In this document: one piece after another, positions 1 to 28,743 of the stretch
Layout: each line of letters opens with the position of its first letter
How positions within the stretch are numbered: position 1 is the stretch's first letter
DNA from: a virus
Lineage: Duplodnaviria; Heunggongvirae; Uroviricota; Caudoviricetes
Reading direction: 5' to 3' (one strand)
IMG/VR virus record: IMGVR_UViG_2711768054_000001
Length of the DNA stretch: 28,743 bases
Notes under the pieces: generated by a model
What the model saw: the letters and a program-made list of their open reading frames with translations, nothing else
What the model was told of the DNA's origin: nothing
Databases searched by the model: none
Made by a program: the position numbers and the translations under genes

Positions 1-298
1 CTGTTCAGCAGATTATCAGGCGCAACTGAAGCGGCATAATCTGCGTGGAAGTATGAGCGCAAAAGGTTGCTGCTACGATAATGCCTGCGTGGAAAGCTTC
101 TTTCATTCGCTGAAAGTGGAATGTATCCATGGAGAACACTTTATCAGCCGGGAAATAATGCGGGCAACGGTGTTTAATTATATCGAATGTGATTACAATC
201 GGTGGCGGCGGCACAGTTGGTGTGGCGGCCTCAGTCCGGAACAATTTGAAAACAAGAACCTCGCTTAGGCCTGTGTCCATATTACGTGGGTAGGATCA
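1..298 (+). mobile_element. IS3-family insertion sequence, right end only (left part lies outside the window)
   Basis: Contains the 3-prime end of the transposase orfB (2-268); after the stop the sequence ...cctcgcttaggcctgtgtccatattacgtgggtaggatca ends at 298, matching the IS3 terminal inverted repeat as I remember it (TGATCCTACCCACGTAATATGGACACAGGCCTAAGCGAGG in reverse complement). Confidence 0.8.
2..268 (+). CDS. insF: IS3 transposase OrfB (InsF-like), C-terminal 88 codons, 5-prime partial at window edge
   Basis: Translation from position 2 gives [88 protein letters not shown], which I recognise as the C-terminus of E. coli IS3 InsF (DDE integrase-core end); stop TAG 266-268. Confidence 0.8.
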
Positions 299-419
299 CG
301 CAGGGGTCGGCCCATTTGAGCTTCAGATAGGAACGTTTGAATTCCTTTCACAAAATACATCACATACTGAACGTGAACATACCCACTTTGATCTTAAGGC
401 CAAAAAGTATGCAGGACTA

Positions 420-2138
420 ATGATTTTTAGGGATAGCTTGAGAGTATTTCCTTATGGTCGAGTAGATAATGATTTCTTCCAGATAGAAGAAAGACGTTCA
501 TGGAATGCAGGGCGATATTATTGGTCTAATAGAAGGATTTTTGGTTATATTGGAATTACTCAATCCAGTAATAAAGAGCTGAAAGATAAGTCGGGGAGAG
601 AGGGATTCATAAGAAACCAGGCTGCAAGAGAACTGAAAACTATTATATCTAATTTGTTAACTGAACTTGCTGATAGATTTTTTGGTTCACGTTCTGATGA
701 CCGTAAAGAGCTTTTAGAACAAGTTAAGCGTGAAAAAGAGTTAAGAAAATCTGCTCAACAACAAGCTCGAAAATCAACACAAAAAAGTTTTTCAGAAGCT
801 TTGAAGAATCAGACACCAGTTCTTGATGCTTCCTTGGAGGCTGTTAAAAGGCTGAAAACTAAGCTTGATAAAACTGATGGTTCGTTAGATTTAAACTATC
901 TTAAAATTATAGACAGTGATCTTACAAACTTAGATGCGTTGCGCAGTGAAATTAAAACGCCTATCAAACCTCCAAAACTTGGAATGTATGAAGAGAAATA
1001 TAGAGACTACAGAGATAAATTTAATGAGTTCTCTGCGTATATTCTACAAATGAAGTTAGCAATTAATAAACTTGATTCTGAATTAAATAAACTTGAGCCT
1101 TCATTGTCAGCGAAAAATCACCTTGAAAAAAATCAAGGTATTATTAATTCTAAACTAACTAAGTTTAATAACACGATAGAGGAGAAGATACATTCTCTTT
1201 TAAAAAAATGGGCCGATGAAATAAAGGTTGATCGAAGTGATTATTATGCTAAAACTATATCAGTTGTTGATTCAATAGATAATGATTCACAAATTGAAAA
1301 TGTGTTTAATTTGCTCGATAGTTTATATGTTGAGTCAGTTGATACCCTAACTTTCAAATATCAATCAATAATAAAAGGTCTCGATAGATTATTTGAAGGT
1401 ATAAACTTAGATTCAGCATTCTCATTATCTGAAGAAGAACGCTCATATTTTGAAGAAAAAGCTAAAAGTTTAAACGCGCTTGCACAGTTAGGTATTAGTG
1501 TTGAGATAATATCTCATGAACTTGAAGAAATGGATTCTATGGTAACCAGAGGACTAAACTCTCTTCCTACTTCTGTAAAAGAACACCCTGGTTTTTCATT
1601 GGCGTTAAATGCTCACAGATCGCTTACTCAACAAATACGTTTCTTATCACCTTTGAAAATATCAGGTTATCAATCCAGGCAGAGAATAACTGGAAAAAAT
1701 ATCATGGATTATGTCCTGAAGTTCTTTGGGGAGCGTTTCGAACGGCAACGAATAACTATTGAATTTAGTGAAGAGTTTAAGCAAATCGCAATAACAGATA
1801 TACCATCAAGGATCTATCCTGTTTTTACTAATATTATCAACAATGCAATGTATTGGGTCAGTCTGTCAAATAATAGGCTCATAAAGATTGGTTTTGTGAA
1901 TTCTTTGGTTATCATAGCAAATTCTGGTCCGGCAATTGATACCGATGATATCCCGCGACTATTTGAACTATTTTATAGCAAAAGAGCAAATGGACATGGG
2001 GTAGGTCTGTATCTATGTCGAGAAAACCTTGCTGTTGCACATCATAAAATATGGTATTCAGAACCTGATGAAGGCGATAACTATTTAATAAAAGATGGCG
2101 CTAATTTTGTGATCCAGTTCAATGGAGTGGAGTTCTAA
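420..2138 (+). CDS. Histidine-kinase-like ATPase (DHp + HATPase_c), apparently 5-prime truncated by the IS3 insertion
   Basis: ORF of 572 aa. Putative H-box ISVEIISHELEEMDSM, N-box NIINNAMYW and G-box GHGVGLYLCRENLA near the C-terminus; the N-terminal 330 aa are K/E-rich and look coiled-coil. The reading frame stays open upstream from 420 back to 294, right at the IS3 end, and there is no convincing RBS before the ATG at 420. GC content is visibly low. Confidence 0.55.
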   Translation: MIFRDSLRVFPYGRVDNDFFQIEERRSWNAGRYYWSNRRIFGYIGITQSSNKELKDKSGREGFIRNQAARELKTIISNLLTELADRFFGSRSDDRKELLEQVKREKELRKSAQQQARKSTQKSFSEALKNQTPVLDASLEAVKRLKTKLDKTDGSLDLNYLKIIDSDLTNLDALRSEIKTPIKPPKLGMYEEKYRDYRDKFNEFSAYILQMKLAINKLDSELNKLEPSLSAKNHLEKNQGIINSKLTKFNNTIEEKIHSLLKKWADEIKVDRSDYYAKTISVVDSIDNDSQIENVFNLLDSLYVESVDTLTFKYQSIIKGLDRLFEGINLDSAFSLSEEERSYFEEKAKSLNALAQLGISVEIISHELEEMDSMVTRGLNSLPTSVKEHPGFSLALNAHRSLTQQIRFLSPLKISGYQSRQRITGKNIMDYVLKFFGERFERQRITIEFSEEFKQIAITDIPSRIYPVFTNIINNAMYWVSLSNNRLIKIGFVNSLVIIANSGPAIDTDDIPRLFELFYSKRANGHGVGLYLCRENLAVAHHKIWYSEPDEGDNYLIKDGANFVIQFNGVEF

Positions 2139-2139
2139 T

Positions 2140-3888
2140 ATGACAGTGGCAAATTATAATTCTCTTGTCCAGAAAACTTTCTGCGAAAATGCAATTCGTT
2201 CCGTTGTCATGATTGATGACGATTTTCTGACGTATTCTGAATCAATCAGGGCGTTGAATAACGAAGTTGATTTAGACTACAACAAAATTGACTCATCTAA
2301 ACGAGCCGCTACTCTTGAGAGCTTTTTTCAATCTAAAAATATGATTTGTGATGTTGACAATGGTTCTGTTAATTTCGATGTGGATCGGATTAGAAAATCA
2401 GATCTTATTATTGTAGATTATCATCTTGATAATAATGCACCTGATAAAACACTTAAACTATTACAAGATTTGAAAGACTCCGATCATTTAAATATGGTTG
2501 TAATATATACTAGAGAGAATTTAGAAACGGTTTGGATGCAGATATCATCGACTCTCAAAGGTGCTCTGGATATCAACAGCTTGATCATTGACTACGATAA
2601 TGAAGATGTCCAAAGTTATTGGGAAGACGTTGTATTACCGAACTTAAATGATAATGGTAATAAAGCTCTCACAAGAGATGAAACAATAGCCTATATTAAA
2701 GACAGTAAGCCTTGTAGAAGAATTAAAAGATTAATACATGATGATGCTGTGTTGGAGGATCAAAAGGATAAAAACTTCATTGCAAAAATGATTGCAGAAT
2801 ATGCTGTGTCTAGAAATGCAATTATTTCTAGCAACACATCTGGCAATGTCATTCGGGGTGATGAAAGCGGAGTAAAATGGATTCAATGTGGTAATATCTT
2901 TGTCTCCCTATTTCATAAGGTTCAAGATGATCATGAAAACGATGGAGATAGGATTTGGCAAACTCTCAATGATTCTCTCATTGAATGGAAACCATCTTAT
3001 TATCAGTTAATAAAATCTGAAATTCAGAATGCAATCGAAGCTGAGGCTTTATCTTTTGTAAATCATTTGGCTAACGATCATTACGGTCAAGCTGCGTGGT
3101 TAAATGAGATATTAAAATCAGACTCGCCTGATATTAGATGTAGAAATATTGACTTTGTATTTGGTAATTTATCAGAAGAGCTTTATCAAAGACTTAAAAA
3201 TAATAATACGCTGGATGAATTTATCAAAAGTGTTTTTGATAGCTATTCAAATGAATACGCTAACAGCGGAGTTGCTGCATTGCTCCAATATTGCTCTTCA
3301 AAAATGGATCTGCCATCAAATAATGATACTTATCACGAAATGTATCATGCTTTAAATATGAATTTGTCTTCAAAGAATTTTGAAGATGGTCATATTTCTA
3401 CTGGCACTATTTTCTTTGATACAGAGTCGAACAAATGGTATTTATGTGTATCTGCGGCATGTGATTTGGTTCCTACTCAGGGTAACGACCCTCACCATGT
3501 AAGATTAAGTCCGCACAGGCTCATTAAAGTTCTGGAGCTTTTTAACGCCAGTCAGAGTAAAGCATTGCCATTTGCTGAACATTCGAAATATATATATGTA
3601 ATGCATAAAAATCAAAGAAAATATCTCTCTATTTTCGAAGGGGATAAAACGCTTCCTGTTGTTGATTATATGGTGGTGTTGAATCATGGAACAACAGTTG
3701 ATGGCGAAGAAAAAAATATTATTTCTGCCGTGTTTTTAAGTAATATGGATGGCAACGTGCAAAATGTTCCTGTCCGACTCAAACTTAAATCTCAACTGAG
3801 AACTGGTTATGCAGAAAGATATCAGGCTATAGCGTCTCAGTATAGCTCAAGGATTGGTGTGGATTATGTATCAATGATGCTACCATAA
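2140..3888 (+). CDS. Receiver (REC) domain protein with a ~450-aa C-terminal domain of unknown function
   Basis: N-terminus carries the response-regulator receiver signature: VVMIDDDF (acidic pair), LIIVDYHLD (putative phospho-acceptor Asp), MVVIYTRE (conserved Thr). RBS GGAGTGGAG at 2124-2132; ATG at 2140 lies one base after the upstream stop, suggesting translational coupling. AT-rich. No DNA-binding output domain recognisable. Confidence 0.6.
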   Translation: MTVANYNSLVQKTFCENAIRSVVMIDDDFLTYSESIRALNNEVDLDYNKIDSSKRAATLESFFQSKNMICDVDNGSVNFDVDRIRKSDLIIVDYHLDNNAPDKTLKLLQDLKDSDHLNMVVIYTRENLETVWMQISSTLKGALDINSLIIDYDNEDVQSYWEDVVLPNLNDNGNKALTRDETIAYIKDSKPCRRIKRLIHDDAVLEDQKDKNFIAKMIAEYAVSRNAIISSNTSGNVIRGDESGVKWIQCGNIFVSLFHKVQDDHENDGDRIWQTLNDSLIEWKPSYYQLIKSEIQNAIEAEALSFVNHLANDHYGQAAWLNEILKSDSPDIRCRNIDFVFGNLSEELYQRLKNNNTLDEFIKSVFDSYSNEYANSGVAALLQYCSSKMDLPSNNDTYHEMYHALNMNLSSKNFEDGHISTGTIFFDTESNKWYLCVSAACDLVPTQGNDPHHVRLSPHRLIKVLELFNASQSKALPFAEHSKYIYVMHKNQRKYLSIFEGDKTLPVVDYMVVLNHGTTVDGEEKNIISAVFLSNMDGNVQNVPVRLKLKSQLRTGYAERYQAIASQYSSRIGVDYVSMMLP

Positions 3889-3900
3889 TTATTATATTTT

Positions 3901-3929
3901 AGGCGTGGTGATTTTTTTTCGCCATGCCT
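3901..3929. terminator. Possible bidirectional terminator hairpin between convergent genes
   Basis: Imperfect inverted repeat aggcgtgg (3901-3908) / ccatgcct (3922-3929) flanking a T-run, located between the 3-prime ends of the receiver gene (+) and the membrane-protein gene (-). Confidence 0.35.
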
Positions 3930-3959
3930 ATTTTATATTTATCATCACAATGATGTTGT

Positions 3960-4376
3960 TTATTTTTGTTTAAGTCTTCTAAGCTTCATGCATTCTAATG
4001 AGAATAATAATAGAGTTGTGCTGTATATAAAGCCAGAGTTAGTTAATAACTTTAAATTTAATGCTTCAGGATTTTCACTGAGAAAGTGAAAGGCATAAAC
4101 TAAGTATACAGCTAAAGTAGCCGTTCCAATTGTTGGTCCAATATCGCCTTGATCATGAGGTTCAAGGTTTACATTGAACTTGAAGATTAGCCATTCAAAT
4201 CCCCAAGTAAAAAAAACAACTAATATCATGGCTGCGAATAATTTCGCGATGTTATCTGCTGATGGATTCATCAGAACAGATTGTTTCTGAAAAAATTCAC
4301 AAAGTGAGAGTCCGAAAAAAATAAAAAAAAGTGGTCTGGAACTAAATTTTTCAAAAACTTTGAATAGGGTTTCCAT
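3960..4376 (-). CDS. Small multi-pass membrane protein (138 aa), unknown function
   Basis: ATG at 4376 preceded on the minus strand by RBS AAGGTAAAG; translation shows about four hydrophobic helices (LFFIFFGLSL, AAMILVVFFTWGF, TATLAVYLVYAF, FIYSTTLLLF); AT-rich. Confidence 0.5.
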   Translation of the reverse strand: METLFKVFEKFSSRPLFFIFFGLSLCEFFQKQSVLMNPSADNIAKLFAAMILVVFFTWGFEWLIFKFNVNLEPHDQGDIGPTIGTATLAVYLVYAFHFLSENPEALNLKLLTNSGFIYSTTLLLFSLECMKLRRLKQK

Positions 4377-4414
4377 TTTCTTTACCTTCAGGATTATATT
4401 AGCTATTCTGATAC

Positions 4415-5644
4415 TTAGGCTACCAGAGCATTTGATCTTTGAGCTTGAACGTAATCACTCCACCATTGCATCAAACTCTGTCGCTCTATCAGATATTCTG
4501 CACGATTGTATGCTGCGATAATTTCATCTTTTTTCGAGTGGGCAAGCGCTGCCTCAAGAACTTCAGCTCTGAATTTACCAGACTCCTCTGCCGCTGTTCG
4601 TGCAATAGAACGCATACCGTGAGCTACAAGCTCGCCTCCGAACCCCATTCGGATGATAGCTGCGTTGGCTGTTTGTTCATGCATATGATTAAGAGGCGCT
4701 TTTATGCTGGGGAAAACCCATTCTCTATGCCCACTTATTGATTTCATTAATTCAAGGATGCGCAAAGCTTCTTTACTCAAAGGAACTTTGTGAAGCTTTT
4801 TCATTTTCATGAAATCAGCAGGAATGTTCCAAATGCTGTTGGTTGTATCAATATCAGACCACCTTGCGCGAACGGCTTCACCCGGACGAACCCATGTCAA
4901 CAATTGCCATTCAATTAGCATACGTGTTTCCAACCGGATTGACGCATTCGTCAAAGATTCCATAAACCTTGGCAATTCGCTTGGGGGAAGGGCAGGCATA
5001 TTTTGCTTTTTTGGTTTACTGAATCTTTGACCAAGGTTGTCAGCCGGGTTGAACTCAATAAGTTCTTCAGTAGCTGCCCACCGGAAGATTTCATTCAGAC
5101 GTGAAATGATACGGCGTAGAGTTTCCAATACGCCTCGTTGCTCAATAGGATCAAGGTGTTGTTTTAAGAGCTTAGGTCGGATCTCATTGATAGGGACATT
5201 ACCCAGACCGGGAAAGACATTTCTCTCTAAGCTGCGCCAGATGTCTGCTGCATGGTCTTGTGAGATACCTGATGTCTTTACCTTCTCATCTAACCATTTC
5301 CGCGCTACGGCTTGGAGAGTGTGCTCAGTAGCACTCTTTAATGCCTTCGCCTTATCGTTGTTATGGATTTGGGGATCAACACCATTTGCCAGAAAGGAGA
5401 GATATTCATCACGTAAGGCTCTGGCTCTTGCAAGGGTAAGGTGAGGATATGTCCCAAGGCTCATTTTGGTTCTTTTCTTGCTCACTGGTACTGCATACCT
5501 GAAATACCAATTTTTCTTGCCTCCTTTCGCCAAAGGAGCGATTCGTAGAATCAGACCATCACCGTCAAACAAGTTGATTTCTTTATCGGCTGGCTTGGTG
5601 CTTTTGATTTCAGTGTCAGTGAGCTTCTTAGCGATTTTTGCCAT
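4415..5644 (-). CDS. int: P4/CP4-57-family tyrosine integrase
   Basis: Translation MAKIAKKLTDTEIKSTKPADKEINLFDGDGLILRIAPLAKGGKKNWYFRY... has the typical P4-type integrase N-terminus, and the C-terminal half contains the R...H..R...Y catalytic region (HGMRSIARTAAEE, EAALAHS, Y in AAYNRAEY). I take the ATG at 5644 as the start; the ORF-track start at 5686 would add a GPK/GPT-repeat extension encoded by GGACCC DNA repeats. Confidence 0.85.
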   Translation of the reverse strand: MAKIAKKLTDTEIKSTKPADKEINLFDGDGLILRIAPLAKGGKKNWYFRYAVPVSKKRTKMSLGTYPHLTLARARALRDEYLSFLANGVDPQIHNNDKAKALKSATEHTLQAVARKWLDEKVKTSGISQDHAADIWRSLERNVFPGLGNVPINEIRPKLLKQHLDPIEQRGVLETLRRIISRLNEIFRWAATEELIEFNPADNLGQRFSKPKKQNMPALPPSELPRFMESLTNASIRLETRMLIEWQLLTWVRPGEAVRARWSDIDTTNSIWNIPADFMKMKKLHKVPLSKEALRILELMKSISGHREWVFPSIKAPLNHMHEQTANAAIIRMGFGGELVAHGMRSIARTAAEESGKFRAEVLEAALAHSKKDEIIAAYNRAEYLIERQSLMQWWSDYVQAQRSNALVA

Positions 5645-5809
5645 TTTGGGACCCTCGGTTTTTGGACCCTTCTTAGTGGGTCCCATTCAGGGTGCCATAA
5701 CTCGTAGTTCTCAGCAATTCTCACTGGACGACAATAGACGTAAAAAAGCCCGCAGAGCTTGTGCTGTGTGGGCTTAGTAGACTTCATTGAACTTCAAACA
5801 ACTAAAAAG

Positions 5810-5854
5810 TGGTGGAGCTGGCGGGAGTTGAACCCGCGTCCGAAATTCCTACAT
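5810..5854 (-). other. ssrA: 3-prime-terminal 45 nt of ssrA (tmRNA), an att-site copy, not a complete gene
   Basis: Reverse complement of 5810-5854 reads ATGTAGGAATTTCGGACGCGGGTTCAACTCCCGCCAGCTCCACCA, identical to the 3-prime end (T-arm plus acceptor CCA) of E. coli tmRNA as I recall it. Similarity stops abruptly at 5855; the upstream sequence is AT-rich and unrelated to ssrA. Confidence 0.8.
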
Positions 5855-5970
5855 ACCATTTTGACTATAATAAAAACATATATTTATGTTTTAAAACAGT
5901 ACGTTAGTGTTATTTTGTTTTTGTCGGTTTTACACATTTTTAATGCTCTGCCGCCAAGTTGTCGCCATTG

Positions 5971-6954
5971 CTAATTCCTATCAGCAGGTAGAATTGCTGG
6001 GTAGAGCTTAGAGCAATCATTGCCATAGTCAGGGATAAAGTCCCATAGCCCTTTTGGCGTTTGGAAGACCTCAGGGCTTAAGCCAATCAGCATATAAACA
6101 TGAACTAACAGCTCGCGCAATCCAGTGACCATTTGCTTTATTTGTTTTTCATCAGAGAAAGAAGTGGTGAAGGGTTTTTCTTCAATGGAGTCAAAAAGAA
6201 TAAACTCATGTTTTTCATATCGATAGTCGATCCCTAATTCTCTGCAAAGTTGGATAATATTGATTTCGAGCATTTGAAGGGAAATCACTTGGATATCATA
6301 AGAAGTCTCTTTGTTGTAACAGCTTTTAATAGCTTTGTTGATATTCTTATAATAATCTTGAACTCTACCCATAAATAATGAACTTATTTCTTTGCTATAG
6401 CCTTCTTCAATAGAGGATTTTGTAAAAATATTCATGTAAAGAATATAAGGGTGAGAAATGGAAAGTTCTATATATTTTTTTCCATCATCGTGTTCGGTAA
6501 ACTCTCTACTAACGATAAATGAAGGGACGGTTTTAAAAATATCGGCATAACTCTTCTGGTGGGCATAAAATGAATCAGATTTATTTTTTGCTTTTACCAG
6601 CTCTATTTGATGCTCTGTCCTTGAAAGCTGCGTCTCTGTTTGAATGGTCCTGTGAATATTCTTAACTATAGCTCCAAGAGGTACTGAACTGGCTAGCAGC
6701 ATTAGAGGGAATTTACTGATTTCGTAAAAGCGAGTATAGCCGTGGGCACTTAACACCGGGACCTTGCCCCACCATGCGAAAATCCCAAAATAAAAGAATG
6801 ATAATACTGGTATTCCGATTGATAACCAGAATAATTTCTGTTTTATAAGGTTTTGTTCATTTAATAAATACCACTTGTATTTATATGTTAAATACAATAT
6901 GTATATTAACATTACAACATAGAACATAATGCCAATTGATGAATAAAGGGTCAT
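5971..6954 (-). CDS. Membrane protein of unknown function (327 aa); AT-rich cargo gene downstream of the P2-type integrase
   Basis: N-terminal hydrophobic helices (IGIMFYVVMLIYILYL, LFWLSIGIPVLSFFYFGIFAWWG, LMLLASSVPLGAIV) followed by a ~220-aa soluble domain. The start ATG (6954-6952, minus strand) overlaps the int stop (6953-6951) as ATGA. GC content is clearly lower than the flanking phage genes. Confidence 0.6.
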   Translation of the reverse strand: MTLYSSIGIMFYVVMLIYILYLTYKYKWYLLNEQNLIKQKLFWLSIGIPVLSFFYFGIFAWWGKVPVLSAHGYTRFYEISKFPLMLLASSVPLGAIVKNIHRTIQTETQLSRTEHQIELVKAKNKSDSFYAHQKSYADIFKTVPSFIVSREFTEHDDGKKYIELSISHPYILYMNIFTKSSIEEGYSKEISSLFMGRVQDYYKNINKAIKSCYNKETSYDIQVISLQMLEINIIQLCRELGIDYRYEKHEFILFDSIEEKPFTTSFSDEKQIKQMVTGLRELLVHVYMLIGLSPEVFQTPKGLWDFIPDYGNDCSKLYPAILPADRN

Positions 6955-7979
6955 GCTTTTTTCCAGTCTAATTTGTAAAGTGGATTTTTTGTTACAGCAT
7001 CTTCCAAGTGATCAGGGGCAAAGTGAGCGTAAACCATCGTCATTTTTATATCAGCATGGCCCAGAATATCGCGCAGTACCAGTATATTTCCGCCGTTCAT
7101 CATAAAATGGCTGGCGAATGTATGGCGCAGTACGTGGGTGCACTGGCCCTCTGGCAGTTCGATACCGGCTCGCTTTACTGCACGCTCAAAGGATTTTCTG
7201 CATGGGGTAAATAATCTCCCCCTGTTTTTAGGTAGTTCGTCATACAGTTCTTGAGATATTGGAACGGTTCGGTTTTTTTTACCTTTGGTCTTGGTATAAG
7301 TAATGCGATATTTTGATAACTGATGCCCTTGCAGGTTTTCTGCTTCACTCCATCGGGCACCAGTTGCTAGGCATATTTTTGCAATCATCAACAGACTGGG
7401 ACTCTGAGAATCAGCACAGGCATCCAGTAGGCGTTTAATTTCTTCCGGGGTCAGGAATGCTAGTTCACCCTCAGCGATTTTAAATGTTGGCAGCCCGACG
7501 AGAGGATTTGGTGCTGACCAGTGGCCTAGTTTTTTCAATGTGCCGAAAACCGATGATAGGTTACGTTGCTCAAGATTCACCGTGCGTGGTTTTACTGGCG
7601 ACATTAGTGTGCCGTCTTCGTTACGAAGGTCACCTTTTAACCGTGCTTCGCGGTATTTCGTAAAGTCTCCGGCTGTCAGTTCTGAGGCGATGGGGTCGCC
7701 TAGACCATTACAGATAATTCTAAGTTTCGCCATGAGGCGCTTGGGGTCTGCGAGTGTCTGACCATACAGGGAATACCAAAGCTCAATTAACTCTGATAGG
7801 CGTCGCCGATCATCCTTTTCACCCAACCACGGTTTTTTATTCACTTCTTCCATTGTGAAGCTTTCAAACGCAATGGCTTCGCCTTTCGTGGCAAATTGCT
7901 TACGCACGCGCTTGCCATTGCGTCCATTGGGATAGCACTCACACAACCATTTTCCGTTCGGCTGTTTTCTGATGGTCAT
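6951..7979 (-). CDS. int: P2-type tyrosine integrase
   Basis: 342 aa, MTIRKQPNGKWLCECYPNGRNGKRVRKQFATKGEAIAFE...; C-terminus has ARWSE...HVLRHTFASHFMMNGGNILVLRDILGHADIKMTMVYAH (R-H-R-Y motifs). Size and sequence resemble P2/186 Int. Confidence 0.9.
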   Translation of the reverse strand: MTIRKQPNGKWLCECYPNGRNGKRVRKQFATKGEAIAFESFTMEEVNKKPWLGEKDDRRRLSELIELWYSLYGQTLADPKRLMAKLRIICNGLGDPIASELTAGDFTKYREARLKGDLRNEDGTLMSPVKPRTVNLEQRNLSSVFGTLKKLGHWSAPNPLVGLPTFKIAEGELAFLTPEEIKRLLDACADSQSPSLLMIAKICLATGARWSEAENLQGHQLSKYRITYTKTKGKKNRTVPISQELYDELPKNRGRLFTPCRKSFERAVKRAGIELPEGQCTHVLRHTFASHFMMNGGNILVLRDILGHADIKMTMVYAHFAPDHLEDAVTKNPLYKLDWKKA

Positions 7980-7980
7980 A

Positions 7981-8613
7981 TCAAAGGCTCTTAATGATTT
8001 TCAGTGCGCGGCCTACTACCTCAATGTCATCCAGGCCGCACTCAAACGATGAATCATCCTGATGCACTACTAATTTGTTTCCCGGGAGTCGAGTCAATTT
8101 AACAATGCTTTTTATCCCGTCGATATCGACTAACCACATACCATTTACTAGTGGTGTTTGGTTGCGATCTATTAAATAAGAATCACCAGAAGTAGTTACC
8201 AGCAGTAGGTTGCTTGAGTTTGAGGGGAGTATGCTGCTATCAATGATTGCTTTTCCAGCATCGATCAATAAACCACCGTTGAGAGTCGCCTTGTCAATTT
8301 CAGGAGATACTAGTTCAGAAAGAGGTATAACCTTGCTGGAGTTCACGGAATTGATATTTTTTTTGGGTTCAATGTTTGAACCTGGCTCCCCCTGTCCGGT
8401 GGTTAGCCACAGTAAAGAAACTCCTGTTTCCAAGGCGCACTGAATCACCCACTCTGCAGGAAAACTATCTCTTAAGTATCTGTTTGCCATGGTACTTTTT
8501 GATGCGCCTAAGTGATCGCAAAGTTGCTGTCTGGACTTGAAATCATAGGCTGCCATTAGTCTATGGATAGCCTCTCTTCCCCCTGTATTCTCTCCAGCCT
8601 TTACCTGTATCAT
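7981..8613 (-). CDS. CI-like immunity repressor (HTH N-terminal domain), 186-type
   Basis: 210 aa; divergent from the early operon and adjacent to int; N-terminal helix-turn-helix region (SKSTMANRYLRDSFPAEWVIQCALETGVSLLWLTTGQG); no obvious LexA-like Ser-Lys autocleavage motif. Confidence 0.7.
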   Translation of the reverse strand: MIQVKAGENTGGREAIHRLMAAYDFKSRQQLCDHLGASKSTMANRYLRDSFPAEWVIQCALETGVSLLWLTTGQGEPGSNIEPKKNINSVNSSKVIPLSELVSPEIDKATLNGGLLIDAGKAIIDSSILPSNSSNLLLVTTSGDSYLIDRNQTPLVNGMWLVDIDGIKSIVKLTRLPGNKLVVHQDDSSFECGLDDIEVVGRALKIIKSL

Positions 8614-8625
8614 TTTTTAATCCTG

Positions 8626-8677
8626 TTGACGTATCAAATATTGGATCGTAGTATCTCGATGTATCAAATGTTGAATC
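8626..8677 (+). promoter_or_regulatory. Early rightward promoter with direct-repeat operator candidates
   Basis: -35 TTGACG (8626-8631), 17-nt spacer, -10 TAGTAT (8649-8654). Two 17-bp direct repeats gtatcaaatattggatc (8631-8647) and gtatcaaatgttgaatc (8661-8677), 30 bp apart, overlap the promoter; a third GTATCA half-copy sits at 8606-8611. Confidence 0.45.
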
Positions 8678-8732
8678 AAGTAAAACGAGATAAAACGACG
8701 TAAACCAAACCTTAATCGGGAGATACTGCACT

Positions 8733-8975
8733 ATGAGCACTGATATTTCAATTCGTGTACCAAAAGAGATGGCTACGCCTGCAGAGTTCGCGGAATGGGA
8801 AGGTATCTCCCGCGGCTCCGTGTATCAAAAAATTCACCATGGTCAGCTTGCTAAATACATGGTCAAGAAAGAAAAAAACAAAGGCCGCGTAAGCCTGCGT
8901 TATTTAATGTACAAAACCGATCAGGTCCGTGAATCCCTCGGTCATTCCAACTTCCGCGTCATTGTTGGTAAGTAA
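8733..8975 (+). CDS. Cox/Apl-like small DNA-binding regulator/excisionase
   Basis: 80 aa; first gene of the rightward early operon, opposite the repressor; RBS GGGAGA; position matches cox (P2) / apl (186). Confidence 0.55.
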   Translation: MSTDISIRVPKEMATPAEFAEWEGISRGSVYQKIHHGQLAKYMVKKEKNKGRVSLRYLMYKTDQVRESLGHSNFRVIVGK

Positions 8976-9007
8976 GTTCAATTATGAGAACTTTCTAAGG
9001 GGGTAGC

Positions 9008-9517
9008 ATGTTTGATTATAAGATTTCCAAACACCCGCATTTTGATGAAGCCTGTAGAGCTTTTGCACTTCGTCACAATATGGCGAAGCTGGCAGAACGT
9101 GCAGGAATGAATGTCCAGACTTTGCGAAACAAACTCAACCCAGATCAACCGCATCAGCTAAATGCGCCAGAAATCTGGCTGCTTACCGATCTGACTGAAG
9201 ATTCAACGCTGGTAGACGGTTTTCTGGCACAGATTCATTGTCTGCCATGTGTACCGATTAATGAGGTGGCAAAAGAGAAACTGCCACATTACGTCATGAG
9301 TGCAACCGCAGAGATCGGGCGTGTTGCTGCAGGTGCGGTATCTGGCGATGTAAAAACCAGTGCTGGTCGTCGTGATGCTATCAGCAGCATTAACTCTGTA
9401 ACACGACTGATGGCGTTGGCTGCTGTTTCATTGCAGGCCCGTTTACAGGCTAACCCTGCGATGGCGAGTGCAGTTGATACCGTGACTGGCCTCGGTGCTT
9501 CATTCGGTTTGCTGTGA
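9008..9517 (+). CDS. cII: CII-like phage regulatory protein
   Basis: 169 aa, the same length as 186 CII; strong RBS AAGGGGG; position after cox/apl. Confidence 0.65.
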   Translation: MFDYKISKHPHFDEACRAFALRHNMAKLAERAGMNVQTLRNKLNPDQPHQLNAPEIWLLTDLTEDSTLVDGFLAQIHCLPCVPINEVAKEKLPHYVMSATAEIGRVAAGAVSGDVKTSAGRRDAISSINSVTRLMALAAVSLQARLQANPAMASAVDTVTGLGASFGLL

Positions 9518-9524
9518 GGTACTT

Positions 9525-9821
9525 ATGCTGACGAAAGAACCATCATTTGCATCGCTGCTGGTAAAGCAAAGCCCGGCAATGCACTACGGTCACGGCTGGA
9601 TCATGGGTGAGGATGGAAAACGCTGGCATCCATGTCATTCACAAGATGAATTGCTGTCTGAATTGACCACGAGGAAACGGAGAAAGTCAAAATGTATGCA
9701 GCGGAAAGTGAAGTGGTTTATCAGTTTCGTTACAGAGGGGAGAGTTATTCAGTACCTGAAGATGATTTGCTCTGTTGTTATCCGTCGTTGTCGGGCGATG
9801 GCAGTTACTTTTTCACGCTAA
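9525..9821 (+). CDS. Small phage protein (possibly Fil-like); 3-prime end uncertain
   Basis: ATG at 9525; the first ~57 codons (MLTKEPSFASLLVKQSPAMHYGHGWIMGEDGKRWHPCHSQDELLSELTTRKRRKSK) look protein-like; the frame then reads through without a stop into the next gene with low-complexity translation. Confidence 0.35.
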   Translation: MLTKEPSFASLLVKQSPAMHYGHGWIMGEDGKRWHPCHSQDELLSELTTRKRRKSKCMQRKVKWFISFVTEGRVIQYLKMICSVVIRRCRAMAVTFSR

Positions 9822-9916
9822 AAGATGGGACGTTTTTACGGGGAGAGCAGGTTAAAGAGACGATACGAAAAAATGTATCTCCTCTTGAACGTTACCGTAA
9901 TAACAAACAACGATAG
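9692..9916 (+). CDS. Hypothetical small phage protein (74 aa)
   Basis: RBS GGAG at 9679-9682, ATG at 9692; the translation looks like a globular protein. Confidence 0.55.
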   Translation: MYAAESEVVYQFRYRGESYSVPEDDLLCCYPSLSGDGSYFFTLKDGTFLRGEQVKETIRKNVSPLERYRNNKQR

Positions 9917-9938
9917 TTGCGTTTTGGGGATATGAATT

Positions 9939-10280
9939 ATGGCAATTAATGGCGCTGCGGCGACTGTTCCATTAAGCCCCGGTGAACGCCTGAATGGACT
10001 TAATCACATTGCGGAGCTAAGGGCGAAAGTTTTTGGCCTGAATATTGAGTCAGAGCTTGAGCGGTTTATTAAAGATATGCGTGATCCACGGGATATCAAT
10101 AACGAACAAAATAAACGGGCACTGGCTGCTATATTCTTTATGGCAAAAATTCCAGCTGAACGTCATAGCATCAGCATTAATGAGCTGACCACTGACGAAA
10201 AGCGGGAGTTGATTAAAGCAATGAATCATTTTCGTGCAGTGGTGAGCTTATTTCCCAGACGGCTAACCATGCCGAATTAA
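9939..10280 (+). CDS. Hypothetical phage protein (113 aa)
   Basis: ORF in the early operon with an upstream GGGGA RBS; no recognisable motif. Confidence 0.55.
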   Translation: MAINGAAATVPLSPGERLNGLNHIAELRAKVFGLNIESELERFIKDMRDPRDINNEQNKRALAAIFFMAKIPAERHSISINELTTDEKRELIKAMNHFRAVVSLFPRRLTMPN

Positions 10281-10347
10281 CCAACTAATGAAATTAATGG
10301 CGTAAACCCGCCGGGTATCCCTTTATCTAAATTCAGGAGAATTGATT

Positions 10348-10581
10348 ATGCGTAATATTGAAACCCTCACGACTAAAACCGGACCGGATGATGCAGGGCT
10401 TAATATTTTACTGACAGAGGCTCGTCTGGAAGAACGCCGGGCAAGGGCTGAAGCAATGGCAGCTCGCCTTGATAGCCTGGCGTGTCATATCACATCCCGC
10501 CAGCTAAACCACGTCGAAGCAGCAGAACTACTGCGTGTAACTGCTGAAGCAATCCAGAACGAAGCGCAGGAGATCCACTAA
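10348..10581 (+). CDS. Hypothetical phage protein (77 aa)
   Basis: RBS AGGAGA at 10334-10339, ATG at 10348; stop overlaps the next start (TAATG). Confidence 0.6.
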   Translation: MRNIETLTTKTGPDDAGLNILLTEARLEERRARAEAMAARLDSLACHITSRQLNHVEAAELLRVTAEAIQNEAQEIH

Positions 10582-10808
10582 TGGCTGATGCAATGGATCT
10601 CGTACAGCAGCGCGTTGAAGAAGAACGCCAGCGCCATATCCGTGCTGCCCGTGCCAAAACGCCGGGCGTGTCCCGCGTGCTTTGTATTGAGTGTGAAGCG
10701 CCAATTCCGCCAGCACGCCGCCGCGCCATTCCAGGTGTGCAGCTTTGCATTACCTGTCAGGAAATCGCAGAGCTGAAAGGCAAACATTACAACGGAGGTG
10801 CTGTATGA
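10581..10808 (+). CDS. TraR/DksA-family C4 zinc-finger protein
   Basis: 75 aa with CIECEAPIPPARRRAIPGVQLCITCQ, a C-x2-C...C-x2-C zinc finger typical of phage TraR/DksA-like proteins. Confidence 0.75.
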   Translation: MADAMDLVQQRVEEERQRHIRAARAKTPGVSRVLCIECEAPIPPARRRAIPGVQLCITCQEIAELKGKHYNGGAV

Positions 10809-11662
10809 GCACCATCCTGAAATGGGCGGGAAATAAAACCGCCATTATGTCCGAACTGAAAAAGCATCTTCCTGCTGGCCCGCGACTGGTTGAACCTTTC
10901 GCGGGTTCCTGTGCAGTGATGATGGAGACGGAGTACCCCAGCTATCTTGTTGCGGATATTAATCCTGATTTAATCAACCTCTATAAAAAGGTTGCTGCTG
11001 ATTGTGAATCATTTATATCTCGCGCCAGAGTTTTATTTGAGATCGCAAACAGGGAGGTAGCTTATTACAACATAAGGCAGGAGTTTAATTACTCAACTGA
11101 AATTACTGATTTCATGAAAGCGGTATATTTCCTGTATCTCAATCGTCACGGTTACCGTGGTTTATGTCGCTATAACAAGAGCGGGCATTTCAACATTCCC
11201 TACGGTAATTATAAAAATCCGTATTTCCCTGAAAAAGAAATTCGCGCATTTGCAGAAAAAGCCCAGCGAGCAACGTTTATCTGCGCCAGCTTTGATGAAA
11301 CGCTGGCGATGTTGAAGGCGGGGGATGTGGTGTATTGCGATCCGCCGTATGACGGTACGTTTTCCGGCTATCACACTGATGGTTTCACTGAAGATGACCA
11401 GTATCACCTGGCATCCGTTCTTGAACATCGGTCATCAGAAGGACATCCGGTCATTGTTTCTAACAGTGACACATCCCTGATCCGTTCGCTGTATCGCAAT
11501 TTTACTCACCACTATATCAAGGTAAAACGCAGCATCGGTGTGGCAGCTGGCGAGGGTAAATCAGCAACAGAAATCATTGCTGTTTCCGGGCCGCGCTGCT
11601 GGTTGGGATTTGATTATTCGCGTGGCGTGGATAGTTCTGCCGTGTACGGAGTGCGTGCATGA
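10805..11662 (+). CDS. dam: DNA adenine (N6) methyltransferase, Dam-like
   Basis: Motif I PFAGSCAV and catalytic DPPY ([12 protein letters not shown]); ATGA overlap with the upstream stop; RBS GGAGGTG. Confidence 0.85.
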
Positions 11663-14073
11663 GCCATGCTGATATGAACAACTGCAGCGGCTTTAACGAG
11701 GCCGCCGCAGCATTCTCATGGAACAGCCCGAAAAAGGCTATTAACCCTTATCTGGACCCGGCGGAAGTTGCGCCGGTTTCTGCGCTTTCAAACCTGATCA
11801 CTCTGTACGCTGCCGATAACGAGCAGGAACAACTGCGCCGCGAGGCACTGAGTGATCAGGTCTGGGAGCGTTATTTCTTTAATGAATCCCGTGATCCTGT
11901 CCAACGCGAAATGGAGCAGGATAAGCTCATTAGCCGGGCAAAGCTGGCGCATGAGCAGCAGCGTTTTAATCCGGACATGGTCATACTGGCGGACGTTAAA
12001 GCCCAGCCCTCCCATATCAGCAAGCCGCTGATGCAACGTATTGAATACTTCAGCAGCCTGGGCAGGCCAAAGGCTTATTCCCGCTATTTGCGTGAGACGA
12101 TTAAGCCATGTCTGGAACGACTGGAGCATGTACGCGACAGTCAGCTATCCACTTCTTTTCGCTTTATGGCAAGCCATGAAGGGCTGGACGGCCTGCTGAT
12201 CCTGCCTGAAATGAGTCAGGATCAGGTGAAACGCCTGTCTACTCTTGTCGCTGCGCATATGAGCATGTGTCTTGATGCCGCTTGTGGTGATTTGTACGCC
12301 ACCGATGATGTTAAGCCAGAAGAAATCCGCAAGACATGGGAAAAGGTGGCAGCAGAAACCCTGCGACTGGATGTCATACCGCCTGCGTTTGAGCAACTCC
12401 GCCGGAAAAGAAACCGCCGTAAACCCGTACCCTATGAACTCATTCCGGGTTCGCTGGCGCGTATGTTGTGCGCCGACTGGTGGTATCGGAAATTATGGAA
12501 GATGCGTTGCGAATGGCGGGAAGAGCAGTTGCGTGCTGTTTGCCTGGTCAGCAAAAAAGCATCTCCCTATGTCAGCTATGAAGCCGTGATGCATAAACGT
12601 GAGCAGCGCCGTAAGTCGCTGGAGTTTTTCCGTTCTCATGAACTGGTGAACGAAGACGGCGATACGCTGGATATGGAGGACGTGGTAAACGCCAGTAGTA
12701 GCAACCCGGCGCATCGCCGCAATGAGATGATGGCATGTGTTAAAGGTCTGGAGCTTATCGCGGAAATGCGCGGTGACTGCGCCGTTTTCTACACCATCAC
12801 CTGTCCGTCACGTTTCCATTCCACGCTAAATAACGGCAGGCCCAACCCAACCTGGACAAATGCGACGGTAAGACAAAGCAGTGATTATCTGGTCGGCATG
12901 TTTGCTGCATTTCGTAAGGCGATGTACAAAGCCGGATTGCGCTGGTATGGCGTGCGGGTGGCTGAGCCGCATCATGACGGTACAGTTCACTGGCACCTGT
13001 TGTGTTTTATGCGCAAAAAAGATCGCCGCGCCATTACTGCTTTGTTGCGTAAGTTTGCCATTCGTGAAGACCGCGAGGAGCTGGGTAATAACACAGGACC
13101 ACGCTTTAAGTCTGAGCTGATAAACCCGCGCAAAGGTACGCCAACAAGCTACATCGCGAAATACATCAGTAAGAACATTGACGGGCGTGGTCTGGCTGGC
13201 GAGATCAGCAAGGAAACGGGTAAATCCCTGCGTGATAACGCTGAATACGTTAATGCCTGGGCGTCTCTTCATCGTGTTCAGCAATTCCGCTTCTTTGGCA
13301 TTCCGGGGCGTCAGGCTTACCGTGAACTGCGATTGCTGGCTGGTCAGGCGGCAAGGCAACAGGGGGACAAAAAAGCAGGTGCGGCGGTACTGGATAACCC
13401 GCGCATTGATGCCATCCTGGCTGCTGCTGATGCTGGTTGTTTTGCCACCTACATCATGAAGCAGGGCGGCGTACTGGTTCCCCGCAAATATCACCTCATC
13501 AGAACCGCTTATGAAATCAACGAAGAGCCGACCGCCTATGGCGATCACGGCATTCGTATTTATGGCATCTGGTCACCCATTGCAGAGGGCAAGATCTGCA
13601 CTCATGCAGTGAAGTGGAAAATGGTTCGTAAGGCCGTTGACGTTCAGGAGGCGGCAGCCGACCAGGGCGCTTGCGCCCCTTGGACTCGTGGCAATAACTG
13701 TCCCCTTGCTGAAAATTTGAACCAACAGGAGAAAGATAAATCAGCTGATGGGGACCCCAGAACGGACATTACCAGCATGGATGACAAGGAGTTGCACGAT
13801 TACCTGCACAGTATGAGCAAAAAAGAGCGCCGGGAACTGGCAGCAAGGTTACGCCTGGTGAAACCGAAACGGCGTAAAGACTACAAACAGCGAATTACAG
13901 ACCATCAGCGACTGCAGCTCGTGTATGAGCTGAAGTCCAGAGGATTTGATGGCAGCGAGAAAGAGGTCGATTTACTCCTTCGCGGAGGCAGTATTCCGTC
14001 AGGAGCAGGCCTGCGTATCTTCTATCGGAACCAGCGTTTGCAGGAAGATGATCAGTGGCGGAACCTGTATTAA
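11659..14073 (+). CDS. A: Replication initiation endonuclease (P2 gpA-like rolling-circle initiator)
   Basis: 804 aa; HUH-type motif TVHWHLLCF and tyrosine motif [12 protein letters not shown]; size and position match P2/186 gene A. Confidence 0.9.
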
Positions 14074-14165
14074 TTACGCGGGTTAACAATTCGTGCTCTT
14101 AATAATACCAGGCATATCAGGCTGATGAACGTAAAAAATCGTTTTACATCAGTAAGATTATTATA

Positions 14166-14185
14166 TACTGTAAATATAAACAGTG
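14166..14185. promoter_or_regulatory. LexA (SOS) box
   Basis: TACTGTAAATATAAACAGTG fits the CTGT-N8-ACAG consensus; overlaps a -10-like TATACT (14164-14169), with a -35-like TTTACA at 14143-14148. Confidence 0.6.
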
Positions 14186-14226
14186 GTTATGCATACAGCA
14201 TTGCGTGTGGTGTCATAGGAGGAAAG

Positions 14227-14415
14227 ATGCAGGACTATTTTTTGGAGTCTTTGAAGCTCCAGCGCATTGATTTTTTTCTTAAGCTTGTAGCGGCTAGTGA
14301 GTGTAGTGATGAAGAGAAGGGGCTGGCTCTGCAGTGGGTTTCTGAATTGACTGATGAACTCATGGCAAAAATCAGAACCCACGAATACAACCGCTCAATG
14401 GATGTCATCAGCTGA
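14227..14415 (+). CDS. Small protein (62 aa), first gene of the putative SOS-controlled operon (possible antirepressor N-terminal part)
   Basis: RBS AGGAGG immediately upstream of the ATG at 14227; about 40 bp downstream of the LexA box. Confidence 0.45.
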   Translation: MQDYFLESLKLQRIDFFLKLVAASECSDEEKGLALQWVSELTDELMAKIRTHEYNRSMDVIS

Positions 14416-14425
14416 GGTGACTTTT

Positions 14426-14659
14426 ATGCGCATTGAAATAATGATCGATAAAGAGCAGAAGATTAGCCAGTCTACCCTGGACGCCCTTGAATCCGAGCTT
14501 TACCGCAATCTGCGCCCCCTGTATCCCAAAACGGTAATTCGCATTCGCAAAGGTAGCTCTAACGGTGTGGAACTAACCGGACTGCAACTGGACGAAGAAA
14601 GAAAACAAGTGATGAAAATTATGCAGAAGGTGTGGGAAGACGACAGCTGGCTGCATTAA
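14426..14659 (+). CDS. DinI-family protein (Tum-like C-terminal module)
   Basis: 77 aa, MRIEIMIDKEQKISQSTLDALESELYRNLRPLYPKTVIRIRKGSSNGVELTGLQLDEERKQVMKIMQKVWEDDSWLH, resembles E. coli DinI in length and profile (MRIEV..., acidic C-terminus ending W-x-x-D-D-W); RBS GAGGTG. Confidence 0.75.
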   Translation: MRIEIMIDKEQKISQSTLDALESELYRNLRPLYPKTVIRIRKGSSNGVELTGLQLDEERKQVMKIMQKVWEDDSWLH

Positions 14660-14794
14660 GAAACGTTGCTGGCGTCTGAACTTGCTTCTGGCGTCAGCAA
14701 GGTTGAACAACGAGCCCTTGCGAGGCGTTAGCTCTGTAGTGCATGTCTATGCCGCATGAGATCGCATGATCGTTTGAGGATCGTTTTTGCTAAG

Positions 14795-14819
14795 GCCCGC
14801 CAGAACTGGCGGGCTTTTG
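14795..14819 (+). terminator. Rho-independent terminator
   Basis: Perfect 9-bp stem gcccgccag / ctggcgggc with a 2-nt loop, followed by TTTTG. Confidence 0.55.
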
Positions 14820-14863
14820 CGTAGATCATGCAGGTGCATGAAAACCACTACATAAAGCGGGCA

Positions 14864-14882
14864 GGCGTGGCGGGGATACGAG
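14864..14882. other. Candidate cos (cohesive end) site of the P2/186-like phage
   Basis: GGCGTGGCGGGGATACGAG matches 14 of 19 positions of the P2 cohesive end GGCGAGGCGGGGAAAGCAC, and the first 13 nt match the 186 cos as I recall it; it lies between the replication/tum region and the portal gene, where cos is expected. Confidence 0.45.
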
Positions 14883-14980
14883 CGCGCGTATTTGGTCGTT
14901 ACTTAGCTTTTTTTTATCAATAGATTAAGCTAACTTAAGTCTTTTTAGGAAAAAATATTTTTTCGTGATGAGGTAGAAAG

Positions 14981-16390
14981 ATGTCTTTTCTTGATATAAA
15001 AAAAATGAGTAAAGAGAGGTTTAATGCTTTTGTTGATTGGACCAGAATGCCAAATACTGAACTTTTAGGCTATGAGTTTGAGTGGTACTGTAGTCCGAGA
15101 GAGTTCCTGCTAGGGGCACTATTATTGGATCAAATCGATGAAGATTATAGCGGTATTGTTTTAGCAAGAGACTTAAGTGGGAGATATAGATGTATTGACC
15201 TATTTACTAGTGTTTCAGAAATGAATTCTGCACGAGCAAAACTAAAGAAATTAATGCGGAAGCATACTAAATTAAACGTAAAAGTATTTCCACAAGGTGA
15301 TGAAACTTATAAAGCAATGGATTTATTCACACCTATAGTTACACCAGATAAACTTCATCATCATTTTTCATTATTTGGTAAATACGCGAACTGGTCGCCT
15401 GCAACAGGGATAATCAAGGAAATGATGAATCATTTTGAGGATGTCGACGGGAATTTTATAGAGCAGTTTCAGACAACAGGTTTTGATGCCCGGCTATGGG
15501 AGTTATATCTTTTCGCATATTTACGAGAGGAACACTTTTGGCTAGATAGGCAGTTTAATGCTCCTGATTATGTGGCACGTAAGTATGGTAATACTATTTG
15601 CATTGAAGCTGTAACGGTTAATCCAACAGGGAATGATATTAATCAATCATCTGAAATGCTATCTGAACCTAAAAGTAAGGAAGAATTGCTAGAGAAAATA
15701 GAGAATTATATGCCGATTAAATTTGGAAGTTCTCTCTATTCTAAACTGAAAAAGAAAACTCGATACTGGGATCTAGAACATGTTAAGGGGAATCCTTTAA
15801 TTTTCGCAATTGCTGATTTTCATGAACCAAACTCTATGATTTGGTCCCATAGTGCACTTTGGCAGTATCTTTATGGTATTCGCTATGAGCATGTTAAATC
15901 TGAAGATGGATGTTACAGTTTAGCAACTAAGAAAATTATATCGCATCAATTTGAGAAAAAGGAAATTCCTTCAGGCTTTTTCTTCTTGGATGAGTCTGAA
16001 AATATTTCGGCCGTCCTTAGTTCTAATAGTGGTACTATATCGAAGTTTAATCGGATGGGAAAACTGGCTGGTTTTGGAAGAAGTGACCTTAGATTATTTA
16101 GGAGTGGTTACTGCCATGATCATGACCCAGAGGCATTATATCCAGCAGCATTTAGTTTTGAAGTGAAAGAAGGCGATATTACAGAAACATGGGCAGAAGG
16201 TTTAAATATGTATCATAATCCTAATGCTAAATATCCTGTAGATCCTGATTTATTTCCTTCAATAGCACATCATTTTCTTGAAAATGGAGAGGTTAAAAGT
16301 ATAGTGCCTGACTTTCATCCGTATACATCTATTACCATAAATGTCTTAACTCAAAATAATAAAAAACAAAAAATCAGAGTAGATGAGTAA
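14981..16390 (+). CDS. Hypothetical protein (469 aa), AT-rich cargo gene between the candidate cos site and the portal gene
   Basis: Long ORF with RBS GAGG upstream; GC content much lower than the flanking phage genes; no motif I can assign (no Walker A, no clear nuclease signature); no TM segments apparent. Confidence 0.7.
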   Translation: MSFLDIKKMSKERFNAFVDWTRMPNTELLGYEFEWYCSPREFLLGALLLDQIDEDYSGIVLARDLSGRYRCIDLFTSVSEMNSARAKLKKLMRKHTKLNVKVFPQGDETYKAMDLFTPIVTPDKLHHHFSLFGKYANWSPATGIIKEMMNHFEDVDGNFIEQFQTTGFDARLWELYLFAYLREEHFWLDRQFNAPDYVARKYGNTICIEAVTVNPTGNDINQSSEMLSEPKSKEELLEKIENYMPIKFGSSLYSKLKKKTRYWDLEHVKGNPLIFAIADFHEPNSMIWSHSALWQYLYGIRYEHVKSEDGCYSLATKKIISHQFEKKEIPSGFFFLDESENISAVLSSNSGTISKFNRMGKLAGFGRSDLRLFRSGYCHDHDPEALYPAAFSFEVKEGDITETWAEGLNMYHNPNAKYPVDPDLFPSIAHHFLENGEVKSIVPDFHPYTSITINVLTQNNKKQKIRVDE

Positions 16391-16410
16391 TTAATTAGGT
16401 TTATTCTTGT

Positions 16411-16433
16411 TAACCACCTCATAGAGGTGGTTA
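16411..16433. terminator. Bidirectional hairpin terminator between convergent genes
   Basis: Perfect inverted repeat taaccacctc - ata - gaggtggtta between the stop of the 469-aa gene (+) and the stop of portal Q (-). Confidence 0.5.
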
Positions 16434-16437
16434 TTAA

Positions 16438-17472
16438 TTAGTCTAGGGATAGTTGATATTCTTTGAATGTAATAATATTATTTTTTAGCCATAAATTTAA
16501 TTCTTCGAAACGTTTTTGCAAAGGTATTAATTCATTACGAACAAATACCCGACTTGCCTTCTCCACATCCCCAAACCCCCCGACATTATTAGGCATAATC
16601 CCCATCATTTGCGGCGGCACTCGGTGTGCTGCCATCATGTCATCGCGGCTCACGTTCTTGATATTCAGAAACTCATCCTTCGCTGCGACTTCTGACAACG
16701 GGATAATCTGAAGTCCGTCTTTTTTACCATTAGGCGAGTACATAAACAGATTGCGGAAGTTGCCAGGGCCTTTGGCGCTTTTCATCGCATTGCGGAGGTT
16801 GTTCACATCCTCCTGGTTCTGCGCGGCATCGGTCATGTACATGATGAAGCCTGCATGACTGCCGTTAATGTAATACTTGCGGCGGAACAGCGTGGCGGAC
16901 TCGTTGAGCAGGGCGGACGGAATGGCAGAAAGATAACCGGGCAGGCCGTAGATCTCCTGGTTGATGTCCGGCTCCATCAGATGAAAAATGCTGCCTTTCG
17001 TGAACTGATACGGCTGGGTTGTCATACCGTATTGCACAAACCAGTAGGTATCCAGGTCTAACCCGCGTCGGGTGTATTTTGCCAGGGCAGGTTCAAGGGC
17101 GATAACTTCACCGAAGCGGTTCGTGCGTTTCTCCAGGTAGGCGTTACCAAATACCAGATAGTCCTGCACAAAACGCGAAAAAGCCTGCTGGCTGAGCAGC
17201 GGGTGAGGGATGTAGGTGCTGGTCAGAATGTTGCACTTTACTGCAATCGGGGAACTATGATGCACGGCAGCGCGGAAGGTGCGCGCCAGTCCGTCAAAGC
17301 TGACGGGCGGCTCATACCAGCGGTCCATCTGTACGCATTCCACATAATCCAGCAGTTCTCGGCGGTCCAGAACAGGAACGGGATCGCCGAAGCTGAATGC
17401 TTCGGCTGAAGTCTGGCTTTTATGCTGAATCTGGTTCGTCGATGCAGCGCGGTTCTTCTTACTCTTTCCCAT
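16438..17472 (-). CDS. Q: Portal protein (P2 gpQ-like)
   Basis: 344 aa, the size of P2 gpQ; lies downstream of terminase P on the same strand with start and stop overlapping (TGATG). I place the ATG at 17472; the ORF-track start at 17475 is TTG. Confidence 0.9.
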   Translation of the reverse strand: MGKSKKNRAASTNQIQHKSQTSAEAFSFGDPVPVLDRRELLDYVECVQMDRWYEPPVSFDGLARTFRAAVHHSSPIAVKCNILTSTYIPHPLLSQQAFSRFVQDYLVFGNAYLEKRTNRFGEVIALEPALAKYTRRGLDLDTYWFVQYGMTTQPYQFTKGSIFHLMEPDINQEIYGLPGYLSAIPSALLNESATLFRRKYYINGSHAGFIMYMTDAAQNQEDVNNLRNAMKSAKGPGNFRNLFMYSPNGKKDGLQIIPLSEVAAKDEFLNIKNVSRDDMMAAHRVPPQMMGIMPNNVGGFGDVEKASRVFVRNELIPLQKRFEELNLWLKNNIITFKEYQLSLD

Positions 17473-19238
17473 CAAAAAATCTCCACAATATTGCTGGTAT
17501 TGGCGGACTCGCCCTGCAGCGGTTCGTTAAACAGTGCGTGCATTGTTGCCCAGGCCAGATCGGCATGGCTGGCTTCTTCGCTGCGGCTGGCTTCATAGGT
17601 CGGGCGGTTGCCGCTGGCGGTGGTGGCGCGACGGATTGCCATAAATGACTGCGCTATGTCGGTGTGTCCGGCGTCAAACTCCAGACGACGGTGACTGATA
17701 ATGTCGTAGGCTTTGAGTACCAGGGCATTTTTAACGTTGGGGTTGTAGACAAACTCCCGGACGGCAGGAAAGAACGCTTTCACGTTCTCGTAAACCCCGT
17801 GACCGACACCTGTCGAGTCGATGCCGATGTATGTCACGTTGTACTGTTCGGTCAGTTTTTTGATGGCGTCAGCCTGGGCGCGGAAGTCCATCCCGCGCCA
17901 CTGGTGACGCTCAAGAATGCGGAACTTACCGCCCGGCACGGCTGGCGGTGCCACCACCACGCACCCGGCGCTGTCGCCGTTTTGCGTACCTTTTGCCGGG
18001 TCATAACCGATCCACACTTCGCGCCAGCCAAACGGGCGCAGGGCCAGTGCATGAAAGTCGGTCCAGACTTCCCAACTGTCCACCATGCACGCCTGCAGCT
18101 CGCTGAGCGGGAACACGGACGCGAGATCGTCCACGAACTCACACATCAGCAGGTTCTGGTATTCGTCCGGGCTGTACTCCATGCGCAACTGATCGAGGTC
18201 GAACAGGTTACAGCCGCCGCGCACCGCATCTTCCACGGTGACTATCTGGCGGTATTGCCCGTCTGCGCACAGCAGGCCGGGGGCCAGATTGCTGTGGGAC
18301 AGGTCGATGTCCACCTTGTCAGCTTTGTTGCGCCCACGGTTGAACAGCGCACCGGACCAGAACGGATAAGCACTGTGGGTCAGACTGGATGGTGTGGAAA
18401 AATAGGTCTGCCGCCATTTCTTGTGAATAGCCATACCGGAAGCCACTTTGCGTAGCTCCTGAAATTTCGGTATCCAGAAATATTCATCCAGATACAGGTT
18501 GCCGTGATAACTCTGGGCCGTGCGGGCATTGGTGCCGAGGAAGTAAAGCGTGGCCCCGTTAGGAAGCACCATCGGATCGCCTTTCAGCTCCACCTCCACT
18601 TCTTTGGAGAAGTCGATGATGTACTGCTTAAAGACGTGGGCCTGTGCCTTACTGGCGGAAAGGAAAATCTGGTTACGCCCGGTAAGCAGGGCGTCAATCA
18701 GGGCTTCACGGGCAAAGTAAAAGGTCGCGCCGATCTGGCGTGACTTCAGCAGGTTGCGGATGCGGTTGGTTTTTCCGGCTTCCCACCAGTGGCGCTGGTA
18801 GTTGAACATGGAGGAATGGAAGATTTCTTCCAGCTTCTCAATCTGCTCATCGGTGAAAACATTCTTTTCCGGCTGACGGCGTGGGCCTTTATTGCGGTTG
18901 GCGACGTTAGGGTTTAAGTCGGCTTCGTTGCCGCCATTGTTAAACTTGCCGATCCGCGCGTGGCGCTCCGACTGGCGCGCCAGCAGGTCAATCTCTTTGA
19001 AATCTTTCCCTTCTTTGTGCTCCTTCATGATGAGCTGGCAGTAGCGTGCGGCGGTGGTGAGCTGCATCTGATCCAGCGGCCCATAGTCACCCCACTTGTC
19101 GCGTTTTTTCCAGCTGTGAACGGTTGCAACTTTCTCGCCCAGCATTTCAGCAATGCGGGCTACGCGGTATCCCTGAAAGTACAGCAGCATGGCCTGCCGA
19201 CGGGGATCGAGATCTGCGGGTGTCAGTGTGGTGTTCAT
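17472..19238 (-). CDS. P: Terminase large (ATPase) subunit (P2 gpP-like)
   Basis: 588 aa; Walker-A-like RQIGATFYFAREA; divergently transcribed from the capsid operon as in P2. Confidence 0.9.
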   Translation of the reverse strand: MNTTLTPADLDPRRQAMLLYFQGYRVARIAEMLGEKVATVHSWKKRDKWGDYGPLDQMQLTTAARYCQLIMKEHKEGKDFKEIDLLARQSERHARIGKFNNGGNEADLNPNVANRNKGPRRQPEKNVFTDEQIEKLEEIFHSSMFNYQRHWWEAGKTNRIRNLLKSRQIGATFYFAREALIDALLTGRNQIFLSASKAQAHVFKQYIIDFSKEVEVELKGDPMVLPNGATLYFLGTNARTAQSYHGNLYLDEYFWIPKFQELRKVASGMAIHKKWRQTYFSTPSSLTHSAYPFWSGALFNRGRNKADKVDIDLSHSNLAPGLLCADGQYRQIVTVEDAVRGGCNLFDLDQLRMEYSPDEYQNLLMCEFVDDLASVFPLSELQACMVDSWEVWTDFHALALRPFGWREVWIGYDPAKGTQNGDSAGCVVVAPPAVPGGKFRILERHQWRGMDFRAQADAIKKLTEQYNVTYIGIDSTGVGHGVYENVKAFFPAVREFVYNPNVKNALVLKAYDIISHRRLEFDAGHTDIAQSFMAIRRATTASGNRPTYEASRSEEASHADLAWATMHALFNEPLQGESANTSNIVEIF

Positions 19239-19284
19239 GGCACAAACCTACAACCTTGAATGAAGGCTTTCCCCGCCTGTGGTT

Positions 19285-19302
19285 TGTGTGGTTGTCGGTA
19301 CA
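19285..19302. promoter_or_regulatory. TGT-N12-ACA dyad, candidate Ogr/Delta-type late-activator site in the P/O divergent promoter region
   Basis: tgtgtggttgtcggtaca = TGT + 12 nt + ACA in the 142-bp intergenic region between P (-) and O (+). Confidence 0.4.
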
Positions 19303-19380
19303 AATACCGCGCATTGTTTCACTGCCCCCATCACCGCAACCATAAGGCTCCAGTAAGTTTTTTATAACGGAGCACGGCTC

Positions 19381-20214
19381 ATGACAGTGAAAGCAAAGCG
19401 TTTTCGCATCGGGGTGGAAGGTGCCACCACCGACGGACGCGAAATCCAGCGTGAATGGCTGGAACAGATGGCAGCCAGCTACAACCCGACGGTGTACACC
19501 GCGCTGATTAACCTTGAGCACATCAAGTCTTATCTGCCGGACAGCACCTTTAACCGCTACGGCAAGGTGACGGCGCTGTTTGCTGAAGAAATCACGGAAG
19601 GTCCGCTGGCAGGCAAGATGGCGCTGTATGCCGACGTTGAGCCAACGGAGTCCCTGGTGGAACTGGTGAAAAAAGGCCAGAAATTATTCACCTCTATGGA
19701 AGTCAGCCCGAAGTTCGCTGATACGGGCAAAGCCTACCTGGTCGGCCTGGCTGCCACTGATGACCCTGCCAGTCTGGGCACTGAAATGCTGACATTCAGC
19801 GCCAGTGCAGCCCATAACCCACTGGCAAACCGCAAGCAGAATCCTGCCAATCTCTTTACCGCTGCAGAGGAAACGGTGATCGAACTGGAAGAAATCCAGG
19901 ACGACAAACCGTCCCTGTTTGCCCGCGTCACGGCGCTGTTTACCAAAAAAGAGCAGTCCGATGACGCCCGGTTCTCTGATGTGCATAAGGCCGTGGAGCT
20001 GGTCGCCACTGAGCAGCAGAACCTGAGCGCACGCACCGAAAAATCCCTGTCTGAGCAGGAAGAACGCCTGTCTGAGCTGGAGACTGCCCTGCAGGCACAG
20101 CAAACCGCCTTTAACGAACTGGTGGACAAGCTGAGTCATGAAGACAGCCGCCAGGACTACCGCCAGCGTGCAACAGGCGGTAACGCCCCCGTTGACACTC
20201 TGACCAATTGCTGA
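19381..20214 (+). CDS. O: Capsid scaffolding protein (P2 gpO-like)
   Basis: FRIGVEGATTDGREIQ..., YLVGLAATDDPASLGTE, SDDARFSDVHKAV and the C-terminal ...TNC all resemble P2 gpO. Confidence 0.9.
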   Translation: MTVKAKRFRIGVEGATTDGREIQREWLEQMAASYNPTVYTALINLEHIKSYLPDSTFNRYGKVTALFAEEITEGPLAGKMALYADVEPTESLVELVKKGQKLFTSMEVSPKFADTGKAYLVGLAATDDPASLGTEMLTFSASAAHNPLANRKQNPANLFTAAEETVIELEEIQDDKPSLFARVTALFTKKEQSDDARFSDVHKAVELVATEQQNLSARTEKSLSEQEERLSELETALQAQQTAFNELVDKLSHEDSRQDYRQRATGGNAPVDTLTNC

Positions 20215-20230
20215 TGGAGCACAAAACCCG

Positions 20231-21289
20231 ATGAAGAAGAATACCCGCTTTGCTTTTAACGCTTACCTGCAGCAGCTGGCGCGTCTGAACGGTGTGGCAG
20301 TTGAAGAACTGTCCAGCAAGTTCACCGTGGAGCCGTCTGTGCAGCAGACGCTGGAAGACCAGATCCAGCAGTCCGCCGCTTTCCTGACGCTGATTAACGT
20401 CACGCCAGTGACTGAGCAGTCCGGTCAGCTGCTGGGGTTGGGTGTTGGCAGCACCATTGCCGGAACCACTGACACCACCGCGAAAGAGCGTGAACCTGTC
20501 GATCCTACGCTGATGGTCGATGTGGAATACAAATGCGAGCAGACCAACTTTGACACGGTGCTGACCTACGCGAAGCTGGACCTGTGGGCGAAGTTTCAGG
20601 ATTTCCAGGTGCGTATCCGTGACGCCATCGTGAAACGTCAGGCACTGGACCGCATCATGATCGGCTTTAACGGCGTGAAGCGTGCGAAAACCTCCAACCG
20701 TAGTGAAAACCCGCTACTGCAGGATGTGAACAAAGGCTGGCTGCAGAAAATCCGTGAAGATGCACCGGATCACGTCATGGGCAGCACCACCACGGGCGGT
20801 GAAACCACACCGGGCGCGGTGAAAGTCGGGAAAGGTGGCGAATATGCCAACCTGGACGCCGTGGTGATGGATGCCGTTAATGAGCTTATCGACGTGGTCT
20901 ACCAGGACGATGACGATCTGGTGGTGATTTGCGGGCGTGAACTGCTGTCTGACAAGTATTTCCCGCTGGTCAACAAAGAGCAGGAAAACAGTGAAAAACT
21001 GGCTGCCGATATGATCATCAGTCAGAAACGCATGGGTGGCCTGCAGGCGGTGCGTGCGCCGTTCTTCCCGCCGAATGCGCTGCTGATCACCCGTCTGGAT
21101 AACCTGTCCATCTACTGGCAGGAAGATACCCGCCGCCGTTCAGTTATCGACAACCCGAAACGTGACCGGATTGAAAACTTTGAATCCGTTAATGAAGCCT
21201 ATGTGGTTGAGGACTACCGCTGCGCCGCACTGGTGGAAAACATCCAGATTGGTGATTTCAGCGCCGCCGCAGCCGAAACCGGAGCGTAA
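20231..21289 (+). CDS. N: Major capsid protein (P2 gpN-like)
   Basis: 352 aa, immediately after the scaffold gene; size and position match P2 gpN. Confidence 0.9.
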   Translation: MKKNTRFAFNAYLQQLARLNGVAVEELSSKFTVEPSVQQTLEDQIQQSAAFLTLINVTPVTEQSGQLLGLGVGSTIAGTTDTTAKEREPVDPTLMVDVEYKCEQTNFDTVLTYAKLDLWAKFQDFQVRIRDAIVKRQALDRIMIGFNGVKRAKTSNRSENPLLQDVNKGWLQKIREDAPDHVMGSTTTGGETTPGAVKVGKGGEYANLDAVVMDAVNELIDVVYQDDDDLVVICGRELLSDKYFPLVNKEQENSEKLAADMIISQKRMGGLQAVRAPFFPPNALLITRLDNLSIYWQEDTRRRSVIDNPKRDRIENFESVNEAYVVEDYRCAALVENIQIGDFSAAAAETGA

Positions 21290-21292
21290 TCC

Positions 21293-21943
21293 ATGAGCCT
21301 GAGTCCCGCACGGCAGCATCGCCTGCGCGTTCAGGCTGAACAGGCCGCCCGCGAGGGTGGCAGTGTTCGTCACGCGTCGGGCTATGACCTGATGCTGCTG
21401 CAACTGGCGGAAGACCGTCGCCGTCTCAAGGGCGTTCAGTCCACGGTAAAAAAAGCGGAAATCAAGGTGGAGCTGCTGCCGAAATATGCTGCCTGGGCGG
21501 AGGGCGTTCTGGCTGCCGGAGGCGCTCAACAGGATGACGTGCTGATGTACGTGATGCTGTGGCGCATTGATGCCGGAGATTATGCCGGGGCGCTAGAGAT
21601 CGGGCGTCATGCCCTGCGTCATGGCTGGGTGATGCCGCTGGGTAACCGCAACGTGCAGACCGTGCTGGCAGAGGAAATGGCAGACGCGGCGCAGAGCGCA
21701 ATGCTTGCCGCCACCGGCTTTGATGCCGATCTGTTGCTGCAGACGCTGGAGCTGACAGACGGTCTGGATATGCCGGACCAGTCACGGGCGCGTCTGCATA
21801 AAGCGATTGGCGCTGTCCTGTGTGAAAGCAACCCGGCTTCCGCCCTTAATCATCTCAACCATGCGTTACAGCTCGATCCCCGCTGTGGCGTGAAAAAAGA
21901 CAAACAGCAGCTGGAGCGCAGACTGCGCAATGACAGCCGCTGA
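21293..21943 (+). CDS. M: Terminase small/endonuclease subunit (P2 gpM-like)
   Basis: Resembles P2 gpM (RHASGYDLMLLQLAEDRRRLKGV..., GAQQDDVLMYVMLWRIDAGDYAGALEI..., TLELTDGLDMPDQSRARLHK). Confidence 0.85.
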   Translation: MSLSPARQHRLRVQAEQAAREGGSVRHASGYDLMLLQLAEDRRRLKGVQSTVKKAEIKVELLPKYAAWAEGVLAAGGAQQDDVLMYVMLWRIDAGDYAGALEIGRHALRHGWVMPLGNRNVQTVLAEEMADAAQSAMLAATGFDADLLLQTLELTDGLDMPDQSRARLHKAIGAVLCESNPASALNHLNHALQLDPRCGVKKDKQQLERRLRNDSR

Positions 21944-22038
21944 CAGAACGTGCCCCCGCGCACGGGCGGCACGGGGTGGCGAAAGGCACTGCCACATCAA
22001 CACCCCGTCCACCGCCCTCTATTTCAGGAGAAAGCAGC

Positions 22039-22503
22039 ATGAAGTTTGTTGCGCCAGAACAGGCACCGGAACAGGCGGAAATCATCAGAAACACGCCGTT
22101 CTGGCCTGATGTGGACCTGTCGGAGTTTCGCAGTGTCATGCGCACTGACGGCACGGTGACGCAGCCGCGTTTAAAGCAGGTTGCGCTGTCGGCAATTTCG
22201 GAGGTCAACGCAGAGCTGTATGAGTTTCGCAGACGCCAGCAGATGCTGGGATATGCCTCGCTGGCAGAGGTTCCGGCGGAGCAGCTGGACGGCAAAAGTG
22301 AGCGCATTCAGCACTATTTCAACGCGGTTTACTGCTGGGCACGCGCCATGCTCAACGAACGATACCAGGACTATGACGCCACGGCATCCGGTGTGAAGCG
22401 AGGCGAAGAACTGGCAGAAGCCAGCGGTGATTTGTGGCGTGACGCCCGCTGGGCCATCAGCCGGGTGCAGGATGCGCCGCACTGCACAGTGGAGCTTATC
22501 TGA
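22039..22503 (+). CDS. L: Head completion/stabilisation protein (P2 gpL-like)
   Basis: 154 aa from the ATG at 22039 with RBS AGGAG; position after M; ATGA overlap with the next gene. Confidence 0.8.
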   Translation: MKFVAPEQAPEQAEIIRNTPFWPDVDLSEFRSVMRTDGTVTQPRLKQVALSAISEVNAELYEFRRRQQMLGYASLAEVPAEQLDGKSERIQHYFNAVYCWARAMLNERYQDYDATASGVKRGEELAEASGDLWRDARWAISRVQDAPHCTVELI

Positions 22504-22706
22504 TGAAAGTGCGTGCGCATCAGTATGACACGGTGGACGCGCTTTGCTGGCGTCATTACGGGCGCACGCAGGGTGTCACGGAGCAGGTACTGAAGGCAAA
22601 TCCGGGGCTTGCCGAATACGGCCCCTTTTTACCTCACGGGCTGCAGGTGGAGCTGCCGGACATTCCGACCACCACCACCGTGCAGACCGTCCAGCTATGG
22701 GACTGA
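22503..22706 (+). CDS. X: Tail protein X (P2 gpX-like)
   Basis: 67 aa, the same size as P2 gpX, at the conserved position. Confidence 0.8.
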   Translation: MKVRAHQYDTVDALCWRHYGRTQGVTEQVLKANPGLAEYGPFLPHGLQVELPDIPTTTTVQTVQLWD

Positions 22707-22709
22707 ATT

Positions 22710-22925
22710 ATGACGCTTGAGCGAATCAGCGCCTTTATCACGTATTGCATCGCCGTCGTGCTGGCCTGGCTGGGTGATTTGTCCATCAAGGATGCCTCAA
22801 CGCTGGGCGGCCTGATGATTGGTGTGCTGATGCTGGCTATCAACTGGTACTACAAACACAAAGCCTACCAGCTTCTGCGCGACGGGCAGATCTCGCGGGA
22901 GGACTATGAATCCATCAATCGTTAA
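22710..22925 (+). CDS. Putative holin
   Basis: 71 aa with two hydrophobic helices (ISAFITYCIAVVLAWLG, LGGLMIGVLMLAINWYY) and a charged C-terminus; immediately upstream of the endolysin. Confidence 0.65.
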   Translation: MTLERISAFITYCIAVVLAWLGDLSIKDASTLGGLMIGVLMLAINWYYKHKAYQLLRDGQISREDYESINR

Positions 22926-23418
22926 ACGCTGCCTTGTCGGGACCGTGCTGGCTATTACTGCCACGCTGCCGGGTTTTCAGCAGCTTCACACCTCCGTGGA
23001 GGGGCTGAAACTGATTGCTGATTACGAAGGCTGTCGTCTGCAGCCGTATCAGTGCAGCGCGGGTGTCTGGACCGACGGCATTGGTAATACGTCGGGCGTC
23101 ATTCCTGGCAAAATTATTACGGAACGACAGGCAGCTGAAGGGCTGATCTCCAACGTGCTACGAGTGGAGCGGGCGCTGGAAAGGTGTGTGAAGCAACAGC
23201 CGCCGCAGAAGGTGTATGACGCTACGGTGTCGTTTGCCTTCAACGTGGGGACGGGCAATGCCTGTAGTTCCACGCTGGTGAAATTGCTCAATCAGCGGCG
23301 CTGGGCGGATGCATGCCGACAGTTGCCGCGCTGGGTTTATGTGAAAGGTGTTTTTAATCAGGGGCTGGATAACCGCCGTGCGCGGGAGATGGCCTGGTGT
23401 TTACAGGGAGCAAACTGA
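22906..23418 (+). CDS. Endolysin, T4/lambda-R-type lysozyme (GH24), possibly signal-anchor-release type
   Basis: Catalytic E-x8-D-x5-T arrangement in ADYEGCRLQPYQCSAGVWTDGIGNT; hydrophobic N-terminus LVGTVLAITATLPGF; RBS GGGAGGA. Confidence 0.85.
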   Translation: MNPSIVKRCLVGTVLAITATLPGFQQLHTSVEGLKLIADYEGCRLQPYQCSAGVWTDGIGNTSGVIPGKIITERQAAEGLISNVLRVERALERCVKQQPPQKVYDATVSFAFNVGTGNACSSTLVKLLNQRRWADACRQLPRWVYVKGVFNQGLDNRRAREMAWCLQGAN

Positions 23419-23419
23419 A

Positions 23420-23797
23420 ATGAAAAAGAAATTAATCAGCGGATTGTTTCTGATGTTATGGATGGCGCTGTTAATCGCAGCAATGGTGTATCCGCAGGGG
23501 ATTTTTCCGGTACTGGCAGCGTCCGGCGTTTGGGTAGCCTGTTTGCTGACATGGGCGGTAATTCCGGTAGCACTGGCTGCGTTAATTAAGAATGGCCCGC
23601 TCTGGCAGGAGTTAAGGGCATCTTTGCTGAAGACAATTACCCGAAAAGAAAACGTATTTACCAGTTGGGTGATGCGATTGCTGATTGTTGTAAGTCTCGC
23701 CTGGACGGGGTGGGCTATTACCCTGGTCTTTTATCTACTGACCGTTATTGCCTTCTGGATCACCCGTAATCAGATGGCGCAACAGGTAGCAGCATGA
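23420..23797 (+). CDS. LysA-like lysis-accessory membrane protein
   Basis: 125 aa with about four TM helices; RBS AGGGAG; position after the endolysin as in the P2 lysis cassette. Confidence 0.6.
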   Translation: MKKKLISGLFLMLWMALLIAAMVYPQGIFPVLAASGVWVACLLTWAVIPVALAALIKNGPLWQELRASLLKTITRKENVFTSWVMRLLIVVSLAWTGWAITLVFYLLTVIAFWITRNQMAQQVAA

Positions 23798-24222
23798 ACC
23801 GGTTGCTGCTGGTTGTGCTGACGTTATTACTGGCGGCGCTGGGCTGGCAGACGTGGCGGCTGGCTGATGCCAGCCAGACCATCAGCACGCAGGCAGACGA
23901 GCTGCAGAGCAAAAGCCAGGCACTGGCAAAGAGCAACAGCCAGCTTATCAGCCTGTCCATTCTGACTGAAACCAATAACCGGGAGCAGGCGCGGCTCTAT
24001 GCCGAAGCAGAACAGACCAGCACGCTGCTGAGACAACGACAACACCGGATCGAGGAACTGAAACGTGAGAACGAGGATTTACGCCGCTGGGCTGATACTC
24101 CTTTGCCTGCTGACATTATCCGGCTGCGGAAACGTCCGGCACTCACCGGAGGTATGGCTTACCGTCAGTGGTTGTCCGCGAGTGACGCCGTGTCGGCTGG
24201 AGCAGGCAACGCCGCGCACTAA
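23794..24222 (+). CDS. LysB / Rz-like inner-membrane spanin
   Basis: N-terminal TM (LLLVVLTLLLAALGW) followed by a coiled-coil periplasmic domain; ATGA overlap with the upstream gene. Confidence 0.7.
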   Translation: MNRLLLVVLTLLLAALGWQTWRLADASQTISTQADELQSKSQALAKSNSQLISLSILTETNNREQARLYAEAEQTSTLLRQRQHRIEELKRENEDLRRWADTPLPADIIRLRKRPALTGGMAYRQWLSASDAVSAGAGNAAH

Positions 24223-24355
24223 CGGTGATCTGAACGCGTTGCTGGATGAAACGGAGGCCGCCTGGGCGGTCTGTGCAGACAAAGTGGACATGATTATTGC
24301 GTGTCAGGAGCGAAACAGTGAACAAACCACAATCCCTGCGCCACGCCCTCAATAA
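24065..24355 (+). CDS. LysC / Rz1-like outer-membrane lipoprotein spanin, overlapping LysB in another frame
   Basis: Signal peptide with lipobox LLTLSGC; starts inside lysB in a different frame (GTG at 24065) and extends past it, as in P2 lysB/lysC. Confidence 0.6.
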   Translation: MRTRIYAAGLILLCLLTLSGCGNVRHSPEVWLTVSGCPRVTPCRLEQATPRTNGDLNALLDETEAAWAVCADKVDMIIACQERNSEQTTIPAPRPQ

Positions 24356-24749
24356 AGCGGTGCCTTATGTCCGCAATAACCCGGACAAACTGCATCTGTT
24401 TGTGGATAACGGTTCGCTGGTTGCCACGGGGGCCAGCTCCATGTCGTGGGAGTACCGTTACACACTGAACGCGGTGATTGAGGATTTCAGCGGCGACCAG
24501 AATCTGCTGATGGCCCCGGTTTTGCTATGGCTGAGGGATAACCAGCCCGATGCCATCAATAACCCGGCGTTACGGGAAAAGCTATTCACCTTTGAGGTGG
24601 ATATTCTGCGCAACGATGTCTGTGATATCAGCCTGAACCTGCAACTGACGGAACGTGTGCTGGTCAGCACTGACGGCAGTGTGTCGAGCGTTGAAGCTAT
24701 AGCGGAACCTGATGCTCCTGAAGAAATGTGGACGGTGAAACGTGGCTGA
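24318..24749 (+). CDS. R: Tail completion protein (P2 gpR-like)
   Basis: Resembles P2 gpR (LFVDNGSLVATGAS...YRYTLNAVIEDFSGDQNLLMAPVLLWLRDNQPD...LQLTERVLVS). I place the start at GTG 24318 with RBS AGGAG 8 nt upstream; the ORF-track start at 24297 is TTG. Confidence 0.8.
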   Translation: MNKPQSLRHALNKAVPYVRNNPDKLHLFVDNGSLVATGASSMSWEYRYTLNAVIEDFSGDQNLLMAPVLLWLRDNQPDAINNPALREKLFTFEVDILRNDVCDISLNLQLTERVLVSTDGSVSSVEAIAEPDAPEEMWTVKRG

Positions 24750-25188
24750 ACTGCAGAAGGTGGACGACTGGCTGAGTGCCTTGCTGGCGAATCTGGAACC
24801 AGCCACGAGAAGCCGCATGATGCGCCAGCTGGCGCAGGAACTGCGCCGGACACAGCAGCAGAATATCAGGATGCAGCGCAATCCAGATGGCAGCAGTTAT
24901 GAACCGCGCAGGGTAACAGCACGCAGCAAAAAAGGCCGCATCAAACGTCAGATGTTTGCAAAGTTGCGCACCACAAAATACCTGAAAACTGCCGCCAGCG
25001 CCGACTCTGCCAGCGTACAGTTTGAAGGCAAGGTGCAGCGTATTGCCCGTGTTCACCATTACGGCCTGCGTGATCGCGTCAGTCGCAAAGGACCGGAGGT
25101 CCGTTACGCAGAGCGCCGCCTGCTGGGTGTAAATGATGATGTTGAGGCAATGACCCGCGACATGATTCTGCAATGGCTGGCGGGGTGA
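24742..25188 (+). CDS. S: Tail completion protein (P2 gpS-like)
   Basis: 148 aa; GTG start overlapping the R stop; position and size match P2 gpS. Confidence 0.8.
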   Translation: MAELQKVDDWLSALLANLEPATRSRMMRQLAQELRRTQQQNIRMQRNPDGSSYEPRRVTARSKKGRIKRQMFAKLRTTKYLKTAASADSASVQFEGKVQRIARVHHYGLRDRVSRKGPEVRYAERRLLGVNDDVEAMTRDMILQWLAG

Positions 25189-25192
25189 TCTT

Positions 25193-25210
25193 TGTATCAG
25201 CACTGATACA
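25193..25210. promoter_or_regulatory. TGT-N12-ACA dyad, candidate late-activator site upstream of the V-W-J-I-H operon
   Basis: tgtatcagcactgataca = TGT + 12 nt + ACA with perfect 8-bp arms (tgtatcag / ctgataca), in the 68-bp gap between S and V. Confidence 0.45.
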
Positions 25211-25256
25211 AGTTGCAGCACTGCCGCCTTTCTTCCCCTGATGGCAACCTTTCCCT

Positions 25257-25835
25257 ATGAACGCACAATTAACCGAAATCATGCGCCTTATCACCAACCT
25301 GATCCGCACAGGGGTAGTCACCGAAGTGGACAGGGAAAACTGGCTTTGCCGGGTGAAAACGGGCGAGCTTGAAACCAACTGGATCAGCTGGCTGACGCTG
25401 CGTGCCGGGAATGCCCGTACATGGTGGCGACCATCGGAAGGTGAGCAGGTGGTGCTGCTGAGTCTGGGCGGCAATCTGGAAACCGCCTTTGCGCTGCCCG
25501 CTGTCTATTCGAATCAGTTCGCACCACCGTCGACGTCGGCGGACGCCTGCGTGACAGAACATCCTGACGGTGGCTGGTTTGAATACGAACCCGCCACCGG
25601 GCGCTGGTATGTCAGGGGCATCAAATCAATGGTCATTGAGGCTGCTGACAACATCACCATGAAAACCAGTGAGTTTGTACTGGAGGCTGACCGCACGCGC
25701 ATTAACAGCGAAGTGGTGATCAATGGTGGCGTTACCCAGGGCGGCGGAGCGATGAGTTCTAACGGGATCGTGGTTGATGCGCATCAGCATACTGGCGTCC
25801 TGAAAGGCGGCGATACAACCGGAGGCCCGGTATGA
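25257..25835 (+). CDS. V: Baseplate spike/assembly protein (P2 gpV-like)
   Basis: Resembles P2 gpV (IRTGVVTEVD, WISWLTLRAGNARTWWRPSEGEQVVLLSLGGNLETAFALPAVYS, SSNGIVVDAHQHTG). Confidence 0.9.
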   Translation: MNAQLTEIMRLITNLIRTGVVTEVDRENWLCRVKTGELETNWISWLTLRAGNARTWWRPSEGEQVVLLSLGGNLETAFALPAVYSNQFAPPSTSADACVTEHPDGGWFEYEPATGRWYVRGIKSMVIEAADNITMKTSEFVLEADRTRINSEVVINGGVTQGGGAMSSNGIVVDAHQHTGVLKGGDTTGGPV

Positions 25836-26191
25836 CGCTTTATAGCGGGATGAACAATACCAGCGGCAAAGTCATTACTGATATTGATCATCTGCGCCAG
25901 TCGGTGCGGGACATTCTGCTGACACCGCAGGGTAGCCGTATTGCCCGCCGGGAATATGGTTCCCTGCTGTCGGCACTGATAGATCAGCCACAAAATCCGG
26001 CATTACGCCTGCAGGTCATGTCGGCAGTGTATGTGGCGCTGAGTCGCTGGGAGCCACGGTTGACGCTGGATTCCATCACCATCAACAGCAATTTTGACGG
26101 TTCAATGGTGGTGGAGCTGACCGGGCGGCGGAATAACGGTGTGCCTGTGTCCCTTTCCGTATCAACAGGAGCAGAGAATGGCAGTGATTGA
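25832..26191 (+). CDS. W: Baseplate protein (P2 gpW-like, GPW/gp25 family)
   Basis: 119 aa; ATGA overlap with V; position and size match P2 gpW. Confidence 0.85.
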   Translation: MTLYSGMNNTSGKVITDIDHLRQSVRDILLTPQGSRIARREYGSLLSALIDQPQNPALRLQVMSAVYVALSRWEPRLTLDSITINSNFDGSMVVELTGRRNNGVPVSLSVSTGAENGSD

Positions 26192-27086
26192 CCTTTCGCA
26201 GTTGCCTGCACCGCAGATTGTGGATGTGCCGGACTTTGAGACGCTGCTTGCCGAACGCAAGGCAGAGTTTGTGGCGCTTCATCCGAAAGATGAGCAGGAA
26301 GCAGTGATCCGCACGCTGGAACTGGAATCTGAACCCGCCACTAAATTGTTGCAGGAGAACGCTTACCGTGAGTTGCTTCTGCGCCAGCGCATTAACGAAG
26401 CCGCGCAGGCGGTGATGGTGGCTTACGCGATGGGCGGCGATCTTGACCAGCTCGCTGCCAACTACAACGTGACACGCCTGACGGTGACGCCTGCTGATAA
26501 TGATGCTGTGCCGCCCGTTGCAGCTGTGATGGAAAGCGATGAAGCGTTGCGCCTGCGTGTGCCTGCAGCCTTTGAAGGGCTTTCTGTTGCGGGGCCAACT
26601 GCAGCTTATGAATTTCATGCCCGAAGCGCCGACGGTCGGGTGGCGGATGCCAGTGCAACCAGCCCGGCACCTGCAGAGGTGGTGCTGACTGTCCTTAGCC
26701 GCGAAGGCGATGGAACTGCAGAAAAAGACCTGCTGGACGTGGTGGAAAAAGCTCTGAACAGTGAGAACGTCCGCCCGGTGGCTGACCGTCTTACGGTTCG
26801 CAGCGCAGAAATCATCCCGTATCGCGTGGAAGCCACCATTTTTCTCTATCCTGGACCGGAAGCAGAGCCGGTAATGGCAGCGGCAAAAGCCAGCCTGCAG
26901 AAGTACATCGCCAGTCAGACGCGTCTTGGTCGGGATATTCGCCGTAGCGCCATCTTTGCCGCCCTGCATGTTGAGGGGGTGCAGCGTGTGGAGCTGGCTT
27001 CTCCTCTGGCGGATGTGGTCCTGAACAAAACACAGGCGGCATCATGTACGCAGTGGAGCGTAACCAACGGAGGAACGGATGAATAG
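26178..27086 (+). CDS. J: Baseplate assembly protein (P2 gpJ-like)
   Basis: MAVIDLSQLPAPQIVDVPDFETLLAERKAEF...HVEGVQRVELASPLADVVLN... resembles P2 gpJ; ATG at 26178 preceded by RBS AGGAG. Confidence 0.9.
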   Translation: MAVIDLSQLPAPQIVDVPDFETLLAERKAEFVALHPKDEQEAVIRTLELESEPATKLLQENAYRELLLRQRINEAAQAVMVAYAMGGDLDQLAANYNVTRLTVTPADNDAVPPVAAVMESDEALRLRVPAAFEGLSVAGPTAAYEFHARSADGRVADASATSPAPAEVVLTVLSREGDGTAEKDLLDVVEKALNSENVRPVADRLTVRSAEIIPYRVEATIFLYPGPEAEPVMAAAKASLQKYIASQTRLGRDIRRSAIFAALHVEGVQRVELASPLADVVLNKTQAASCTQWSVTNGGTDE

Positions 27087-27684
27087 TCTGCTGCCACCGG
27101 GTTCAACACCACTGGAGCGCCGACTGGCGCAAACCTGCAGCGGGATTTCTGATCTGCAGGTGCCGCTTCGTGTCTTGTGGAATCCGGCAACCTGTCCGGT
27201 CAGTTTCCTGCCTTATCTCGCCTGGGCGTTCTCTGTGGATCGCTGGGACGAGGGCTGGACAGAAAGCGTCAAGCGCCAGGTGGTGAAGGATGCTTTTTAT
27301 ATTCATCAGCATAAAGGGACCACCAGTGCCGTGCGGCGGGTGGTGGAGCCGTTCGGATTCCTGATCCGCATTATTGAGTGGTGGCAGACCGGAGAAACAC
27401 CGGGCACGTTTCGCCTGGATATCGGCGTGCAGGACCAGGGCATCACTGAAGATACCTATCTGGAACTTGAGCGACTGATAAGCGATGCCAAACCATGTAG
27501 CCGCCACATGATCGGCATGTCCATCAATCTGCAGACCAGCGGCCCGCATTGGGTGGGAGCCGCCAGCTATCTTGGCGAAGAAATCACGATCTATCCGTAT
27601 ATCAACGAAACGATTATTTCCGGTGGCACCGCGCATGAAGGCGGGGCGGTCCATGTTATTGACACAATGAGAGTGAATCCATGA
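27079..27684 (+). CDS. I: Tail protein I (P2 gpI-like)
   Basis: 201 aa; overlaps the J stop; position matches P2 gpI. Confidence 0.85.
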   Translation: MNSLLPPGSTPLERRLAQTCSGISDLQVPLRVLWNPATCPVSFLPYLAWAFSVDRWDEGWTESVKRQVVKDAFYIHQHKGTTSAVRRVVEPFGFLIRIIEWWQTGETPGTFRLDIGVQDQGITEDTYLELERLISDAKPCSRHMIGMSINLQTSGPHWVGAASYLGEEITIYPYINETIISGGTAHEGGAVHVIDTMRVNP

Positions 27685-28743
27685 GCACAAAATTTTATAC
27701 CCTGCTGACGGATATTGGCGCGGCGAAACTTGCCAGCGCCGCCGCGCTCGGTGTGCCGCTAAAAATTACCCATATGGCGGTGGGCGATGGCGGTGGAGTA
27801 TTGCCAACGCCGGACGCAAAGCAGACGGCACTGGTAAATGAGAAACGCCGGGCTGCGCTGAATATGCTTTATATCGACCCGCAGAACAGCAGCCAGATTA
27901 TTGCCGAACAGGTGATCCCTGAAAACGAGGGCGGTTGGTGGATACGTGAAGTGGGCTTGTTTGATGAGTCCGGGGCATTGATTGCCGTGGGCAACTGCCC
28001 GGAAAGCTATAAGCCGCAACTGGCTGAAGGTAGCGGGCGCACTCAGACCGTGCGCATGGTGCTGATTACCAGCAGCACGGACAATATCACCCTGAAAATC
28101 GACCCTGCTGTAGTGCTGGCAACCCGCAAGTATGTGGATGACAAGGCACTGGAGCTGAAGGTGTACGCGGATGATCAGATGGCAAAACATCTTGTCGCAC
28201 CGGACCCGCATTCACAGTACGCGCCAAAAGCCAGCCCGACATTTACCGGAACCCCCAAAGCGCCAACGCCAGCGGCGGGGAATAATACCACGCAGGTTGC
28301 GACCACTGCGTTTGTACAGGCGGCACTGACGGCCCTTATTAATGGTGCGCCAGCCACGCTGGACACGCTGAAAGAAATAGCCGCAGCCATTAACAATGAT
28401 CCGAATTTCAGTACCACCATTAACAATGCGCTGGCACTAAAAGCACCGTTGTCGAGTCCGGCACTCACCGGAACGCCAACAGCCCCCACGGCGGCGCAGT
28501 CGGTCAACAATACACAGATTGCCACTACGGCTTTTGTGAAATCGGCGATTGCAGGAATGGTGGGTTCTGCACCTGCTGCACTGGATACACTGAACGAACT
28601 GGCGGCGGCACTGGGGAATGATCCGAACTTTGCCACGACAATGCTTAATGCGCTGGCAGGTAAACAACCGCTGGACAATACGCTTACCAATTTGAGTGGA
28701 AAGGATGTAGCTGGTCTTCTCACATACCTTGGTTTGGGAGAAG
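27681..28743 (+). CDS. H: Tail fibre protein (P2 gpH-like), 5-prime portion; continues beyond the window
   Basis: MSTKFYTLLTDIGAAKLASAAALGVPLKITHMAVGDGGG... resembles the P2 gpH N-terminus; contains the repeated NTQ(V/I)ATTAFV...LDTL(K/N)E(I/L)AAA(I/L)(N/G)NDPNF motifs; no stop before the window ends (ATG at 27681, ATGA overlap with I). Confidence 0.9.
   Translation, partial: MSTKFYTLLTDIGAAKLASAAALGVPLKITHMAVGDGGGVLPTPDAKQTALVNEKRRAALNMLYIDPQNSSQIIAEQVIPENEGGWWIREVGLFDESGALIAVGNCPESYKPQLAEGSGRTQTVRMVLITSSTDNITLKIDPAVVLATRKYVDDKALELKVYADDQMAKHLVAPDPHSQYAPKASPTFTGTPKAPTPAAGNNTTQVATTAFVQAALTALINGAPATLDTLKEIAAAINNDPNFSTTINNALALKAPLSSPALTGTPTAPTAAQSVNNTQIATTAFVKSAIAGMVGSAPAALDTLNELAAALGNDPNFATTMLNALAGKQPLDNTLTNLSGKDVAGLLTYLGLGE

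Follow-up and report, generated by a model that had tools for sequence, protein, structure and literature searches.

[quoted passage not shown] This computational study was the one paper found on the family, with no experiment among the literature retrieved; it gave a kinase linkage of 91.6% and an over-representation of restriction-modification domains (PMC8011034). The window, by which is meant the whole 28,743-nucleotide stretch of DNA that was analysed, shares with the published module both families, the adjacency of the genes, a soluble kinase and a receiver protein without any other known domain. The relatives of the window further share a HATPase_c_3 head on the kinase and an upstream C5 methylase, whereas the window copy lacks both, owing to an IS3 element. 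The preliminary description of this DNA had considered a possibly undescribed variant, which no longer holds: both genes fall in the two families, and AJ304858 labels the same stretch 'remnant integrative element'. The pair is probably a decaying remnant of a mobile module made up of a C5 methylase, a MORC-headed kinase and a receiver-effector protein, with a presumed function in defence.

A sibling of this three-gene family is Ambrosia, a validated anti-phage system composed of AbrR, AbrA, AbrB, AbrC and AbrD, in which defence requires the receiver aspartate and the methylase gave phage DNA no protection (bioRxiv 10.1101/2025.09.30.679545). Both combine a DNA methylase, a kinase with a HATPase_c_3 head and a C-terminal HATPase_c, and a receiver protein on mobile DNA. 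The head of an intact orthologue of the window kinase aligns with AbrB residues 1-399 at 27% identity over 187 aa (BLASTP, E 2e-10), and a second segment (E 1e-5) covers the IFRD-LRV-PYG region, which survives in the window. Ambrosia nevertheless has components of its own, namely the N6-adenine methylase AbrA, the 209-aa receiver AbrC, the separate HNH nuclease AbrD and an XRE regulator, whereas the three-gene family has a C5-cytosine methylase and a receiver fused to a conserved domain of ~300-400 residues. AbrC shows no detectable similarity to the window receiver protein and no Response_reg_2 match, and no gene of HNH size (AbrD-like) is conserved in the 50 loci surveyed.

The paraMORC/MORC GHKL ATPases likewise carry N-terminal GHKL and S5 regions and occur beside cytosine methylases and Vsr on mobile DNA (PMC2292703). 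These ATPases are paired with or fused to helicases or nucleases (Iyer, Abhiman & Aravind 2008, PMC2292703), whereas in the three-gene family the GHKL head is joined to a histidine-kinase core, with a receiver protein as partner. A classical type II restriction-modification system was rejected, the methylase having no partner endonuclease of recognisable nuclease fold. Detocs (DtcA, DtcB, DtcC) reportedly consists of a stand-alone buffer receiver and a PNP/nucleosidase effector besides its kinase-to-receiver phosphotransfer, which gates a receiver-fused effector. The likeness to Detocs proposed in the preliminary description survives in this phosphotransfer theme alone; as an identification, Detocs was rejected, with no stand-alone buffer receiver in 50 loci, no PNP effector domain and no PADLOC match. 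Conversely, Detocs is not known to have the MORC-type head or the obligatory methylase of the three-gene family.

The gene pair in the window

The window begins with the right end of an IS3 element (1..298, plus strand), which includes the 3' end of orfB (53-268) and a terminal inverted repeat (...GGATCA) ending at base 298; in identical genomes, RefSeq annotates the transposase as 'IS3-like element IS3 family transposase'. On the same strand lie the 3' remnant of a kinase gene (300..2138), whose frame is open from 300 and whose annotated CDS spans 420-2138 (572 aa), and a receiver-effector gene (2140..3888; 582 aa). One spacer base separates the kinase stop codon (TAA, 2136-2138) from the ATG of the receiver gene at 2140, in agreement with the translational coupling described earlier. 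The pair is also as AT-rich as had been claimed, with a GC content of 34.3% in 299-3888 vs 48% over the entire window.

All kinase and receiver motifs quoted in the preliminary description were located, and Pfam supports both assignments. In the kinase, SHELEE occupies residues 365-370 (His366, nt 1515-1517), NIINNAMYW starts at residue 471 and GHGVGLYL at residue 525. These motifs accompany a HEF_HK DHp domain (residues 356-414, nt ~1485-1661, plus strand; E 1.2e-5, 26.1 bits, cut-off 24.1) and a HATPase_c CA domain (residues 462-553, nt ~1803-2078, plus strand; E 1.8e-11). The remnant also keeps a coiled-coil region and the IFRD-LRV-PYG region (423-458, plus strand). The receiver protein contains MIDDDF with D26/D27, IIVDYHLD with D93 (nt 2416-2418) and VVIYT with T124. 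Its Response_reg_2 match (residues 19-175, nt 2194-2664, plus strand; E 6.8e-31, 108 bits, cut-off 27) includes the acidic pair, the predicted phospho-acceptor D93 and T124. On the basis of secondary structure and conservation, K260 is probably the beta5 lysine of the receiver, placed after a helical insertion.

The HMM searches suggested in the preliminary description thus yielded a Pfam family for each protein; PADLOC v2, run on the window proteins and intact orthologues, gave no system-specific match and, for the window proteins, none at E <= 0.01. In the intact orthologues, PADLOC matched only the methylase, to MTase_II, and the GHKL kinase head, to REase_II (E 1.6e-9). The same searches bear on the reading that an ordinary housekeeping two-component system chances to sit in the island. 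The CA domain does match generic histidine-kinase families of NCBIfam weakly, but the best of these matches reaches 36 bits vs a cut-off of 646, and the pair has neither a DNA-binding output nor a membrane sensor. Moreover, the module has a patchy distribution among phyla and is confined to mobile elements, where a C5 methylase invariably accompanies it. The family assignments and genomic contexts together refute a housekeeping system, as the preliminary description had anticipated.

Truncation by IS3 and the island setting

Because the IS3 element ends at 298 and the kinase frame is open from 300, the N-terminus of the kinase has been cut off, as had been proposed. The comparison with intact homologues that the preliminary description called for recovered the missing part. 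Aligned with five intact orthologues of ~990 aa, the remnant corresponds to residues ~379-991 of the intact kinase; residues 1-378, which hold the HATPase_c_3 head, are lost in the window. Homology to the intact orthologue of locus L003, a kinase with HATPase_c_3 (E 4.9e-9), HEF_HK and HATPase_c domains in Pfam, begins at window base 298, at kinase codon ~379. The window kinase, whose frame begins at the IS3 junction, has no Pfam match to a HATPase_c_3 head, and no methylase was found among the open reading frames or by Pfam in window positions 1-5800. The absence of head and methylase is a secondary loss: the IS3 insertion and an adjacent deletion took out ~378 codons from the start of the kinase gene, together with the methylase gene.

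Downstream of the pair, a P4/CP4-57-type tyrosine integrase is encoded on the minus strand (longest ORF 4415..5686; RefSeq CDS 4415-5644). It contains the Pfam domains Arm-DNA-bind_3, Phage_int_M and Phage_integrase, scores 440 bits with PRK09692 of NCBIfam and is 82% identical in nucleotide sequence to the integrase beside the intact L003 system. The island attachment site is formed by the 3'-terminal ~45 nt of ssrA (tmRNA; 5810..5854, minus strand), located through comparison with L001, whose ssrA maps to the equivalent of window 5810-6172. Identity between the window and L001 stops at 5854; past this base, the window diverges from prophage-free genomes and a P2/186-like prophage starts. Rfam gave a tmRNA match below threshold at 5810-5985, and ARAGORN detected no complete tmRNA. 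The element shares with P4-like satellites and CP4-57-type islands a P4-type integrase at a tmRNA (ssrA) attachment site, and the mobile-island setting deduced earlier from the integrase is borne out by its domains, its PRK09692 score and the ssrA end.

Apart from the two remnant genes, the interval from ssrA to IS3 contains just the integrase and a 138-aa ORF, and none of the P4-satellite functions (primase, capsid-size or Psu/Delta-type genes). The 138-aa ORF (3960..4376, minus strand) encodes a hydrophobic product annotated as 'hypothetical protein', without a family match in Pfam, NCBIfam or PADLOC. It lies in a stretch of ~505 bp (3910-4414) that has no counterpart in the intact L003 island, and it is probably not part of the module.

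The three-gene parent family and its output domain

Relatives were surveyed in 50 loci with receiver-protein identities of 21-100%, of which 47 were informative; the remaining three comprise two contig edges and one copy of the E. coli remnant. A C5 cytosine methylase is present in all 47 informative loci, and a kinase (median 993 aa) lies directly upstream of the receiver gene on the same strand in 48/50 loci, the other two being contig edges. No further conserved gene, a nuclease included, was found, every other gene family being limited to at most 7 of the 50 loci. The two-gene module of the preliminary description is accordingly one gene and one 380-residue MORC-like kinase head short of its usual form. 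These loci also differ from the published picture (PMC8011034) in the strictness of the three-gene unit and in the lack of a conserved nuclease.

The intact kinase is a soluble protein of ~990 aa with a MORC-like GHKL head (~380 residues), an S5-like region, a coiled coil, the HEF_HK DHp domain and the CA domain; the HATPase_c_3 (paraMORC) head occurs in 83% of the members of the PF19191/PF19192 family. In the methylase cluster, Pfam identified DNA_methylase in 47 members and Vsr in 12. Kinase and receiver co-evolve tightly (Spearman 0.96), while the methylase tracks them weakly (0.38) and varies in position and orientation among loci. Such swapping of methylases fits poorly with a classical, sequence-matched restriction enzyme. 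The family comprises 412 cluster representatives at 50% identity, spread over Proteobacteria, Planctomycetota, Verrucomicrobiota and Myxococcota. Among its carriers are an ssrA island (L003), whose integrase is of the same type as in the window, an ICE (L004-6) and Tn7 cargo (L007-9). A plasmid DNA search gave no match, and the corresponding protein search gave two distant copies on a chromid or megaplasmid.

The conserved output region of the receiver protein (residues ~285-582, nt ~2992-3885, plus strand) consists of a helical bundle and a beta-rich domain, with boundaries drawn from secondary structure and conservation. Its near-invariant residues are N406, G422, C436, C441, D442, Q552, R554, Y557, R560, R571, G573 and D575. 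The preliminary description had recognised no output domain, and residues about 180-582 indeed match no family in Pfam, NCBIfam or PADLOC; NCBIfam was empty for the whole receiver protein, and Pfam at E <= 10 for residues 229-582 and 400-582. A profile of residues 415-582 gave chance matches only (E ~1) against all PDB sequences, and the fold search suggested earlier, a Foldseek comparison of the C-terminal model with the PDB, returned nothing significant. Neither a nuclease nor another catalytic signature emerged from Pfam, NCBIfam, PADLOC or the PDB profile search. Among the best 150 of 412 matches to the output domain, nearly all are ~560-680 aa long with an identical layout, and there is no sign of domain shuffling, short matches possibly being fragments.

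It is rather unlikely that the output domain is a CcdB/MazF-type toxin restrained by the unphosphorylated receiver, in which case methylation would be the self signal of a phospho-gated abortive infection. Sequence-profile and Foldseek searches gave no support for a CcdB/MazF/Kid fold, and hhalign assigned 0.1% probability to a match between a 210-sequence C-terminal profile and the MazF profile, a weak negative because the profile is shallow (Neff 2.6). Unlike these toxins, the domain follows a receiver and a helical bundle in a 582-aa protein, and no antitoxin gene accompanies it.

A regulatory alternative, in which the receiver protein, as a transcription factor, would turn the methylase or the operon on and off and the module would be an epigenetic or addiction switch rather than a direct killer, is more doubtful still. 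Such a model was proposed for the family in 2021 (PMC8011034) and also for Ambrosia (bioRxiv 10.1101/2025.09.30.679545). However, the 47 loci contain no conserved restriction gene to regulate, no HTH family was detected in the 582 residues, and AbrC of Ambrosia is unrelated in sequence and architecture. In addition, the strongest constraint (dN/dS 0.03, residues 411-582) falls on the beta-rich C-terminus and not on a helix-turn-helix.

For the preferred reading, a module of defence, the homology of the kinase head to AbrB and its REase_II match make such a role plausible. The methylase would mark the host's own DNA, and the frequent Vsr repair genes beside it argue for constitutive 5-methylcytosine. 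The MORC-like head, of a DNA-clamping ATPase type known from restriction-modification contexts, would sense invading or unmethylated DNA or another infection cue. Sensing would make the kinase autophosphorylate at its DHp histidine (His366 of the remnant), and the phosphoryl group would move to receiver D93, freeing the fused output domain, which would act as the effector through a toxic or nucleic-acid-targeting activity. Self-marking may not apply to the three-gene module, given that phage DNA gained no protection from the Ambrosia methylase. Ambrosia does defend against phage, and the defence role of the three-gene family is so far predicted.

What makes the parent family of interest is its strict composition of three genes, among them an obligatory cytosine methylase but no nuclease, and its carriage on ICEs, Tn7 and integrase islands. 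Tentatively, and at somewhat less than even chances, the intact family may be a widespread, uncharacterised immune system that resembles restriction-modification without a recognisable nuclease, in which a DNA-clamping GHKL ATPase would read methylation status and signal the result, through His-Asp phosphotransfer, to an effector of a new kind. If so, the E. coli remnant would record the safe loss of such a system, sensor and methylase having been deleted together.

Decay and distribution in E. coli

An intact copy with methylase and kinase head occurs in none of 5426 complete E. coli genomes, and the remnant occurs in 560. In the phage collection, the remnant is present solely as chromosomal flank, in two prophage records. 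Relative to intact L003, the kinase has a dN/dS of 0.049 and the receiver protein one of 0.084. Within E. coli, the distinct SNPs comprise 17 nonsynonymous vs 2 synonymous changes, a count from 10 copies, some of them from the low-identity tail. Selection on the E. coli remnant is relaxed, as observed in this small sample. Lesions in these ten copies include PGAP-flagged frameshifts, a 21-nt deletion and IS600/IS3 insertions, and in a sample of 29 copies taken at even spacing, about 6 are disrupted.

These observations leave little room for a self-sufficient phosphorelay defence in which the kinase, although truncated, would go on detecting infection and switching on the receiver-effector, a very unlikely reading. 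The window and most carriers do have both ORFs unbroken, the acidic pocket of the receiver is kept along with the DHp histidine and the N and G2 boxes, and hundreds of genomes retain both genes. However, the sensor head and methylase standard in relatives are missing, the methylase being absent from no intact relative, and the excess of nonsynonymous changes and the frameshifts or IS insertions in roughly a fifth of sampled copies likewise speak against function. The window copy is a relic under relaxed selection and therefore not the candidate working defence system put forward in the preliminary description. Under the remnant reading, the receiver protein and what is left of the kinase are most probably inert passengers. 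The dead window copy is of little importance in itself and should not be tallied as a defence system; in about 10% of the complete E. coli genomes, the remnant bears the names 'ATP-binding protein' and 'response regulator receiver domain', given by annotation pipelines.

A kinase-receiver pair of a described family

Two co-directional genes, encoding a kinase remnant of 572 aa (420-2138, +) and a receiver protein of 582 aa (2140-3888, +), are separated by one base between the TAA stop of the first (2136-2138) and the ATG of the second. They lie in an AT-rich stretch (34% GC vs 48% for the whole window), upstream of a P4/CP4-57-type integrase gene (4415-5686, -), beyond which stand the last ~45 nt of ssrA (5810-5854). 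The window is E. coli DNA, bases 1-5800 being found in 560 complete genomes at an identity of at least 99%. Pfam assigns HEF_HK (PF19191) to residues 356-414 and HATPase_c to residues 462-553 of the kinase remnant, and Response_reg_2 (PF19192; E 6.8e-31) to residues 19-175 of the receiver protein. The preliminary description was accurate as to the reading frames, the AT-richness, the adjoining P4-type integrase and the kinase and receiver assignments; all the motifs that it quoted occur in the two proteins, and the Pfam matches show that they are not chance.

Its suggestion of an undescribed variant does not hold. PF19191 and PF19192 were created for exactly such a gene pair (Bellieny-Rabelo et al., PMC8011034), and in AJ304858 this region of E. 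coli already carries the annotation "remnant integrative element", including a "histidin kinase-like protein"; the pair has thus been described before. It belongs, in degraded form, to the HEF_HK/Response_reg_2 module. Kinases of this family are soluble, mostly with an N-terminal HATPase_c_3 (paraMORC) domain, and are linked to the receiver in 91.6% of cases; the pair is associated with C5 methylases, type II restriction-modification genes and Vsr, and known domains were not found in the rest of the receiver protein (PMC8011034). This remaining part, residues ~229-582, is kept as one block in 412 cluster representatives, nearly always behind an N-terminus of ~230 residues. Near-invariant positions across 210 members are W247, F254, K260, P285, N406, G422, C436, C441, D442, Q552, R554, Y557, R560, R571, G573 and D575. 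K260 ends a hydrophobic strand and appears to be the beta5 lysine of the receiver, reached after a helical insertion.

In the CA domain of the kinase, the G1 box (1917-1940) reads A-N-S-G-P-A in enterobacterial and Acinetobacter kinases (alignment A4), and the kinase of a distant relative (L011) has A-D-T-G-K-G, the canonical DxGxG. The adenine-contacting Asp is thus replaced by Asn across a whole subfamily of kinases on which purifying selection had acted. An AT-rich stretch of ~505 bp (3910-4414) separates the receiver gene from the integrase gene; it is missing from the intact orthologous island L003 and holds an ORF for a hydrophobic 138-aa protein (3960-4376, -). An Rfam match to IsrM sRNA, below threshold (5742-5885, -; 56 bits vs a gathering score of 376), overlaps the integrase-ssrA junction and is probably a likeness of the attachment region, not a gene.

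The intact unit and its relation to known systems

In a second enterobacterium (L003), an 86%-identical orthologue occupies the corresponding ssrA/integrase site. Comparison with this intact homologue, as proposed in the preliminary description, recovered the full kinase, which precedes the receiver gene and has 991 aa, with HATPase_c_3 at its N-terminus followed by HEF_HK and HATPase_c; an overlapping C5 DNA methylase gene precedes the kinase gene. The trio recurs in Pantoea dispersa (L002, 5790-11746; GCA_004009945.1, ML137047.1, about 1,264,300-1,270,300), in a Salmonella ICE (L004-6; 3852-9752 in L004), in metagenomic relatives at 25% identity (L010, L011) and among the Tn7 cargo of Acinetobacter (L007-9), which has the methylase gene in convergent orientation beside an HTH_3 gene. 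Citrobacter amalonaticus S646 (L016) also carries an intact operon.

With 46 further loci from species-representative genomes, 50 loci in total were available, and all neighbouring ORFs were clustered. In 48 of them, the gene immediately upstream of the receiver gene encodes the kinase (median 993 aa); the other two are contig edges. A module of two genes had been claimed; however, 47 of the 50 loci also carry a methylase-cluster gene; of the remaining three, two lie at contig edges and the third is an E. coli remnant copy. Among the members of this cluster, 47 have a DNA_methylase domain by Pfam and 12 a Vsr domain. No further conserved gene family was present in more than 7 of the 50 loci by ORF clustering, and the seven-locus family consists of integrases. 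Kinase and receiver identities co-vary tightly among related loci (Spearman 0.96), whereas methylase identity co-varies weakly (Spearman 0.38) and the methylase gene switches side and strand. Together, the locus counts, the clustering and the co-variation show that the intact system is a methylase, a kinase and a receiver protein, without a separate nuclease. Its methylase is always of the C5 type yet exchangeable. Across the 50 loci (L002-L060), the methylases split into two or more lineages (identity classes of ~50% and ~30%) that are incongruent with the kinase/receiver tree, and in all comparisons the receiver protein changes more rapidly than the kinase (e.g., 27% vs 46% identity).

Several known systems were considered. 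The resemblance to Detocs proposed earlier was rejected, as there is no buffer receiver, PNP effector or PADLOC match. A housekeeping two-component system was rejected by NCBIfam search, and a classical type II system because no nuclease fold was found. Ambrosia, a system of methylase, kinase, receiver and HNH proteins, blocks phages and requires the receiver aspartate, and its methylase gave phage DNA no protection (bioRxiv 10.1101/2025.09.30.679545). Its AbrB is homologous to the head of the intact kinase (E 2e-10); however, its methylase is of a different class, its receiver protein is unrelated and the HEF_HK/Response_reg_2 module has no HNH gene. The module is related to Ambrosia as a sibling but does not belong to it.

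In the intact module, the methylase would mark host DNA, with 5-methylcytosine presumably made constitutively, as the neighbouring Vsr genes argue. The MORC-like head, with the GHKL motif SELWKNAYDA, could then sense unmethylated or foreign DNA or a different cue of infection, upon which the DHp histidine of SHELEE would be phosphorylated, the phosphoryl group passed to the predicted acceptor D93 and the fused output domain set free as effector. A defence role is supported by the carriage of the module on ICEs, Tn7 and integrase islands, by the homology of the kinase head to AbrB and by the presence of a methylase in every informative locus, a dependence expected of a restriction-modification system. 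Against this model, methylase swapping sits uneasily with a sequence-matched restriction activity, and the Ambrosia methylase does not protect phage DNA.

Truncation and decay of the E. coli copy

The last base of the IS3 is 298, the kinase frame runs open from base 300 and homology to L003 begins at window base 298 (kinase codon ~379), in agreement with the earlier proposal that the kinase N-terminus was lost at the IS3. In prophage-free genomes, a truncated chromosomal gene lies on the other side of the element. The IS3 and an adjacent deletion took out the methylase and the entire GHKL head. Of 5426 complete E. coli genomes, 561 have a match that starts only at the truncation point, 560 hold the full remnant and none covers the methylase and kinase head. 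Selection before the truncation contrasts sharply with that after it. In the comparison with the intact orthologue, the kinase part has a dN/dS of 0.049 and the receiver protein one of 0.084, falling to 0.03 in its residues 411-582, whereas ten E. coli copies show 17 nonsynonymous vs 2 synonymous distinct substitutions, a pattern that, in this small sample, fits relaxed constraint. E. coli copies also show PGAP-flagged frameshifts, a 21-nt deletion and IS600/IS3 insertions, and some 6 of 29 copies sampled at even spacing are disrupted.

The sole methylase-less copy found, the E. coli remnant, has also lost its sensor head, and such joint loss offers a route to lose a potentially self-toxic system without killing the cell. 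The suspicion of a defence function is reasonable for the parent family; the window copy, however, is an already-described and most likely non-functional relic.

Two E. coli sequences, AJ304858 (L012, position 2733) and NZ_CP045827.1 (L063), are truncated at the same base with no IS3 annotated there; the deletion was probably followed by loss or rearrangement of the element. In AJ304858, homology starts at window base 291 and the integrase is cut by IS3 and IS629 pieces. A 5.6-kb contig labelled as a Bacteroidales MAG (L015, DAIPZW010000118.1) shares 99.9% identity with the E. coli remnant, with the same truncated 572-aa kinase, and is probably mis-binned E. coli DNA.

The adjacent P2/186-like prophage

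A P2/186-like prophage (5971-28743) is inserted at the ssrA 3' end, directly beyond the remnant island; therefore, two integrative elements stand in tandem at ssrA. It encodes an integrase (6951-7979), a CI-type repressor (7981-8613), a gpA replication protein (11659-14073), a portal (16438-17475) and a terminase (17472-19238). Its orphan DNA methyltransferase (10745-11662, +; PADLOC oMTase, E 3e-111) bears no relation to the C5 methylase that the remnant has lost. An AT-rich ORF of 327 aa with a hydrophobic N-terminus (5971-6954, -), flanked by the ssrA fragment and the P2-like integrase gene, has no match in Pfam, NCBIfam or PADLOC; it occupies a position at which P2-like phages harbour variable cargo. 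A 469-aa ORF in an AT-rich pocket (14981-16390, +; 33-35% GC) has no Pfam match, a full-length PADLOC match to PD-T7-1 (E 1.3e-196) and a weaker one to PD-T7-5, and appears to be intact defence cargo carried at a P2 hotspot.

Follow-up and report, generated by a model that had tools for sequence, protein, structure and literature searches.

A single IS3 element marks the joint of a probable deletion that decapitated a HEF_HK/Response_reg_2 operon in an ssrA-integrated genomic island of Escherichia coli

HEF_HK and Response_reg_2 proteins have been described as a cytoplasmic two-component-like pair that is linked in 91.6% of 644 loci and is found in association with C5 methylases and with ATPases of the paraMORC type, and an N-terminal HATPase_c_3 domain was reported on 83% of the family members (Bellieny-Rabelo, Pretorius and Moleleki 2021; PMC8011034); the association of paraMORC proteins with restriction-modification (R-M) genes has been traced to Iyer et al. 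2008. Our literature search returned no experimental paper on the function of HEF_HK/Response_reg_2. We analysed a stretch of 28,743 nucleotides (IMG/VR record IMGVR_UViG_2711768054_000001; hereafter the window), in which, as in the described family, two adjacent and co-oriented ORFs carry PF19191 plus PF02518 and PF19192, respectively; intact orthologous islands likewise have the N-terminal HATPase_c_3 domain and an upstream C5 methylase. Judged by its domains, the module in the window belongs to this R-M-linked two-component-like family, the function of which is a prediction only. Unlike the described family, the window copy is without HATPase_c_3 and without the methylase because of the deletion that we describe here.

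The module lies in a genomic island that resembles CP4-57 of E. coli K-12 in occupying the same site next to smpB and ssrA and in having a tyrosine integrase by the ssrA 3' end. In K-12-type genomes, the far boundary region of this site holds ypjA, ypjC, ileY, and ygaQ. Unlike CP4-57, the island described here has a methylase/kinase/receiver cargo, its distal end is deleted into ygaQ, and, in the window, a P2/186-like prophage in tandem separates the island from ssrA. A comparison can also be made with deletions that have a single insertion sequence at their joint: IS150-mediated deletions of the rbs operon reportedly occurred in Lenski's long-term lines of E. coli, as Cooper et al. are said to have described in 2001. 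In the accepted route to the IS150 deletions, a second copy of the element inserts nearby, and recombination between the two copies follows.

Positions 1–298 of the window (plus strand) are the final 298 nucleotides of an IS3 element, the remainder of which lies beyond the window. They comprise the C-terminal part of orfB, with its stop codon at 266–268, and the imperfect right terminal repeat of ∼39 bp (about 260–298), which ends in GGTAGGATCA. The whole element could be followed in a near-identical genome locus (L001), in which one mismatch with the window was seen, at window position 381. There, IS3 is 1258 bp long (7041–8298), starts with TGATCTTACCC, and ends with GGGTAGGATCA, its last base corresponding to window position 298. 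The element starts with TG and ends with CA (IRL, TGATCTTACCCAGC...; IRR, ...GTGGGTAGGATCA). RefSeq labels it an IS3-like element IS3 family transposase with a programmed frameshift, annotated as two joined pieces, consistent with the orfA/orfB transposase that the IS3 family produces by a programmed −1 frameshift and of which the orfB C terminus lies in the window.

At 298/299, the IS3 terminus (298) meets the third base of the kinase codon Asn376 (299). With the intact gene of Salmonella (L003), the alignment starts at ...AATCCTAA|CGCAGG; the intact protein reads ...ISVNPN|AGVGPFELQIGTFEF..., and the window continues from IS3 with C-GCA-GGG-GTC..., encoding AGVGPFELQ. Positions 299–419 (plus strand) thus hold the former kinase codons 376 (third base) to 416, in frame and without a start codon, and are now an untranslated leader; their translation, AGVGPFELQIGTFEFLSQNTSHTEREHTHFDLKAKKYAGL, equals residues 377–416 of the 988-amino acid orthologue P0003 with one difference. 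Because the codons at 299–419 match internal residues and because similarity to the 988-amino acid homologues stops exactly at the IS3 terminus, chance does not account for the abutment of the two sequences. The ATG at 420 is the earliest ATG, GTG, or TTG in its frame, which is open through 294–419 back to a TAG at 291–293, inside IS3, and opens an ORF of 572 amino acids (420–2138, plus strand). The orfB stop codon lies in a different frame from the kinase, and therefore no fusion protein is possible. The sole Shine-Dalgarno-like motif before Met420 is an AGGA at 413–416, poorly spaced at 3 nt from the ATG.

A homology search with the translation of 300–2135 (612 amino acids, including 40 codons upstream of Met420) returned proteins of 988–991 amino acids from Salmonella, Klebsiella, and Serratia with 99% identity over 100% of the query. 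Because the intact orthologues are 988 amino acids long and match upstream of Met420, the gene in the window is short by 376 residues. Similarly, in a tblastn search of L001 with P0003, residues 376–988 aligned and nothing earlier did. The 572-amino acid remnant consists of a post-GHKL tail, a long helical segment, a DHp-like HEF_HK domain with a His box (SHELEE), and a C-terminal HATPase_c domain. As in a two-component-system-like module, it matched both HEF_HK (PF19191; 26.2 bits against a cutoff of 24.1) and HATPase_c (PF02518; E = 2e-11), and its core matched the ThkA sensor kinase (3a0r; E = 1e-6). Ser781, His782, Glu783, Leu784, and Glu785 are invariant across 31 homologues. The HATPase_c_3 domain (paraMORC-type GHKL) occupies residues 28–137 of P0003, which is 99% identical to the remnant; a profile search of the window ORF did not find this domain, which the deletion removed. 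Across the 31 homologues, invariant positions are dense in the N-terminal region of the intact kinase. An AlphaFold model of the full-length kinase was poor (pLDDT 58, pTM 0.32) and was used for secondary structure only.

A preliminary description, made from the letters of the window alone, had placed the IS3 boundary at 298, with the kinase frame open from 294 and its in-frame stop inside the IS, and these assignments are correct to the base. Its other statements on the gene also agree with the results above: the label 'kinase' is fair given the HEF_HK and HATPase_c profile matches, the single, badly spaced AGGA bears out that no convincing ribosome binding site precedes 420, and alignment to uninterrupted orthologues confirms that the gene has lost its 5' end.

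That description named homologues naturally starting at or near Met420 as a finding that would overturn its reading. On one rival reading, a HEF_HK plus HATPase_c protein of 572 amino acids would be a natural 'group 2' architecture, with IS3 merely an arrival upstream. Database entries of 572 amino acids do exist from Pectobacterium, Klebsiella, Salmonella, Yersinia, and Morganella, and 34 of 222 HEF_HK proteins have been reported without an N-terminal HATPase_c_3 domain (PMC8011034). This reading is nevertheless hardly credible for the window copy, as the 121 nt before Met420 encode residues 377–416 of the 988-amino acid protein and the match stops at the IS terminus. Further, of two Salmonella loci with such entries, one (L007) has its 572-amino acid gene call on an ORF that is open for ∼990 codons from MQMRSL..., and in the other (L008) the short gene runs off the end of the contig. 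At least these two short forms are annotation or assembly artefacts, the start in L007 probably having been copied from the abundant E. coli model of 572 amino acids; homologues with a natural start near Met420 were not seen. The window copy would fall in the 'group 2' architecture, yet it is a product of truncation and not a natural variant.

The genes that once preceded the remnant can be read from intact islands, in which a three-gene operon encodes a C5 DNA methylase, the soluble 988-amino acid kinase-like protein, and a Response_reg_2 protein (Salmonella, Klebsiella, and Serratia). In four Salmonella contigs, the order is methylase, kinase, response regulator (RR)-like gene, a gene for a 138-amino acid protein, and integrase, and this array lies upstream of further mobile-element genes. 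In PADLOC, the methylase (395 amino acids) alone matched generic type II, Druantia, and DISARM methylase models, and the 3' end of its gene overlaps the start of the kinase gene by 20 nt; because of this overlap, the native promoter presumably lies upstream of the methylase gene. Between IS3 and the integrase gene in the window, no C5 methylase or other R-M gene was found.

Downstream of the joint, the array in the window has the same order as in the intact islands. The RR-like gene (2140–3888, plus strand; Response_reg_2, 582 amino acids) starts 1 nt past the kinase stop codon, and its product has an acidic pocket and a phospho-acceptor Asp. It is followed on the minus strand by the gene for the 138-amino acid hydrophobic hypothetical protein (3960–4376), which always accompanies the module and is placed likewise in Salmonella (loci L003–L008). 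The PADLOC match of the RR-like protein was weak (C3a59; E = 0.005); the kinase, as remnant or at full length, matched no PADLOC model, and the 138-amino acid protein matched neither a Pfam family nor a PADLOC model. The tyrosine integrase of the ssrA island (4415–5686, minus strand; annotated start at 5644) has arm-binding, central, and catalytic domains. A copy of the ssrA 3' end, the att core, lies at 5810–5856 (plus strand) and is the only such copy in the window, in which no complete tmRNA was found; the distal att of the island lies in the deleted part.

To the left of IS3, the locus is not the other half of the kinase gene. In L001, the other IS3 end adjoins an oppositely oriented ygaQ-like alpha-amylase pseudogene, which is without its own 5' half (ygaQ'); at this breakpoint intact ygaQ continues ...TTATCT|TTACTTGC. 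In K-12-type genomes, the ygaQ-like gene is 2253 bp long, and after it come ileY, ypjC, a recombinase remnant, and ypjA. The triplets flanking the element are TCT on the left and CGC on the right, and there is thus no 3-bp target duplication. Searches of 5,426 complete E. coli genomes gave a consistent picture: a query consisting of the methylase gene and the 5' part of the kinase gene matched 555 genomes, only from the breakpoint onward, and neither the methylase gene nor the missing 1.1 kb of the kinase gene was present in any of the 5,426. Likewise, a chimera built from the IS3 right end, TCT, and the rest of ygaQ had, as a query, no match at a coverage of at least 80% in the 5,426 genomes, and a pattern joining the kinase 5' end to the IS3 left end through 0–8 nucleotides of any kind (N{0,8}) had none in 185,579 species-representative genomes.

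These results bear directly on a plain insertion of IS3 into the kinase coding sequence, which would place the N-terminal half of the gene on the far side of IS3, together with a 3-bp duplication. The IS terminus does meet the open frame exactly, the in-frame stop does lie inside the IS, and an insertion into the kinase gene must once have been the first step. As an account of the present locus, however, plain insertion is very improbable: this IS3 copy has ygaQ' and not kinase on its left, so that the two halves of one gene do not stand at the two ends of the element, the triplets differ, the kinase 5' part and methylase are absent from the complete E. coli genomes, and none of the species-representative genomes has the reciprocal junction. 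Of the earlier view that the locus is the signature of an IS inserted within a coding sequence, the part that stands is that the gene is cut exactly at the IS3 end, and the simple insertion is not borne out; the N-terminal part and 3-bp duplication that it had anticipated beyond the other IS3 end are replaced there by the ygaQ' pseudogene and by TCT against CGC. Instead, the ygaQ' left flank, the unmatched triplets, and the loss of the kinase 5' part and methylase across E. coli genomes indicate that IS3 bounds a deletion. We conclude that, with high probability, a genomic island integrated at ssrA has undergone a deletion bounded by IS3, and that window positions 1–420 are its right-hand joint.

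In the E. coli form of the island, a single IS3 copy joins kinase nucleotide 1127 to a point midway in the ygaQ-like alpha-amylase pseudogene of the chromosome. Absent from this form are kinase codons 1–376, the methylase gene, the region upstream of the operon, the distal island with the far att site, and the backbone into ygaQ, as well as, relative to K-12-type genomes, ileY and ypjC. We infer two possible routes, namely homologous recombination between directly oriented IS3 copies that lay in ygaQ and in the kinase gene, or a one-step adjacent deletion promoted by IS3; after both, one IS3 with flanks that do not match would be left. The genome searches recovered no intermediate in which only ygaQ or only the kinase gene carries IS3, which is why the two routes are indistinguishable and the two-step route is an inferred one. 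The outcome is like that of the IS150/rbs deletions in that one IS stands at the joint of unrelated sequences, there is no duplication, and both flanking genes are truncated. Unlike the IS150/rbs case, what was lost here is part of an ssrA island plus backbone (the 5' half of ygaQ), ileY and ypjC are also gone relative to K-12-type genomes, and the deletion is found in natural lineages and not in the laboratory.

We next consider the spread of the deletion. The exact 80-nt junction was present in 484 of the 5,426 complete E. coli genomes, from many serotypes and sources, and the remnant module (at least 80% covered) in 560, all of which align from the breakpoint or from within ∼3 nt of it. The locus had been taken to record recent turnover; an identical junction in that many genomes of many serotypes speaks against this. 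In sampled genomes, the remnant frames of 572 and 582 amino acids were intact and 99.8–100% identical. A minority of genomes are without IS3 and keep the kinase breakpoint: the joint reads ...GAGATG-CG-CGCAGGGG in the O111:H8 strain 7-58 72A and ...TTTTCC-CGCAGGGG in strain UTAK-4, and the same two forms occur in short-read assemblies. Because these forms share the kinase breakpoint and have 6 or 24 fewer ygaQ nucleotides, they derive from the IS3-bearing form. Overall, the deletion is one older event, carried by about 9–10% of complete E. coli genomes and followed by minor secondary events. Separately, the junction had one match among the species-representative genomes, on a 5.6-kb contig of a metagenome-assembled genome labelled 'Bacteroidales', which is evidently E. 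coli contamination.

Gone from the remnant are the native upstream sequence, presumably with the promoter, the ATPase/sensor domain, and the methylase partner, and translation would have to start behind the badly spaced AGGA. A consensus scan of positions 1–700 gave two sites at chance level, both inside IS3, and no sigma-70-like promoter or terminator-like site at the junction or elsewhere within 160–700. Any expression of the remnant would thus have to be read-through from IS3, the transposase genes of which are co-directional with it, with no terminator-like site between. Between the kinase remnant and its Salmonella orthologue there are 7 nonsynonymous and 4 synonymous differences, against 10 and 32, respectively, for the RR-like gene, the 138-amino acid protein gene, and the integrase gene together (Fisher p = 0.025), although the excess in the kinase rests on 11 substitutions, one of them at a conserved site (Leu to Phe in the otherwise invariant RVLPYG motif). 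This difference weakly suggests relaxed constraint on the kinase remnant. Most likely, the remnant module would be non-functional, being promoterless and sensor-less even though its frames are intact, and the island would be locked in place.

Against this stands the view that the module is kept because it works, the sensor-less DHp plus catalytic (CA) core being transcribed by read-through from IS3 and still phosphorylating its receiver partner in a domesticated or constitutive role under selection in ∼10% of E. coli. Phosphorylation of the receiver protein by a sensor-less core of this kind is conceivable in principle: the remnant keeps both SHELEE, its His box, and HATPase_c, the transposase genes of IS3 point into it without a terminator-like site, and both ORFs, together with the 1-nt arrangement of kinase stop and RR-like start, are intact in hundreds of genomes. 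Intact frames at 99.8–100% identity could reflect selection rather than youth, and the RR-like gene alone has 3 nonsynonymous versus 7 synonymous differences. On the other side, the junction is without a promoter-like site and the ribosome binding site is poor, the remnant begins inside the region after the GHKL domain, and the kinase remnant has relatively more nonsynonymous change, including that at the invariant residue. Further, at an overall divergence of as little as 0.6%, intact ORFs would be expected even without selection, and the IS3-less derivatives alter the upstream sequence with no visible consequence. We therefore regard a working pair as unlikely, and keep to a non-functional remnant as the preferred reading. 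If the pair did work, it would be a natural experiment on whether GHKL input is needed to arm the effector, or the pair would have been co-opted for a different role.

The remnant is an unflagged truncation: RefSeq calls the 572-amino acid form an intact 'ATP-binding protein', it carries this ordinary name in hundreds of E. coli genomes, and one protein cluster of it has more than 2,000 member sequences. Because this start has been transferred to one or more intact Salmonella ORFs of ∼990 codons, the 'group 2' class of the family may in part count artefacts. For work on E. coli lineages, the locus is a clean marker, with one breakpoint and nested secondary events. The biology itself is routine, an ordinary case of IS-driven island decay in which a deletion decapitates an island operon. 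The receiver/effector gene persists without the methylase and the ATPase input, which mildly suggests that the effector would be harmless unless the full-length kinase arms it.

Two independent derivatives of the decayed ssrA-integrated island that lack IS3 retained the kinase-side breakpoint exactly. Together with IS3, 6 nt of the pseudogene ygaQ (with a CG filler) were lost in one of these derivatives and 24 nt in the other, and the secondary deletions of the IS3-less derivatives are anchored at the right end of IS3. The loci in this state were L014 (at about 2500-2515), L015 (at about 3995-4005), L011, and L012.

The exact E. coli IS3/kinase junction was found at positions 41-78 of L013, a contig of 5.6 kb that was binned into a "Bacteroidales bacterium" metagenome-assembled genome and is almost certainly a binning contaminant. 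Another record, L002 (NZ_CP026085.1, 4.83 Mb), is labelled strain DH5alpha. Because a K-12 derivative is expected to have the CP4-57 arrangement at ssrA, and L002 instead has the IS3/kinase remnant island at this site and no CP4-57 arrangement, its strain label may be wrong.

In the window, the decayed island and a P2/186-like prophage (5810-28743) are arranged in tandem, with the prophage between the island and ssrA. Only a 47-nt copy of the 3' end of ssrA is present, and no complete tmRNA was found in the window. The prophage encodes an integrase, a 186-type CI, CII, a Dam-like D12 methylase, gpA, portal, terminase, and a P2 capsid protein. P2/186-like prophages are known to carry cargo between replication gene A and the portal gene, and here these two genes flank a 469-aa ORF (14981-16390, plus strand) that matched the anti-phage gene model PD-T7-1 in PADLOC (E 1e-196) and had no Pfam match. 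Further, a 327-aa ORF with a hydrophobic N terminus (5971-6954, minus strand), flanked by the att copy of ssrA on one side and the integrase gene of the prophage on the other, matched nothing in Pfam or PADLOC and may also be prophage cargo.

The C-terminal region (residues about 230-582) of the response regulator-like protein encoded by the island (2140-3888) was confidently modelled in the predicted structure and contains invariant polar residues, e.g. H403, N406, C436, C441, D442, Q552, R554, Y557, R571, and D575. A fold search of this region against the PDB returned no significant match.

The intact Salmonella kinase locus (L007 4735-7719, GCA_009435335.1) is annotated as a 572-aa gene, and its frame is open for ~990 codons from MQMRSL. 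It appears that the truncated start annotated in E. coli was carried over onto the intact Salmonella gene, and propagated-start cases of this kind may account for part of the "group 2" architecture (HEF_HK proteins without an N-terminal HATPase_c_3) of PMC8011034.

Follow-up and report, generated by a model that had tools for sequence, protein, structure and literature searches.

The window, that is, the whole stretch of 28,743 nucleotides analyzed here, is the ssrA (tmRNA) integration site of the E. coli chromosome with two unrelated mobile elements in tandem, and its three AT-rich blocks (islands 1, 2, and 3) are accessory genes of these two ssrA elements. Island 1 forms the integrase-proximal end of an integrative mobilizable element that is AT-rich and has a CP4-57-type integrase, and islands 2 and 3 are morons of a 186-like P2-family prophage, which is integrated in ssrA beside the island 1 remnant. 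We consider this account as a whole, including the locus, the remnant, the two morons, and the exchange of cargo, to be the best explanation of the window, with a probability of about 0.8. The general pattern of AT-rich cargo in prophage hotspots is already published (Rousset et al., 2022, PMC9122126; Vassallo et al., 2022, PMC9519451; PMC13586616). The sole new lead, and the sole block worth testing, is the gene family of island 2 (phrog_17460).

Table 1. Features of the window, with positions counted from its first nucleotide
Feature	Position	Strand	Basis or remark
IS3 right end; transposase C-terminal ORF at 53-268	1-293	+	Pfam rve_2, rve_3
HK', 5'-truncated paraMORC-type histidine kinase (island 1)	294-2138	+	Pfam HEF_HK, HATPase_c
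Receiver-domain protein (RR), 582 aa (island 1)	2140-3888	+	Response_reg_2, then a conserved C-terminal domain of ~440 aa and unassigned fold
orf138, small predicted membrane protein	3960-4376	-	Kept beside the integrase in related islands
Tyrosine integrase of CP4-57 (IntA) type, from the island linked to ssrA; P4 integrase class	4415-5686	-	Pfam Arm-DNA-bind_3, Phage_int_M, Phage_integrase
Hairpin resembling a terminator, downstream of the 3' fragment of ssrA	5746-5760	-	Pattern scan
ssrA (tmRNA) 3' end, 44 bp; att core, left boundary of the P2-family prophage	5810-5853	-	Direct reading
attP arm of the prophage, AT-rich, kept with or without cargo	5854-5969	-	Alignment to empty-slot relative
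ORF327 (island 2), phrog_17460 family	5971-6954	-	Insert relative to empty-slot relative
186/P2-type integrase	6951-7979	-	Pfam Int_N, Phage_integrase
186-type CI repressor, first in the cI-int-ORF327 gene string	7981-8613	-	Pfam Phage_CI_repr, Phage_CI_C
GpA replication endonuclease, left anchor of the cos/portal hotspot	11659-14073	+	Phage_GPA, E 4e-127
cos-like site GGCGTGGCGGGGATACGAGCGCGCG; left edge of island 3 directly after	14864-14890	+	Pattern match
PD-T7-1 (island 3), single-gene anti-phage system	14981-16390	+	PADLOC; phrog_8571
GpQ portal protein, right anchor; last ~25 codons (16438-16513) in the swapped segment	16438-17475	-	Phage_portal

Two elements in tandem at ssrA

The chromosomal neighborhood of the window is ygaQ'/glaH-gab of E. 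coli. No whole ssrA gene was found in the window by ARAGORN or Rfam; the att core is the 3' end of the gene, the same core precedes the full ssrA in Salmonella, and in strain SCU-106, which has a different left flank, identity to the window begins exactly at 5810. The adjoining attP arm aligns at 94% with an empty-slot relative as far as 5969. Terminator-like hairpins were no more numerous in a pattern scan than expected by chance, and the one at 5746-5760 is listed in Table 1 for its position only.

The right-hand element carries Phage_portal, Terminase_5, Terminase_6N, Terminase_6C, Phage_GPO, Phage_cap_P2, Phage_term_smal, Phage_GPA, Int_N, and Phage_integrase domains, as P2-like phages do with their GpQ-L morphogenesis genes, GpA, and integrase, and Phage_CI_repr, Phage_CI_C, Phage_CP76 (CII), and Phage_186_Fil mark it as a member of the 186-like subgroup. 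The boundaries of islands 2 and 3 were refined against a relative in which both prophage slots are empty. The swapped segment of island 3 extends from 14891, just after the cos-like site, to ~16513 in the 3' end of the portal gene. We take the cos-like site to resemble the cos sequences of 186 and P2. It has three mismatches (0.07 such sites expected by chance) and is kept in the empty-slot relative, where homology stops at 14890.

Judging from a full-length, single-gene PADLOC match (E 1.3e-196, profile positions 2-449 of 452), island 3 is PD-T7-1, an already validated family of defense genes, in the classic cos/portal hotspot, and no difference was detected from the PD-T7-1 described in P2-family prophages (Vassallo et al., 2022). 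The ECOR46 and NILS69 genes of this family protect against T7 and T-even phages (PMC9519451, PMC12409345), and PD-T7-1 has weak nuclease matches in HHpred and a weakly predicted PD-(D/E)xK nuclease core. The replication-gene/cos/portal slot named in the original prediction is indeed the known GpA-GpQ hotspot of P2-family prophages (Rousset et al., 2022; Vassallo et al., 2022), since the locus lies between the replication gene, DinI, and cos on one side and the portal gene on the other and is a swappable locus of 1-5 kb holding a validated system. Its content varies among relatives: PD-T7-1 occupies the slot in the window, in H1, and in S88, and of the six other relatives, H4 carries ietAS, four carry other genes, and H7 has an empty slot. 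Our analysis found no essential difference from the published hotspot and adds the detail that the swap begins after cos and takes the last ~25 portal codons; the ~25 C-terminal residues of the portal protein are identical in two PD-T7-1 carriers and different in relatives with other cargo.

Across related genomes, each of the three blocks occurs independently of the other two. Comparison of the same slots, which had been proposed as a check, showed that each of them is empty or holds different cargo in sibling prophages, and acquisition was therefore independent, as had been supposed for the three accessory loci. In each prophage slot, one cargo would replace another through recombination within the 3' end of the adjoining core gene, integrase or portal.

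The left-hand element is of a different kind. Its tyrosine integrase, of the P4 class, is 100% identical to a gene that record LN997803 labels "Prophage CP4-57 integrase" and <60% identical to other records of the phage collection, except two CP4-57-type matches at 90-95%. Integrase type and chromosomal site are those of CP4-57 and of the "remnant integrative element" at E. coli ssrA, and the island 1 remnant also flanks Stx phages integrated at ssrA (annotation of LN997803 and AJ304858). The intact Salmonella island, located at a full ssrA, has the order integrase, orf138, receiver-effector, paraMORC-histidine kinase, C5 cytosine methylase, and relaxase module, and thus adds the methylase, the relaxase, a NikA-like protein, and two further recombinases. 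Because the intact element has a relaxase, we regard it as a mobilizable island and not as a phage satellite. The island 1 cargo differs from that of K-12 CP4-57. The orf138 gene, which had no match in Pfam or PADLOC, lies beside the integrase in the intact Salmonella island and, at ~94% DNA identity, in an O157 island with different other cargo; it belongs to the backbone of the island, traveling with the integrase, and is not swappable cargo.

The original prediction had placed island 1 in the integrase-proximal slot of a P4-family island. The integrase-psu hotspot of P4-like satellites (Rousset et al., 2022) does share with island 1 the integrase class and the variable AT-rich cargo alongside, whereas psu, delta, sid, alpA, and alpha primase were found neither in the window nor in the intact relative L007. 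That the window holds three independently acquired loci in a P4-satellite hotspot, a P2-like int/att junction, and a cos/portal slot, all of them good new candidates, is therefore doubtful as a whole, even though the composition, the two prophage slots, and the independent assortment were all confirmed, the integrase is of the P4 class, and another E. coli lineage has different cargo beside it. The P4-satellite part is refuted by the lack of P4 core genes and by the relaxase, NikA-like protein, and extra recombinases of the intact relative, so that the P4-likeness is limited to the class of the integrase. As for the priority given to all three blocks for functional testing, it holds for island 2 and lapses for island 1, a truncated remnant with no complete copy in complete E. 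coli genomes, and for island 3, since PD-T7-1 has already been tested.

ORF327 and its family

Island 2 is an insert from 5970 to ~6950 with exactly one CDS, and 5854-5969 is not cargo. It lies where it had been placed originally, at the int/att junction of the P2-like prophage, and strain SCU-106 shows that this is the phage side of the att core. What lies from the stop codon of the P2-type integrase to the att core moves with the phage, varies among relatives, and includes known defense systems: in siblings, the slot is empty or carries GAPS1, a dCTP deaminase (PADLOC E 2e-146), or other genes, and across species it carries a type III-A retron, PDC-S15, PDC-S49, HEC-04, and Old-like and TIR-like proteins. 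A P2 integrase-att defense hotspot with 3% of P2 defense systems is reported in a 2026 NAR article (PMC13586616), and island 2 is like it both in position and in the dCTP deaminase, GAPS1, retron, and other systems of its siblings; the difference is that its own occupant, ORF327, is not a recognized defense system. In the 186-like lineage that targets ssrA, the slot very often holds one hypervariable family with a start codon overlapping the integrase stop, which is not described in the passages of that article consulted here.

The only family match of ORF327 was phrog_17460, annotated "unknown function." PADLOC gave no match for ORF327 and two stray single-member matches among 43 relatives, and no match was found in Pfam, in the PDB by sequence or fold, or in BFVD. 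At its N-terminus, the protein has two to three transmembrane helices; these are accompanied by a long helix with the near-invariant stretch H101-R-T-I-Q-T-E107 (I104 and E107 being less conserved), and a hypervariable C-terminal domain (AlphaFold model, pLDDT 84). The family forms 967 clusters at 50% identity, and its mean pairwise identity is 0.56 in N-terminal residues 36-134 vs. 0.22 in the C-terminus. In 72 out of 78 viral contigs, a family gene comes immediately after the integrase gene, a proportion that may be inflated because the sample was drawn with two short motif patterns from one phage lineage. Among the viral loci, the median pairwise identity is 92.6% for the integrases and 36.9% for the ORF327-family products, which form 32 clusters at 70% identity vs. 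3 for the integrases. Some members have other locations, either near the portal side in a P2-like phage or standing alone in a Pectobacterium chromosome. Rather than a one-off foreign insert, island 2 represents one allele of a gene family that is hypervariable and habitually found at this position.

The ATG of ORF327 overlaps the integrase stop codon by 4 bp (ATGA), and because of this overlap ORF327 is probably made in lysogens from the cI-int transcript, the overlap being the one indication of co-transcription; promoter and terminator scans did no better than chance. Position, diversity pattern, and architecture together suggest a putative role in defense. We infer, with a confidence a little short of even, that ORF327 is a prophage-encoded anti-phage protein with a membrane effector at its N-terminus and recognition at its C-terminus, acting by membrane damage or exclusion. 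The conserved membrane N-terminus with its H-R-T-x-Q-T motif would be the effector, the hypervariable cytoplasmic C-terminus would determine which invader is recognized, and activation would either compromise the membrane (abortive infection) or exclude the incoming phage. More tentatively still, the family may be a new single-protein anti-phage system of temperate phages, in which an effector of two to three helices is combined with C-terminal target specificity and with translation coupled to that of the integrase. If so, every lysogen of a widespread 186-like lineage would make ORF327 through this coupling, and allele replacement between prophages that are otherwise ~93% identical would be the mark of an arms race against other phages.

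A membrane protein encoded in a lysogenic gene string beside the integrase might instead serve superinfection exclusion or lysogenic conversion, blocking DNA entry of related phages or altering the envelope with neither cytoplasmic sensing nor abortion. Exclusion proteins such as lactococcal Sie2009 and HK97 gp15 occupy similar positions, and extreme diversity between near-identical backbones is expected of competition among related phages. We think this unlikely, since by the positive-inside rule the large variable domain would be cytoplasmic and the periplasmic loops short, and ORF327 has no similarity to Gtr or O-antigen-modifying families. Less likely again is a gene with no role against other phages, which either serves the prophage (e.g., in membrane-linked control of induction or lysis) or persists as a selfish passenger that evolves fast. 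The lack of defense-family matches and the nearly constant tie of the family to one prophage lineage speak for it; against it, ORF327 is evidently dispensable for the phage, because prophages with similar backbones have the slot empty or filled with unrelated known defense genes, and the family has further members in the other P2 hotspot and one standing alone in a chromosome.

The kinase and receiver genes of island 1

The end of IS3 meets the kinase gene at 293-298, which corresponds to kinase residue 376 of 988, and a complete IS3 is annotated at the same place in relatives; DNA identity to the Salmonella island is 99.4-99.6%. The HK' frame is open from 294, the RefSeq CDS being 572 aa from an internal ATG at 420. 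HK' keeps HEF_HK (DHp, motif SHELEEM) and HATPase_c and lacks the N-terminal HATPase_c_3 that its full-length homologs (988 aa, 99% identical) have in addition. Its stop and the receiver start are 1 nt apart (2138/2140), and the pair retains the phospho-acceptor His of the DHp domain, the catalytic domain, and the Asp residues of the receiver.

Most of the island 1 block is found in 560 of 5426 complete E. coli genomes, in copies at least 99% identical, and the E. coli matches, among those listed, begin at the first base of the block or a few bases from it. The methylase and the kinase N-terminus are absent from all complete E. coli genomes searched. An IS3-associated event in E. coli removed everything beyond kinase residue 376, including the methylase and the first 375 kinase residues.

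Two-component-like pairs with HEF_HK and Response_reg_2 have been linked to C5 methylases and paraMORC ATPases (Bellieny-Rabelo et al., 2021; PMC8011034). Island 1 resembles them in having HEF_HK plus HATPase_c and Response_reg_2 in adjacent genes, with the same methylase in its intact relatives, and differs in that the window has neither the HATPase_c_3 (paraMORC) half of the kinase nor a neighboring C5 methylase, both having been deleted. The kinase fragment and receiver are probably a non-functional remnant of a methylase-linked, phosphorelay-controlled candidate conflict system, and in its truncated form island 1 is a poor target for functional testing. That the pair still works, for instance as a sensor-less, constitutively active kinase driving the effector, would be in keeping with the two intact ORFs in 560 genomes and with the retained His, catalytic domain, and Asp residues; we hold it to be improbable, because intact frames across copies at least 99% identical say little about selection, and the native promoter, methylase, and paraMORC domain are all gone.

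Composition of the islands

The three AT-rich stretches that had been singled out are real. Computed per block, GC is 0.339 (294-4400), 0.345 (5855-6954), and 0.348 (14981-16437) vs. 0.525 in the remainder of the window. The sliding-window GC calculation suggested at the outset gave z = -5.2, -3.8, and -4.5 for islands 1, 2, and 3 against all windows of equal length outside the islands, the lowest of which (0.459, 0.419, and 0.442, respectively) never reached the island values. The cargo genes have the lowest GC3 of all genes (HK' 0.246, RR 0.282, orf138 0.266, ORF327 0.360, and PD-T7-1 0.260), every other gene lying at 0.41-0.71.

It is very improbable that the low GC stems from mutational bias or from what the sequence does locally, as in att arms and regulatory DNA, and not from horizontally exchanged cargo, for although the attP arm is AT-rich without being cargo and the intact island 1 element is AT-rich throughout (backbone genes GC 0.25-0.45), the low GC is mainly at third codon positions of long ORFs, and relatives with conserved flanks (81-98% identical) have unrelated genes or nothing at the same coordinates, slot comparisons that rule it out for islands 2 and 3.

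Reference parts of the window have GC of 0.450 (CP4-57-type integrase), 0.467 (P2-type integrase), 0.483 (P2 early region), and 0.561 (P2 late region). The E. coli genome has a GC of ~0.51, and the prophage genes fall on either side of it. The view that all other prophage genes are host-like in composition holds roughly and fails if taken strictly, with early and regulatory genes at 0.44-0.49 and late genes at 0.50-0.61.

Composition and arrangement of the array at ssrA

A 500-bp sliding profile recovered the three AT-rich stretches of the original prediction as troughs at ~250-4500, 6000-7000, and 15000-16750, with a GC content of 0.29-0.38, while the GC content was 0.45-0.47 in the two integrases, 0.483 in the P2 early region, and 0.561 in the late genes. 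GC3 was 0.25-0.36 in the five trough genes vs 0.41-0.71 in every other gene of the window. Compared with all equal-length windows outside the islands, islands 1, 2, and 3 gave z = -5.2, -3.8, and -4.5, respectively, and no such window within the stretch had a GC content as low as the islands. The accompanying claim that all other prophage genes are host-like in composition holds only approximately (early genes, GC 0.44-0.49; late genes, 0.50-0.61).

The first 8.7 kb of the window is 97-99.9% identical to Escherichia coli chromosomes, and the locus adjoins the ygaQ pseudogene and glaH-lhgO-gabDTP. Reading of the sequence revealed the 3' end of ssrA, the tmRNA gene, on the minus strand (...GGGTTCAACTCCCGCCAGCTCCACCA), followed by a terminator-like hairpin. 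Because ARAGORN and Rfam (gathering thresholds), which gave no tRNA or RNA family match in the window, find no complete gene, this 44-bp fragment is an att duplicate. The minus-strand order of the prophage is late genes, portal, cargo, cos, GpA, early genes, cI, int, and cargo; beyond this P2-family prophage lie the attP arm with the ssrA core, a second integrase with its own cargo, and IS3. The elements thus stand in tandem at the tmRNA gene.

Coordinates of features in the window and in related loci
Feature	Record	Position	Remark
IS3 copy	window	1-293	window opens inside it
IS3 right end/kinase codon 376	window	294-298	
Island 1	window	294-4400	GC 0.339
Island 1 first ORF (kinase)	window		HEF_HK + HATPase_c (Pfam)
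Island 1 second ORF (receiver)	window		Response_reg_2 (Pfam)
Receiver residues ~145-582	window	2140-3888	C-terminal two-thirds
Receiver gene, last ~100 bp	window	3784-3888	
Island 1 integrase	window	4415-5686	P4/CP4-57-class (Pfam)
ssrA 3' end	window	5810-5853 (-)	
Second AT-rich block	window	5855-6954	GC 0.345
ORF327	window	5971-6954 (-)	
Prophage integrase, last 6-10 codons	window	6951-~6980	
dam end; GpA start	window	11662; 11659	no PAPS_reduct gene between
Third AT-rich block	window	14981-16437	GC 0.348
Portal, last ~25 codons	window	16438-16513	
Morphogenesis/baseplate V junction	window	~25188-25257	68 bp
Intact methylase-kinase-receiver operon, Salmonella	L007	8833-14717	
DUF6119 gene 3' end, O157 493/89	L097	9001-9186	
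DUF4760 membrane protein, O157 493/89	L097	11148-12071	integrase-att gene of lambdoid/Stx prophage at ssrA
302-aa hypothetical gene, phi467	L098	31797-32705	integrase-att gene at ssrA
AIPR-family (Abi-like) gene, S88	L099	21362-23062	
PAPS_reduct-domain gene	L011 and L013	291-1301	between dam methylase and GpA
Slots without annotated genes, E. coli UTAK-18	L005	15144-15472 and 22932-23316	integrase-att and cos/portal
~400-424-aa occupant	L017	7022-8293	integrase-att
~400-424-aa occupant	L006	16427-17638	integrase-att
~400-424-aa occupant, S88	L099	1809-3032	integrase-att

The truncated kinase-receiver locus of island 1

The first block had been taken for cargo of a P4-family island, and this is the wrong element. 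Its kinase frame extends without a stop past the annotated ATG, as far back as 294, at the IS3 end. Kinase homologues of 99% identity in Salmonella, Klebsiella, and Serratia have 988 aa, residue 376 of which corresponds to the start of the window gene, and possess one more domain, HATPase_c_3, at the N-terminus. In the intact Salmonella locus, placed at a complete ssrA and adjoining bapA, the integrase is followed by orf138, the receiver protein, the 988-aa kinase, and a C5 cytosine methylase, and beyond some small ORFs come a NikA-like protein, a relaxase, and more recombinases. The locus is AT-rich throughout (GC 0.25-0.45), and none of psu, delta, sid, and alpha is present in it. With this gene content, the element is therefore an integrative mobilisable element and not a P4 satellite.

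Most of the 4.1-kb block is found at ≥99% identity in 560 of 5426 complete E. coli genomes, and among the matches listed it starts at the first base after IS3 or a few bases off; the methylase and the kinase N-terminus were found in none of the 5426. Only orf138 and the integrase are kept in 24 genomes, with different cargo adjoining, and the cargo beside these genes in O157 493/89 comprises DUF6119, Hxs genes, and an ABC three-component system. The Stx phage phi467 is flanked by the same remnant, and a 92%-identical integrase region in a second phage record is annotated as "remnant integrative element." The E. coli copy thus appears to be a decayed remnant. In relatives, the other side of the IS3 that meets the kinase gene adjoins the ygaQ (alpha-amylase) pseudogene, suggesting that a single IS3-associated deletion took the rest of the island plus part of ygaQ. 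The end of the receiver gene is also ~94% identical to the 3' end of the unrelated O157 DUF6119 gene, which occupies the same place, suggesting a recombination joint beside orf138 common to both.

The kinase-receiver-methylase module has been described as a predicted two-component-like system with links to restriction-modification and paraMORC ATPases (PMC8011034). The C-terminal two-thirds of the receiver protein, conserved to ~20% identity with W247, K260, W283, N406, C441, R571, G573, and D575 invariant, matched no known family or solved structure and is presumed to be the effector of the module. As a second and separate candidate, the intact Salmonella version (methylase, paraMORC-kinase, and receiver-effector) may be a restriction-like system under phosphorelay control.

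Two variable slots of the P2-family prophage

The third block (island 3, 14891-16513) was correctly placed at the replication-gene/cos/portal slot. Homology with an empty-slot sibling prophage extends to 14890, directly past the cos-like GGCGTGGCGGGGATACGAGCGCGCG, and resumes at ~16514, within the portal gene; this slot is the published GpA-GpQ hotspot (PMC9122126, PMC9519451). Its 469-aa ORF is PD-T7-1 (PADLOC, E 1.3e-196, whole profile covered), which was selected and validated as protective against T7, with stronger protection from T-even phages (PMC9519451), and which is active against a Teseptimavirus (PMC12409345). HHpred gives its sole domain hint, a weak PD-(D/E)xK match (to Hjc, 80% probability), and searches of PDB sequences with PD-T7-1, the receiver protein, and ORF327, as single sequences and as profiles, gave no match below E = 0.1. 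Sibling prophages carry other cargo here, namely ietAS (PADLOC E 7e-84 and 2e-48), a TIGR04255 + XRE + hypothetical gene set, a DUF4145 set, a HIRAN pair, a P-loop NTPase, or nothing.

The second block likewise lies at the int/att junction of the P2-like prophage, as predicted. Homology with an empty-slot relative covers the ssrA core and attP arm, stops at 5969, and returns at the integrase 3' end, so that the insert (island 2, 5970-6950) is exactly one CDS, ORF327, whose ATG overlaps the integrase stop codon (ATGA). ORF327 belongs to the prophage, because in strain SCU-106, which is without island 1, identity to the window holds from 5810 rightwards across the core, arm, and ORF327, while the left flank is different. 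Siblings have in this slot an anti-phage dCTP deaminase (PADLOC E 2e-146), GAPS1 (validated in bioRxiv 10.1101/2023.03.28.534373), two hypothetical genes, another ORF327 family member, or nothing. About one-third of 80 other-species loci with a related integrase have AT-rich genes directly after it, and 38 such proteins fall into 35 sequence clusters; occupants include a type III-A retron, PDC-S15, PDC-S49, HEC-04, and Old-like, TIR-like, and PD-T7-3-like proteins. In lambdoid/Stx prophages integrated at this ssrA site, too, a gene lies between integrase and att, and therefore the slot here serves phage families that are unrelated to one another.

The two PD-T7-1 carriers (the window and E. 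coli S88) share the same last ~25 portal residues, which are different in relatives with other cargo. The 3' ends of both portal and integrase genes co-vary with the neighbouring cargo, and therefore cargo swaps bring core-gene 3' ends along; the exchange would proceed by recombination within these ends.

Some further positions also vary. In the S88 sibling, with the same PD-T7-1, an AIPR-family gene separates the virion-morphogenesis gene from baseplate V. The dam-GpA interval, within the integrase-primase interval, is another variable position, occupied by a PAPS_reduct-domain gene in some siblings. The integrase-att and cos/portal slots both lack annotated genes in the UTAK-18 sibling; PMC13586616 states that empty main hotspots were never seen in P2.

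The ORF327 family and its possible role

The original prediction was a correct description of a known phenomenon apart from the element of island 1, and since defence cargo of AT-rich composition is already well known from fixed slots of prophages and islands, no picture is changed. As priorities for functional testing, the three loci are not equal: island 1 was overestimated, being an apparently dead remnant, and island 3 is already characterised, while island 2, intact and of unknown function, merits experiments. The practical value is this triage.

ORF327 matches phrog_17460 (unknown function) and has no Pfam match, no PADLOC match, and no solved relative. A word-index search gave 64 relatives, all enterobacterial and hypothetical, and a profile run against 1.84 billion representative proteins gave 967 family clusters at E ≤ 1e-3. 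The conserved part, residues 36-134, takes in two transmembrane helices and extends into a long helix, with L36, Q39, P49, G57, W61, H101, R102, T103, Q105, T106, Q109, K123, D127, H132, and K134 among the conserved residues; the C-terminal ~190 residues show no conservation across the family (mean pairwise identity 0.56 vs 0.22). The AlphaFold model (pLDDT 84) places helices at 4-25 and 40-61 ahead of a 72-residue helix (70-141), after which comes a mixed alpha/beta domain, predicted to be cytoplasmic by the positive-inside rule; fold searches with ORF327 were uninformative. A weak CBASS "2TM effector" lead from a 309-aa member in the relative H9 (PADLOC E 8e-5) was reproduced by none of 43 family members and was dropped, and kinship to the DUF4760 protein that follows a lambdoid integrase at this site in O157 was rejected (family profile E 5.6).

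A 186-type integrase directly precedes the family member, called X in the string cI-int-X, in 72 of 78 viral contigs carrying one, and X mostly starts -15 to +3 nt from the integrase stop (68 such loci). Median pairwise identity is 92.6% for the integrases vs 36.9% for X, which form 3 and 32 clusters, respectively, at 70% identity, and X is AT-rich in every case (mean GC 0.323 vs 0.475 for the integrase). As exceptions, P2-like phages have two copies at the portal side, and a Pectobacterium chromosome carries one by itself. The window allele of ORF327 occurs in 7 of the 5426 complete E. coli genomes, PD-T7-1 at its window slot in 25, and both in 3 only.

Judging from its overlap with the integrase gene, ORF327 would be made in lysogens from the cI-int message; counts from promoter and terminator scans around ORF327 and PD-T7-1 were not above those of shuffled controls and are therefore not used as evidence for transcription. 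In this large family, three features are suggestive, i.e., the fixed post-integrase position, an identity of ~37% vs ~93% for the integrase, and the pairing of a conserved membrane half with a hypervariable one. We tentatively favour, at a probability of about 35-40%, an action of ORF327 against other phages, in which the conserved membrane half would be the effector and the variable cytoplasmic half the specificity determinant. Exclusion at the level of the periplasm or membrane is less likely, and a protein without any anti-phage role is somewhat more doubtful still. If ORF327 is a defence or exclusion protein, it would represent a common, previously unrecognised system in enterobacterial prophages, and its alleles would be a natural domain-swapped set for studying the evolution of specificity.

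A second recurrent occupant of the integrase-att slot is a protein of ~400-424 aa, seemingly common to Citrobacter and E. coli prophages including that of S88, as judged by eye. It had no PADLOC match in the scanned copies (L017 and L006) and is a further uncharacterised candidate in this slot.

Follow-up and report, generated by a model that had tools for sequence, protein, structure and literature searches.

A conserved four-helix membrane protein gene as a candidate backbone gene of ssrA-associated mobilizable islands with exchangeable cargo

T4 Imm, P22 SieA, HK97 gp15 and SXT/R391 Eex are small, constitutive inner-membrane proteins that act alone in exclusion for the mobile elements encoding them. 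A hotspot between int and psu of P4-like satellites was reportedly described by Rousset et al. in 2022. In E. coli, defence-carrying mobilizable elements occupy a tmRNA hotspot (#9), an element class described in general terms only, with no description of the bracket formed by an integrase, the membrane protein studied here, mobC and relaxase, nor of the membrane protein itself (Hochhauser et al. 2023, PMC10121019). A further described system is the module of a Response_reg_2 and a HEF_HK protein, frequently with a C5-methylase, which is related to paraMORC/R-M systems; 644 regions with this module were surveyed, it was found in Alpha-, Beta- and Deltaproteobacteria and in Firmicutes, and no membrane partner was named (Bellieny-Rabelo et al. 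2021, PMC8011034).

Here we analysed a gene for a predicted small membrane protein, TM138, that lies between such a module and an integrase gene in a 28,743-nucleotide stretch of DNA, referred to as a whole as the window (Table 1). Our main reading, to which we assign a probability of roughly 60%, is that TM138 is a backbone gene of integrative mobilizable elements of ssrA and tRNA genes that carry exchangeable cargo, and that the copy in the window belongs to a relic of such an element. The element would insert at ssrA or a tRNA gene and would be ordered att, P4-type integrase, TM138, opposite-strand cargo (mostly defence), NikA-like MobC and MobA/VirD2-type relaxase, with TM138 following the integrase as second cistron and ending the run of fixed genes ahead of the cargo slot.

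Table 1. Features of the TM138 locus, by position in the window
Feature	Positions	Strand	Basis or remark
IS3-family element end truncating the island	1..269	+	ORF 53-268 reads as an IS3 OrfB C-terminus; RefSeq IS3 pseudogene
3' two-thirds of HEF_HK/HATPase_c gene (ORF 420-2138)	270..2138	+	Homology to full-length 1000-aa protein
Response_reg_2 (PF19192) protein, 588 aa; cargo, not a TM138 partner	2122..3888	+	Pfam; PMC8011034
Last ~105 nt of the Response_reg_2 gene	3784..3888	+	Stays joined to int-TM138 in DUF6119/Hxs/ABC-3C islands
12-bp hairpin between the convergent genes	3900..3930	.	Terminator scan; comparable hairpins after TM138 at other loci
TM138 gene (138-aa predicted four-helix inner-membrane protein)	3960..4376	-	ORF, homologues, dN/dS, AlphaFold2 model, PHROG 6556, RefSeq
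Spacer of 38 nt from integrase stop to TM138 start, with GAAGG motif	4377..4414	-	Sequence
P4/IntA-type tyrosine integrase	4415..5686	-	Arm-DNA-bind_3, Phage_int_M, Phage_integrase; NCBIfam PRK09692
45-nt exact copy of the ssrA (tmRNA) 3' end; att-site remnant at the integrase end of the element	5810..5854	-	Sequence match

The TM138 reading frame was predicted as an AT-rich ORF of 138 aa with a ribosome-binding site, and this description holds: the surrounding DNA has ~34% GC, the ORF list gives an ATG start, and a Shine-Dalgarno-like GAAGG motif can be read 8 nt before it. The protein is RefSeq WP_000448925.1, labelled 'hypothetical protein' in RefSeq/GenBank. TM138 is present in 585 of 5426 complete E. 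coli genomes (~11%), in 561 of them at 99% identity or more; E. coli K-12 is without the island. A search of 5.8 billion proteins returned 52 relatives at 53–99% identity across Enterobacterales, in Escherichia, Salmonella, Klebsiella, Citrobacter, Enterobacter and Serratia as well as Yersinia, Hafnia, Pectobacterium, Photorhabdus, Pantoea and Phytobacter. Searched exhaustively with a profile, 1.84 billion representatives yielded no more than 33 clusters at 50% identity, including one from Cupriavidus; truncated fragments aside, these are stand-alone proteins of ~127–148 aa, with one of 186 aa, and the full length of TM138 is kept down to ~25% identity. Pairwise dN/dS across genera is 0.04–0.10, with synonymous sites near saturation.

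We considered whether TM138 could be a chance frame in AT-rich DNA, or a dead gene. The GC content is what such a frame might have, and 8 of ~47 near-identical copies, all on draft or viral-binned contigs, carry 1-nt deletions. These deletions fall exactly at two T8 runs of the coding strand and nowhere else (window 4209–4216 and 4323–4330, ORF nucleotides 161–168 and 47–54). Length differences were checked in three complete genomes; two came from indels beyond the borders of the ORF and one from a 3-nt deletion that keeps the frame, the only length variant of the ORF seen in complete E. coli genomes. Since none of the complete genomes checked has a frameshift in the ORF, those of the draft contigs are most probably sequencing errors at homopolymers. 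The idea that the T8 runs mediate phase variation was rejected on the same observation and because the runs are not conserved in TM138 orthologues. The low dN/dS across genera, the length kept to ~25% identity and the state of the ORF in complete genomes refute a chance or dead frame, which we regard as vanishingly improbable. Lack of conservation in related islands, named at the outset as one outcome that would count against the original prediction, did not occur, and, judged by sequence comparison, TM138 is a real, strongly conserved gene under purifying selection.

Hydropathy places four hydrophobic segments in TM138, at residues ~15–29, 44–65, 82–99 and 110–129. AlphaFold2, run with a 31-sequence alignment that includes members at 21–34% identity, modelled helices at 13–29, 40–69, 79–101 and 114–130 and a short N-terminal helix, with a pLDDT of 88 and a pTM of 0.80; with close homologues only, the pLDDT was 56, and it rose to 88 when the distant members were added. 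The two predictions thus give the four helices that had been proposed, and with the homologues they bear out a genuine small multi-pass membrane protein adjoining the integrase on an island. Nine Lys/Arg residues lie on the N-terminus, the loop between helices 2 and 3 and the C-terminal tail, compared to three on the other two loops. This distribution favours an N-in/C-in topology, and TM138 is likely to be an inner-membrane protein with four transmembrane helices and both termini in the cytoplasm. Nine columns are conserved family-wide (P38, L71, D75, G80, G84, L88, L111, F116 and L124), and in the distant subgroup alone E128 and the Ser/Thr following it are also fixed and N68 and K131 nearly so. 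In the model TM138 would have an acidic conserved cytoplasmic loop (N68, L71, D75, G80-P81, G84), a conserved Glu, E128, close to where TM4 ends, and a C-terminal tail of basic character. The family alignment contains no enzyme-like motif.

The only family match to TM138 was PHROG 6556, annotated as 'unknown function' (E 1e-70, TM138 residues 36–138 against the whole 103-position profile). This is the same family, in a profile that leaves out the first 35 residues with their N-terminal helix and TM1, a stretch that every homologue conserves, and its 'phage' membership stems from prophage-adjacent island DNA, not phage genomes. Indeed, among 50,697 phage records TM138 matched only two prophage deposits, one of which, CP-1639, labels the stretch 'remnant integrative element', and the 49 close IMG/VR matches stem from copies of the E. 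coli island picked up at the borders of prophages and are not phage genes. Pfam, NCBIfam and PADLOC gave no meaningful match for TM138 or any of the 31 aligned members; scattered sub-threshold hits, for instance to Na_H_Exchanger (E 0.007–0.03), were taken as hydrophobic noise, and none of the 31 members matched a defence or candidate model of PADLOC-DB v2 at E up to 0.05. A sequence search of the PDB returned no match, and Foldseek searches of the TM138 model against PDB and BFVD had best E values of 3 and 0.7; a TolQ/ExbB fold was dismissed, its Foldseek probability of 0.08 being meaningless. An alignment (A3) searched against metagenome and viral contigs gave no match; another (A2) was too divergent for pattern scans, and the contigs P0080 and P0081 are short and give little context.

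We also compared TM138 by hhalign with lambda RexB and KwaA, the four-helix membrane defence proteins thought most comparable to it, and obtained probabilities of 0.3% and 0.2%. Identity with KwaA of Kiwa was rejected for this lack of a profile relation, and where KwaAB sits near TM138 it already has its own KwaA. CPBP/Abi intramembrane proteases are recognised by the motifs EExxxR, FxxxH and HxxxN. One UniRef cluster of the TM138 family bears this label, and it too was rejected: there was no PF02517 hit in 31 members, TM138 has no EExxxR motif, and its only His, H97, is not kept in distant members. Overall, no homology of TM138 to a known Abi, Sie or toxin family was found. Literature searches on the protein accession, PF22162 and CP-1639 returned nothing, and no description of the TM138 family or of its fixed-flank role was found in the searchable literature.

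The position of TM138 next to the integrase is well kept: the 38–39-nt spacing between the two genes recurs in integrase-linked loci of E. coli, Serratia and other genera. A terminator search of the window found no terminator-like site in the spacer, which makes co-transcription of TM138 with the integrase likely. Promoter scans around TM138 gave scores no better than shuffled sequence or chance. On its other side, TM138 is convergent with the Response_reg_2 gene (2122–3888, +) and the HEF_HK/HATPase_c gene (420–2138, +), and the hairpin in between is a canonical terminator for the Response_reg_2 gene, with no U-tract on the TM138 strand. The initial description of TM138 as an opposite-strand gene is thus right for the kinase/receiver genes and wrong for the integrase, which it follows on the same strand.

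To place the window among its relatives we examined ~100 loci, drawn from a species-level genome scan, exact-protein look-ups, IMG/VR and E. coli genomes. Other strains show the gene order smpB, ssrA, integrase, TM138; in the window, ARAGORN and Rfam detect no full tmRNA gene. The recurrent layout comprises a P4-type integrase, TM138 on the same strand after a gap of 38–39 nt, variable opposite-strand genes, a NikA-like MobC and a PF03432 relaxase. Relaxase and MobC are present at L005, L008, L010, L018–22, L037, L047 and L094 (loci are given by our running numbers), the NikA-like match being weak, with E values of 0.02–0.06. The variable genes form at least five cargo sets that are unrelated to one another: Response_reg_2 with a 1000-aa HATPase_c_3/HEF_HK/HATPase_c protein and a C5-methylase; a 178-aa protein with AAA_13 (PADLOC candidate PDC-S06) and KwaAB; DUF6119 with HxsABCD and an ABC-three-component system (ABC-3C); an N6-methylase with an HTH protein and a BamHI-family endonuclease; and McrBC with two C5-methylases.

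The window retains the integrase and the att remnant of such an element, and beyond the cargo it has neither the PF03432 relaxase nor the NikA-like MobC; instead there is IS3 and then chromosomal ygaQ-glaH, annotated in RefSeq as an IS3 pseudogene followed by ygaQ-glaH-gab. Full-length relatives of the kinase have 994–1000 aa. The kinase of the window aligns to residues 380–999 of the 1000-aa protein, starting at position 270, right after the IS3 end, and is missing the first 379 residues, including the N-terminal HATPase_c_3 (paraMORC-like) domain. The C5-methylase is absent as well; its loss, like that of the kinase N-terminus, mobC and the relaxase, is due to IS3. The window would thus hold an element relic from which IS3 took everything beyond the middle of the kinase gene. 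Given the truncated kinase and the missing C5-methylase, its kinase/receiver module is probably non-functional.

Several features lie on the far side of the att remnant. The ssrA site is tandemly occupied, from window 5971–8613 onward to at least ~21300. Beyond the 45-nt ssrA copy there is a gene for a 327-aa membrane protein (RefSeq DUF4760; PHROG 17460), and then a P2/186-like prophage with genes for Int_N/Phage_integrase, CI repressor, CP76 CII, Dam methylase, GPA, portal, terminase and P2 capsid. In strain E2865 this 327-aa gene lies ahead of another prophage, a lambdoid one. Within the P2/186-like prophage of the window, a 469-aa ORF of 32–37% GC (14981–16390, +) matches PADLOC PD-T7-1 with E 1e-196; it lies between replication gene A (11659–14073) and portal (16438–17475), and is a known defence gene in a known P2 cargo hotspot.

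It had been asked which neighbour TM138 stays with, the kinase/receiver pair or the integrase, and the comparison of islands answers this in favour of the integrase-side flank: the TM138 tree tracks the upstream flank, not the cargo. TM138 of the window, with kinase/receiver cargo, shares 99% amino-acid identity with the copy at L002, where the cargo is DUF6119. Likewise the copies at L023 (kinase/receiver) and L010 (BamHI-type R-M) are 97% identical, and those at L008 (kinase/receiver) and L028 (BamHI-type R-M) 96%, whereas the window copy and those of other kinase/receiver islands, with the same cargo, are only 79–82% identical. DUF6119 islands match the window at the DNA level across the integrase and TM138, up to position 3784 in the 3' end of the Response_reg_2 gene, of which a non-coding remnant of 90–105 nt is kept. 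Because homology stops there, the recombination that replaced the cargo is placed downstream of TM138, which stayed on the integrase side; read from these alignments, the breakpoint of the cargo swap is at 3784. TM138 is therefore retained when cargo is exchanged. Alongside the 585 complete E. coli genomes with TM138, 573 have the Response_reg_2 gene (560 at full length), and the one remnant-only genome inspected, TO73, has a DUF6119 gene in its place.

The original prediction had raised the possibility that TM138 is a third component of the neighbouring module, which would make it a membrane effector or sensor of Response_reg_2, HEF_HK and C5-methylase. TM138 is indeed convergent with and adjacent to this module at many loci and in three TM138 clades, and the Response_reg_2 remnant marks kinase/receiver genes as the ancestral neighbour in DUF6119-type islands. 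However, obligate co-inheritance is contradicted by intact TM138 without these genes, with other cargo or none: beside BamHI-type R-M, McrBC, AAA_13/Kiwa, DUF6119/Hxs, Abi_C/HTH, a Tn7-like module and PFIN. Near-identical TM138 copies adjoin different cargo, and the opposite strand and the terminator hairpin in between speak against a shared transcription unit. Furthermore, the 644-region survey names the methylase and no membrane partner, and the module has a far wider range than TM138, spanning the proteobacterial classes and Firmicutes given above (PMC8011034) compared to the 33 clusters of TM138; at Response_reg_2 loci outside Enterobacterales, TM138 would be expected to be missing. The module itself is also broken in the window. 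We consider the third-component reading largely refuted, and very improbable. The Response_reg_2/HEF_HK pair is nevertheless the commonest cargo beside TM138 and occurs with three of five TM138 clades, which leaves room for a loose functional link. The other suggestion, that TM138 is an independent moron, was right as to independence from the kinase/receiver genes and wrong as to its being cargo, since it behaves as a backbone gene kept while cargo changes.

About one third of TM138 contexts have no adjacent integrase, so an integrase operon is not universal and another promoter is needed there. Such loci include ones near symE in Klebsiella and Citrobacter, in an ICE region in Salmonella and at a prophage edge in Photorhabdus, beside Abi_C and YobI-ATPase genes. 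At L005 and L037 a short spacer still resembles that between integrase and TM138, which suggests that the integrase was lost. Among distant relatives, one at 25% identity comes after a TniQ/TnsD and AAA_22 transposition module, in convergent orientation to the gene that follows, and one at 31% identity, from Cupriavidus, follows a PFIN 'plasmid fertility inhibition' gene. A tblastn search of 72,556 plasmids gave zero matches for TM138 and also zero for the Response_reg_2 protein, so this set is no test of kinase/receiver genes occurring without TM138.

Some individual loci have features of their own. At L037/L038 (8866–9014), a locus of Pectobacterium type, 151 nt from the integrase 3' end (window 4449–4599) lie downstream of TM138 and before McrBC, which hints at a past tandem or rearranged element. 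At L018–L022, the gene for the conserved 178-aa protein (8519–9055, -), with no Pfam or PADLOC match, is directly downstream of the PDC-S06 candidate AAA_13 (9481–11676, -) and beside Kiwa, and the two may form an unrecognised two-gene system. The TO73 ssrA island (L047), with an intact element at NZ_LS992171.1 1,135–1,148 kb, has two adjacent tyrosine recombinase genes followed by a 'DNA-binding protein' gene at 24063–28211; the pair may belong to a further multi-recombinase element beside the mobilizable element. The contig DAIPZW010000118.1 (L013), labelled as a Bacteroidales MAG, carries the E. coli island at 99.9–100% identity and is most likely a binning contaminant.

What TM138 might do for the island is more tentative than its place in it. 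No antitoxin or regulator adjoins it in most contexts, and none does so consistently; with its likely place in the integrase transcription unit, this argues for a constitutive, non-toxic role. TM138 would be made together with the integrase at a routine, constitutive level and, acting alone, might benefit the island by hindering, at the inner membrane, the entry of phage or conjugative DNA. By analogy with small membrane exclusion proteins, and given the distant homologue paired with a fertility-inhibition gene, we tentatively favour a constitutive exclusion-type inner-membrane protein. The exclusion role draws on the size and location of TM138 and on this analogy, and we regard it as a possibility, short of an even chance.

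A role in the life cycle of the element seems less likely. TM138 could couple the relaxosome to helper transfer machinery, modulate helper conjugation or contribute to island stability, and it is among the only ~4 backbone genes (int, TM138, mobC and relaxase) that islands of different cargo types share; a distant homologue's pairing with the PFIN gene would suit this role too. However, TM138 is intact where the relaxase, mobC or integrase is gone, as in the window and near symE in K. oxytoca and Citrobacter, its distant homologues occur in relaxase-free contexts, and it is absent from the plasmids searched, where mobilization accessories are usually common. More doubtful again is that TM138 acts as a toxin or in abortive infection by disrupting the membrane, in the manner of RexB or a holin. 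TM138 resembles lambda RexB in size and four-helix build and sits among defence genes, but it has no profile relation to RexB or KwaA (probability below 1%), no sensor, antitoxin or regulator that is consistently adjacent and no PADLOC match in any of the 31 family members. The 38-nt gap behind the integrase argues for routine expression, hard to square with a lethal product, and such co-expression would make a lethal toxin unlikely. We therefore rank exclusion above element transfer or maintenance, this above an abortive-infection or toxin role, and membership in the kinase/receiver module last.

A broader form of the exclusion reading, which we hold with slightly less assurance than exclusion itself, is that TM138 represents a new family of self-sufficient inner-membrane exclusion/defence proteins, encoded by the fixed first gene before a swappable defence slot in integrase or transposase elements (ssrA/tRNA islands and Tn7-like elements). 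If TM138 does block incoming DNA, it would define a new single-gene exclusion family. Whatever its activity, TM138, carried by ~11% of complete E. coli genomes, is the fixed edge of a slot that exchanges at least five defence or conflict systems, and scanning the interval from a TM138 homologue to mobC and relaxase should enrich for new defence systems. If the new-family reading is true, this bracket could serve as bait for cargo such as the 178-aa/AAA_13 pair, DUF6119/Hxs or the Response_reg_2/HEF_HK/methylase module. We class TM138 among the small membrane accessory proteins of genomic islands, its main practical use being as an anchor for mining defence cargo. For the kinase/receiver module, our analysis means that its two or three genes form a unit that includes no membrane partner, and that the copy in the window is broken.

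Compared to known systems, the Response_reg_2/HEF_HK/C5-methylase module is the immediate neighbour of TM138 here and does not include it. Lambda RexB (144 aa, with RexA as partner) is similar in length, in its four predicted membrane helices and in belonging to an integrated element; TM138 differs in its negligible hhalign probability (0.3%), in having no RexA-like neighbour and in giving no Pfam RexB hit. The analogy we favour is with the exclusion proteins of mobile elements, although TM138 has no sequence or fold match to entries so annotated, in PHROGs or in BFVD, and, unlike these proteins, belongs neither to a phage nor to a self-transmissible element. P4-like satellites share a P4-type integrase beside an exchangeable defence slot; the TM138 island differs from them in having relaxase and MobC and no Psu, Sid or Delta, and P4 is not known to have a counterpart of TM138. 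Where a real P4-like satellite (Psu, RVT_1) does occur, at L033/L036, it lies beside TM138 and not around it. The TM138 islands also resemble the defence-carrying mobilizable elements of the E. coli tmRNA hotspot, which likewise combine insertion at ssrA, an integrase, a relaxase and defence cargo (PMC10121019). Those elements are known as a class; the literature searched contains no account of the TM138 family or of its role as a fixed flank.

Follow-up and report, generated by a model that had tools for sequence, protein, structure and literature searches.

The 28,743-nt stretch of viral DNA analysed here (the window) carries 2 different tyrosine integrase genes with a 45-nt copy of the 3′ end of ssrA, the tmRNA gene, between them, and we consider it very probable that this layout arose when an ssrA-targeting phage of the P2 family integrated beside an older remnant island, leaving the 45-mer as an orphan att copy at the junction. 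Tandem integration at ssrA had been proposed in an earlier note on this DNA, and the proposal is borne out by an empty-site genome, a complete lysogen, and the attP of a free phage. Integration of phages and islands at ssrA has long been documented, and the layout is a common, ordinary, and already known one. Occupancy of the tmRNA gene by multiple elements is reportedly the subject of Williams's 2003 "Traffic at the tmRNA gene". The locus has been described as a multi-element hotspot, with P4-like satellites among its reported elements (PMC10121019); SopEPhi and Fels-2 are known to integrate in ssrA (PMC3448106), and P2-type integrases restore the ssrA 3′ end, with P4-type islands sitting downstream (PMC10107115 Table 1).

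The reverse complement of window positions 5810-5854, ATGTAGGAATTTCGGACGCGGGTTCAACTCCCGCCAGCTCCACCA, matches exactly the final 45 nt of ssrA as annotated in K-12 (363 nt), a gene whose sequence is identical in strains 07-4299 and 503025. The match stops at base 46, where the window has T and ssrA has G, and the 45-mer occurs only once within the window, with 0 matches expected from 100 shuffles. A search of the window with ARAGORN found 0 tRNA or tmRNA genes and an Rfam scan at gathering thresholds gave 0 matches, so the remainder of ssrA is absent from the window: there is no full-length tmRNA with its tRNA-like domain and tag reading frame, and only the last 45 of the 363 nt are kept. The earlier note had taken this minus-strand segment as a perfect copy of the tmRNA end, missing the rest of the gene, and had accordingly called it an att duplicate rather than the gene. 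The first 2 points hold on these results, and the third holds because the same 45-mer stands at both ends of the prophage in a related genome and also in the attP of a free phage, as described below.

The closely related complete genome L002 has, in this order, smpB, an intact ssrA, a P2-like prophage, the 45-mer, the P4-type integrase island, IS3, and a truncated ygaQ. The 45-mer is present twice in this genome, in copies 34.3 kb apart, one of which is the 3′ end of the intact ssrA; a prophage of roughly 34 kb is bracketed by the intact gene and the orphan copy, and the identity between its 2 ends is exactly 45 nt. The corresponding empty site is found in strain 503025 (L004), where the same island with its P4-type integrase follows ssrA directly. 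Window positions 1-5854 are 99.93% identical to L004, the identity ends exactly at 5854, and this natural empty site is identical to the predicted attB. In the free phage Cartapus, the same 45-mer forms part of attP, between an ORF on the ogr side and the cargo and int genes, and the flanks of this attP match both prophage ends; the SopEPhi record is bounded at both ends by an identical 45-mer. All of this is direct observation, from the sequence identities and the unoccupied site in L004 to the repeats at both ends of the L002 prophage and the free-phage attP. Two boundaries coincide at positions 5810-5854: they form the recombinant att site that closes the P2-family prophage on its integrase side, and they also mark the edge, on the side of ssrA, of the resident island with the P4-type integrase. 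P2-family phages of the SopEPhi/Fels-2 group have this 45-mer as their attachment core, and the length of the repeat is dictated by the attP of the P2-family phage.

The far end of the prophage and the intact ssrA fall beyond window position 28743, and since the window stops short of that end, we infer the second 45-mer and the intact gene from relatives that are approximately 96-97% identical (window 16513-28743 is 97.7% identical to L002). The junction was found in 88 of 5426 complete E. coli genomes and the island in 537, and a match to ssrA is kept in all 5426. In record LN997803, the same island follows a lambdoid Stx prophage, and in strain 33-6 the same phage Int and CI proteins lie beside a different mobilizable element with a P4-type integrase, so the 2 elements combine independently.

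On the prophage side of the core, the integrase-proximal attP arm occupies positions 5855-5970, and its flank matches the attP flanks of Cartapus and SopEPhi. Within it, TGCCGCCA (5949-5956) and TGTCGCCA (5960-5967) form a pair of putative arm-type repeats spaced 11 bp apart, and the same motif pairs stand at equivalent positions in Cartapus, SopEPhi, and L002; the density of the motif over the whole window is 0.24 per kb. The motif fits tgccGCCActt, the consensus reported for arm sites of the 186 type (PMC3448106), and we predict that Int binds TGCCGCCA and TGTCGCCA as arm-type repeats beside the core. The ORF list places a cargo ORF of 327 aa (5971-6954, minus strand) between this core and int; its start overlaps the int stop (ATGA). 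It has no match in Pfam or PADLOC and nothing specific in NCBIfam, and it matches only phrog_17460, which is of unknown function. The ssrA-targeting integrase itself (6951-7979, minus strand, 342 aa) is a P2-family tyrosine integrase with the Pfam domains Int_N and Phage_integrase. It is 93% identical to the Int of Cartapus and 39% identical to that of P2, the DNA of the int region matches SopEPhi, Fels-2, RE2010, and SEN8, and the SopEPhi homolog is annotated as similar to 186 Int.

A CI-type immunity repressor of the prophage lies at 7981-8613 (minus strand), with the Pfam domains Phage_CI_repr and Phage_CI_C and a matching RefSeq annotation. The remaining P2-family prophage extends from 8733 to the window end at 28743 (plus strand) and, according to the RefSeq annotation of near-identical genomes, encodes an apl/cox-like protein, CII, Dam, replication endonuclease A, a PD-T7-1 cargo gene, portal, terminase, and capsid, together with lysis, tail, and baseplate genes. 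The gene order, read from that annotation of near-identical DNA with the ORFs present in the window, is of the P2 type: CI, apl/cox, CII, A, Q, P, O, N, M, L, lysis, tail.

SopEPhi, Fels-2 (Felsduovirus), and Cartapus (Elveevirus) are, like the window prophage, P2-family phages that integrate at the 3′ end of ssrA. SopEPhi and Cartapus resemble it in the identical 45-bp att core, in sharing the same pairs of putative arm-type repeats, and in the order ogr, small ORF, attP, cargo, int, CI, apl. The cargo locus between att and int, however, is variable, with the 327-aa ORF in the window, a RES-domain gene in Cartapus, and a YopC-like gene in SopEPhi, and other E. coli carry a dCTP deaminase or gapS1 there. 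The cargo between gpA and gpQ also differs, the window carrying a homolog of PD-T7-1, and the int-CI DNA is only about 82% identical to that of SopEPhi and Fels-2.

On the island side, positions 5645-5809 (minus strand) are the native spacer downstream of ssrA, identical in L004, where it directly follows the intact gene; a terminator-like hairpin within it (arms 5746-5758 and 5763-5775) is followed by a T-run on the minus strand. The spacer measures 165 nt, the separation of about 165 bp between repeat and P4-type integrase that had been noted earlier, and the distance to intact ssrA in L004 is the same. The integrase (4415-5644, minus strand, 409 aa) reads away from the target and was assigned to the P4-type (IntA/CP4-57-like) tyrosine integrases by Pfam, NCBIfam, and pairwise identity. 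The architecture taken as diagnostic of this type is DUF4102/Arm-DNA-bind_3 with a central and a catalytic domain, and the protein has Arm-DNA-bind_3, Phage_int_M, and Phage_integrase. It scores 440.6 bits against NCBIfam PRK09692 (cut-off 434), is 34% identical to P4 Int and 48% identical to K-12 IntA, and is 100% identical to the protein annotated "intA, prophage CP4-57 integrase" in LN997803. Just upstream of the gene, 3 TGGGACCC-like repeats (5644-5655, 5659-5670, and, inverted, 5678-5685) may be arm-type sites. The 2 tyrosine integrases had been placed on the same strand, at 4415-5644 and 6951-7979, and both the ORFs and the RefSeq CDS boundaries, taken from a genome 100% identical over window 4300-8100, agree with that placement.

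The cargo of the island (299-4376), part of the same four-gene island that directly follows ssrA in L004, consists of a HEF_HK/HATPase_c kinase-like protein (420-2138, plus strand) and a Response_reg_2 protein (2140-3888, plus strand), both assigned by Pfam, and an ORF of 138 aa (3960-4376, minus strand). PADLOC gave no match for this cargo, and NCBIfam gave nothing specific for it. The island is truncated by the 3′ end of an IS3 element (1-298, plus strand), recognized from its sequence, with a terminal inverted repeat ending near 298, and from the annotation of L002 and L004. The alignment of the window to these 2 genomes starts inside the IS3 transposase gene, and in related genomes the opposite side of IS3 adjoins a 5′-truncated ygaQ pseudogene.

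To the left of the P4-type integrase, no distal copy resembling the ssrA 3′ end or the CP4-57 attR was found on the correct strand in the window, L002, or L004 (to gabP). The searches comprised exact patterns and patterns with ≤3 mismatches, substitution scans of the last 14-30 nt of ssrA, blastn-short with a word size of 7, and scans tolerating indels, which also covered the CP4-57 attR form; they gave chance-level matches only and recovered the K-12 CP4-57 attR as a positive control. Looking for a further 45-mer and an intact ssrA, which the earlier note had suggested as a way of defining the boundaries of both elements, delimits the prophage in L002, with both sequences at its ends, and leaves the island with no distal copy in L002 or L004. 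The left element is a remnant CP4-57-like island and not a satellite. Its distal att was probably lost to an IS3-associated deletion, and the older island is most likely immobile; with no distal att and with IS3 abutting the cargo, separate excision of the left element is not to be expected.

CP4-57 of K-12 occupies the same chromosomal site, likewise with a P4-type integrase reading away approximately 165-200 bp downstream of ssrA and of the same family, above the PRK09692 cut-off. Its Int, however, is the K-12 protein that is only 48% identical to the island Int, its cargo is entirely different and larger (about 25 genes versus 3 in the window island), and it retains an imperfect attR of 17 nt, whereas the window island has none and ends at IS3. 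A comparable tandem layout is provided by the remnant integrative element beside the Stx prophage CP-1639 (AJ304858) and by the phi467 record. In these, too, a phage lies between ssrA and an older, intA-bearing remnant with a partial ssrA copy at the junction, and the island in the phi467 record is the same one as in the window, with a 100% identical IntA. The difference lies in the phage that came in, which there is a lambdoid Stx phage whose block of ssrA identity is shorter and in the window is a P2-family phage with a block of 45 bp. Satellite P4 resembles the window island in integrase subfamily only (the same domain architecture at 34% identity), and its attP core and target differ from the window site.

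If these comparisons are put together, a temperate phage of the SopEPhi, Fels-2, and Cartapus kind would have entered the 3′ end of the E. coli tmRNA gene by site-specific recombination through a tyrosine integrase resembling the 186 type. The attP of this phage would have carried the 45-bp block identical to the ssrA 3′ end, so that an intact ssrA would have been rebuilt at the far end and an orphan copy left at the integrase-proximal end. The site would by then have been occupied by a small CP4-57-like island, a P4-type integrase with its 3 cargo genes, immediately downstream of ssrA, and it is for this reason that the orphan copy would now lie between 2 integrase genes. Which element arrived first, how recombination took place, which repeats serve as arm sites, and that the remnant can no longer move are all interpretations of sequence, and the activity of both integrases is predicted.

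The same stretch could be regarded as one composite element with 2 integrases, the 45-mer being a relic inside it. The integrase genes share a strand and both lie ≤1.3 kb from the 45-mer, and in the GenBank "phage" record LN997803 the island forms part of the sequence deposited as phage, but the free phages Cartapus and SopEPhi contain or end at the 45-mer without any island, the island is found alone next to ssrA, and the phage is found next to a different island, all of which makes a single element highly improbable. It is equally hard to credit that the 45-mer is the residue of a deleted or rearranged ssrA pseudogene and owes nothing to site-specific recombination. That ssrA is present as a fragment only, with IS elements nearby, would suit such an origin, yet the fragment ends at precisely the same base as the attP identity block of related free phages, and also as the direct repeat found at the opposite end of the prophage in a close relative, where ssrA is intact, and none of the 5426 complete genomes has lost its ssrA match. 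Slightly better placed, though still quite unlikely, is an island that is complete and mobile, with a distal att beyond IS3 and outside the window. Many strains share an intact and identical integrase ORF, and the distal att of CP4-57 is so short and imperfect that such sites are easy to miss. Against this, scans that did recover the K-12 attR found no distal copy left of int in any of the 3 sequences, and the IS3 adjoins the 5′-truncated ygaQ with the K-12 genes ypjA to ileY missing, which points to a deletion. Integration of the P2-family phage beside a remnant island is the reading that we retain.

The earlier note had also seen in the 2 integrases a biologically meaningful pairing of a helper-type phage with a P4-family element, and here the evidence goes the other way. 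A P4-family satellite whose position beside a P2-type helper is functional might be suggested by the P4-type architecture of the island integrase, by its 34% identity to P4 Int, and by the P4-like satellites reported at the tmRNA hotspot (PMC10121019). However, when all 13 P4 proteins were compared with the window by tblastn, Int alone matched, with alpha, delta, sid, psu, epsilon, vis/AlpA, and cI all absent, and blastn of P4 DNA against the window returned int only. Positions 1-5809 hold no cos-like site at ≤4 edits from the 19-nt cohesive end common to P2 and P4; the sole weak cos-like match lies inside the prophage, at 19265-19281. Of the P4-like satellite core genes listed in PMC13586616, the island has a homolog of Int only, and according to the same source integrases alone are not satellite markers. 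The cargo of the island is instead a kinase-like and receiver-like gene pair, no sequence similarity between island and prophage was found, and the island is also seen where no P2 prophage accompanies it and next to a lambdoid Stx phage. A functional satellite and helper pair is thus extremely unlikely and, at the level of sequence, already refuted; "P4-type" here names an integrase subfamily and not a satellite, and a P4-type integrase beside a P2-like prophage does not alone indicate a satellite-helper pair.

The junction matters mainly for correct annotation. Since the 45-mer is the true prophage boundary, the island to its left should be left out of the phage sequence. It is included in one GenBank phage record, and RefSeq wrongly labels the 45-mer an ssrA gene in some genomes.

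Some further readings strike us as doubtful, if rather less remote than the alternatives weighed above: that the integrase of the island is retained for a function, that the cargo serves in defense, or that the 327-aa ORF is a new anti-phage gene. The island integrase is intact in the 3 copies examined (window, L002, and L004), in none of which a distal att was found, and the protein is identical in every carrier examined; with the island present in 537 of the 5426 genomes, it might therefore be retained for function. A retained integrase might act on the last approximately 19 nt of the shared att, capturing or destabilizing incoming ssrA elements. The kinase-like and receiver-like cargo might be an uncharacterized defense system, and the 327-aa ORF, which is translationally coupled to the phage int and lies in the minor att-int hotspot, might represent a new anti-phage gene. 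None of these readings concerns the tandem junction itself. Some carriers of the junction hold a broken prophage, as in WGI31CT, which is 100% identical over window 4300-8100 and diverges before 189 and after 19128, its prophage breaking off inside the terminase gene, with plasmid genes flanking it.

On the minus strand, positions 5810-5854 of the window read ATGTAGGAATTTCGGACGCGGGTTCAACTCCCGCCAGCTCCACCA, exactly the last 45 nt of the 363-nt ssrA gene annotated in E. coli K-12, a gene that is identical in two further complete genomes that we compared. Identity to ssrA covers exactly these 45 nt, with a mismatch at the base next upstream, and the 45-mer occurs once in the window, where shuffling gives an expectation of zero. 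ARAGORN and Rfam found no tmRNA or tRNA gene across the whole window, so the earlier note was right both in assigning this block to the tmRNA 3′ end and in holding that the remainder of ssrA is missing there.

What this block represents is settled by three independent comparisons, with a complete lysogen, an empty site, and the attP of free phages. The lysogen (NZ_CP027462.1, about 96-97% identical to the window) has the order smpB, intact ssrA, P2-like prophage, 45-mer, island with P4-type integrase, IS3, truncated ygaQ, and glaH, with the ogr side of the prophage toward ssrA and its int side toward the 45-mer. It holds the 45-mer exactly twice, at the 3′ end of intact ssrA and as an orphan copy beside the P4-type integrase, and the two sites share those 45 nt and none beyond. 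In the empty site of strain 503025, intact ssrA runs straight into the same spacer, integrase, and three cargo genes; window 1-5854 matches it at 99.93% identity, and the alignment ends with the final base of the 45-mer, at 5854. Phage Cartapus, whose genome is cos-linear, has an identical 45-mer with the small ORF that follows ogr on one side and the cargo-int-CI block on the other; the left flank of this copy matches the DNA downstream of intact ssrA in the lysogen, and the right flank matches the window from 5855 onward. The same 45-mer bounds both ends of the SopEPhi record, and alignments with Fels-2, RE2010, and SEN8 likewise begin at window 5810. On the int side, two arm-type repeats, TGCCGCCA at 5949 and TGTCGCCA at 5960, are spaced 11 bp apart at a distance of about 95-105 nt from the core. 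They fit a published 186-type arm consensus for phages of this group (PMC3448106), and Cartapus, SopEPhi, and the lysogen conserve these pairs at equivalent positions. Together, the lysogen, empty-site, and free-attP comparisons identify the 45-mer as the core att sequence of a P2-family phage that targets ssrA, and the window copy as the recombinant att site at the prophage end nearest int, bearing out its earlier interpretation as an att duplicate at the junction of tandem elements. By analogy with these relatives, the source genome would have its far prophage end and an intact ssrA outside the window.

The two tyrosine integrases previously proposed on the same strand also hold up. Both minus-strand ORFs (4415-5644 and 6951-7979) have the same ends as RefSeq CDSs in a genome 100% identical to window 4300-8100, and the spacing between the first of them and the repeat, put earlier at about 165 bp, is 165 nt. 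The P4-type integrase (4415-5644) has Arm-DNA-bind_3, Phage_int_M, and catalytic domains, scores above the NCBIfam PRK09692 cut-off, and shares 34% identity with P4 Int and 48% with the IntA of CP4-57, a cryptic prophage of K-12. Three TGGGACCC-like motifs, two direct (5644-5655 and 5659-5670) and one inverted (5678-5685), lie within 5644-5685, directly upstream of and overlapping its start codon; possible roles are as arm-type integrase sites or as an int operator, and similar GGGACCA/GGACCA motifs adjoin CP4-57 attR in K-12. The P2-family integrase (6951-7979), with Int_N and catalytic domains, shares 39% identity with P2 Int and 93% with the integrase of Cartapus. To its right follow CI, an apl/cox-like gene, CII, Dam, replication endonuclease A, and portal, terminase, capsid, lysis, and tail genes, and the element right of the 45-mer is a P2-family prophage that extends past the window end.

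This prophage carries cargo at two positions. A 469-aa ORF (14981-16390, plus strand) that strongly matches PD-T7-1, a defence protein (PADLOC E = 1e-196), occupies the classic P2 tin/old hotspot, with replication gene A on one side and the portal gene on the other. Between att and int, a 327-aa ORF (5971-6954, minus strand), which begins with an ATG that shares bases with the phage int stop codon (ATGA), has phrog_17460 (function unknown) as its sole match and no Pfam, PADLOC, or NCBIfam match. Relatives hold other genes here (a RES-domain gene, a dCTP deaminase, gapS1, and a YopC-like gene), and this position is reported to be a minor defence hotspot of P2-like phages (PMC13586616).

A 45-bp stretch of the phage attP is identical to the 3′ end of ssrA, and lysogens have this block at both prophage ends with an ssrA sequence the same as that of non-lysogens. 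From established knowledge of tyrosine integrases and of tRNA/tmRNA-targeting phages, Int acting on core and arm sites would recombine attP with the ssrA 3′ end, and ssrA would be rebuilt by the phage-borne copy; in the lysogen, the rebuilt gene is followed by phage sequence common to the Cartapus attP flank. The displaced native 3′ end would become the orphan copy, keeping its own terminator-like hairpin at 5746-5775. Excision would presumably require Int and the Apl/Cox-like protein and give back the arrangement of strain 503025. In NZ_AP022036.1, RefSeq annotates a 177-nt "ssrA transfer-messenger RNA" at 7511-7687 (corresponding to the window from 5810 onward), covering the orphan 45-mer and adjoining phage DNA and overlapping a CDS; such annotation is present in some genomes and looks like a spurious partial tmRNA call.

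The left element comprises the P4-type integrase, a 138-aa ORF, a Response_reg_2 protein (2140-3888, plus strand), and a HEF_HK/HATPase_c kinase-like protein (420-2138, plus strand), the latter two assigned by domain search. Its limit is the right terminus of an IS3 (1-298), inside which the window starts and which is represented by the C-terminal transposase part and the terminal inverted repeat. In related complete genomes, this IS3 separates the island from a 5′-truncated ygaQ. The genes that lie between CP4-57 and ygaQ in K-12 are absent there, implying that an IS-associated deletion removed the distal part of the island together with ypjA to ileY. CP4-57 in K-12 retains a 17-nt imperfect distal repeat, ACTCCGCCAGCCCACCA, in agreement with the ssrA deletion left by its excision (PMC10107115). 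Searches that recovered this K-12 site found no comparable distal att left of the integrase in the window, the lysogen, or strain 503025, and for this reason the island is a remnant, with int and the int-proximal att intact and the distal att missing; it would be unable to excise because it has no partner site. The element annotated as a "remnant integrative element" beside an ssrA-integrated Stx prophage in AJ304858, with a 92% identical IntA, is of the same kind. HEF_HK/Response_reg_2 two-component-like domains have been linked to restriction-modification and paraMORC systems (bioRxiv 10.1101/2020.08.26.268516; PMC8011034), and the pair, which had no PADLOC match, could be an uncharacterised conflict system carried with the island.

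SopEPhi and Fels-2 have been published as integrating in ssrA (PMC3448106), P2-type integrases that restore the ssrA end and P4-type islands downstream of ssrA have been tabulated (PMC10107115), and the tmRNA locus is a documented hotspot for prophages, satellites, and mobilizable elements (PMC10121019, citing Williams 2003, "Traffic at the tmRNA gene"). The arrangement is already known and common, and the earlier note read it correctly save for its suggestion of a helper phage paired with a P4-family element. That pairing is not supported, and the island is ruled out as a P4 satellite: a homologue in the window was found for just one of the 13 P4 proteins, Int, the island contains no P2/P4 cos-like site, and no similarity was found between island and prophage. 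In a recent survey, P4-like satellites are assigned seven core genes, and integrases by themselves are said to be no marker of them (PMC13586616).

Island and prophage are independent elements. The island stands alone beside ssrA in strain 503025, adjoins P2-family prophages, and also lies beside a lambdoid Stx prophage, where the junction ssrA copy is shorter; in strain 33-6, the same phage Int and CI proteins are found beside a different mobilizable element with a P4-type integrase, whose genes include relaxase, ParB, and AAA plus UvrD. Among 5,426 complete E. coli genomes, 537 have the island and 88 the island/45-mer/P2-flank junction. Within 30706-38594 of the GenBank record of Stx phage phi467 (LN997803.1), the whole island (intA, the 138-aa ORF, the receiver-like gene, and "sasA") is treated as if it belonged to the phage, whose actual limit is marked by the short ssrA copy near 32823-32841. 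In strain WGI31CT (NZ_CM135810.1), which is 100% identical to the window over 4300-8100, the prophage is interrupted inside the terminase gene and plasmid genes (qnrS13, blaTEM-1, tet(A), ParA/ParG, IncF RepA, and Hok) flank island and prophage at 1-16000 and 34800-43801, an arrangement that reflects either IS-mediated plasmid integration or a scaffolding artefact.

What the first reader, a model, noticed from the sequence alone, without database searches (positions are those of the whole stretch)
5855..6954. AT-rich membrane-protein gene translationally coupled to the P2-type integrase at the prophage/att junction
A 327-aa protein with N-terminal TM helices and a ~220-aa soluble domain is encoded directly downstream of int with an ATGA stop/start overlap. 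It fills the space between int and the att repeat, where P2-like phages normally have no gene. Its base composition differs sharply from the prophage. This looks like a moron co-expressed with int in the lysogen, a typical arrangement for defence, superinfection-exclusion or abortive-infection cargo.
Basis: partly seen in the sequence, partly recalled or inferred. Interest (0 to 1): 0.65.

Follow-up and report, generated by a model that had tools for sequence, protein, structure and literature searches.

The report
Candidate defence gene beside prophage integrase
An E. coli P2-like (Fels-2/186-type) prophage carries, in the swappable slot between its integrase gene and its attachment site, an AT-rich gene for a membrane protein of an unstudied family; sister prophages hold known anti-phage genes at that spot, so it is a well-supported but untested candidate phage-defence gene in an already described hotspot.

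Summary
A 327-aa ORF (5971-6954, minus strand) starts in an ATGA overlap with the stop codon of a Fels-2-type integrase gene. It ends 116 bp before a 45-nt copy of the ssrA 3' end (5810-5854), which is the att core. Its GC content is 35%, against 47% for int and 52% for the prophage.

The protein has two strong hydrophobic helices, a third marginal one, and about 229 further residues. Sister E. coli prophages with the same int and cI carry other things at exactly this slot: dCTP deaminase, GapS1, an HNH protein, a 401-aa protein, diverged paralogs of this gene, or nothing. The isolated phage Cartapus carries its own cargo gene there.

The family is large (927 representative clusters) and has no Pfam, NCBIfam or PADLOC match; its only match is the function-unknown phrog_17460. 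No fold match was found. The N-terminal membrane module is conserved and the C-terminal domains are shuffled. Members also lie in the gpA-portal defence hotspot of Providencia prophages.

The most likely reading is a lysogen-expressed, single-gene anti-phage protein. The function is inferred by association only. The int-att hotspot has already been published (2024, 2026), so this is a new candidate in a known kind of locus.

The parts
5810..5854 (-). att core: a 45-nt copy of the 3' end of ssrA (tmRNA). It marks the boundary between the P2-like prophage on the right and a second, P4-type-integrase island on the left.
   Evidence: An exact 45-nt identity run with the intact ssrA of strain 33-6. 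Rfam matches the 3' part of tmRNA, E 2e-17, truncated at the 5' end. Homology to prophages in strains with other left-hand neighbours starts at 5810.
5855..5970 (.). Non-coding phage DNA between the att core and the cargo cassette, presumed to be an attP arm. It forms the left homology anchor of the cassette.
   Evidence: It is conserved at 84-96% in sister prophages that carry unrelated cargo, and the homology ends at 5967-5970.
5971..6954 (-). Cargo gene: a 327-aa membrane protein (WP_052521740.1) that belongs to phrog_17460, a family of unknown function.
   Evidence: GC 35%. AlphaFold2 model with mean pLDDT 84.8.
6535..6954 (-). Codons 1-140: the conserved N-terminal membrane module. It has helices at about residues 7-25, 42-62 and 83-98, followed by a juxtamembrane helix that carries the near-invariant motif N-I-H-R-T-I-Q-T-E-x-Q and K123/N124/D127/H132/K134.
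   Evidence: Alignments A1 and A2. Majority-residue frequency is 0.72-0.84 over residues 41-100.
5974..6534 (-). Codons 141-327: the variable C-terminal alpha/beta-plus-helical-bundle domain. It is exchangeable between family members.
6951..6954 (-). ATGA stop/start overlap between int and the cargo gene (translational coupling).
   Evidence: Read directly from the sequence. Tight junctions recur in paralogs.
6951..7979 (-). Tyrosine integrase of the Fels-2 / RE2010 / Cartapus type, which integrates at ssrA.
   Evidence: Pfam Int_N and Phage_integrase. 92-94% amino-acid identity to the integrases of Fels-2, RE2010 and Cartapus.
7981..8613 (-). 186-type CI repressor, the first gene of the leftward (lysogenic) cI-int-cargo gene string.
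   Evidence: Pfam Phage_CI_repr and Phage_CI_C.
8609..8637 (-). Promoter-like site upstream of cI, a candidate for the lysogenic promoter that would drive cI-int-cargo.
   Evidence: A consensus match only, 9 of 12 positions. The total count of such sites in the region is not above the shuffled expectation.
5746..5760 (-). Terminator-like hairpin followed by a T run, just beyond the att core. It lies where the terminator of the displaced ssrA 3' end would be expected (an inference from position, not compared with ssrA) and is the first terminator-like site downstream of the cargo gene.
   Evidence: It is the only terminator-like site found on either strand in 5700-8800.

Best explanation
The region is a one-gene accessory cassette (a 'moron') in the int-attP slot of an ssrA-integrating, Fels-2/186-type P2-like prophage of E. 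coli.

**Shown.** The cassette lies inside phage DNA. It is bounded by a conserved attP arm and by the last codons of int. It is swapped between otherwise syntenic prophages for known defence genes, unrelated genes, paralogs or nothing. Its start overlaps the int stop codon.

**Inferred.** It is transcribed with cI and int from the lysogenic promoter, as pL drives cI-int in phage 186, and is translated at a low level by coupling to int. The protein would therefore be present in the lysogen.

**Most likely function (by association).** It protects the lysogen against other phages as a single-gene system.

**Proposed mechanism (weakest step).** The protein sits in the inner membrane, N-terminus out and C-terminus in. 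The rapidly exchanged C-terminal domain faces the cytoplasm and recognises a phage-derived cue. The conserved three-helix membrane module, with its polar juxtamembrane helix (H101/R102/T103/Q105/T106/Q109...), is the common output, probably oligomerising to permeabilise or depolarise the membrane in an abortive-infection-like way.

**Rough probabilities.** Accessory cassette in a recombination hotspot, about 0.95. Co-expressed with int in the lysogen, about 0.7. Anti-phage role of any kind, about 0.6-0.65. This particular sensor/effector mechanism, about 0.3.
For: **Cassette and hotspot.** The homology breakpoints lie at 5970/5971 and about 6962-6982. The alternative contents of the slot are dCTP deaminase, GapS1, an HNH protein, a 401-aa protein, paralogs, or nothing. 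All cargo is 30-35% GC. The phage records Cartapus and RE2010 carry cargo in this slot and MLG42 has none.

[quoted passage not shown] The iLund4u preprint reports a third P2 hotspot between a tail protein and CI.

**Family found in other accessory slots of P2-like elements.**
- The gpA-portal hotspot (the old/tin locus) in two Providencia prophages.
- Directly after an int remnant in Proteus.
- After Fels-2-type int in Citrobacter, '[Erwinia] mediterraneensis' and Kosakonia.
- At the end of a P2-like tail cluster in Pseudomonas chlororaphis.

**Coupling.** The ATGA overlap is matched by junctions ranging from an 8-nt overlap to a 5-nt gap in paralogs. No terminator-like site lies between cI and the ORF.

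**Modular architecture.** The N module is 62-71% identical where the C domain is 11-20% identical. A second group has the N module at about 51% and the C domain at about 38%, which means the two modules have discordant histories.

**Topology.** Loop 1 is net positive (K+R 4.1 against D+E 1.4). Variants with an extra N-terminal helix begin with a Lys-rich tail. Both features place loop 1 and, if helix 3 spans the membrane, the C-terminal domain in the cytoplasm.

**Same prophage.** It also carries a validated defence gene, PD-T7-1, in hotspot 1.
Against: - No experiment or transcript data were available, so function rests on guilt by location.
- There is no similarity to any known defence family in PADLOC 2.0, Pfam or NCBIfam.
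- The third hydrophobic segment is marginal: 16 uncharged residues with two prolines, broken in the AlphaFold2 model at residues 88-90. The C domain could therefore be periplasmic, which would favour an injection-blocking mechanism instead.
- Hotspots also carry non-defence cargo.
- One homolog (Pectobacterium) sits alone between rplY and an acyltransferase gene, outside any recognisable prophage.
- The promoter assignment is a bare consensus match.
Confidence: 0.5

Rival explanations
1. Superinfection exclusion at the envelope. The protein has only two true membrane spans plus a re-entrant or interfacial segment, so the variable C-terminal domain faces the periplasm. There it would interfere with DNA delivery (tape-measure or ejection proteins, or an inner-membrane receptor) of incoming phages, as P22 SieA, T4 Imm and HK97 gp15 do. 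No cell death would be involved.
For: The protein is membrane-bound and is expected to be expressed in the lysogen. The third hydrophobic segment is marginal, proline-containing and kinked in the model. A variable surface domain would fit co-evolution with the injection proteins of competitors. [quoted passage not shown]
Against: The positive-inside pattern and the four-helix variants favour a cytoplasmic C domain if segment 3 spans the membrane. There is no detectable relation to SieA: hhalign probability is 0.2%. The most conserved polar residues lie just after segment 3 on a long helix, which looks more like a shared output or oligomerisation element than a target-binding surface.
Confidence: 0.2
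2. A lysogenic-conversion or host-fitness factor unrelated to phage competition, such as envelope modification, stress tolerance, colonisation, or an anti-satellite or anti-plasmid role. It would simply ride in a recombination-prone slot.
For: Prophage slots next to int/att classically carry conversion genes; the gtrABC genes next to int in P22-like phages are an example from established knowledge. There is no homology or fold link to any defence family. One homolog is chromosomal and sits outside a prophage in Pectobacterium.
Against: The same slot in sister prophages holds bona fide anti-phage genes, dCTP deaminase and GapS1. Family members also occupy the classical old/tin defence hotspot. 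The pattern of a conserved module joined to shuffled domains is typical of conflict systems.
Confidence: 0.12
3. A phage-own function tied to integration, excision or lysogeny control, for instance an accessory factor for Int. This would explain the translational coupling.
For: The gene is tightly coupled to int in many genera.
Against: The gene is absent or replaced by unrelated genes in prophages and phages with integrases 80-93% identical at the nucleotide level and 92-94% at the protein level, including the isolated phages Cartapus and MLG42. In Providencia it lies far from int. It is a membrane protein with foreign base composition.
Confidence: 0.03

Closest known systems
Cargo of the int-att hotspot of P2-like prophages (PMC13586616, NAR 2026), also reported as the 'third hotspot between a tail protein and CI' (iLund4u preprint, 10.1101/2024.10.15.618418)
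   Same: Same position, between int and the att site and inside the mobilised phage DNA. Same behaviour, with different genes at one locus in syntenic phages. Known defence systems (dCTP deaminase, GapS1) occur at the same slot in sister prophages.
   Different: Those studies catalogued recognisable defence systems. This protein family is not recognised by PADLOC, Pfam or NCBIfam, and in the papers I could search it was neither named nor tested.
P2 lysogenic-conversion / defence genes old, tin and fun(Z), and newer cargo of the gpA-portal hotspot such as PD-T7-1 (Rousset 2022, PMC9122126; Vassallo 2022, PMC9519451)
   Same: AT-rich single-gene or few-gene cassettes expressed from P2-like prophages. 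Distant members of this family sit in that very hotspot in Providencia. The window's own gpA-portal slot holds PD-T7-1.
   Different: There is no sequence relation. Here the gene is read in the same direction as cI-int and overlaps int, rather than being a free-standing unit.
PD-T7-4 (Vassallo et al. 2022)
   Same: [quoted passage not shown]
   Different: No PADLOC PD-T7-4 model hit for ORF327 or for the 114 family members scanned.
P22 SieA superinfection-exclusion protein (PMC10883804)
   Same: A prophage-expressed inner-membrane protein with about three predicted transmembrane helices that occurs as several highly diverged types.
   Different: SieA is 162-164 aa with no large soluble domain, and it lies between genes 16 and 9 of P22-like phages. 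Profile comparison shows no relation, with probability 0.2%.
Membrane-spanning effectors of abortive-infection systems (CBASS 2TM effectors, PycTM, KwaA, RexB)
   Same: The concept is shared: a small helical membrane module that kills or arrests the cell on a signal. One or two of the 114 family members give weak PADLOC hits to 2TM, PycTM or KwaA models.
   Different: Those hits are sporadic (best E 4e-5 in a single member) and most likely reflect hydrophobic composition. The other systems need a separate sensor or cyclase gene, whereas here sensor and effector would be in one polypeptide.

Membership tests
PHROG phrog_17460 (phage protein family, function unknown) | Significant match to the family HMM over most of its length | tested here: met
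   E 2.3e-51, residues 6-284 against profile positions 4-285 of 343.
Cargo of the P2-like int-att defence hotspot | Lies between int and the att core, inside DNA that is part of the phage | tested here: met
   att core at 5810-5854. A conserved arm at 5855-5970 lies on the att side of the gene. Phage records Cartapus and RE2010 include cargo at this slot.
Cargo of the P2-like int-att defence hotspot | Content varies between otherwise syntenic prophages and alternates with known defence systems | tested here: met
   Seven or more different contents in the sampled E. coli prophages, including dCTP deaminase (PADLOC 2e-146) and GapS1.
Cargo of the P2-like int-att defence hotspot | Confers resistance to phage infection | not testable with these tools
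   Needs plaque and liquid-infection assays.
Known anti-phage defence families (PADLOC-DB 2.0, including PD-T7-4, 2TM effectors, KwaA, PycTM) | Match to a family HMM | tested here: not met
   Zero hits for ORF327 at E<=0.1. Among 114 family members there were only sporadic weak hits, in 1-2 members each, with best E 4e-5.
Pfam / NCBIfam curated families | Match above the curated threshold | tested here: not met
   No hit for ORF327. No consistent hit among the 114 members.
P22 SieA family | Sequence or profile similarity to SieA, including the FxRYPxEAxxFNK motif | tested here: not met
   hhalign of family profile A2 against P22 SieA gave probability 0.2% over 12 aligned columns.
P22 SieA family | Inner-membrane protein with three transmembrane helices that blocks DNA injection | tested here: inconclusive
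   Two strong hydrophobic helices and one marginal one are predicted. Localisation and injection block cannot be tested here.
Solved-structure relatives (PDB) | Sequence-profile or fold match | tested here: not met

The most novel reading that the evidence does not exclude
The family would be a previously unrecognised class of single-polypeptide, membrane-embedded immune proteins of P2-like phages. A conserved three-helix membrane module with the H-R-T-x-Q-T juxtamembrane motif, which has no fold relative among solved structures, would act as a new kind of membrane effector. It would be gated by interchangeable cytoplasmic sensor domains that are swapped by recombination, using the conserved module and the attP arm as homology anchors.
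Probability: 0.25. Interest if true: 0.6.

Novelty: new member of a known kind. Interest (0 to 1): 0.4.

Why it matters
If it is active, this would add a widespread protein family to the catalogue of prophage-borne anti-phage systems. The family has 927 representative clusters, lies mainly in Enterobacterales with an outlier in Pseudomonas, and has no annotation and no fold assignment. Its clean two-module architecture lends itself to domain-swap experiments on how specificity and killing are separated. It would also give a concrete, testable example for the still thinly documented int-att hotspot of P2-like phages, and for defence genes that borrow the lysogenic cI-int transcript and int's ribosomes for low-level expression. 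For genome annotation, it shows that 'hypothetical protein' genes directly downstream of Fels-2-type integrases form one coherent family.

Tried and rejected
- **tRNA/tmRNA scan.** ARAGORN found nothing because only a 45-nt fragment is present. Direct comparison with ssrA and an Rfam search settled the identity of the att core.
- **Family libraries.** Pfam, NCBIfam and PADLOC gave no family for ORF327 or for 114 relatives. The sporadic 2TM, PycTM and KwaA hits were rejected as composition-driven.
- **Solved structures.** A PDB sequence-profile search found nothing.
- **HEPN idea.** It was raised by the LinB, KNTase and AbiV hits and rejected because the RxxxxH pair is not conserved.
- **SieA homology.** Rejected.
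- **Systematic survey of slot content.** A chimeric arm-plus-early-region query was tried across all 221 int-positive genomes. It failed because megablast did not anchor the 116-bp arm and the early genes are shared with other P2-like prophages. The cargo list is therefore a sample of about 20 loci, not a census.
- **The search for related loci.** With the closer alignment it returned only five loci.
- **Repeats in the arm.** No convincing arm-type repeat was found.
- **Promoters.** The scan count was not above the shuffled background.
- **Literature.** A search for the protein accession found nothing.

Full report
**1. What is there**

The window is E. coli DNA. The region 5700-8700 is 99.5-99.9% identical to seven complete RefSeq E. 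coli chromosomes.

On the minus strand, three genes follow one another head to tail:
- a 186-type CI repressor (7981..8613; Pfam Phage_CI_repr and Phage_CI_C);
- a tyrosine integrase (6951..7979; Int_N and Phage_integrase);
- a 327-aa ORF (5971..6954).

Plus-strand bases 6951-6954 read TCAT. On the coding strand, the start codon of the ORF and the stop codon of int therefore overlap as ATGA. RefSeq annotates the same ORF as WP_052521740.1, 'hypothetical protein'.

GC content is 35.0% for the ORF, 46.6% for int and 52.3% for the rest of the prophage.

The protein has strongly hydrophobic helices at about residues 7-25 and 42-62. A third, marginal segment lies at 83-98: it is uncharged, has two conserved prolines, and is kinked in the model. 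About 229 further residues follow.

**2. The junction**

Window 5810-5854 is a 45-nt exact copy of the 3' end of ssrA. Rfam independently aligns the 3' part of tmRNA here. ARAGORN reports nothing because only a fragment is present.

In strain 33-6, the intact ssrA lies at the other end of the prophage, next to ogr and a 160-aa gene. So the prophage is integrated in the 3' end of ssrA, and the copy at 5810-5854 is the displaced att core.

To its left lies a second element with a P4-type integrase (4415..5686), inserted in tandem at the same site.

The integrase is 92-94% identical to those of Fels-2, RE2010, SEN8 and Cartapus.

The 116 bp at 5855-5970 are non-coding.

**3. It is a cassette in a hotspot**

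Comparison with sister prophages that share int and cI at 80-93% nucleotide identity shows where homology runs and where it stops. It runs from the left flank through the att core and the 116-bp arm up to 5967-5970. It resumes at about 6962-6982, within the last codons of int.

Between these points, the sampled E. coli prophages carry the following:

| Slot content |
|---|
| This gene (7 of 5426 complete genomes) |
| Paralogs of 353, 352, 343 and 339 aa, 34-47% identical to it |
| An oppositely oriented anti-phage dCTP deaminase (PADLOC dCTPase, E 2e-146) |
| GapS1 |
| An HNH-domain protein |
| A 401-aa protein |
| Nothing |

All the cargo is 30-35% GC. In total, 221 genomes carry this integrase type.

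The slot belongs to the phage itself. The isolated phage Cartapus and phage RE2010 have the 401-aa gene between int and the att side. Yersinia phage MLG42 has int followed directly by the att region.

The literature already names this place:
[quoted passage not shown] **4. The protein family**

A word-indexed search found 64 clusters. All are 'hypothetical' and all named ones come from Enterobacterales. A full profile search found 927 representative clusters at E<=1e-3, of which 171 have E<=1e-30.

None of the following libraries recognises the family:
- Pfam;
- NCBIfam;
- PADLOC;
- PDB sequences.

Only PHROGs does, as phrog_17460 of unknown function.

Conservation is concentrated in residues 41-140. 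Across 114 diverse members, L36, H101 and Q105 are invariant. R102, T103, T106, Q109, K123, N124, D127, H132 and K134 are nearly invariant. These residues lie on the long helix (90-141) that leaves the membrane.

The two halves have discordant histories. One large group is 62-71% identical to the query in residues 26-140 but only 11-20% identical in residues 141-327. Another group is about 51% and about 38% identical over the same two ranges. This means the C-terminal domains have been exchanged on a conserved N-terminal module. At the DNA level, homology with the 353-aa paralog's prophage continues from int into the first ~107 codons of the gene and then stops.

**5. Genomic contexts of relatives**

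- Members in Escherichia, Citrobacter, Klebsiella and Enterobacter sit directly after a Fels-2-type int. So do members found in '[Erwinia] mediterraneensis', Kosakonia and an unnamed metagenomic contig. Their junctions range from an 8-nt overlap to a 5-nt gap.
- In Proteus mirabilis the gene follows a remnant of the int 3' end.
- In two Providencia rettgeri prophages it lies between gpA and the portal/ogr genes. This is the classical old/tin defence hotspot.
- In Pseudomonas chlororaphis it lies at the end of a P2-like tail cluster, beside umuDC-like cargo.
- In Pectobacterium it is a lone chromosomal gene.

The family is therefore cargo of several accessory slots in P2-like elements.

**6. 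Structure**

The AlphaFold2 model built with the family alignment is confident: mean pLDDT 84.8 for the full protein, and pLDDT 81.6 with pTM 0.82 for the C domain alone.

No search gave an informative match:
- Foldseek against BFVD gave nothing.
- AFDB could not be searched.

The best C-domain hits are helical bundles of the KNTase/LinB C-terminal and HEPN type. However, the single RxxxxH pair in ORF327 is not conserved in its closest homologs, so a HEPN nuclease is rejected. P22 SieA shows no relation.

**7. How it most likely works**

*Shown:* the cassette nature, the position, the coupling geometry, the modular family and the company it keeps.

*Inferred from phage 186 biology (established knowledge: pL transcribes cI and int in the lysogen):* the gene is read through from cI-int.
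- There is no room for a promoter of its own at the junction, although one inside the 3' part of int cannot be excluded.
- No terminator-like site lies between cI and the gene.
- The first terminator-like site downstream is the hairpin just beyond the att core, at 5746-5760.
- Coupling to the weakly translated int would keep a potentially toxic membrane protein at a low level.

*Inferred by association:* an anti-phage role.

*Proposed mechanism:* the positive-inside rule applies here, since loop 1 has K+R 4.1 against D+E 1.4. Variants with an extra N-terminal helix begin with a Lys-rich tail. Together these place loop 1 in the cytoplasm. If segment 3 spans the membrane, the C domain is cytoplasmic too. 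The shuffled C domain would then be the sensor, and the conserved membrane module with its polar helix would be the common effector.

If segment 3 is only re-entrant, the C domain is periplasmic, and an injection-blocking (Sie) mechanism becomes the better reading. I rate these possibilities as follows:
- defence of any kind, about 0.6-0.65;
- the sensor/effector (abortive-type) model, about 0.3;
- the Sie model, about 0.2;
- a fitness factor unrelated to phages, about 0.12;
- a role in integration or lysogeny, about 0.03.

**8. Novelty and verdict**

The locus type is already published, and thousands of such unannotated hotspot genes exist, so a specialist would not be surprised.

The new elements are these:
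- the hypothetical proteins downstream of Fels-2-type integrases form one large, uncharacterised, modular membrane-protein family;
- the family has no fold relative among solved structures;
- it recurs in two recognised defence hotspots.

It is a good candidate for experimental testing, but no more than that. I set interest at 0.4 and classify it as a new member of a known kind.

Noticed in passing
window 14981-16390 (+): A second AT-rich cargo gene (469 aa, GC 35%) lies in the classical gpA-portal hotspot of the same prophage. It is a full-length match to the validated defence gene PD-T7-1 (PADLOC E 1.3e-196), so the prophage carries one known defence system in addition to the candidate studied here.
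   Followed up: partly
window 420-5686: A separate island with a P4-type integrase (4415..5686, minus strand) is inserted in tandem at the same ssrA site. It carries an overlapping gene pair at 34% GC: a 572-aa protein with HATPase_c and HEF_HK domains and a 588-aa Response_reg_2 protein. It also carries a 138-aa membrane ORF (3960..4376, minus strand). The pair looks like one of the predicted NTP-dependent conflict systems (from memory of Kaur et al. 2020, not checked). PADLOC gives no convincing hit. The same island recurs next to several sister prophages.
   Followed up: partly
window 5742-5885 (-): There is a sub-threshold Rfam match to the Salmonella IsrM sRNA (56 bits against a gathering score of 376, E 7e-15). 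It overlaps the ssrA 3' fragment and its downstream terminator-like hairpin. It probably reflects shared ssrA-derived sequence rather than an IsrM gene.
   Followed up: no
L009:1738-2220 (strain 33-6); L035:5020-5502 (phage Cartapus gp32); L037:3814-4296 (phage MLG42): On the other side of attP, between ogr and the att site, these phages carry a conserved 160-aa gene (483 bp). It is annotated 'hypothetical' in most records and 'putative exonuclease' in Cartapus. Both sides of attP are therefore coding in this lineage.
   Followed up: no
L041:12240-12782: A Providencia rettgeri P2-like prophage has a 180-aa ORF with no Pfam hit inserted between cI and int. This is the cI-int slot that Rousset et al. 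2022 reported as a hotspot in K139-like Vibrio phages. The same prophage has the ORF327-family gene and a further 395-aa ORF of unknown function in the gpA-portal hotspot.
   Followed up: no
L009 compared with the window (strain 33-6, NZ_CP050031.1, about 1127181-1150343): In strain 33-6 the two ssrA-derived att copies are only about 23 kb apart. The window's prophage is still at tail gene I 22 kb from its att core, so the 33-6 copy must lack roughly 10 kb (a deletion or different cargo). It nevertheless retains the int-ORF327 end at 99.5% identity.
   Followed up: no
L027:1755-2960 (E. coli LF82), identical in position and length to L035:3527-4732 (Cartapus gp33) and L036:3527-4732 (RE2010 gp01): Another uncharacterised cargo of the same slot is a 401-aa protein with no Pfam or PADLOC hit. 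It is annotated in Cartapus as 'putative RES protein, NAD+ binding domain'. It would be a further untested defence candidate.
   Followed up: partly

Follow-up and report, generated by a model that had tools for sequence, protein, structure and literature searches.

The two small genes that lie directly downstream of replication gene A in this viral sequence very likely constitute a prophage's SOS operon. The prophage is P2/186-like (Peduoviridae), and its operon would have the split tumA/tumB form carried by PSP3, Fels-2 and DuoHS. According to the proposed mechanism, host LexA in an undamaged lysogen would occupy an operator lying over the -10 element, probably as two dimers, and keep the operon silent. 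Upon DNA damage, RecA would be activated, LexA would undergo self-cleavage and the promoter would fire. TumA, a predicted 62-amino-acid helical hairpin, would then be made and bind the non-autocleaving, 186-type CI repressor, thereby freeing the lytic promoter and allowing lytic growth. TumB, a DinI homologue with its own ribosome-binding site, would not be the trigger; it most likely tunes the RecA filament and its co-protease activity, and so would set how strong the SOS signal is or how long it lasts. LexA binding at this operator, a physical TumA-CI interaction in this phage and the role of TumB are what we infer from the comparisons below.

Because a split Tum and what it does have already been described for PSP3, Fels-2 and the E. 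coli HS prophage DuoHS, the module adds no new biology. Only two aspects are mildly new, namely a putative colicin-like double SOS box and the presence of one TumA in phages with divergent CI proteins. Coordinates throughout refer to the window, which is the whole stretch of 28,743 nucleotides that was analyzed, and the principal features are collected in Table 1.

Table 1 Features of the putative SOS operon and its presumed target in the window
Feature	Position	Strand	Basis or remark
CI immunity repressor, presumed target of TumA	7981-8613	-	Pfam Phage_CI_repr and Phage_CI_C
A-tract (14133-14138) and -35 element TTTACA (14143-14148)	14133-14148	+	p95-like SOS promoter; conserved in 27 distinct loci
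-10 region, TATACT at 14164-14169 (15-nt spacer) or TACTGT at 14166-14171 (17-nt spacer)	14164-14171	+	overlaps the LexA box
LexA (SOS) box 1, CTGTAAATATAAACAG	14168-14183	+	predicted; CTGT-N8-ACAG, overlapping the -10 region
Putative LexA box 2, GTGGTTATGCATACAG	14183-14198	+	one base in common with box 1; colicin-type double SOS box
tumA, 62-aa ORF (14227-14415) with Shine-Dalgarno AGGAGG (14217-14222)	14217-14415	+	Tum N-domain-type antirepressor by homology
tumB, 77-aa DinI-family ORF (14426-14659) with Shine-Dalgarno GAGG (14414-14417)	14414-14659	+	GAGG overlaps the tumA stop
Stem-loop without U-run after tumB	14662-14704	+	RNA fold; similar sequence after PSP3 tumB
Probable intrinsic terminator ending the SOS operon; TTTT follows a GC-rich hairpin, GCCCGCCAG...CTGGCGGGC	14793-14819	+	RNA fold

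Prophage context of the module

The window contains a P2/186-like (Peduoviridae) prophage with an integrase gene at 6951-7979 on the minus strand, an early region coding for an Apl/Cox-like excisionase, a CII-like activator and a Dam methylase, a replication protein A gene at 11659-14073 (Pfam Phage_GPA, E 4e-127), and portal, terminase and capsid genes that start from 16438. The CI, Apl/Cox and CII set is of the 186 type. The tumA/tumB module is located directly 3' of gene A and before the portal gene, and the p95-tum SOS operon of 186 likewise lies between gene A and portal. The absence of an autocleavage motif from the CI-like repressor, noted in the original prediction, was borne out by a Pfam search, in which the protein consisted of Phage_CI_repr and Phage_CI_C and had no Peptidase_S24 domain. 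A tRNA scan of the whole window detected no tRNA genes.

Other genes of the region are described here for completeness. The gene that follows the module, a 469-amino-acid ORF at 14981-16390 on the plus strand, codes for a PD-T7-1 anti-phage defense protein (PADLOC, E 1.3e-196) and had no match in Pfam. Its site, the variable stretch from gene A to portal, is a known defense hotspot of P2-like phages (PMC9122126, PMC9519451); related phages carry other cargo there, such as a TIR-domain protein in phage 500465-1. A second integrase (4415-5686, minus strand; Arm-DNA-bind_3, Phage_int_M and Phage_integrase domains) adjoins the P2-like integrase, and a 327-amino-acid ORF (5971-6954, minus strand) without a match in Pfam or PADLOC overlaps the stop of the P2-like int gene. 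Together, the second integrase and this ORF may represent a tandem island or moron cargo. Outside the P2-like prophage, at the left end of the window, two overlapping genes on the plus strand (420-3888) occur as a pair, one coding for 572 amino acids with HATPase_c and HEF_HK domains and the other for 588 amino acids with a Response_reg_2 domain; PADLOC returned no match for either.

Predicted SOS operator and promoter

A LexA box over a promoter upstream of the 62-amino-acid ORF had been predicted, and such a box is present at 14168-14183, where it overlaps a conserved -10 region. The 16-mer CTGTAAATATAAACAG is the sole perfect CTGT-N8-ACAG in the window, and the enclosing 20-mer, TACTGTAAATATAAACAGTG, has three mismatches to the TACTG(TA)5CAGTA consensus. 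Chance alone would give 0.39 matches to CTGT-N8-ACAG per window, with at least one in 33 of 100 shuffles; finding one in 28.7 kb thus does not exceed chance, and the motif by itself proves nothing. The significance of the box comes from its position and conservation. Of 35 loci, 33 have a box with no more than one mismatch 5' of the ORF1 homologue (perfect in 27, one mismatch in six), with CTGT and ACAG kept and the spacer variable; the two that lack it are a contig end and a decayed copy. Elsewhere in the window, a LexA-like site at 4021-4036 (CTGTATATAAAGCCAG), inside an AT-rich, hydrophobic 138-amino-acid ORF on the minus strand (3960-4376), was dismissed as probably a chance occurrence, the relaxed pattern giving four matches against 1.4 expected.

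A scan for consensus sigma-70 promoters called none by its criteria; the promoter was located from sequence conservation and from its likeness to p95 of 186. In 27 promoters anchored on the LexA box, TATACTGT (14164-14171) and TTTACA (14143-14148) are nearly invariant. The annotated -35 element of 186 p95, TTCACA, is the positional equivalent of TTTACA here, and its annotated -10 element, TACTGT, falls within the LexA box at the same position as in the window.

The 27 distinct promoter regions also share a conserved element 3' of box 1, TGG-TAT--ATACAGT, which corresponds to the putative second box, GTGGTTATGCATACAG. The right half of box 2, ACAG, occurs at offset +15 in 23 of the 27 loci, and 22 of the 27 have no more than two mismatches; the left half is degenerate, reading GTGG rather than CTGT. 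The putative double box is seen in the window and in loci L003, L006-L027 and L037-L038. When plasmids were searched with the promoter region, small colicin plasmids and Yersinia pestis pPCP1 were matched, and the 38-nucleotide operator ATACTGTAAATATAAACAGTGGTTATGCATACAGCATT gave ungapped alignments with the regions 5' of the colicin R (cra) and pesticin (pst) genes. All three operators have CTGT-N8-(A/C)CAG followed by TGG...ACAG, with one base shared between the two boxes. Two LexA dimers would probably bind this putative colicin-type double box.

TumA and TumB correspond to the two segments of 186 Tum

The likeness to Tum of phage 186 that had been proposed for the module extends to ORF1 (tumA). 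BLASTP found no similarity between ORF1 and 186 Tum, but a Smith-Waterman alignment scored 57 against 21.3 +/- 4.0 for shuffled sequences (z of about 9), with none of 2000 shuffles reaching as high, and was ungapped and in the same register over residues 6-41 of both proteins. When a 28-sequence profile of diverse ORF1 relatives was compared with 186 Tum using hhalign, residues 3-44 of ORF1 were placed on residues 3-44 of Tum (probability 94.9%, E 4.5e-8) at about 20% identity, confirming a similarity to the Tum N-terminus. The two are additionally bridged in tblastn by a Yersinia phage gene annotated as "tum protein". An AlphaFold model of ORF1 is a two-helix hairpin (pLDDT 88). ORF1 matched no family in Pfam or PADLOC and was assigned in PHROGs to phrog_698, "unknown function"; a comparison with solved structures gave no match to the ORF1 family. 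ORF1 is 98% identical to Fels-2 STM2728 and identical to E. coli HS ECHS_RS04495 at 61 of 62 residues.

The ORF1 gene is variably delimited in sequence records. Gene callers often lengthen ORF1 to 84-101 amino acids by starting it at an upstream ATG (14125), which lies 5' of the promoter and LexA box. Records label the product "hypothetical" or "levan regulatory protein", and the RefSeq entries of E. coli HS and Fels-2 have the 62-amino-acid form.

ORF2 (tumB) begins 10 nucleotides past the ORF1 stop in the +1 frame relative to ORF1. Its earlier designation as a 77-amino-acid DinI-family ORF in a different frame is upheld by a full-length match to Pfam DinI (PF06183; E 6.6e-23, 81.3 bits with a cutoff of 24.2), as well as by matches to residues 71-145 of 186 Tum (41% identity, E 3e-24) and to chain A of the E. 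coli DinI structure 1GHH (E 2.7e-6 over residues 1-75). ORF2 is the same gene as PSP3 tumB and Fels-2 STM2726.1, and its product is 100% identical to the Fels-2 protein. Taken together, the profile comparison, the Smith-Waterman alignment and the homology of ORF2 identify ORF1 as the N-terminal segment of Tum and ORF2 as its DinI-like segment.

A small hairpin, GTCATCAGCTGAGGTGAC, followed by TTTTAT (14404-14421) spans the tumA stop and the tumB ribosome-binding site. This hairpin could couple translation of tumB to that of tumA; it is not kept in more distant loci. The strong terminator-like hairpin downstream of tumB precedes the end (~14888) of a block of sequence common to other phages.

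Conservation and origin of the split

One scan of species-representative genomes revealed a stand-alone ORF1 homologue of about 62 amino acids in 33 Enterobacterales loci from Escherichia, Citrobacter, Enterobacter, Klebsiella, Serratia, Pantoea, Erwinia and Tatumella. The length is exactly 62 amino acids in 28 of the 33. The DinI gene accompanies ORF1 at full length in 16 of these loci, is truncated in four and is absent from 13; where ORF1 and the DinI gene are both found, they are separated by 8-12 nucleotides, with frame offsets of 0, 1 or 2 and a G-rich ribosome-binding site in each gap. Relative to the window, dN/dS ranges from 0.04 to 0.13 for ORF1 and from 0.06 to 0.13 for ORF2, with dS mostly above 0.7 and, for ORF1, often above 1 (saturated). 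Both ORFs are under strong purifying selection. Within a set of 1.8 billion representative proteins, the ORF1 family forms 66 clusters, nearly all of them short, stand-alone proteins, and no fusion to DinI was found among the 66.

These data bear upon the idea, an extension of one raised in the original prediction, that a recent frameshift broke a single tum gene, leaving ORF1 dead, only the DinI-like protein functional (on host RecA) and no SOS-inducibility. The two ORFs do lie in different frames only 10 nucleotides apart, and 186 carries both parts in one 146-amino-acid protein. Nevertheless, the low dN/dS of ORF1 at dS values often above 1, the recurrence of the 62-amino-acid form in genomes ranging from Escherichia to Pantoea and Tatumella, the short gaps with three different frame offsets and a ribosome-binding site in each, and the stand-alone nature of nearly all family clusters are at odds with a recently broken gene. 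Furthermore, removing the ORF1 orthologue alone abolishes induction in E. coli HS (see below). On the basis of the selection and distribution data this pseudogene scenario was rejected, and we consider it extremely unlikely.

A related proposal is that programmed recoding, by a +1 frameshift or by read-through of the stop, yields an active, full-length, 186-like Tum from ORF1 and ORF2 together. The ORF2 frame is open upstream to 14354, overlapping the 3' end of ORF1, and the hairpin at 14404-14421 lies across the junction, both of which would suit recoding. Among close relatives, however, the frame relation is 0, 1 or 2, one locus has two in-frame stops, neither the junction sequence nor the hairpin is conserved, and many loci have no ORF2 at all. 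Because the frame relation varies and the junction is unconserved, no single recoding mechanism could be maintained, and with ORF2 often absent as well this proposal was also rejected; its probability appears close to negligible.

Outside the scanned genomes, LexA-boxed N-domain homologues without a DinI gene occur in phages ENT90, vB_YenM_324, vB_YenM_06.16-2 and ESSI2_ev040. Since ORF1 and the LexA box are kept in many loci that lack the DinI gene, the constant element is the LexA box together with TumA. By this comparison of sequences, the DinI part is optional and the fused form is confined to a narrow 186 clade.

Probable identity of the induction trigger

Evidence on function comes from a published experiment with a nearly identical module. 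In the Phollow study of the E. coli HS prophage DuoHS, a tum deletion and a lexA(Ind-) allele each abolished mitomycin C-induced lysis and virion foci (PMC11195241). At the DNA level, the HS and window modules are about 98% identical, both boxes included. According to the primer table of the preprint (PMC11195241), the deletion primers fuse ...ATAGGAGGAAAG-ATG to TGA-GGTGACTTTTATGCGCATTG, and both primer halves match the window exactly, at 14207-14229 and 14413-14435. Because these positions correspond to the start and stop of ORF1, the "tum" deletion of HS removed only the ORF1 orthologue and spared the DinI gene.

This deletion of a 98%-identical orthologue, together with the homology of ORF1 and ORF2 to the two parts of Tum and the 186-type CI, lends support to the earlier suggestion that the module is a 186 Tum-type induction trigger encoded as two polypeptides. 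It also bears on which of the two polypeptides is the trigger. Database naming would favor the DinI-like ORF2 as the real antirepressor and trigger, with ORF1 as an accessory or leader peptide: the Tum family takes its name from DinI ("RecA filament binding protein DinI"), full-length Tum falls within PHROG 189, and in one phage record the gene under the match is labeled "SOS induction modulator". Yet 17 loci in which ORF2 is missing or truncated (13 and four of the 33, respectively) keep ORF1 and the LexA box, the ENT90, YenM and ESSI2 phages have the N-domain homologue only, and the HS tum deletion strain retains its DinI gene but fails to induce. In addition, a passage in Lemire et al. (PMC3121763) attributes the antirepressor activity of PSP3 to the upstream gene. 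With ORF2 so often absent and the DinI gene of the HS deletion strain unable to restore induction, the assignment of the trigger to ORF2 was rejected and is, in our estimation, highly improbable. TumA remains the preferred trigger.

The CI repressor as presumed target of TumA

The window CI is 33% identical to 186 CI, 44% identical to DuoHS CI and about 51% identical to the Fels-2-type CI of RE2010, and is by these values of an immunity type other than those of Fels-2/RE2010 and DuoHS. Given that CI is only 44% and about 51% identical to its DuoHS and RE2010 counterparts, the TumA-CI pairing proposed here rests on homology and on a conserved helix-turn-helix (HTH) core. Among phages whose TumA is 98-100% identical to that of the window, CI identity to the window protein is only 41-96%. 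Six of these partner CIs were aligned, and the region of window residues 38-75, which comprises the HTH core, is 71-95% identical, and the C-terminal domain is 30-53% identical; for 186 CI the corresponding values are 45% and 35%. The loci compared were the window (7981-8613, minus strand), L042-L047 and L051:18700-19269. At 311-313 amino acids, the partner CIs of ST258-KPC3phi16.2 and Kp4872-2 each contain a tandem pair of HTH domains.

This pattern is compatible with TumA contacting the DNA-binding domain of CI, and is also expected if the N-terminal domain simply evolves more slowly. We tentatively raise, as a possible if rather doubtful extension, that such a TumA may have broad specificity as an antirepressor and, instead of acting on a single cognate repressor, recognize the conserved HTH core of many 186-type CIs whose remaining sequences diverge strongly. 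In that case, induction of one P2-like prophage could set off, in trans, other P2-like prophages residing in the same cell, and the putative colicin-type double SOS box would impose a high threshold of damage on such trans induction.

Implications

The assignment implies that this prophage is induced by way of LexA and an antirepressor, and not through self-cleavage of the repressor. It also provides correct boundaries for a small gene that is often mis-called or left as "hypothetical" by annotation pipelines. These results can be of use in annotation and in engineering non-inducible lysogens.

Comparison with known systems

The operator resembles those of colicin R and pesticin, although the colicin and pesticin double boxes drive bacteriocins, whereas the window operator would drive a prophage antirepressor. 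It also differs from the operators of 186, PSP3 and the Pantoea/Erwinia loci, which have one LexA box where the window has a probable double box. By the description in a passage of Lemire et al. (PMC3121763), Gifsy prophages likewise pair a dinI homologue with a LexA-controlled antirepressor, but in the reverse order, with dinI first.

The closest relatives are the modules of PSP3, Fels-2 and DuoHS, which share with the window the position downstream of gene A, the LexA box on the promoter, and an ORF of about 60 amino acids followed by a 77-amino-acid DinI-like ORF. Gene order is the same and sizes are near, at 183 and 234 nucleotides in PSP3 and 189 and 234 nucleotides, with a 10-nucleotide gap, in Fels-2. 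The PSP3 record describes tumA as "similar to 5' end 186 tum; UV induction of prophage" and tumB as "similar to dinI and 3' end of 186 tum", and Fels-2 STM2726.1 is annotated as similar to PSP3 TumB. The same passage of Lemire et al. (PMC3121763), citing Bunny et al. 2002, states that tum is split in two in Fels-2 and PSP3 and that the upstream gene is the antirepressor; for PSP3 tumA the claim is second-hand there, tracing to a personal communication. A literature search on the names tumA and tumB returned no relevant papers. Certain differences from these relatives are apparent. PSP3 TumA is strongly diverged from ORF1 (profile match E 0.0039, in the same register), PSP3 has an in-frame stop between tumA and tumB whereas the genes of the window are in different frames, and the downstream cargo, which is PD-T7-1 in the window, differs from that of PSP3, Fels-2 and DuoHS.

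In 186, the SOS response derepresses the LexA-regulated p95 promoter, and Tum then sequesters CI as an anti-CI factor (PMC7708051). The window module resembles this system in its LexA-repressed promoter, as predicted here, in the order of an antirepressor segment followed by a DinI-like segment and in its 186-type CI/Apl/CII switch. An internal GTG start additionally gives 186 a separate DinI-like product. However, 186 Tum is one polypeptide of 146 amino acids with a linker of about 25 amino acids, whereas the window has two genes. Owing to the stop, the 10-nucleotide gap and the different frames, the module belongs to the split tumA/tumB variant and not to the fused 186 form.

Follow-up and report, generated by a model that had tools for sequence, protein, structure and literature searches.

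PD-T7-1 and PD-T7-5 are single-gene anti-phage systems that were recovered by functional selection in Escherichia coli, as set out in the portion of the report by Vassallo et al. that is drawn on here (2022, PMC9519451). The same portion gives the validated PD-T7-1 protein as RCQ85672.1 of strain ECOR46, describes stronger protection against T-even phages than against T7, and traces the "nuclease" label of the system to weak HHpred similarity to Hjc (80% probability, residues 177-219). Its authors see no resemblance to type IV systems in the orphan DNase-like proteins and acknowledge as an open question how these proteins spare the host (PMC9519451, same portion). A PD-T7-1 copy of the uropathogenic E. 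coli isolate NILS69 gives K-12 protection against a Teseptimavirus and makes T7 plaques smaller, as stated in an excerpt of a further study (PMC12409345). The literature searched yielded no nuclease activity or biochemical data for any PD-T7-1 member.

The cos-proximal slot between gpA and gpQ of P2-like prophages is a described defence hotspot (Rousset et al. 2022, PMC9122126). The protein WP_000008839 is entered as "hypothetical" in the catalogue of this hotspot (Table S5A of PMC9122126). We analyzed a 28,743-nucleotide stretch of viral DNA, referred to here as the window, in which a gene at 14981-16390 (+ strand) encodes a 469-aa protein identical to WP_000008839, with an ATG start in the ORF listing. 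We consider it very probable that this ORF encodes a main-clade PD-T7-1 single-gene defence protein and predicted metal-dependent nuclease, carried on a horizontally acquired cassette in the cos-to-portal hotspot of a P2/186-like prophage. No published test of this allele was found in the literature searched.

Family assignment

The protein matches the PADLOC model for PD-T7-1 (PDLC04073) from end to end, with residues 7-457 aligned to profile positions 2-449 of 452 (E 1.3e-196, 651.7 bits). On this model, scores of 607-662 bits were obtained for ten other family members; the window protein lies inside this range and is thus a typical member. A search with PADLOC had been recommended in an earlier, sequence-only reading of the window, which could assign no motif to the protein; the full-length match contradicts that statement. 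The same reading had proposed a candidate for a new anti-phage function. The anti-phage part of this proposal agrees with the PD-T7-1 assignment, but the function is not new, as the family is published. On profile homology, the protein is a member of the PD-T7-1 family. The gene is already known through a published, validated family and a published hotspot, and it is detected by standard defence-annotation models.

Two other assignments were rejected. The match to PD-T7-5 (PADLOC PDLC04110), a paralogous family that is likewise validated, is secondary, covering residues 113-436 only (E 1.4e-56, 190 bits versus 652 for PD-T7-1). The two proteins have in common the nuclease-like core, the C-terminal region and defence by a single gene, whereas PD-T7-5 is devoid of the ~105-aa N-terminal module present in the window protein. 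The protein likewise does not qualify as a type IV restriction enzyme: it has no recognizable modified-base reader, and scans of all 469 residues against Pfam and NCBIfam gave no meaningful match at E up to 1. Searches of PHROGs returned an unnamed family only. The source label of relatives, "glycosaminoglycan attachment site protein", received no support in any search and was disregarded.

The family is broad. Among 1.84 billion representative proteins, 1778 relatives were found at E up to 1e-3, including 452 at E up to 1e-30, and relatives occur in 324 species-representative genomes from many phyla. Their genes are usually lower in GC than the flanking DNA (median 6.4 points). Mobile defence cargo typically has a low GC of the kind seen in the window gene and its relatives. 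Inspection of 80 loci for a conserved partner gene gave none: no neighbour family is present in more than 5 of the 80, and the commonest neighbours are integrases (5/80 loci).

Relation to the validated protein and distribution of alleles

The validated PD-T7-1 locus was located through its published cloning primers (Table S8 of PMC9519451). Both primers match exactly on one IMG/VR contig (L104), giving an amplicon of 1697 bp with a single 449-aa ORF. The amplicon holds 302 bp upstream and 45 bp downstream of this ORF, equal to the offsets in Table S2 of the paper. Neither primer matches the window. It had been suspected that the ECOR46 reference was itself the window allele, since only the latter was returned when complete E. 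coli genomes were searched with distant blastn; the primer mapping refuted this. RCQ85672.1 is absent from the cluster listing. The 90%-identity cluster of WP_000008839 includes Salmonella enterica sequences.

The window protein and the 449-aa validated-type protein are homologous over their full length (BLASTP, 31% identity and 50% positives over 453 residues, E 6e-72). They are alike in their three-part layout, in the E, PD, E-A, K and D residues of the core, and in being single genes of mobile elements. On the PD-T7-1 model the window protein scores 652 bits versus 510 for the validated type. By these comparisons, the window protein is a divergent allele belonging to the larger, cross-phylum main clade of the family, and the validated type stands outside that clade. 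The two also differ in their genomic setting: the window gene occupies the cos-Q slot of a P2-like prophage, whereas the validated type lies in an integrase-associated element with an upstream 64-aa ORF that, read by eye, is ribbon-helix-helix-like (1506-1700 of L104, + strand). This small ORF falls within the 302-bp upstream segment of the validated clone, so that the published construct of a single gene with its native promoter may also carry a small regulator. No counterpart of this ORF is present at the window locus.

The window allele is found in 25 of 5426 complete E. coli genomes, always in this slot and always annotated "hypothetical protein". A 449-aa type related to the validated one, at 60% identity, is present in 201 of the 5426 and in several phage records. 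The exact window protein is indexed in 2388 blocks of a public assembly collection and occurs in thousands of assemblies; the 28 contigs that were read are from E. coli assemblies. In 23 of the 25 complete genomes the ORF is intact and 99.8-100% conserved. The remaining two copies, in the broiler-chicken isolates E. coli 33-6 and 58-3, are interrupted by IS1. In E. coli S88, where the gene is again annotated hypothetical, replication gene A next to it carries a frameshift in the annotation (locus L001, 2934-5374). Given the IS1 interruptions and the frameshifted gene A, some carriers are probably defective prophages.

Locus organization and cassette borders

The backbone of the window is that of a P2/186-like prophage, comprising an integrase, a CI-type repressor, gpA, a 62-aa ORF, a DinI-like gene, the cargo gene, Q and P. 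Replication gene A spans 11659-14073 and is followed by the 62-aa ORF (14227-14415, + strand), which matches only the unnamed phrog_698, and by the DinI-like gene (14426-14659). The portal gene Q (16438-17475) lies on the minus strand, and the terminase gene P is likewise opposite in strand to the cargo. The equivalent of the cos cohesive end, GGCGTGGCGGGGATACGAG, is at 14864-14882 (+ strand). It was aligned to the annotated cosR 19-mer of P2 (NC_001895), to which it is identical at 14 of 19 positions, and the upstream flank can also be aligned. With the backbone genes identified and cos mapped, the earlier placement of the gene in the P2-like variable slot between the gene A region and Q is confirmed. 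The locus thus has the make-up of hotspot cargo, namely a variable gene beside cos, between gpA and gpQ, in a P2-like prophage. The ORF at 14981-16390 is intact and is the only long ORF in the cos-Q interval; as a lone ORF with no obligatory partner, it has the form of a single-gene system.

Like the window gene, old and tin of P2 are lysogenic-conversion defence cargo of the cos-proximal region between genes A and Q. They differ in that they lie on the gene A side of cos and point leftward, whereas the window gene lies on the Q side and points rightward, and there is no sequence relation between them. In P2-like prophages, cos lies between two adjacent variable slots. For example, one E. coli locus (L083) has both filled, with a DUF4145 gene in the DinI-cos slot (1873-2613) and the PD-T7-1-like gene in the cos-Q slot. 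In other E. coli genomes, the DinI-cos slot (14660-14888 in the window) holds an insert of ~720 bp with a hypothetical or DUF8087 gene.

The cassette begins at 14889, 6 bp past cos, and extends into the 3' end of Q. On the left, similarity to ~1280 E. coli genomes with P2-like prophages stops sharply at 14888, and the published PD-T4-7-R cloning primer matches the window up to the same position and diverges beyond it. On the right, similarity to other P2-like prophages is regained within the portal gene, at a point that varies (16453-16556). The 3' end of Q (16438-16529, minus strand) is at GC 0.24 versus 0.53 for the rest of the gene and forms the right recombination junction. The variable resumption of homology and this low GC together indicate that the last ~30 codons of Q travel with the cassette. 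The right junction of a defence cassette is thus inside an essential structural gene. No direct repeats flanking the cassette were found, which makes site-specific insertion unlikely; homologous recombination in the flanks is a better fit. The cos-Q flanks are conserved in ~1280 of the 5426 complete E. coli genomes, compared with 25 for the cargo.

Two hairpins are present around the gene, and both fold far better than shuffled controls. The first is G+C-rich and terminator-like, followed by UUUUG (14792-14817, + strand; dG -23.4 kcal/mol, z -4.3). It falls within a stretch that is conserved up to 14888 in ~1280 E. coli genomes, and this conservation places it in the P2-like phage backbone 5' of cos, not in the cassette. 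The second, located where the cargo and portal genes converge, is a perfect hairpin with a 10-bp stem (16411-16433, z ~-4.6), with a dG of -15.4 kcal/mol on the plus strand and -14.7 kcal/mol on the minus strand and a poor U-tract on both. The gene had been described as insulated by terminators on either side. The two hairpins are real, but the upstream one does not belong to the cassette.

Composition separates the cargo from the prophage sharply, as had been observed before: the ORF has a GC of 0.35 and a GC3 of 0.26, against 0.53 and 0.57 for gene A, 0.57 and 0.71 for terminase gene P, and a GC of ~0.53-0.57 for the backbone. Its leader, with the first bases of the variable cassette, is at 14889-14980 (+ strand) and includes a GAGG Shine-Dalgarno sequence at 14970-14973, 7 nt 5' of the ATG, in line with the earlier mention of a separate ribosome-binding site. 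The ATG at 14981 is further backed by family alignments, which are conserved from residue ~5 onward. The leader had also been called promoter-like. This was not confirmed: two promoter scans of 14889-14980 gave no sigma-70-like site at 9/12 or 8/12 matches, and the leader is simply AT-rich. Expression in the lysogen can accordingly only be presumed. Rfam and tRNA scans of the whole window were empty.

A leader of this kind, the terminator-like backbone hairpin upstream and the IS1 insertions in 2 of 25 genomes are what would be expected if the gene were silent or non-defensive cargo, either an unexpressed passenger or a gene serving the phage, such as in packaging near cos. We regard this as very unlikely. 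Against it stand the near-complete conservation of the intact ORF and its occurrence across so many assemblies, and individual relatives adjoin Gabija-like genes or lie within satellite-like elements. None of the 80 loci of relatives from other species has P2-like A, Q or P genes nearby, which argues that the gene is not a packaging component.

Predicted structure and active site

A confident AlphaFold2 model was obtained from a 50-sequence alignment (pLDDT 88.7, pTM 0.89). It begins with an alpha+beta module of ~105 aa (residues 1-105, 14981-15295, + strand) that is modeled at a pLDDT of 76-97 and contains the invariant residues R22, E32, D53, D55, D64 and R70. The match to PD-T7-5 begins at residue 113 and thus leaves this module out. 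A restriction-endonuclease-like, PD-(D/E)xK-type core (residues ~150-300, 15428-15880, + strand) is followed by a conserved beta-rich C-terminal region (residues ~301-457, 15881-16351, + strand) with the motifs SGTISKFNRMG and ETWAEGLxMxHNPNA; this region belongs to the part held in common with PD-T7-5.

The arrangement of these parts varies within the family. Among the best 150 representatives, 80 have the layout of the window protein, 31 consist of the core only, and at least 15 are permuted, with the N-terminal module at the C-terminus. In one permuted protein (P0186), for example, residues 362-460 align to residues 6-105 of the window protein, and a second (P0239) is permuted as well. Since the module may stand at either end of the core or be missing, it appears to be autonomous. 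No description of domain permutation in the PD-T7-1 family was found in the literature searched.

The core follows the order helix 168-183, strand 197-201, strand 204-213, helix 233-256 and strand 273-279 in the model. E174 is placed in a helix, P195-D196 in a strand and E209-A210 in a strand. None of these residues varies in an alignment extending to clades at 31-35% identity, and the same is true of K255 and D279. The best structural neighbours of the core are the small PD-(D/E)xK nucleases VRR-NUC/FAN1, archaeal Hjc/Hje and XisH. Similarity to them is only moderate, though the helix Glu, the strand-start Asp and the Glu of the next strand are at the canonical places. Foldseek searches of the PDB gave nothing significant, with no match below E 0.1, and the match to Hjc is local only (probability 0.72, 33% identity over 39 columns). 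No PDB entry was matched by sequence or profile, and there is no solved structure for any family member. With moderate confidence, the model points to a restriction-endonuclease-like fold of the PD-(D/E)xK superfamily.

The active-site motif is non-canonical. Position 211, two residues past E209, is V, T, S, I or A across the family and never K, so that the lysine of (D/E)xK is replaced throughout by a small or hydrophobic residue. K255, which is invariant and located where the following helix ends, may be a plausible stand-in. An invariant acidic triad with a lysine elsewhere is the pattern expected of a live PD-(D/E)xK metal-binding site in which the lysine has been relocated. The family-wide loss of the canonical lysine and the modest structural resemblance to nucleases could also be read as signs of a catalytically dead pseudo-nuclease that acts through binding, such as the sequestration of phage DNA or of a phage protein. 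The invariance of E174, D196, E209, K255 and D279 across phyla argues against this, and we judge a dead core to be distinctly unlikely.

Proposed function

The most likely function of the protein is that of a stand-alone defence nuclease against superinfecting phages. In a lysogen, the nucleic acid of the superinfecting phage would be attacked by this protein in a metal-dependent nuclease reaction. The ~105-aa N-terminal module and the conserved C-terminal region would serve in target sensing or regulation rather than in catalysis. We infer the nuclease activity, its substrate and the sparing of the host alike.

The protein might instead be an abortive-infection effector, inactive until infection and then degrading host and phage nucleic acid indiscriminately, with death of the cell. 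In the functional screen, 12 of the 21 systems behaved in this way, as given in the portion of the paper used here (PMC9519451). The locus has no methylase or other self-marking partner, and the separate N-terminal module could be an infection sensor. However, direct immunity was reported there for 7 of the 11 nuclease-like systems (PMC9519451), and the sequence holds nothing that separates the two modes. The abortive mode is accordingly put forward as a tentative and rather doubtful alternative to the stand-alone defence nuclease.

The way in which such a defence nuclease would discern self allows for a more specific conjecture. Its structural neighbours are structure-specific nucleases, PD-T7-1 targets include both modified (T-even) and unmodified (T7-like) phages, and no methylase is present. 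These observations would be compatible with a reading of DNA structure. PD-T7-1 proteins might cut the branched replication and recombination intermediates that these phages make in bulk, with the ~105-aa module, found at either end of the core in different relatives, as a possible sensor or gate. We offer this as an idea that is unlikely to hold.

For annotation, the analysis closes a gap: a gene that RefSeq lists as "hypothetical protein" in all genomes examined can be recognized as a PD-T7-1-type defence gene. As a main-clade allele 31% identical to the tested one, it is a good second representative for biochemistry, and the domain permutation and the non-canonical active-site motif could guide experiments. 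Biologically, it is an ordinary find that adds little.

Other features of the window

The window contains further AT-rich genes. At the integrase end of the prophage, a 327-aa ORF (5971-6954, minus strand; GC 0.34) has a start that overlaps the stop of the prophage integrase gene (6951-7979). Searches of this ORF against Pfam, NCBIfam and PADLOC gave no match, and PHROGs returned only the unnamed phrog_17460; it represents a second cargo gene without assignment. A 138-aa ORF (3960-4376, minus strand), which matches only the unnamed phrog_6556, lies beside a P4-type integrase (4415-5686, minus strand). This integrase is also adjoined by an AT-rich pair of genes (420-3888, + strand; GC 0.29-0.36) with no PADLOC match. 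The product of the first gene of the pair (572 aa) carries HEF_HK and HATPase_c histidine-kinase domains; that of the second (588 aa) has a Response_reg_2 receiver domain at its N-terminus, followed by ~400 residues without a domain match. The pair may form a separate island abutting the prophage and is a candidate for an uncharacterized conflict system.
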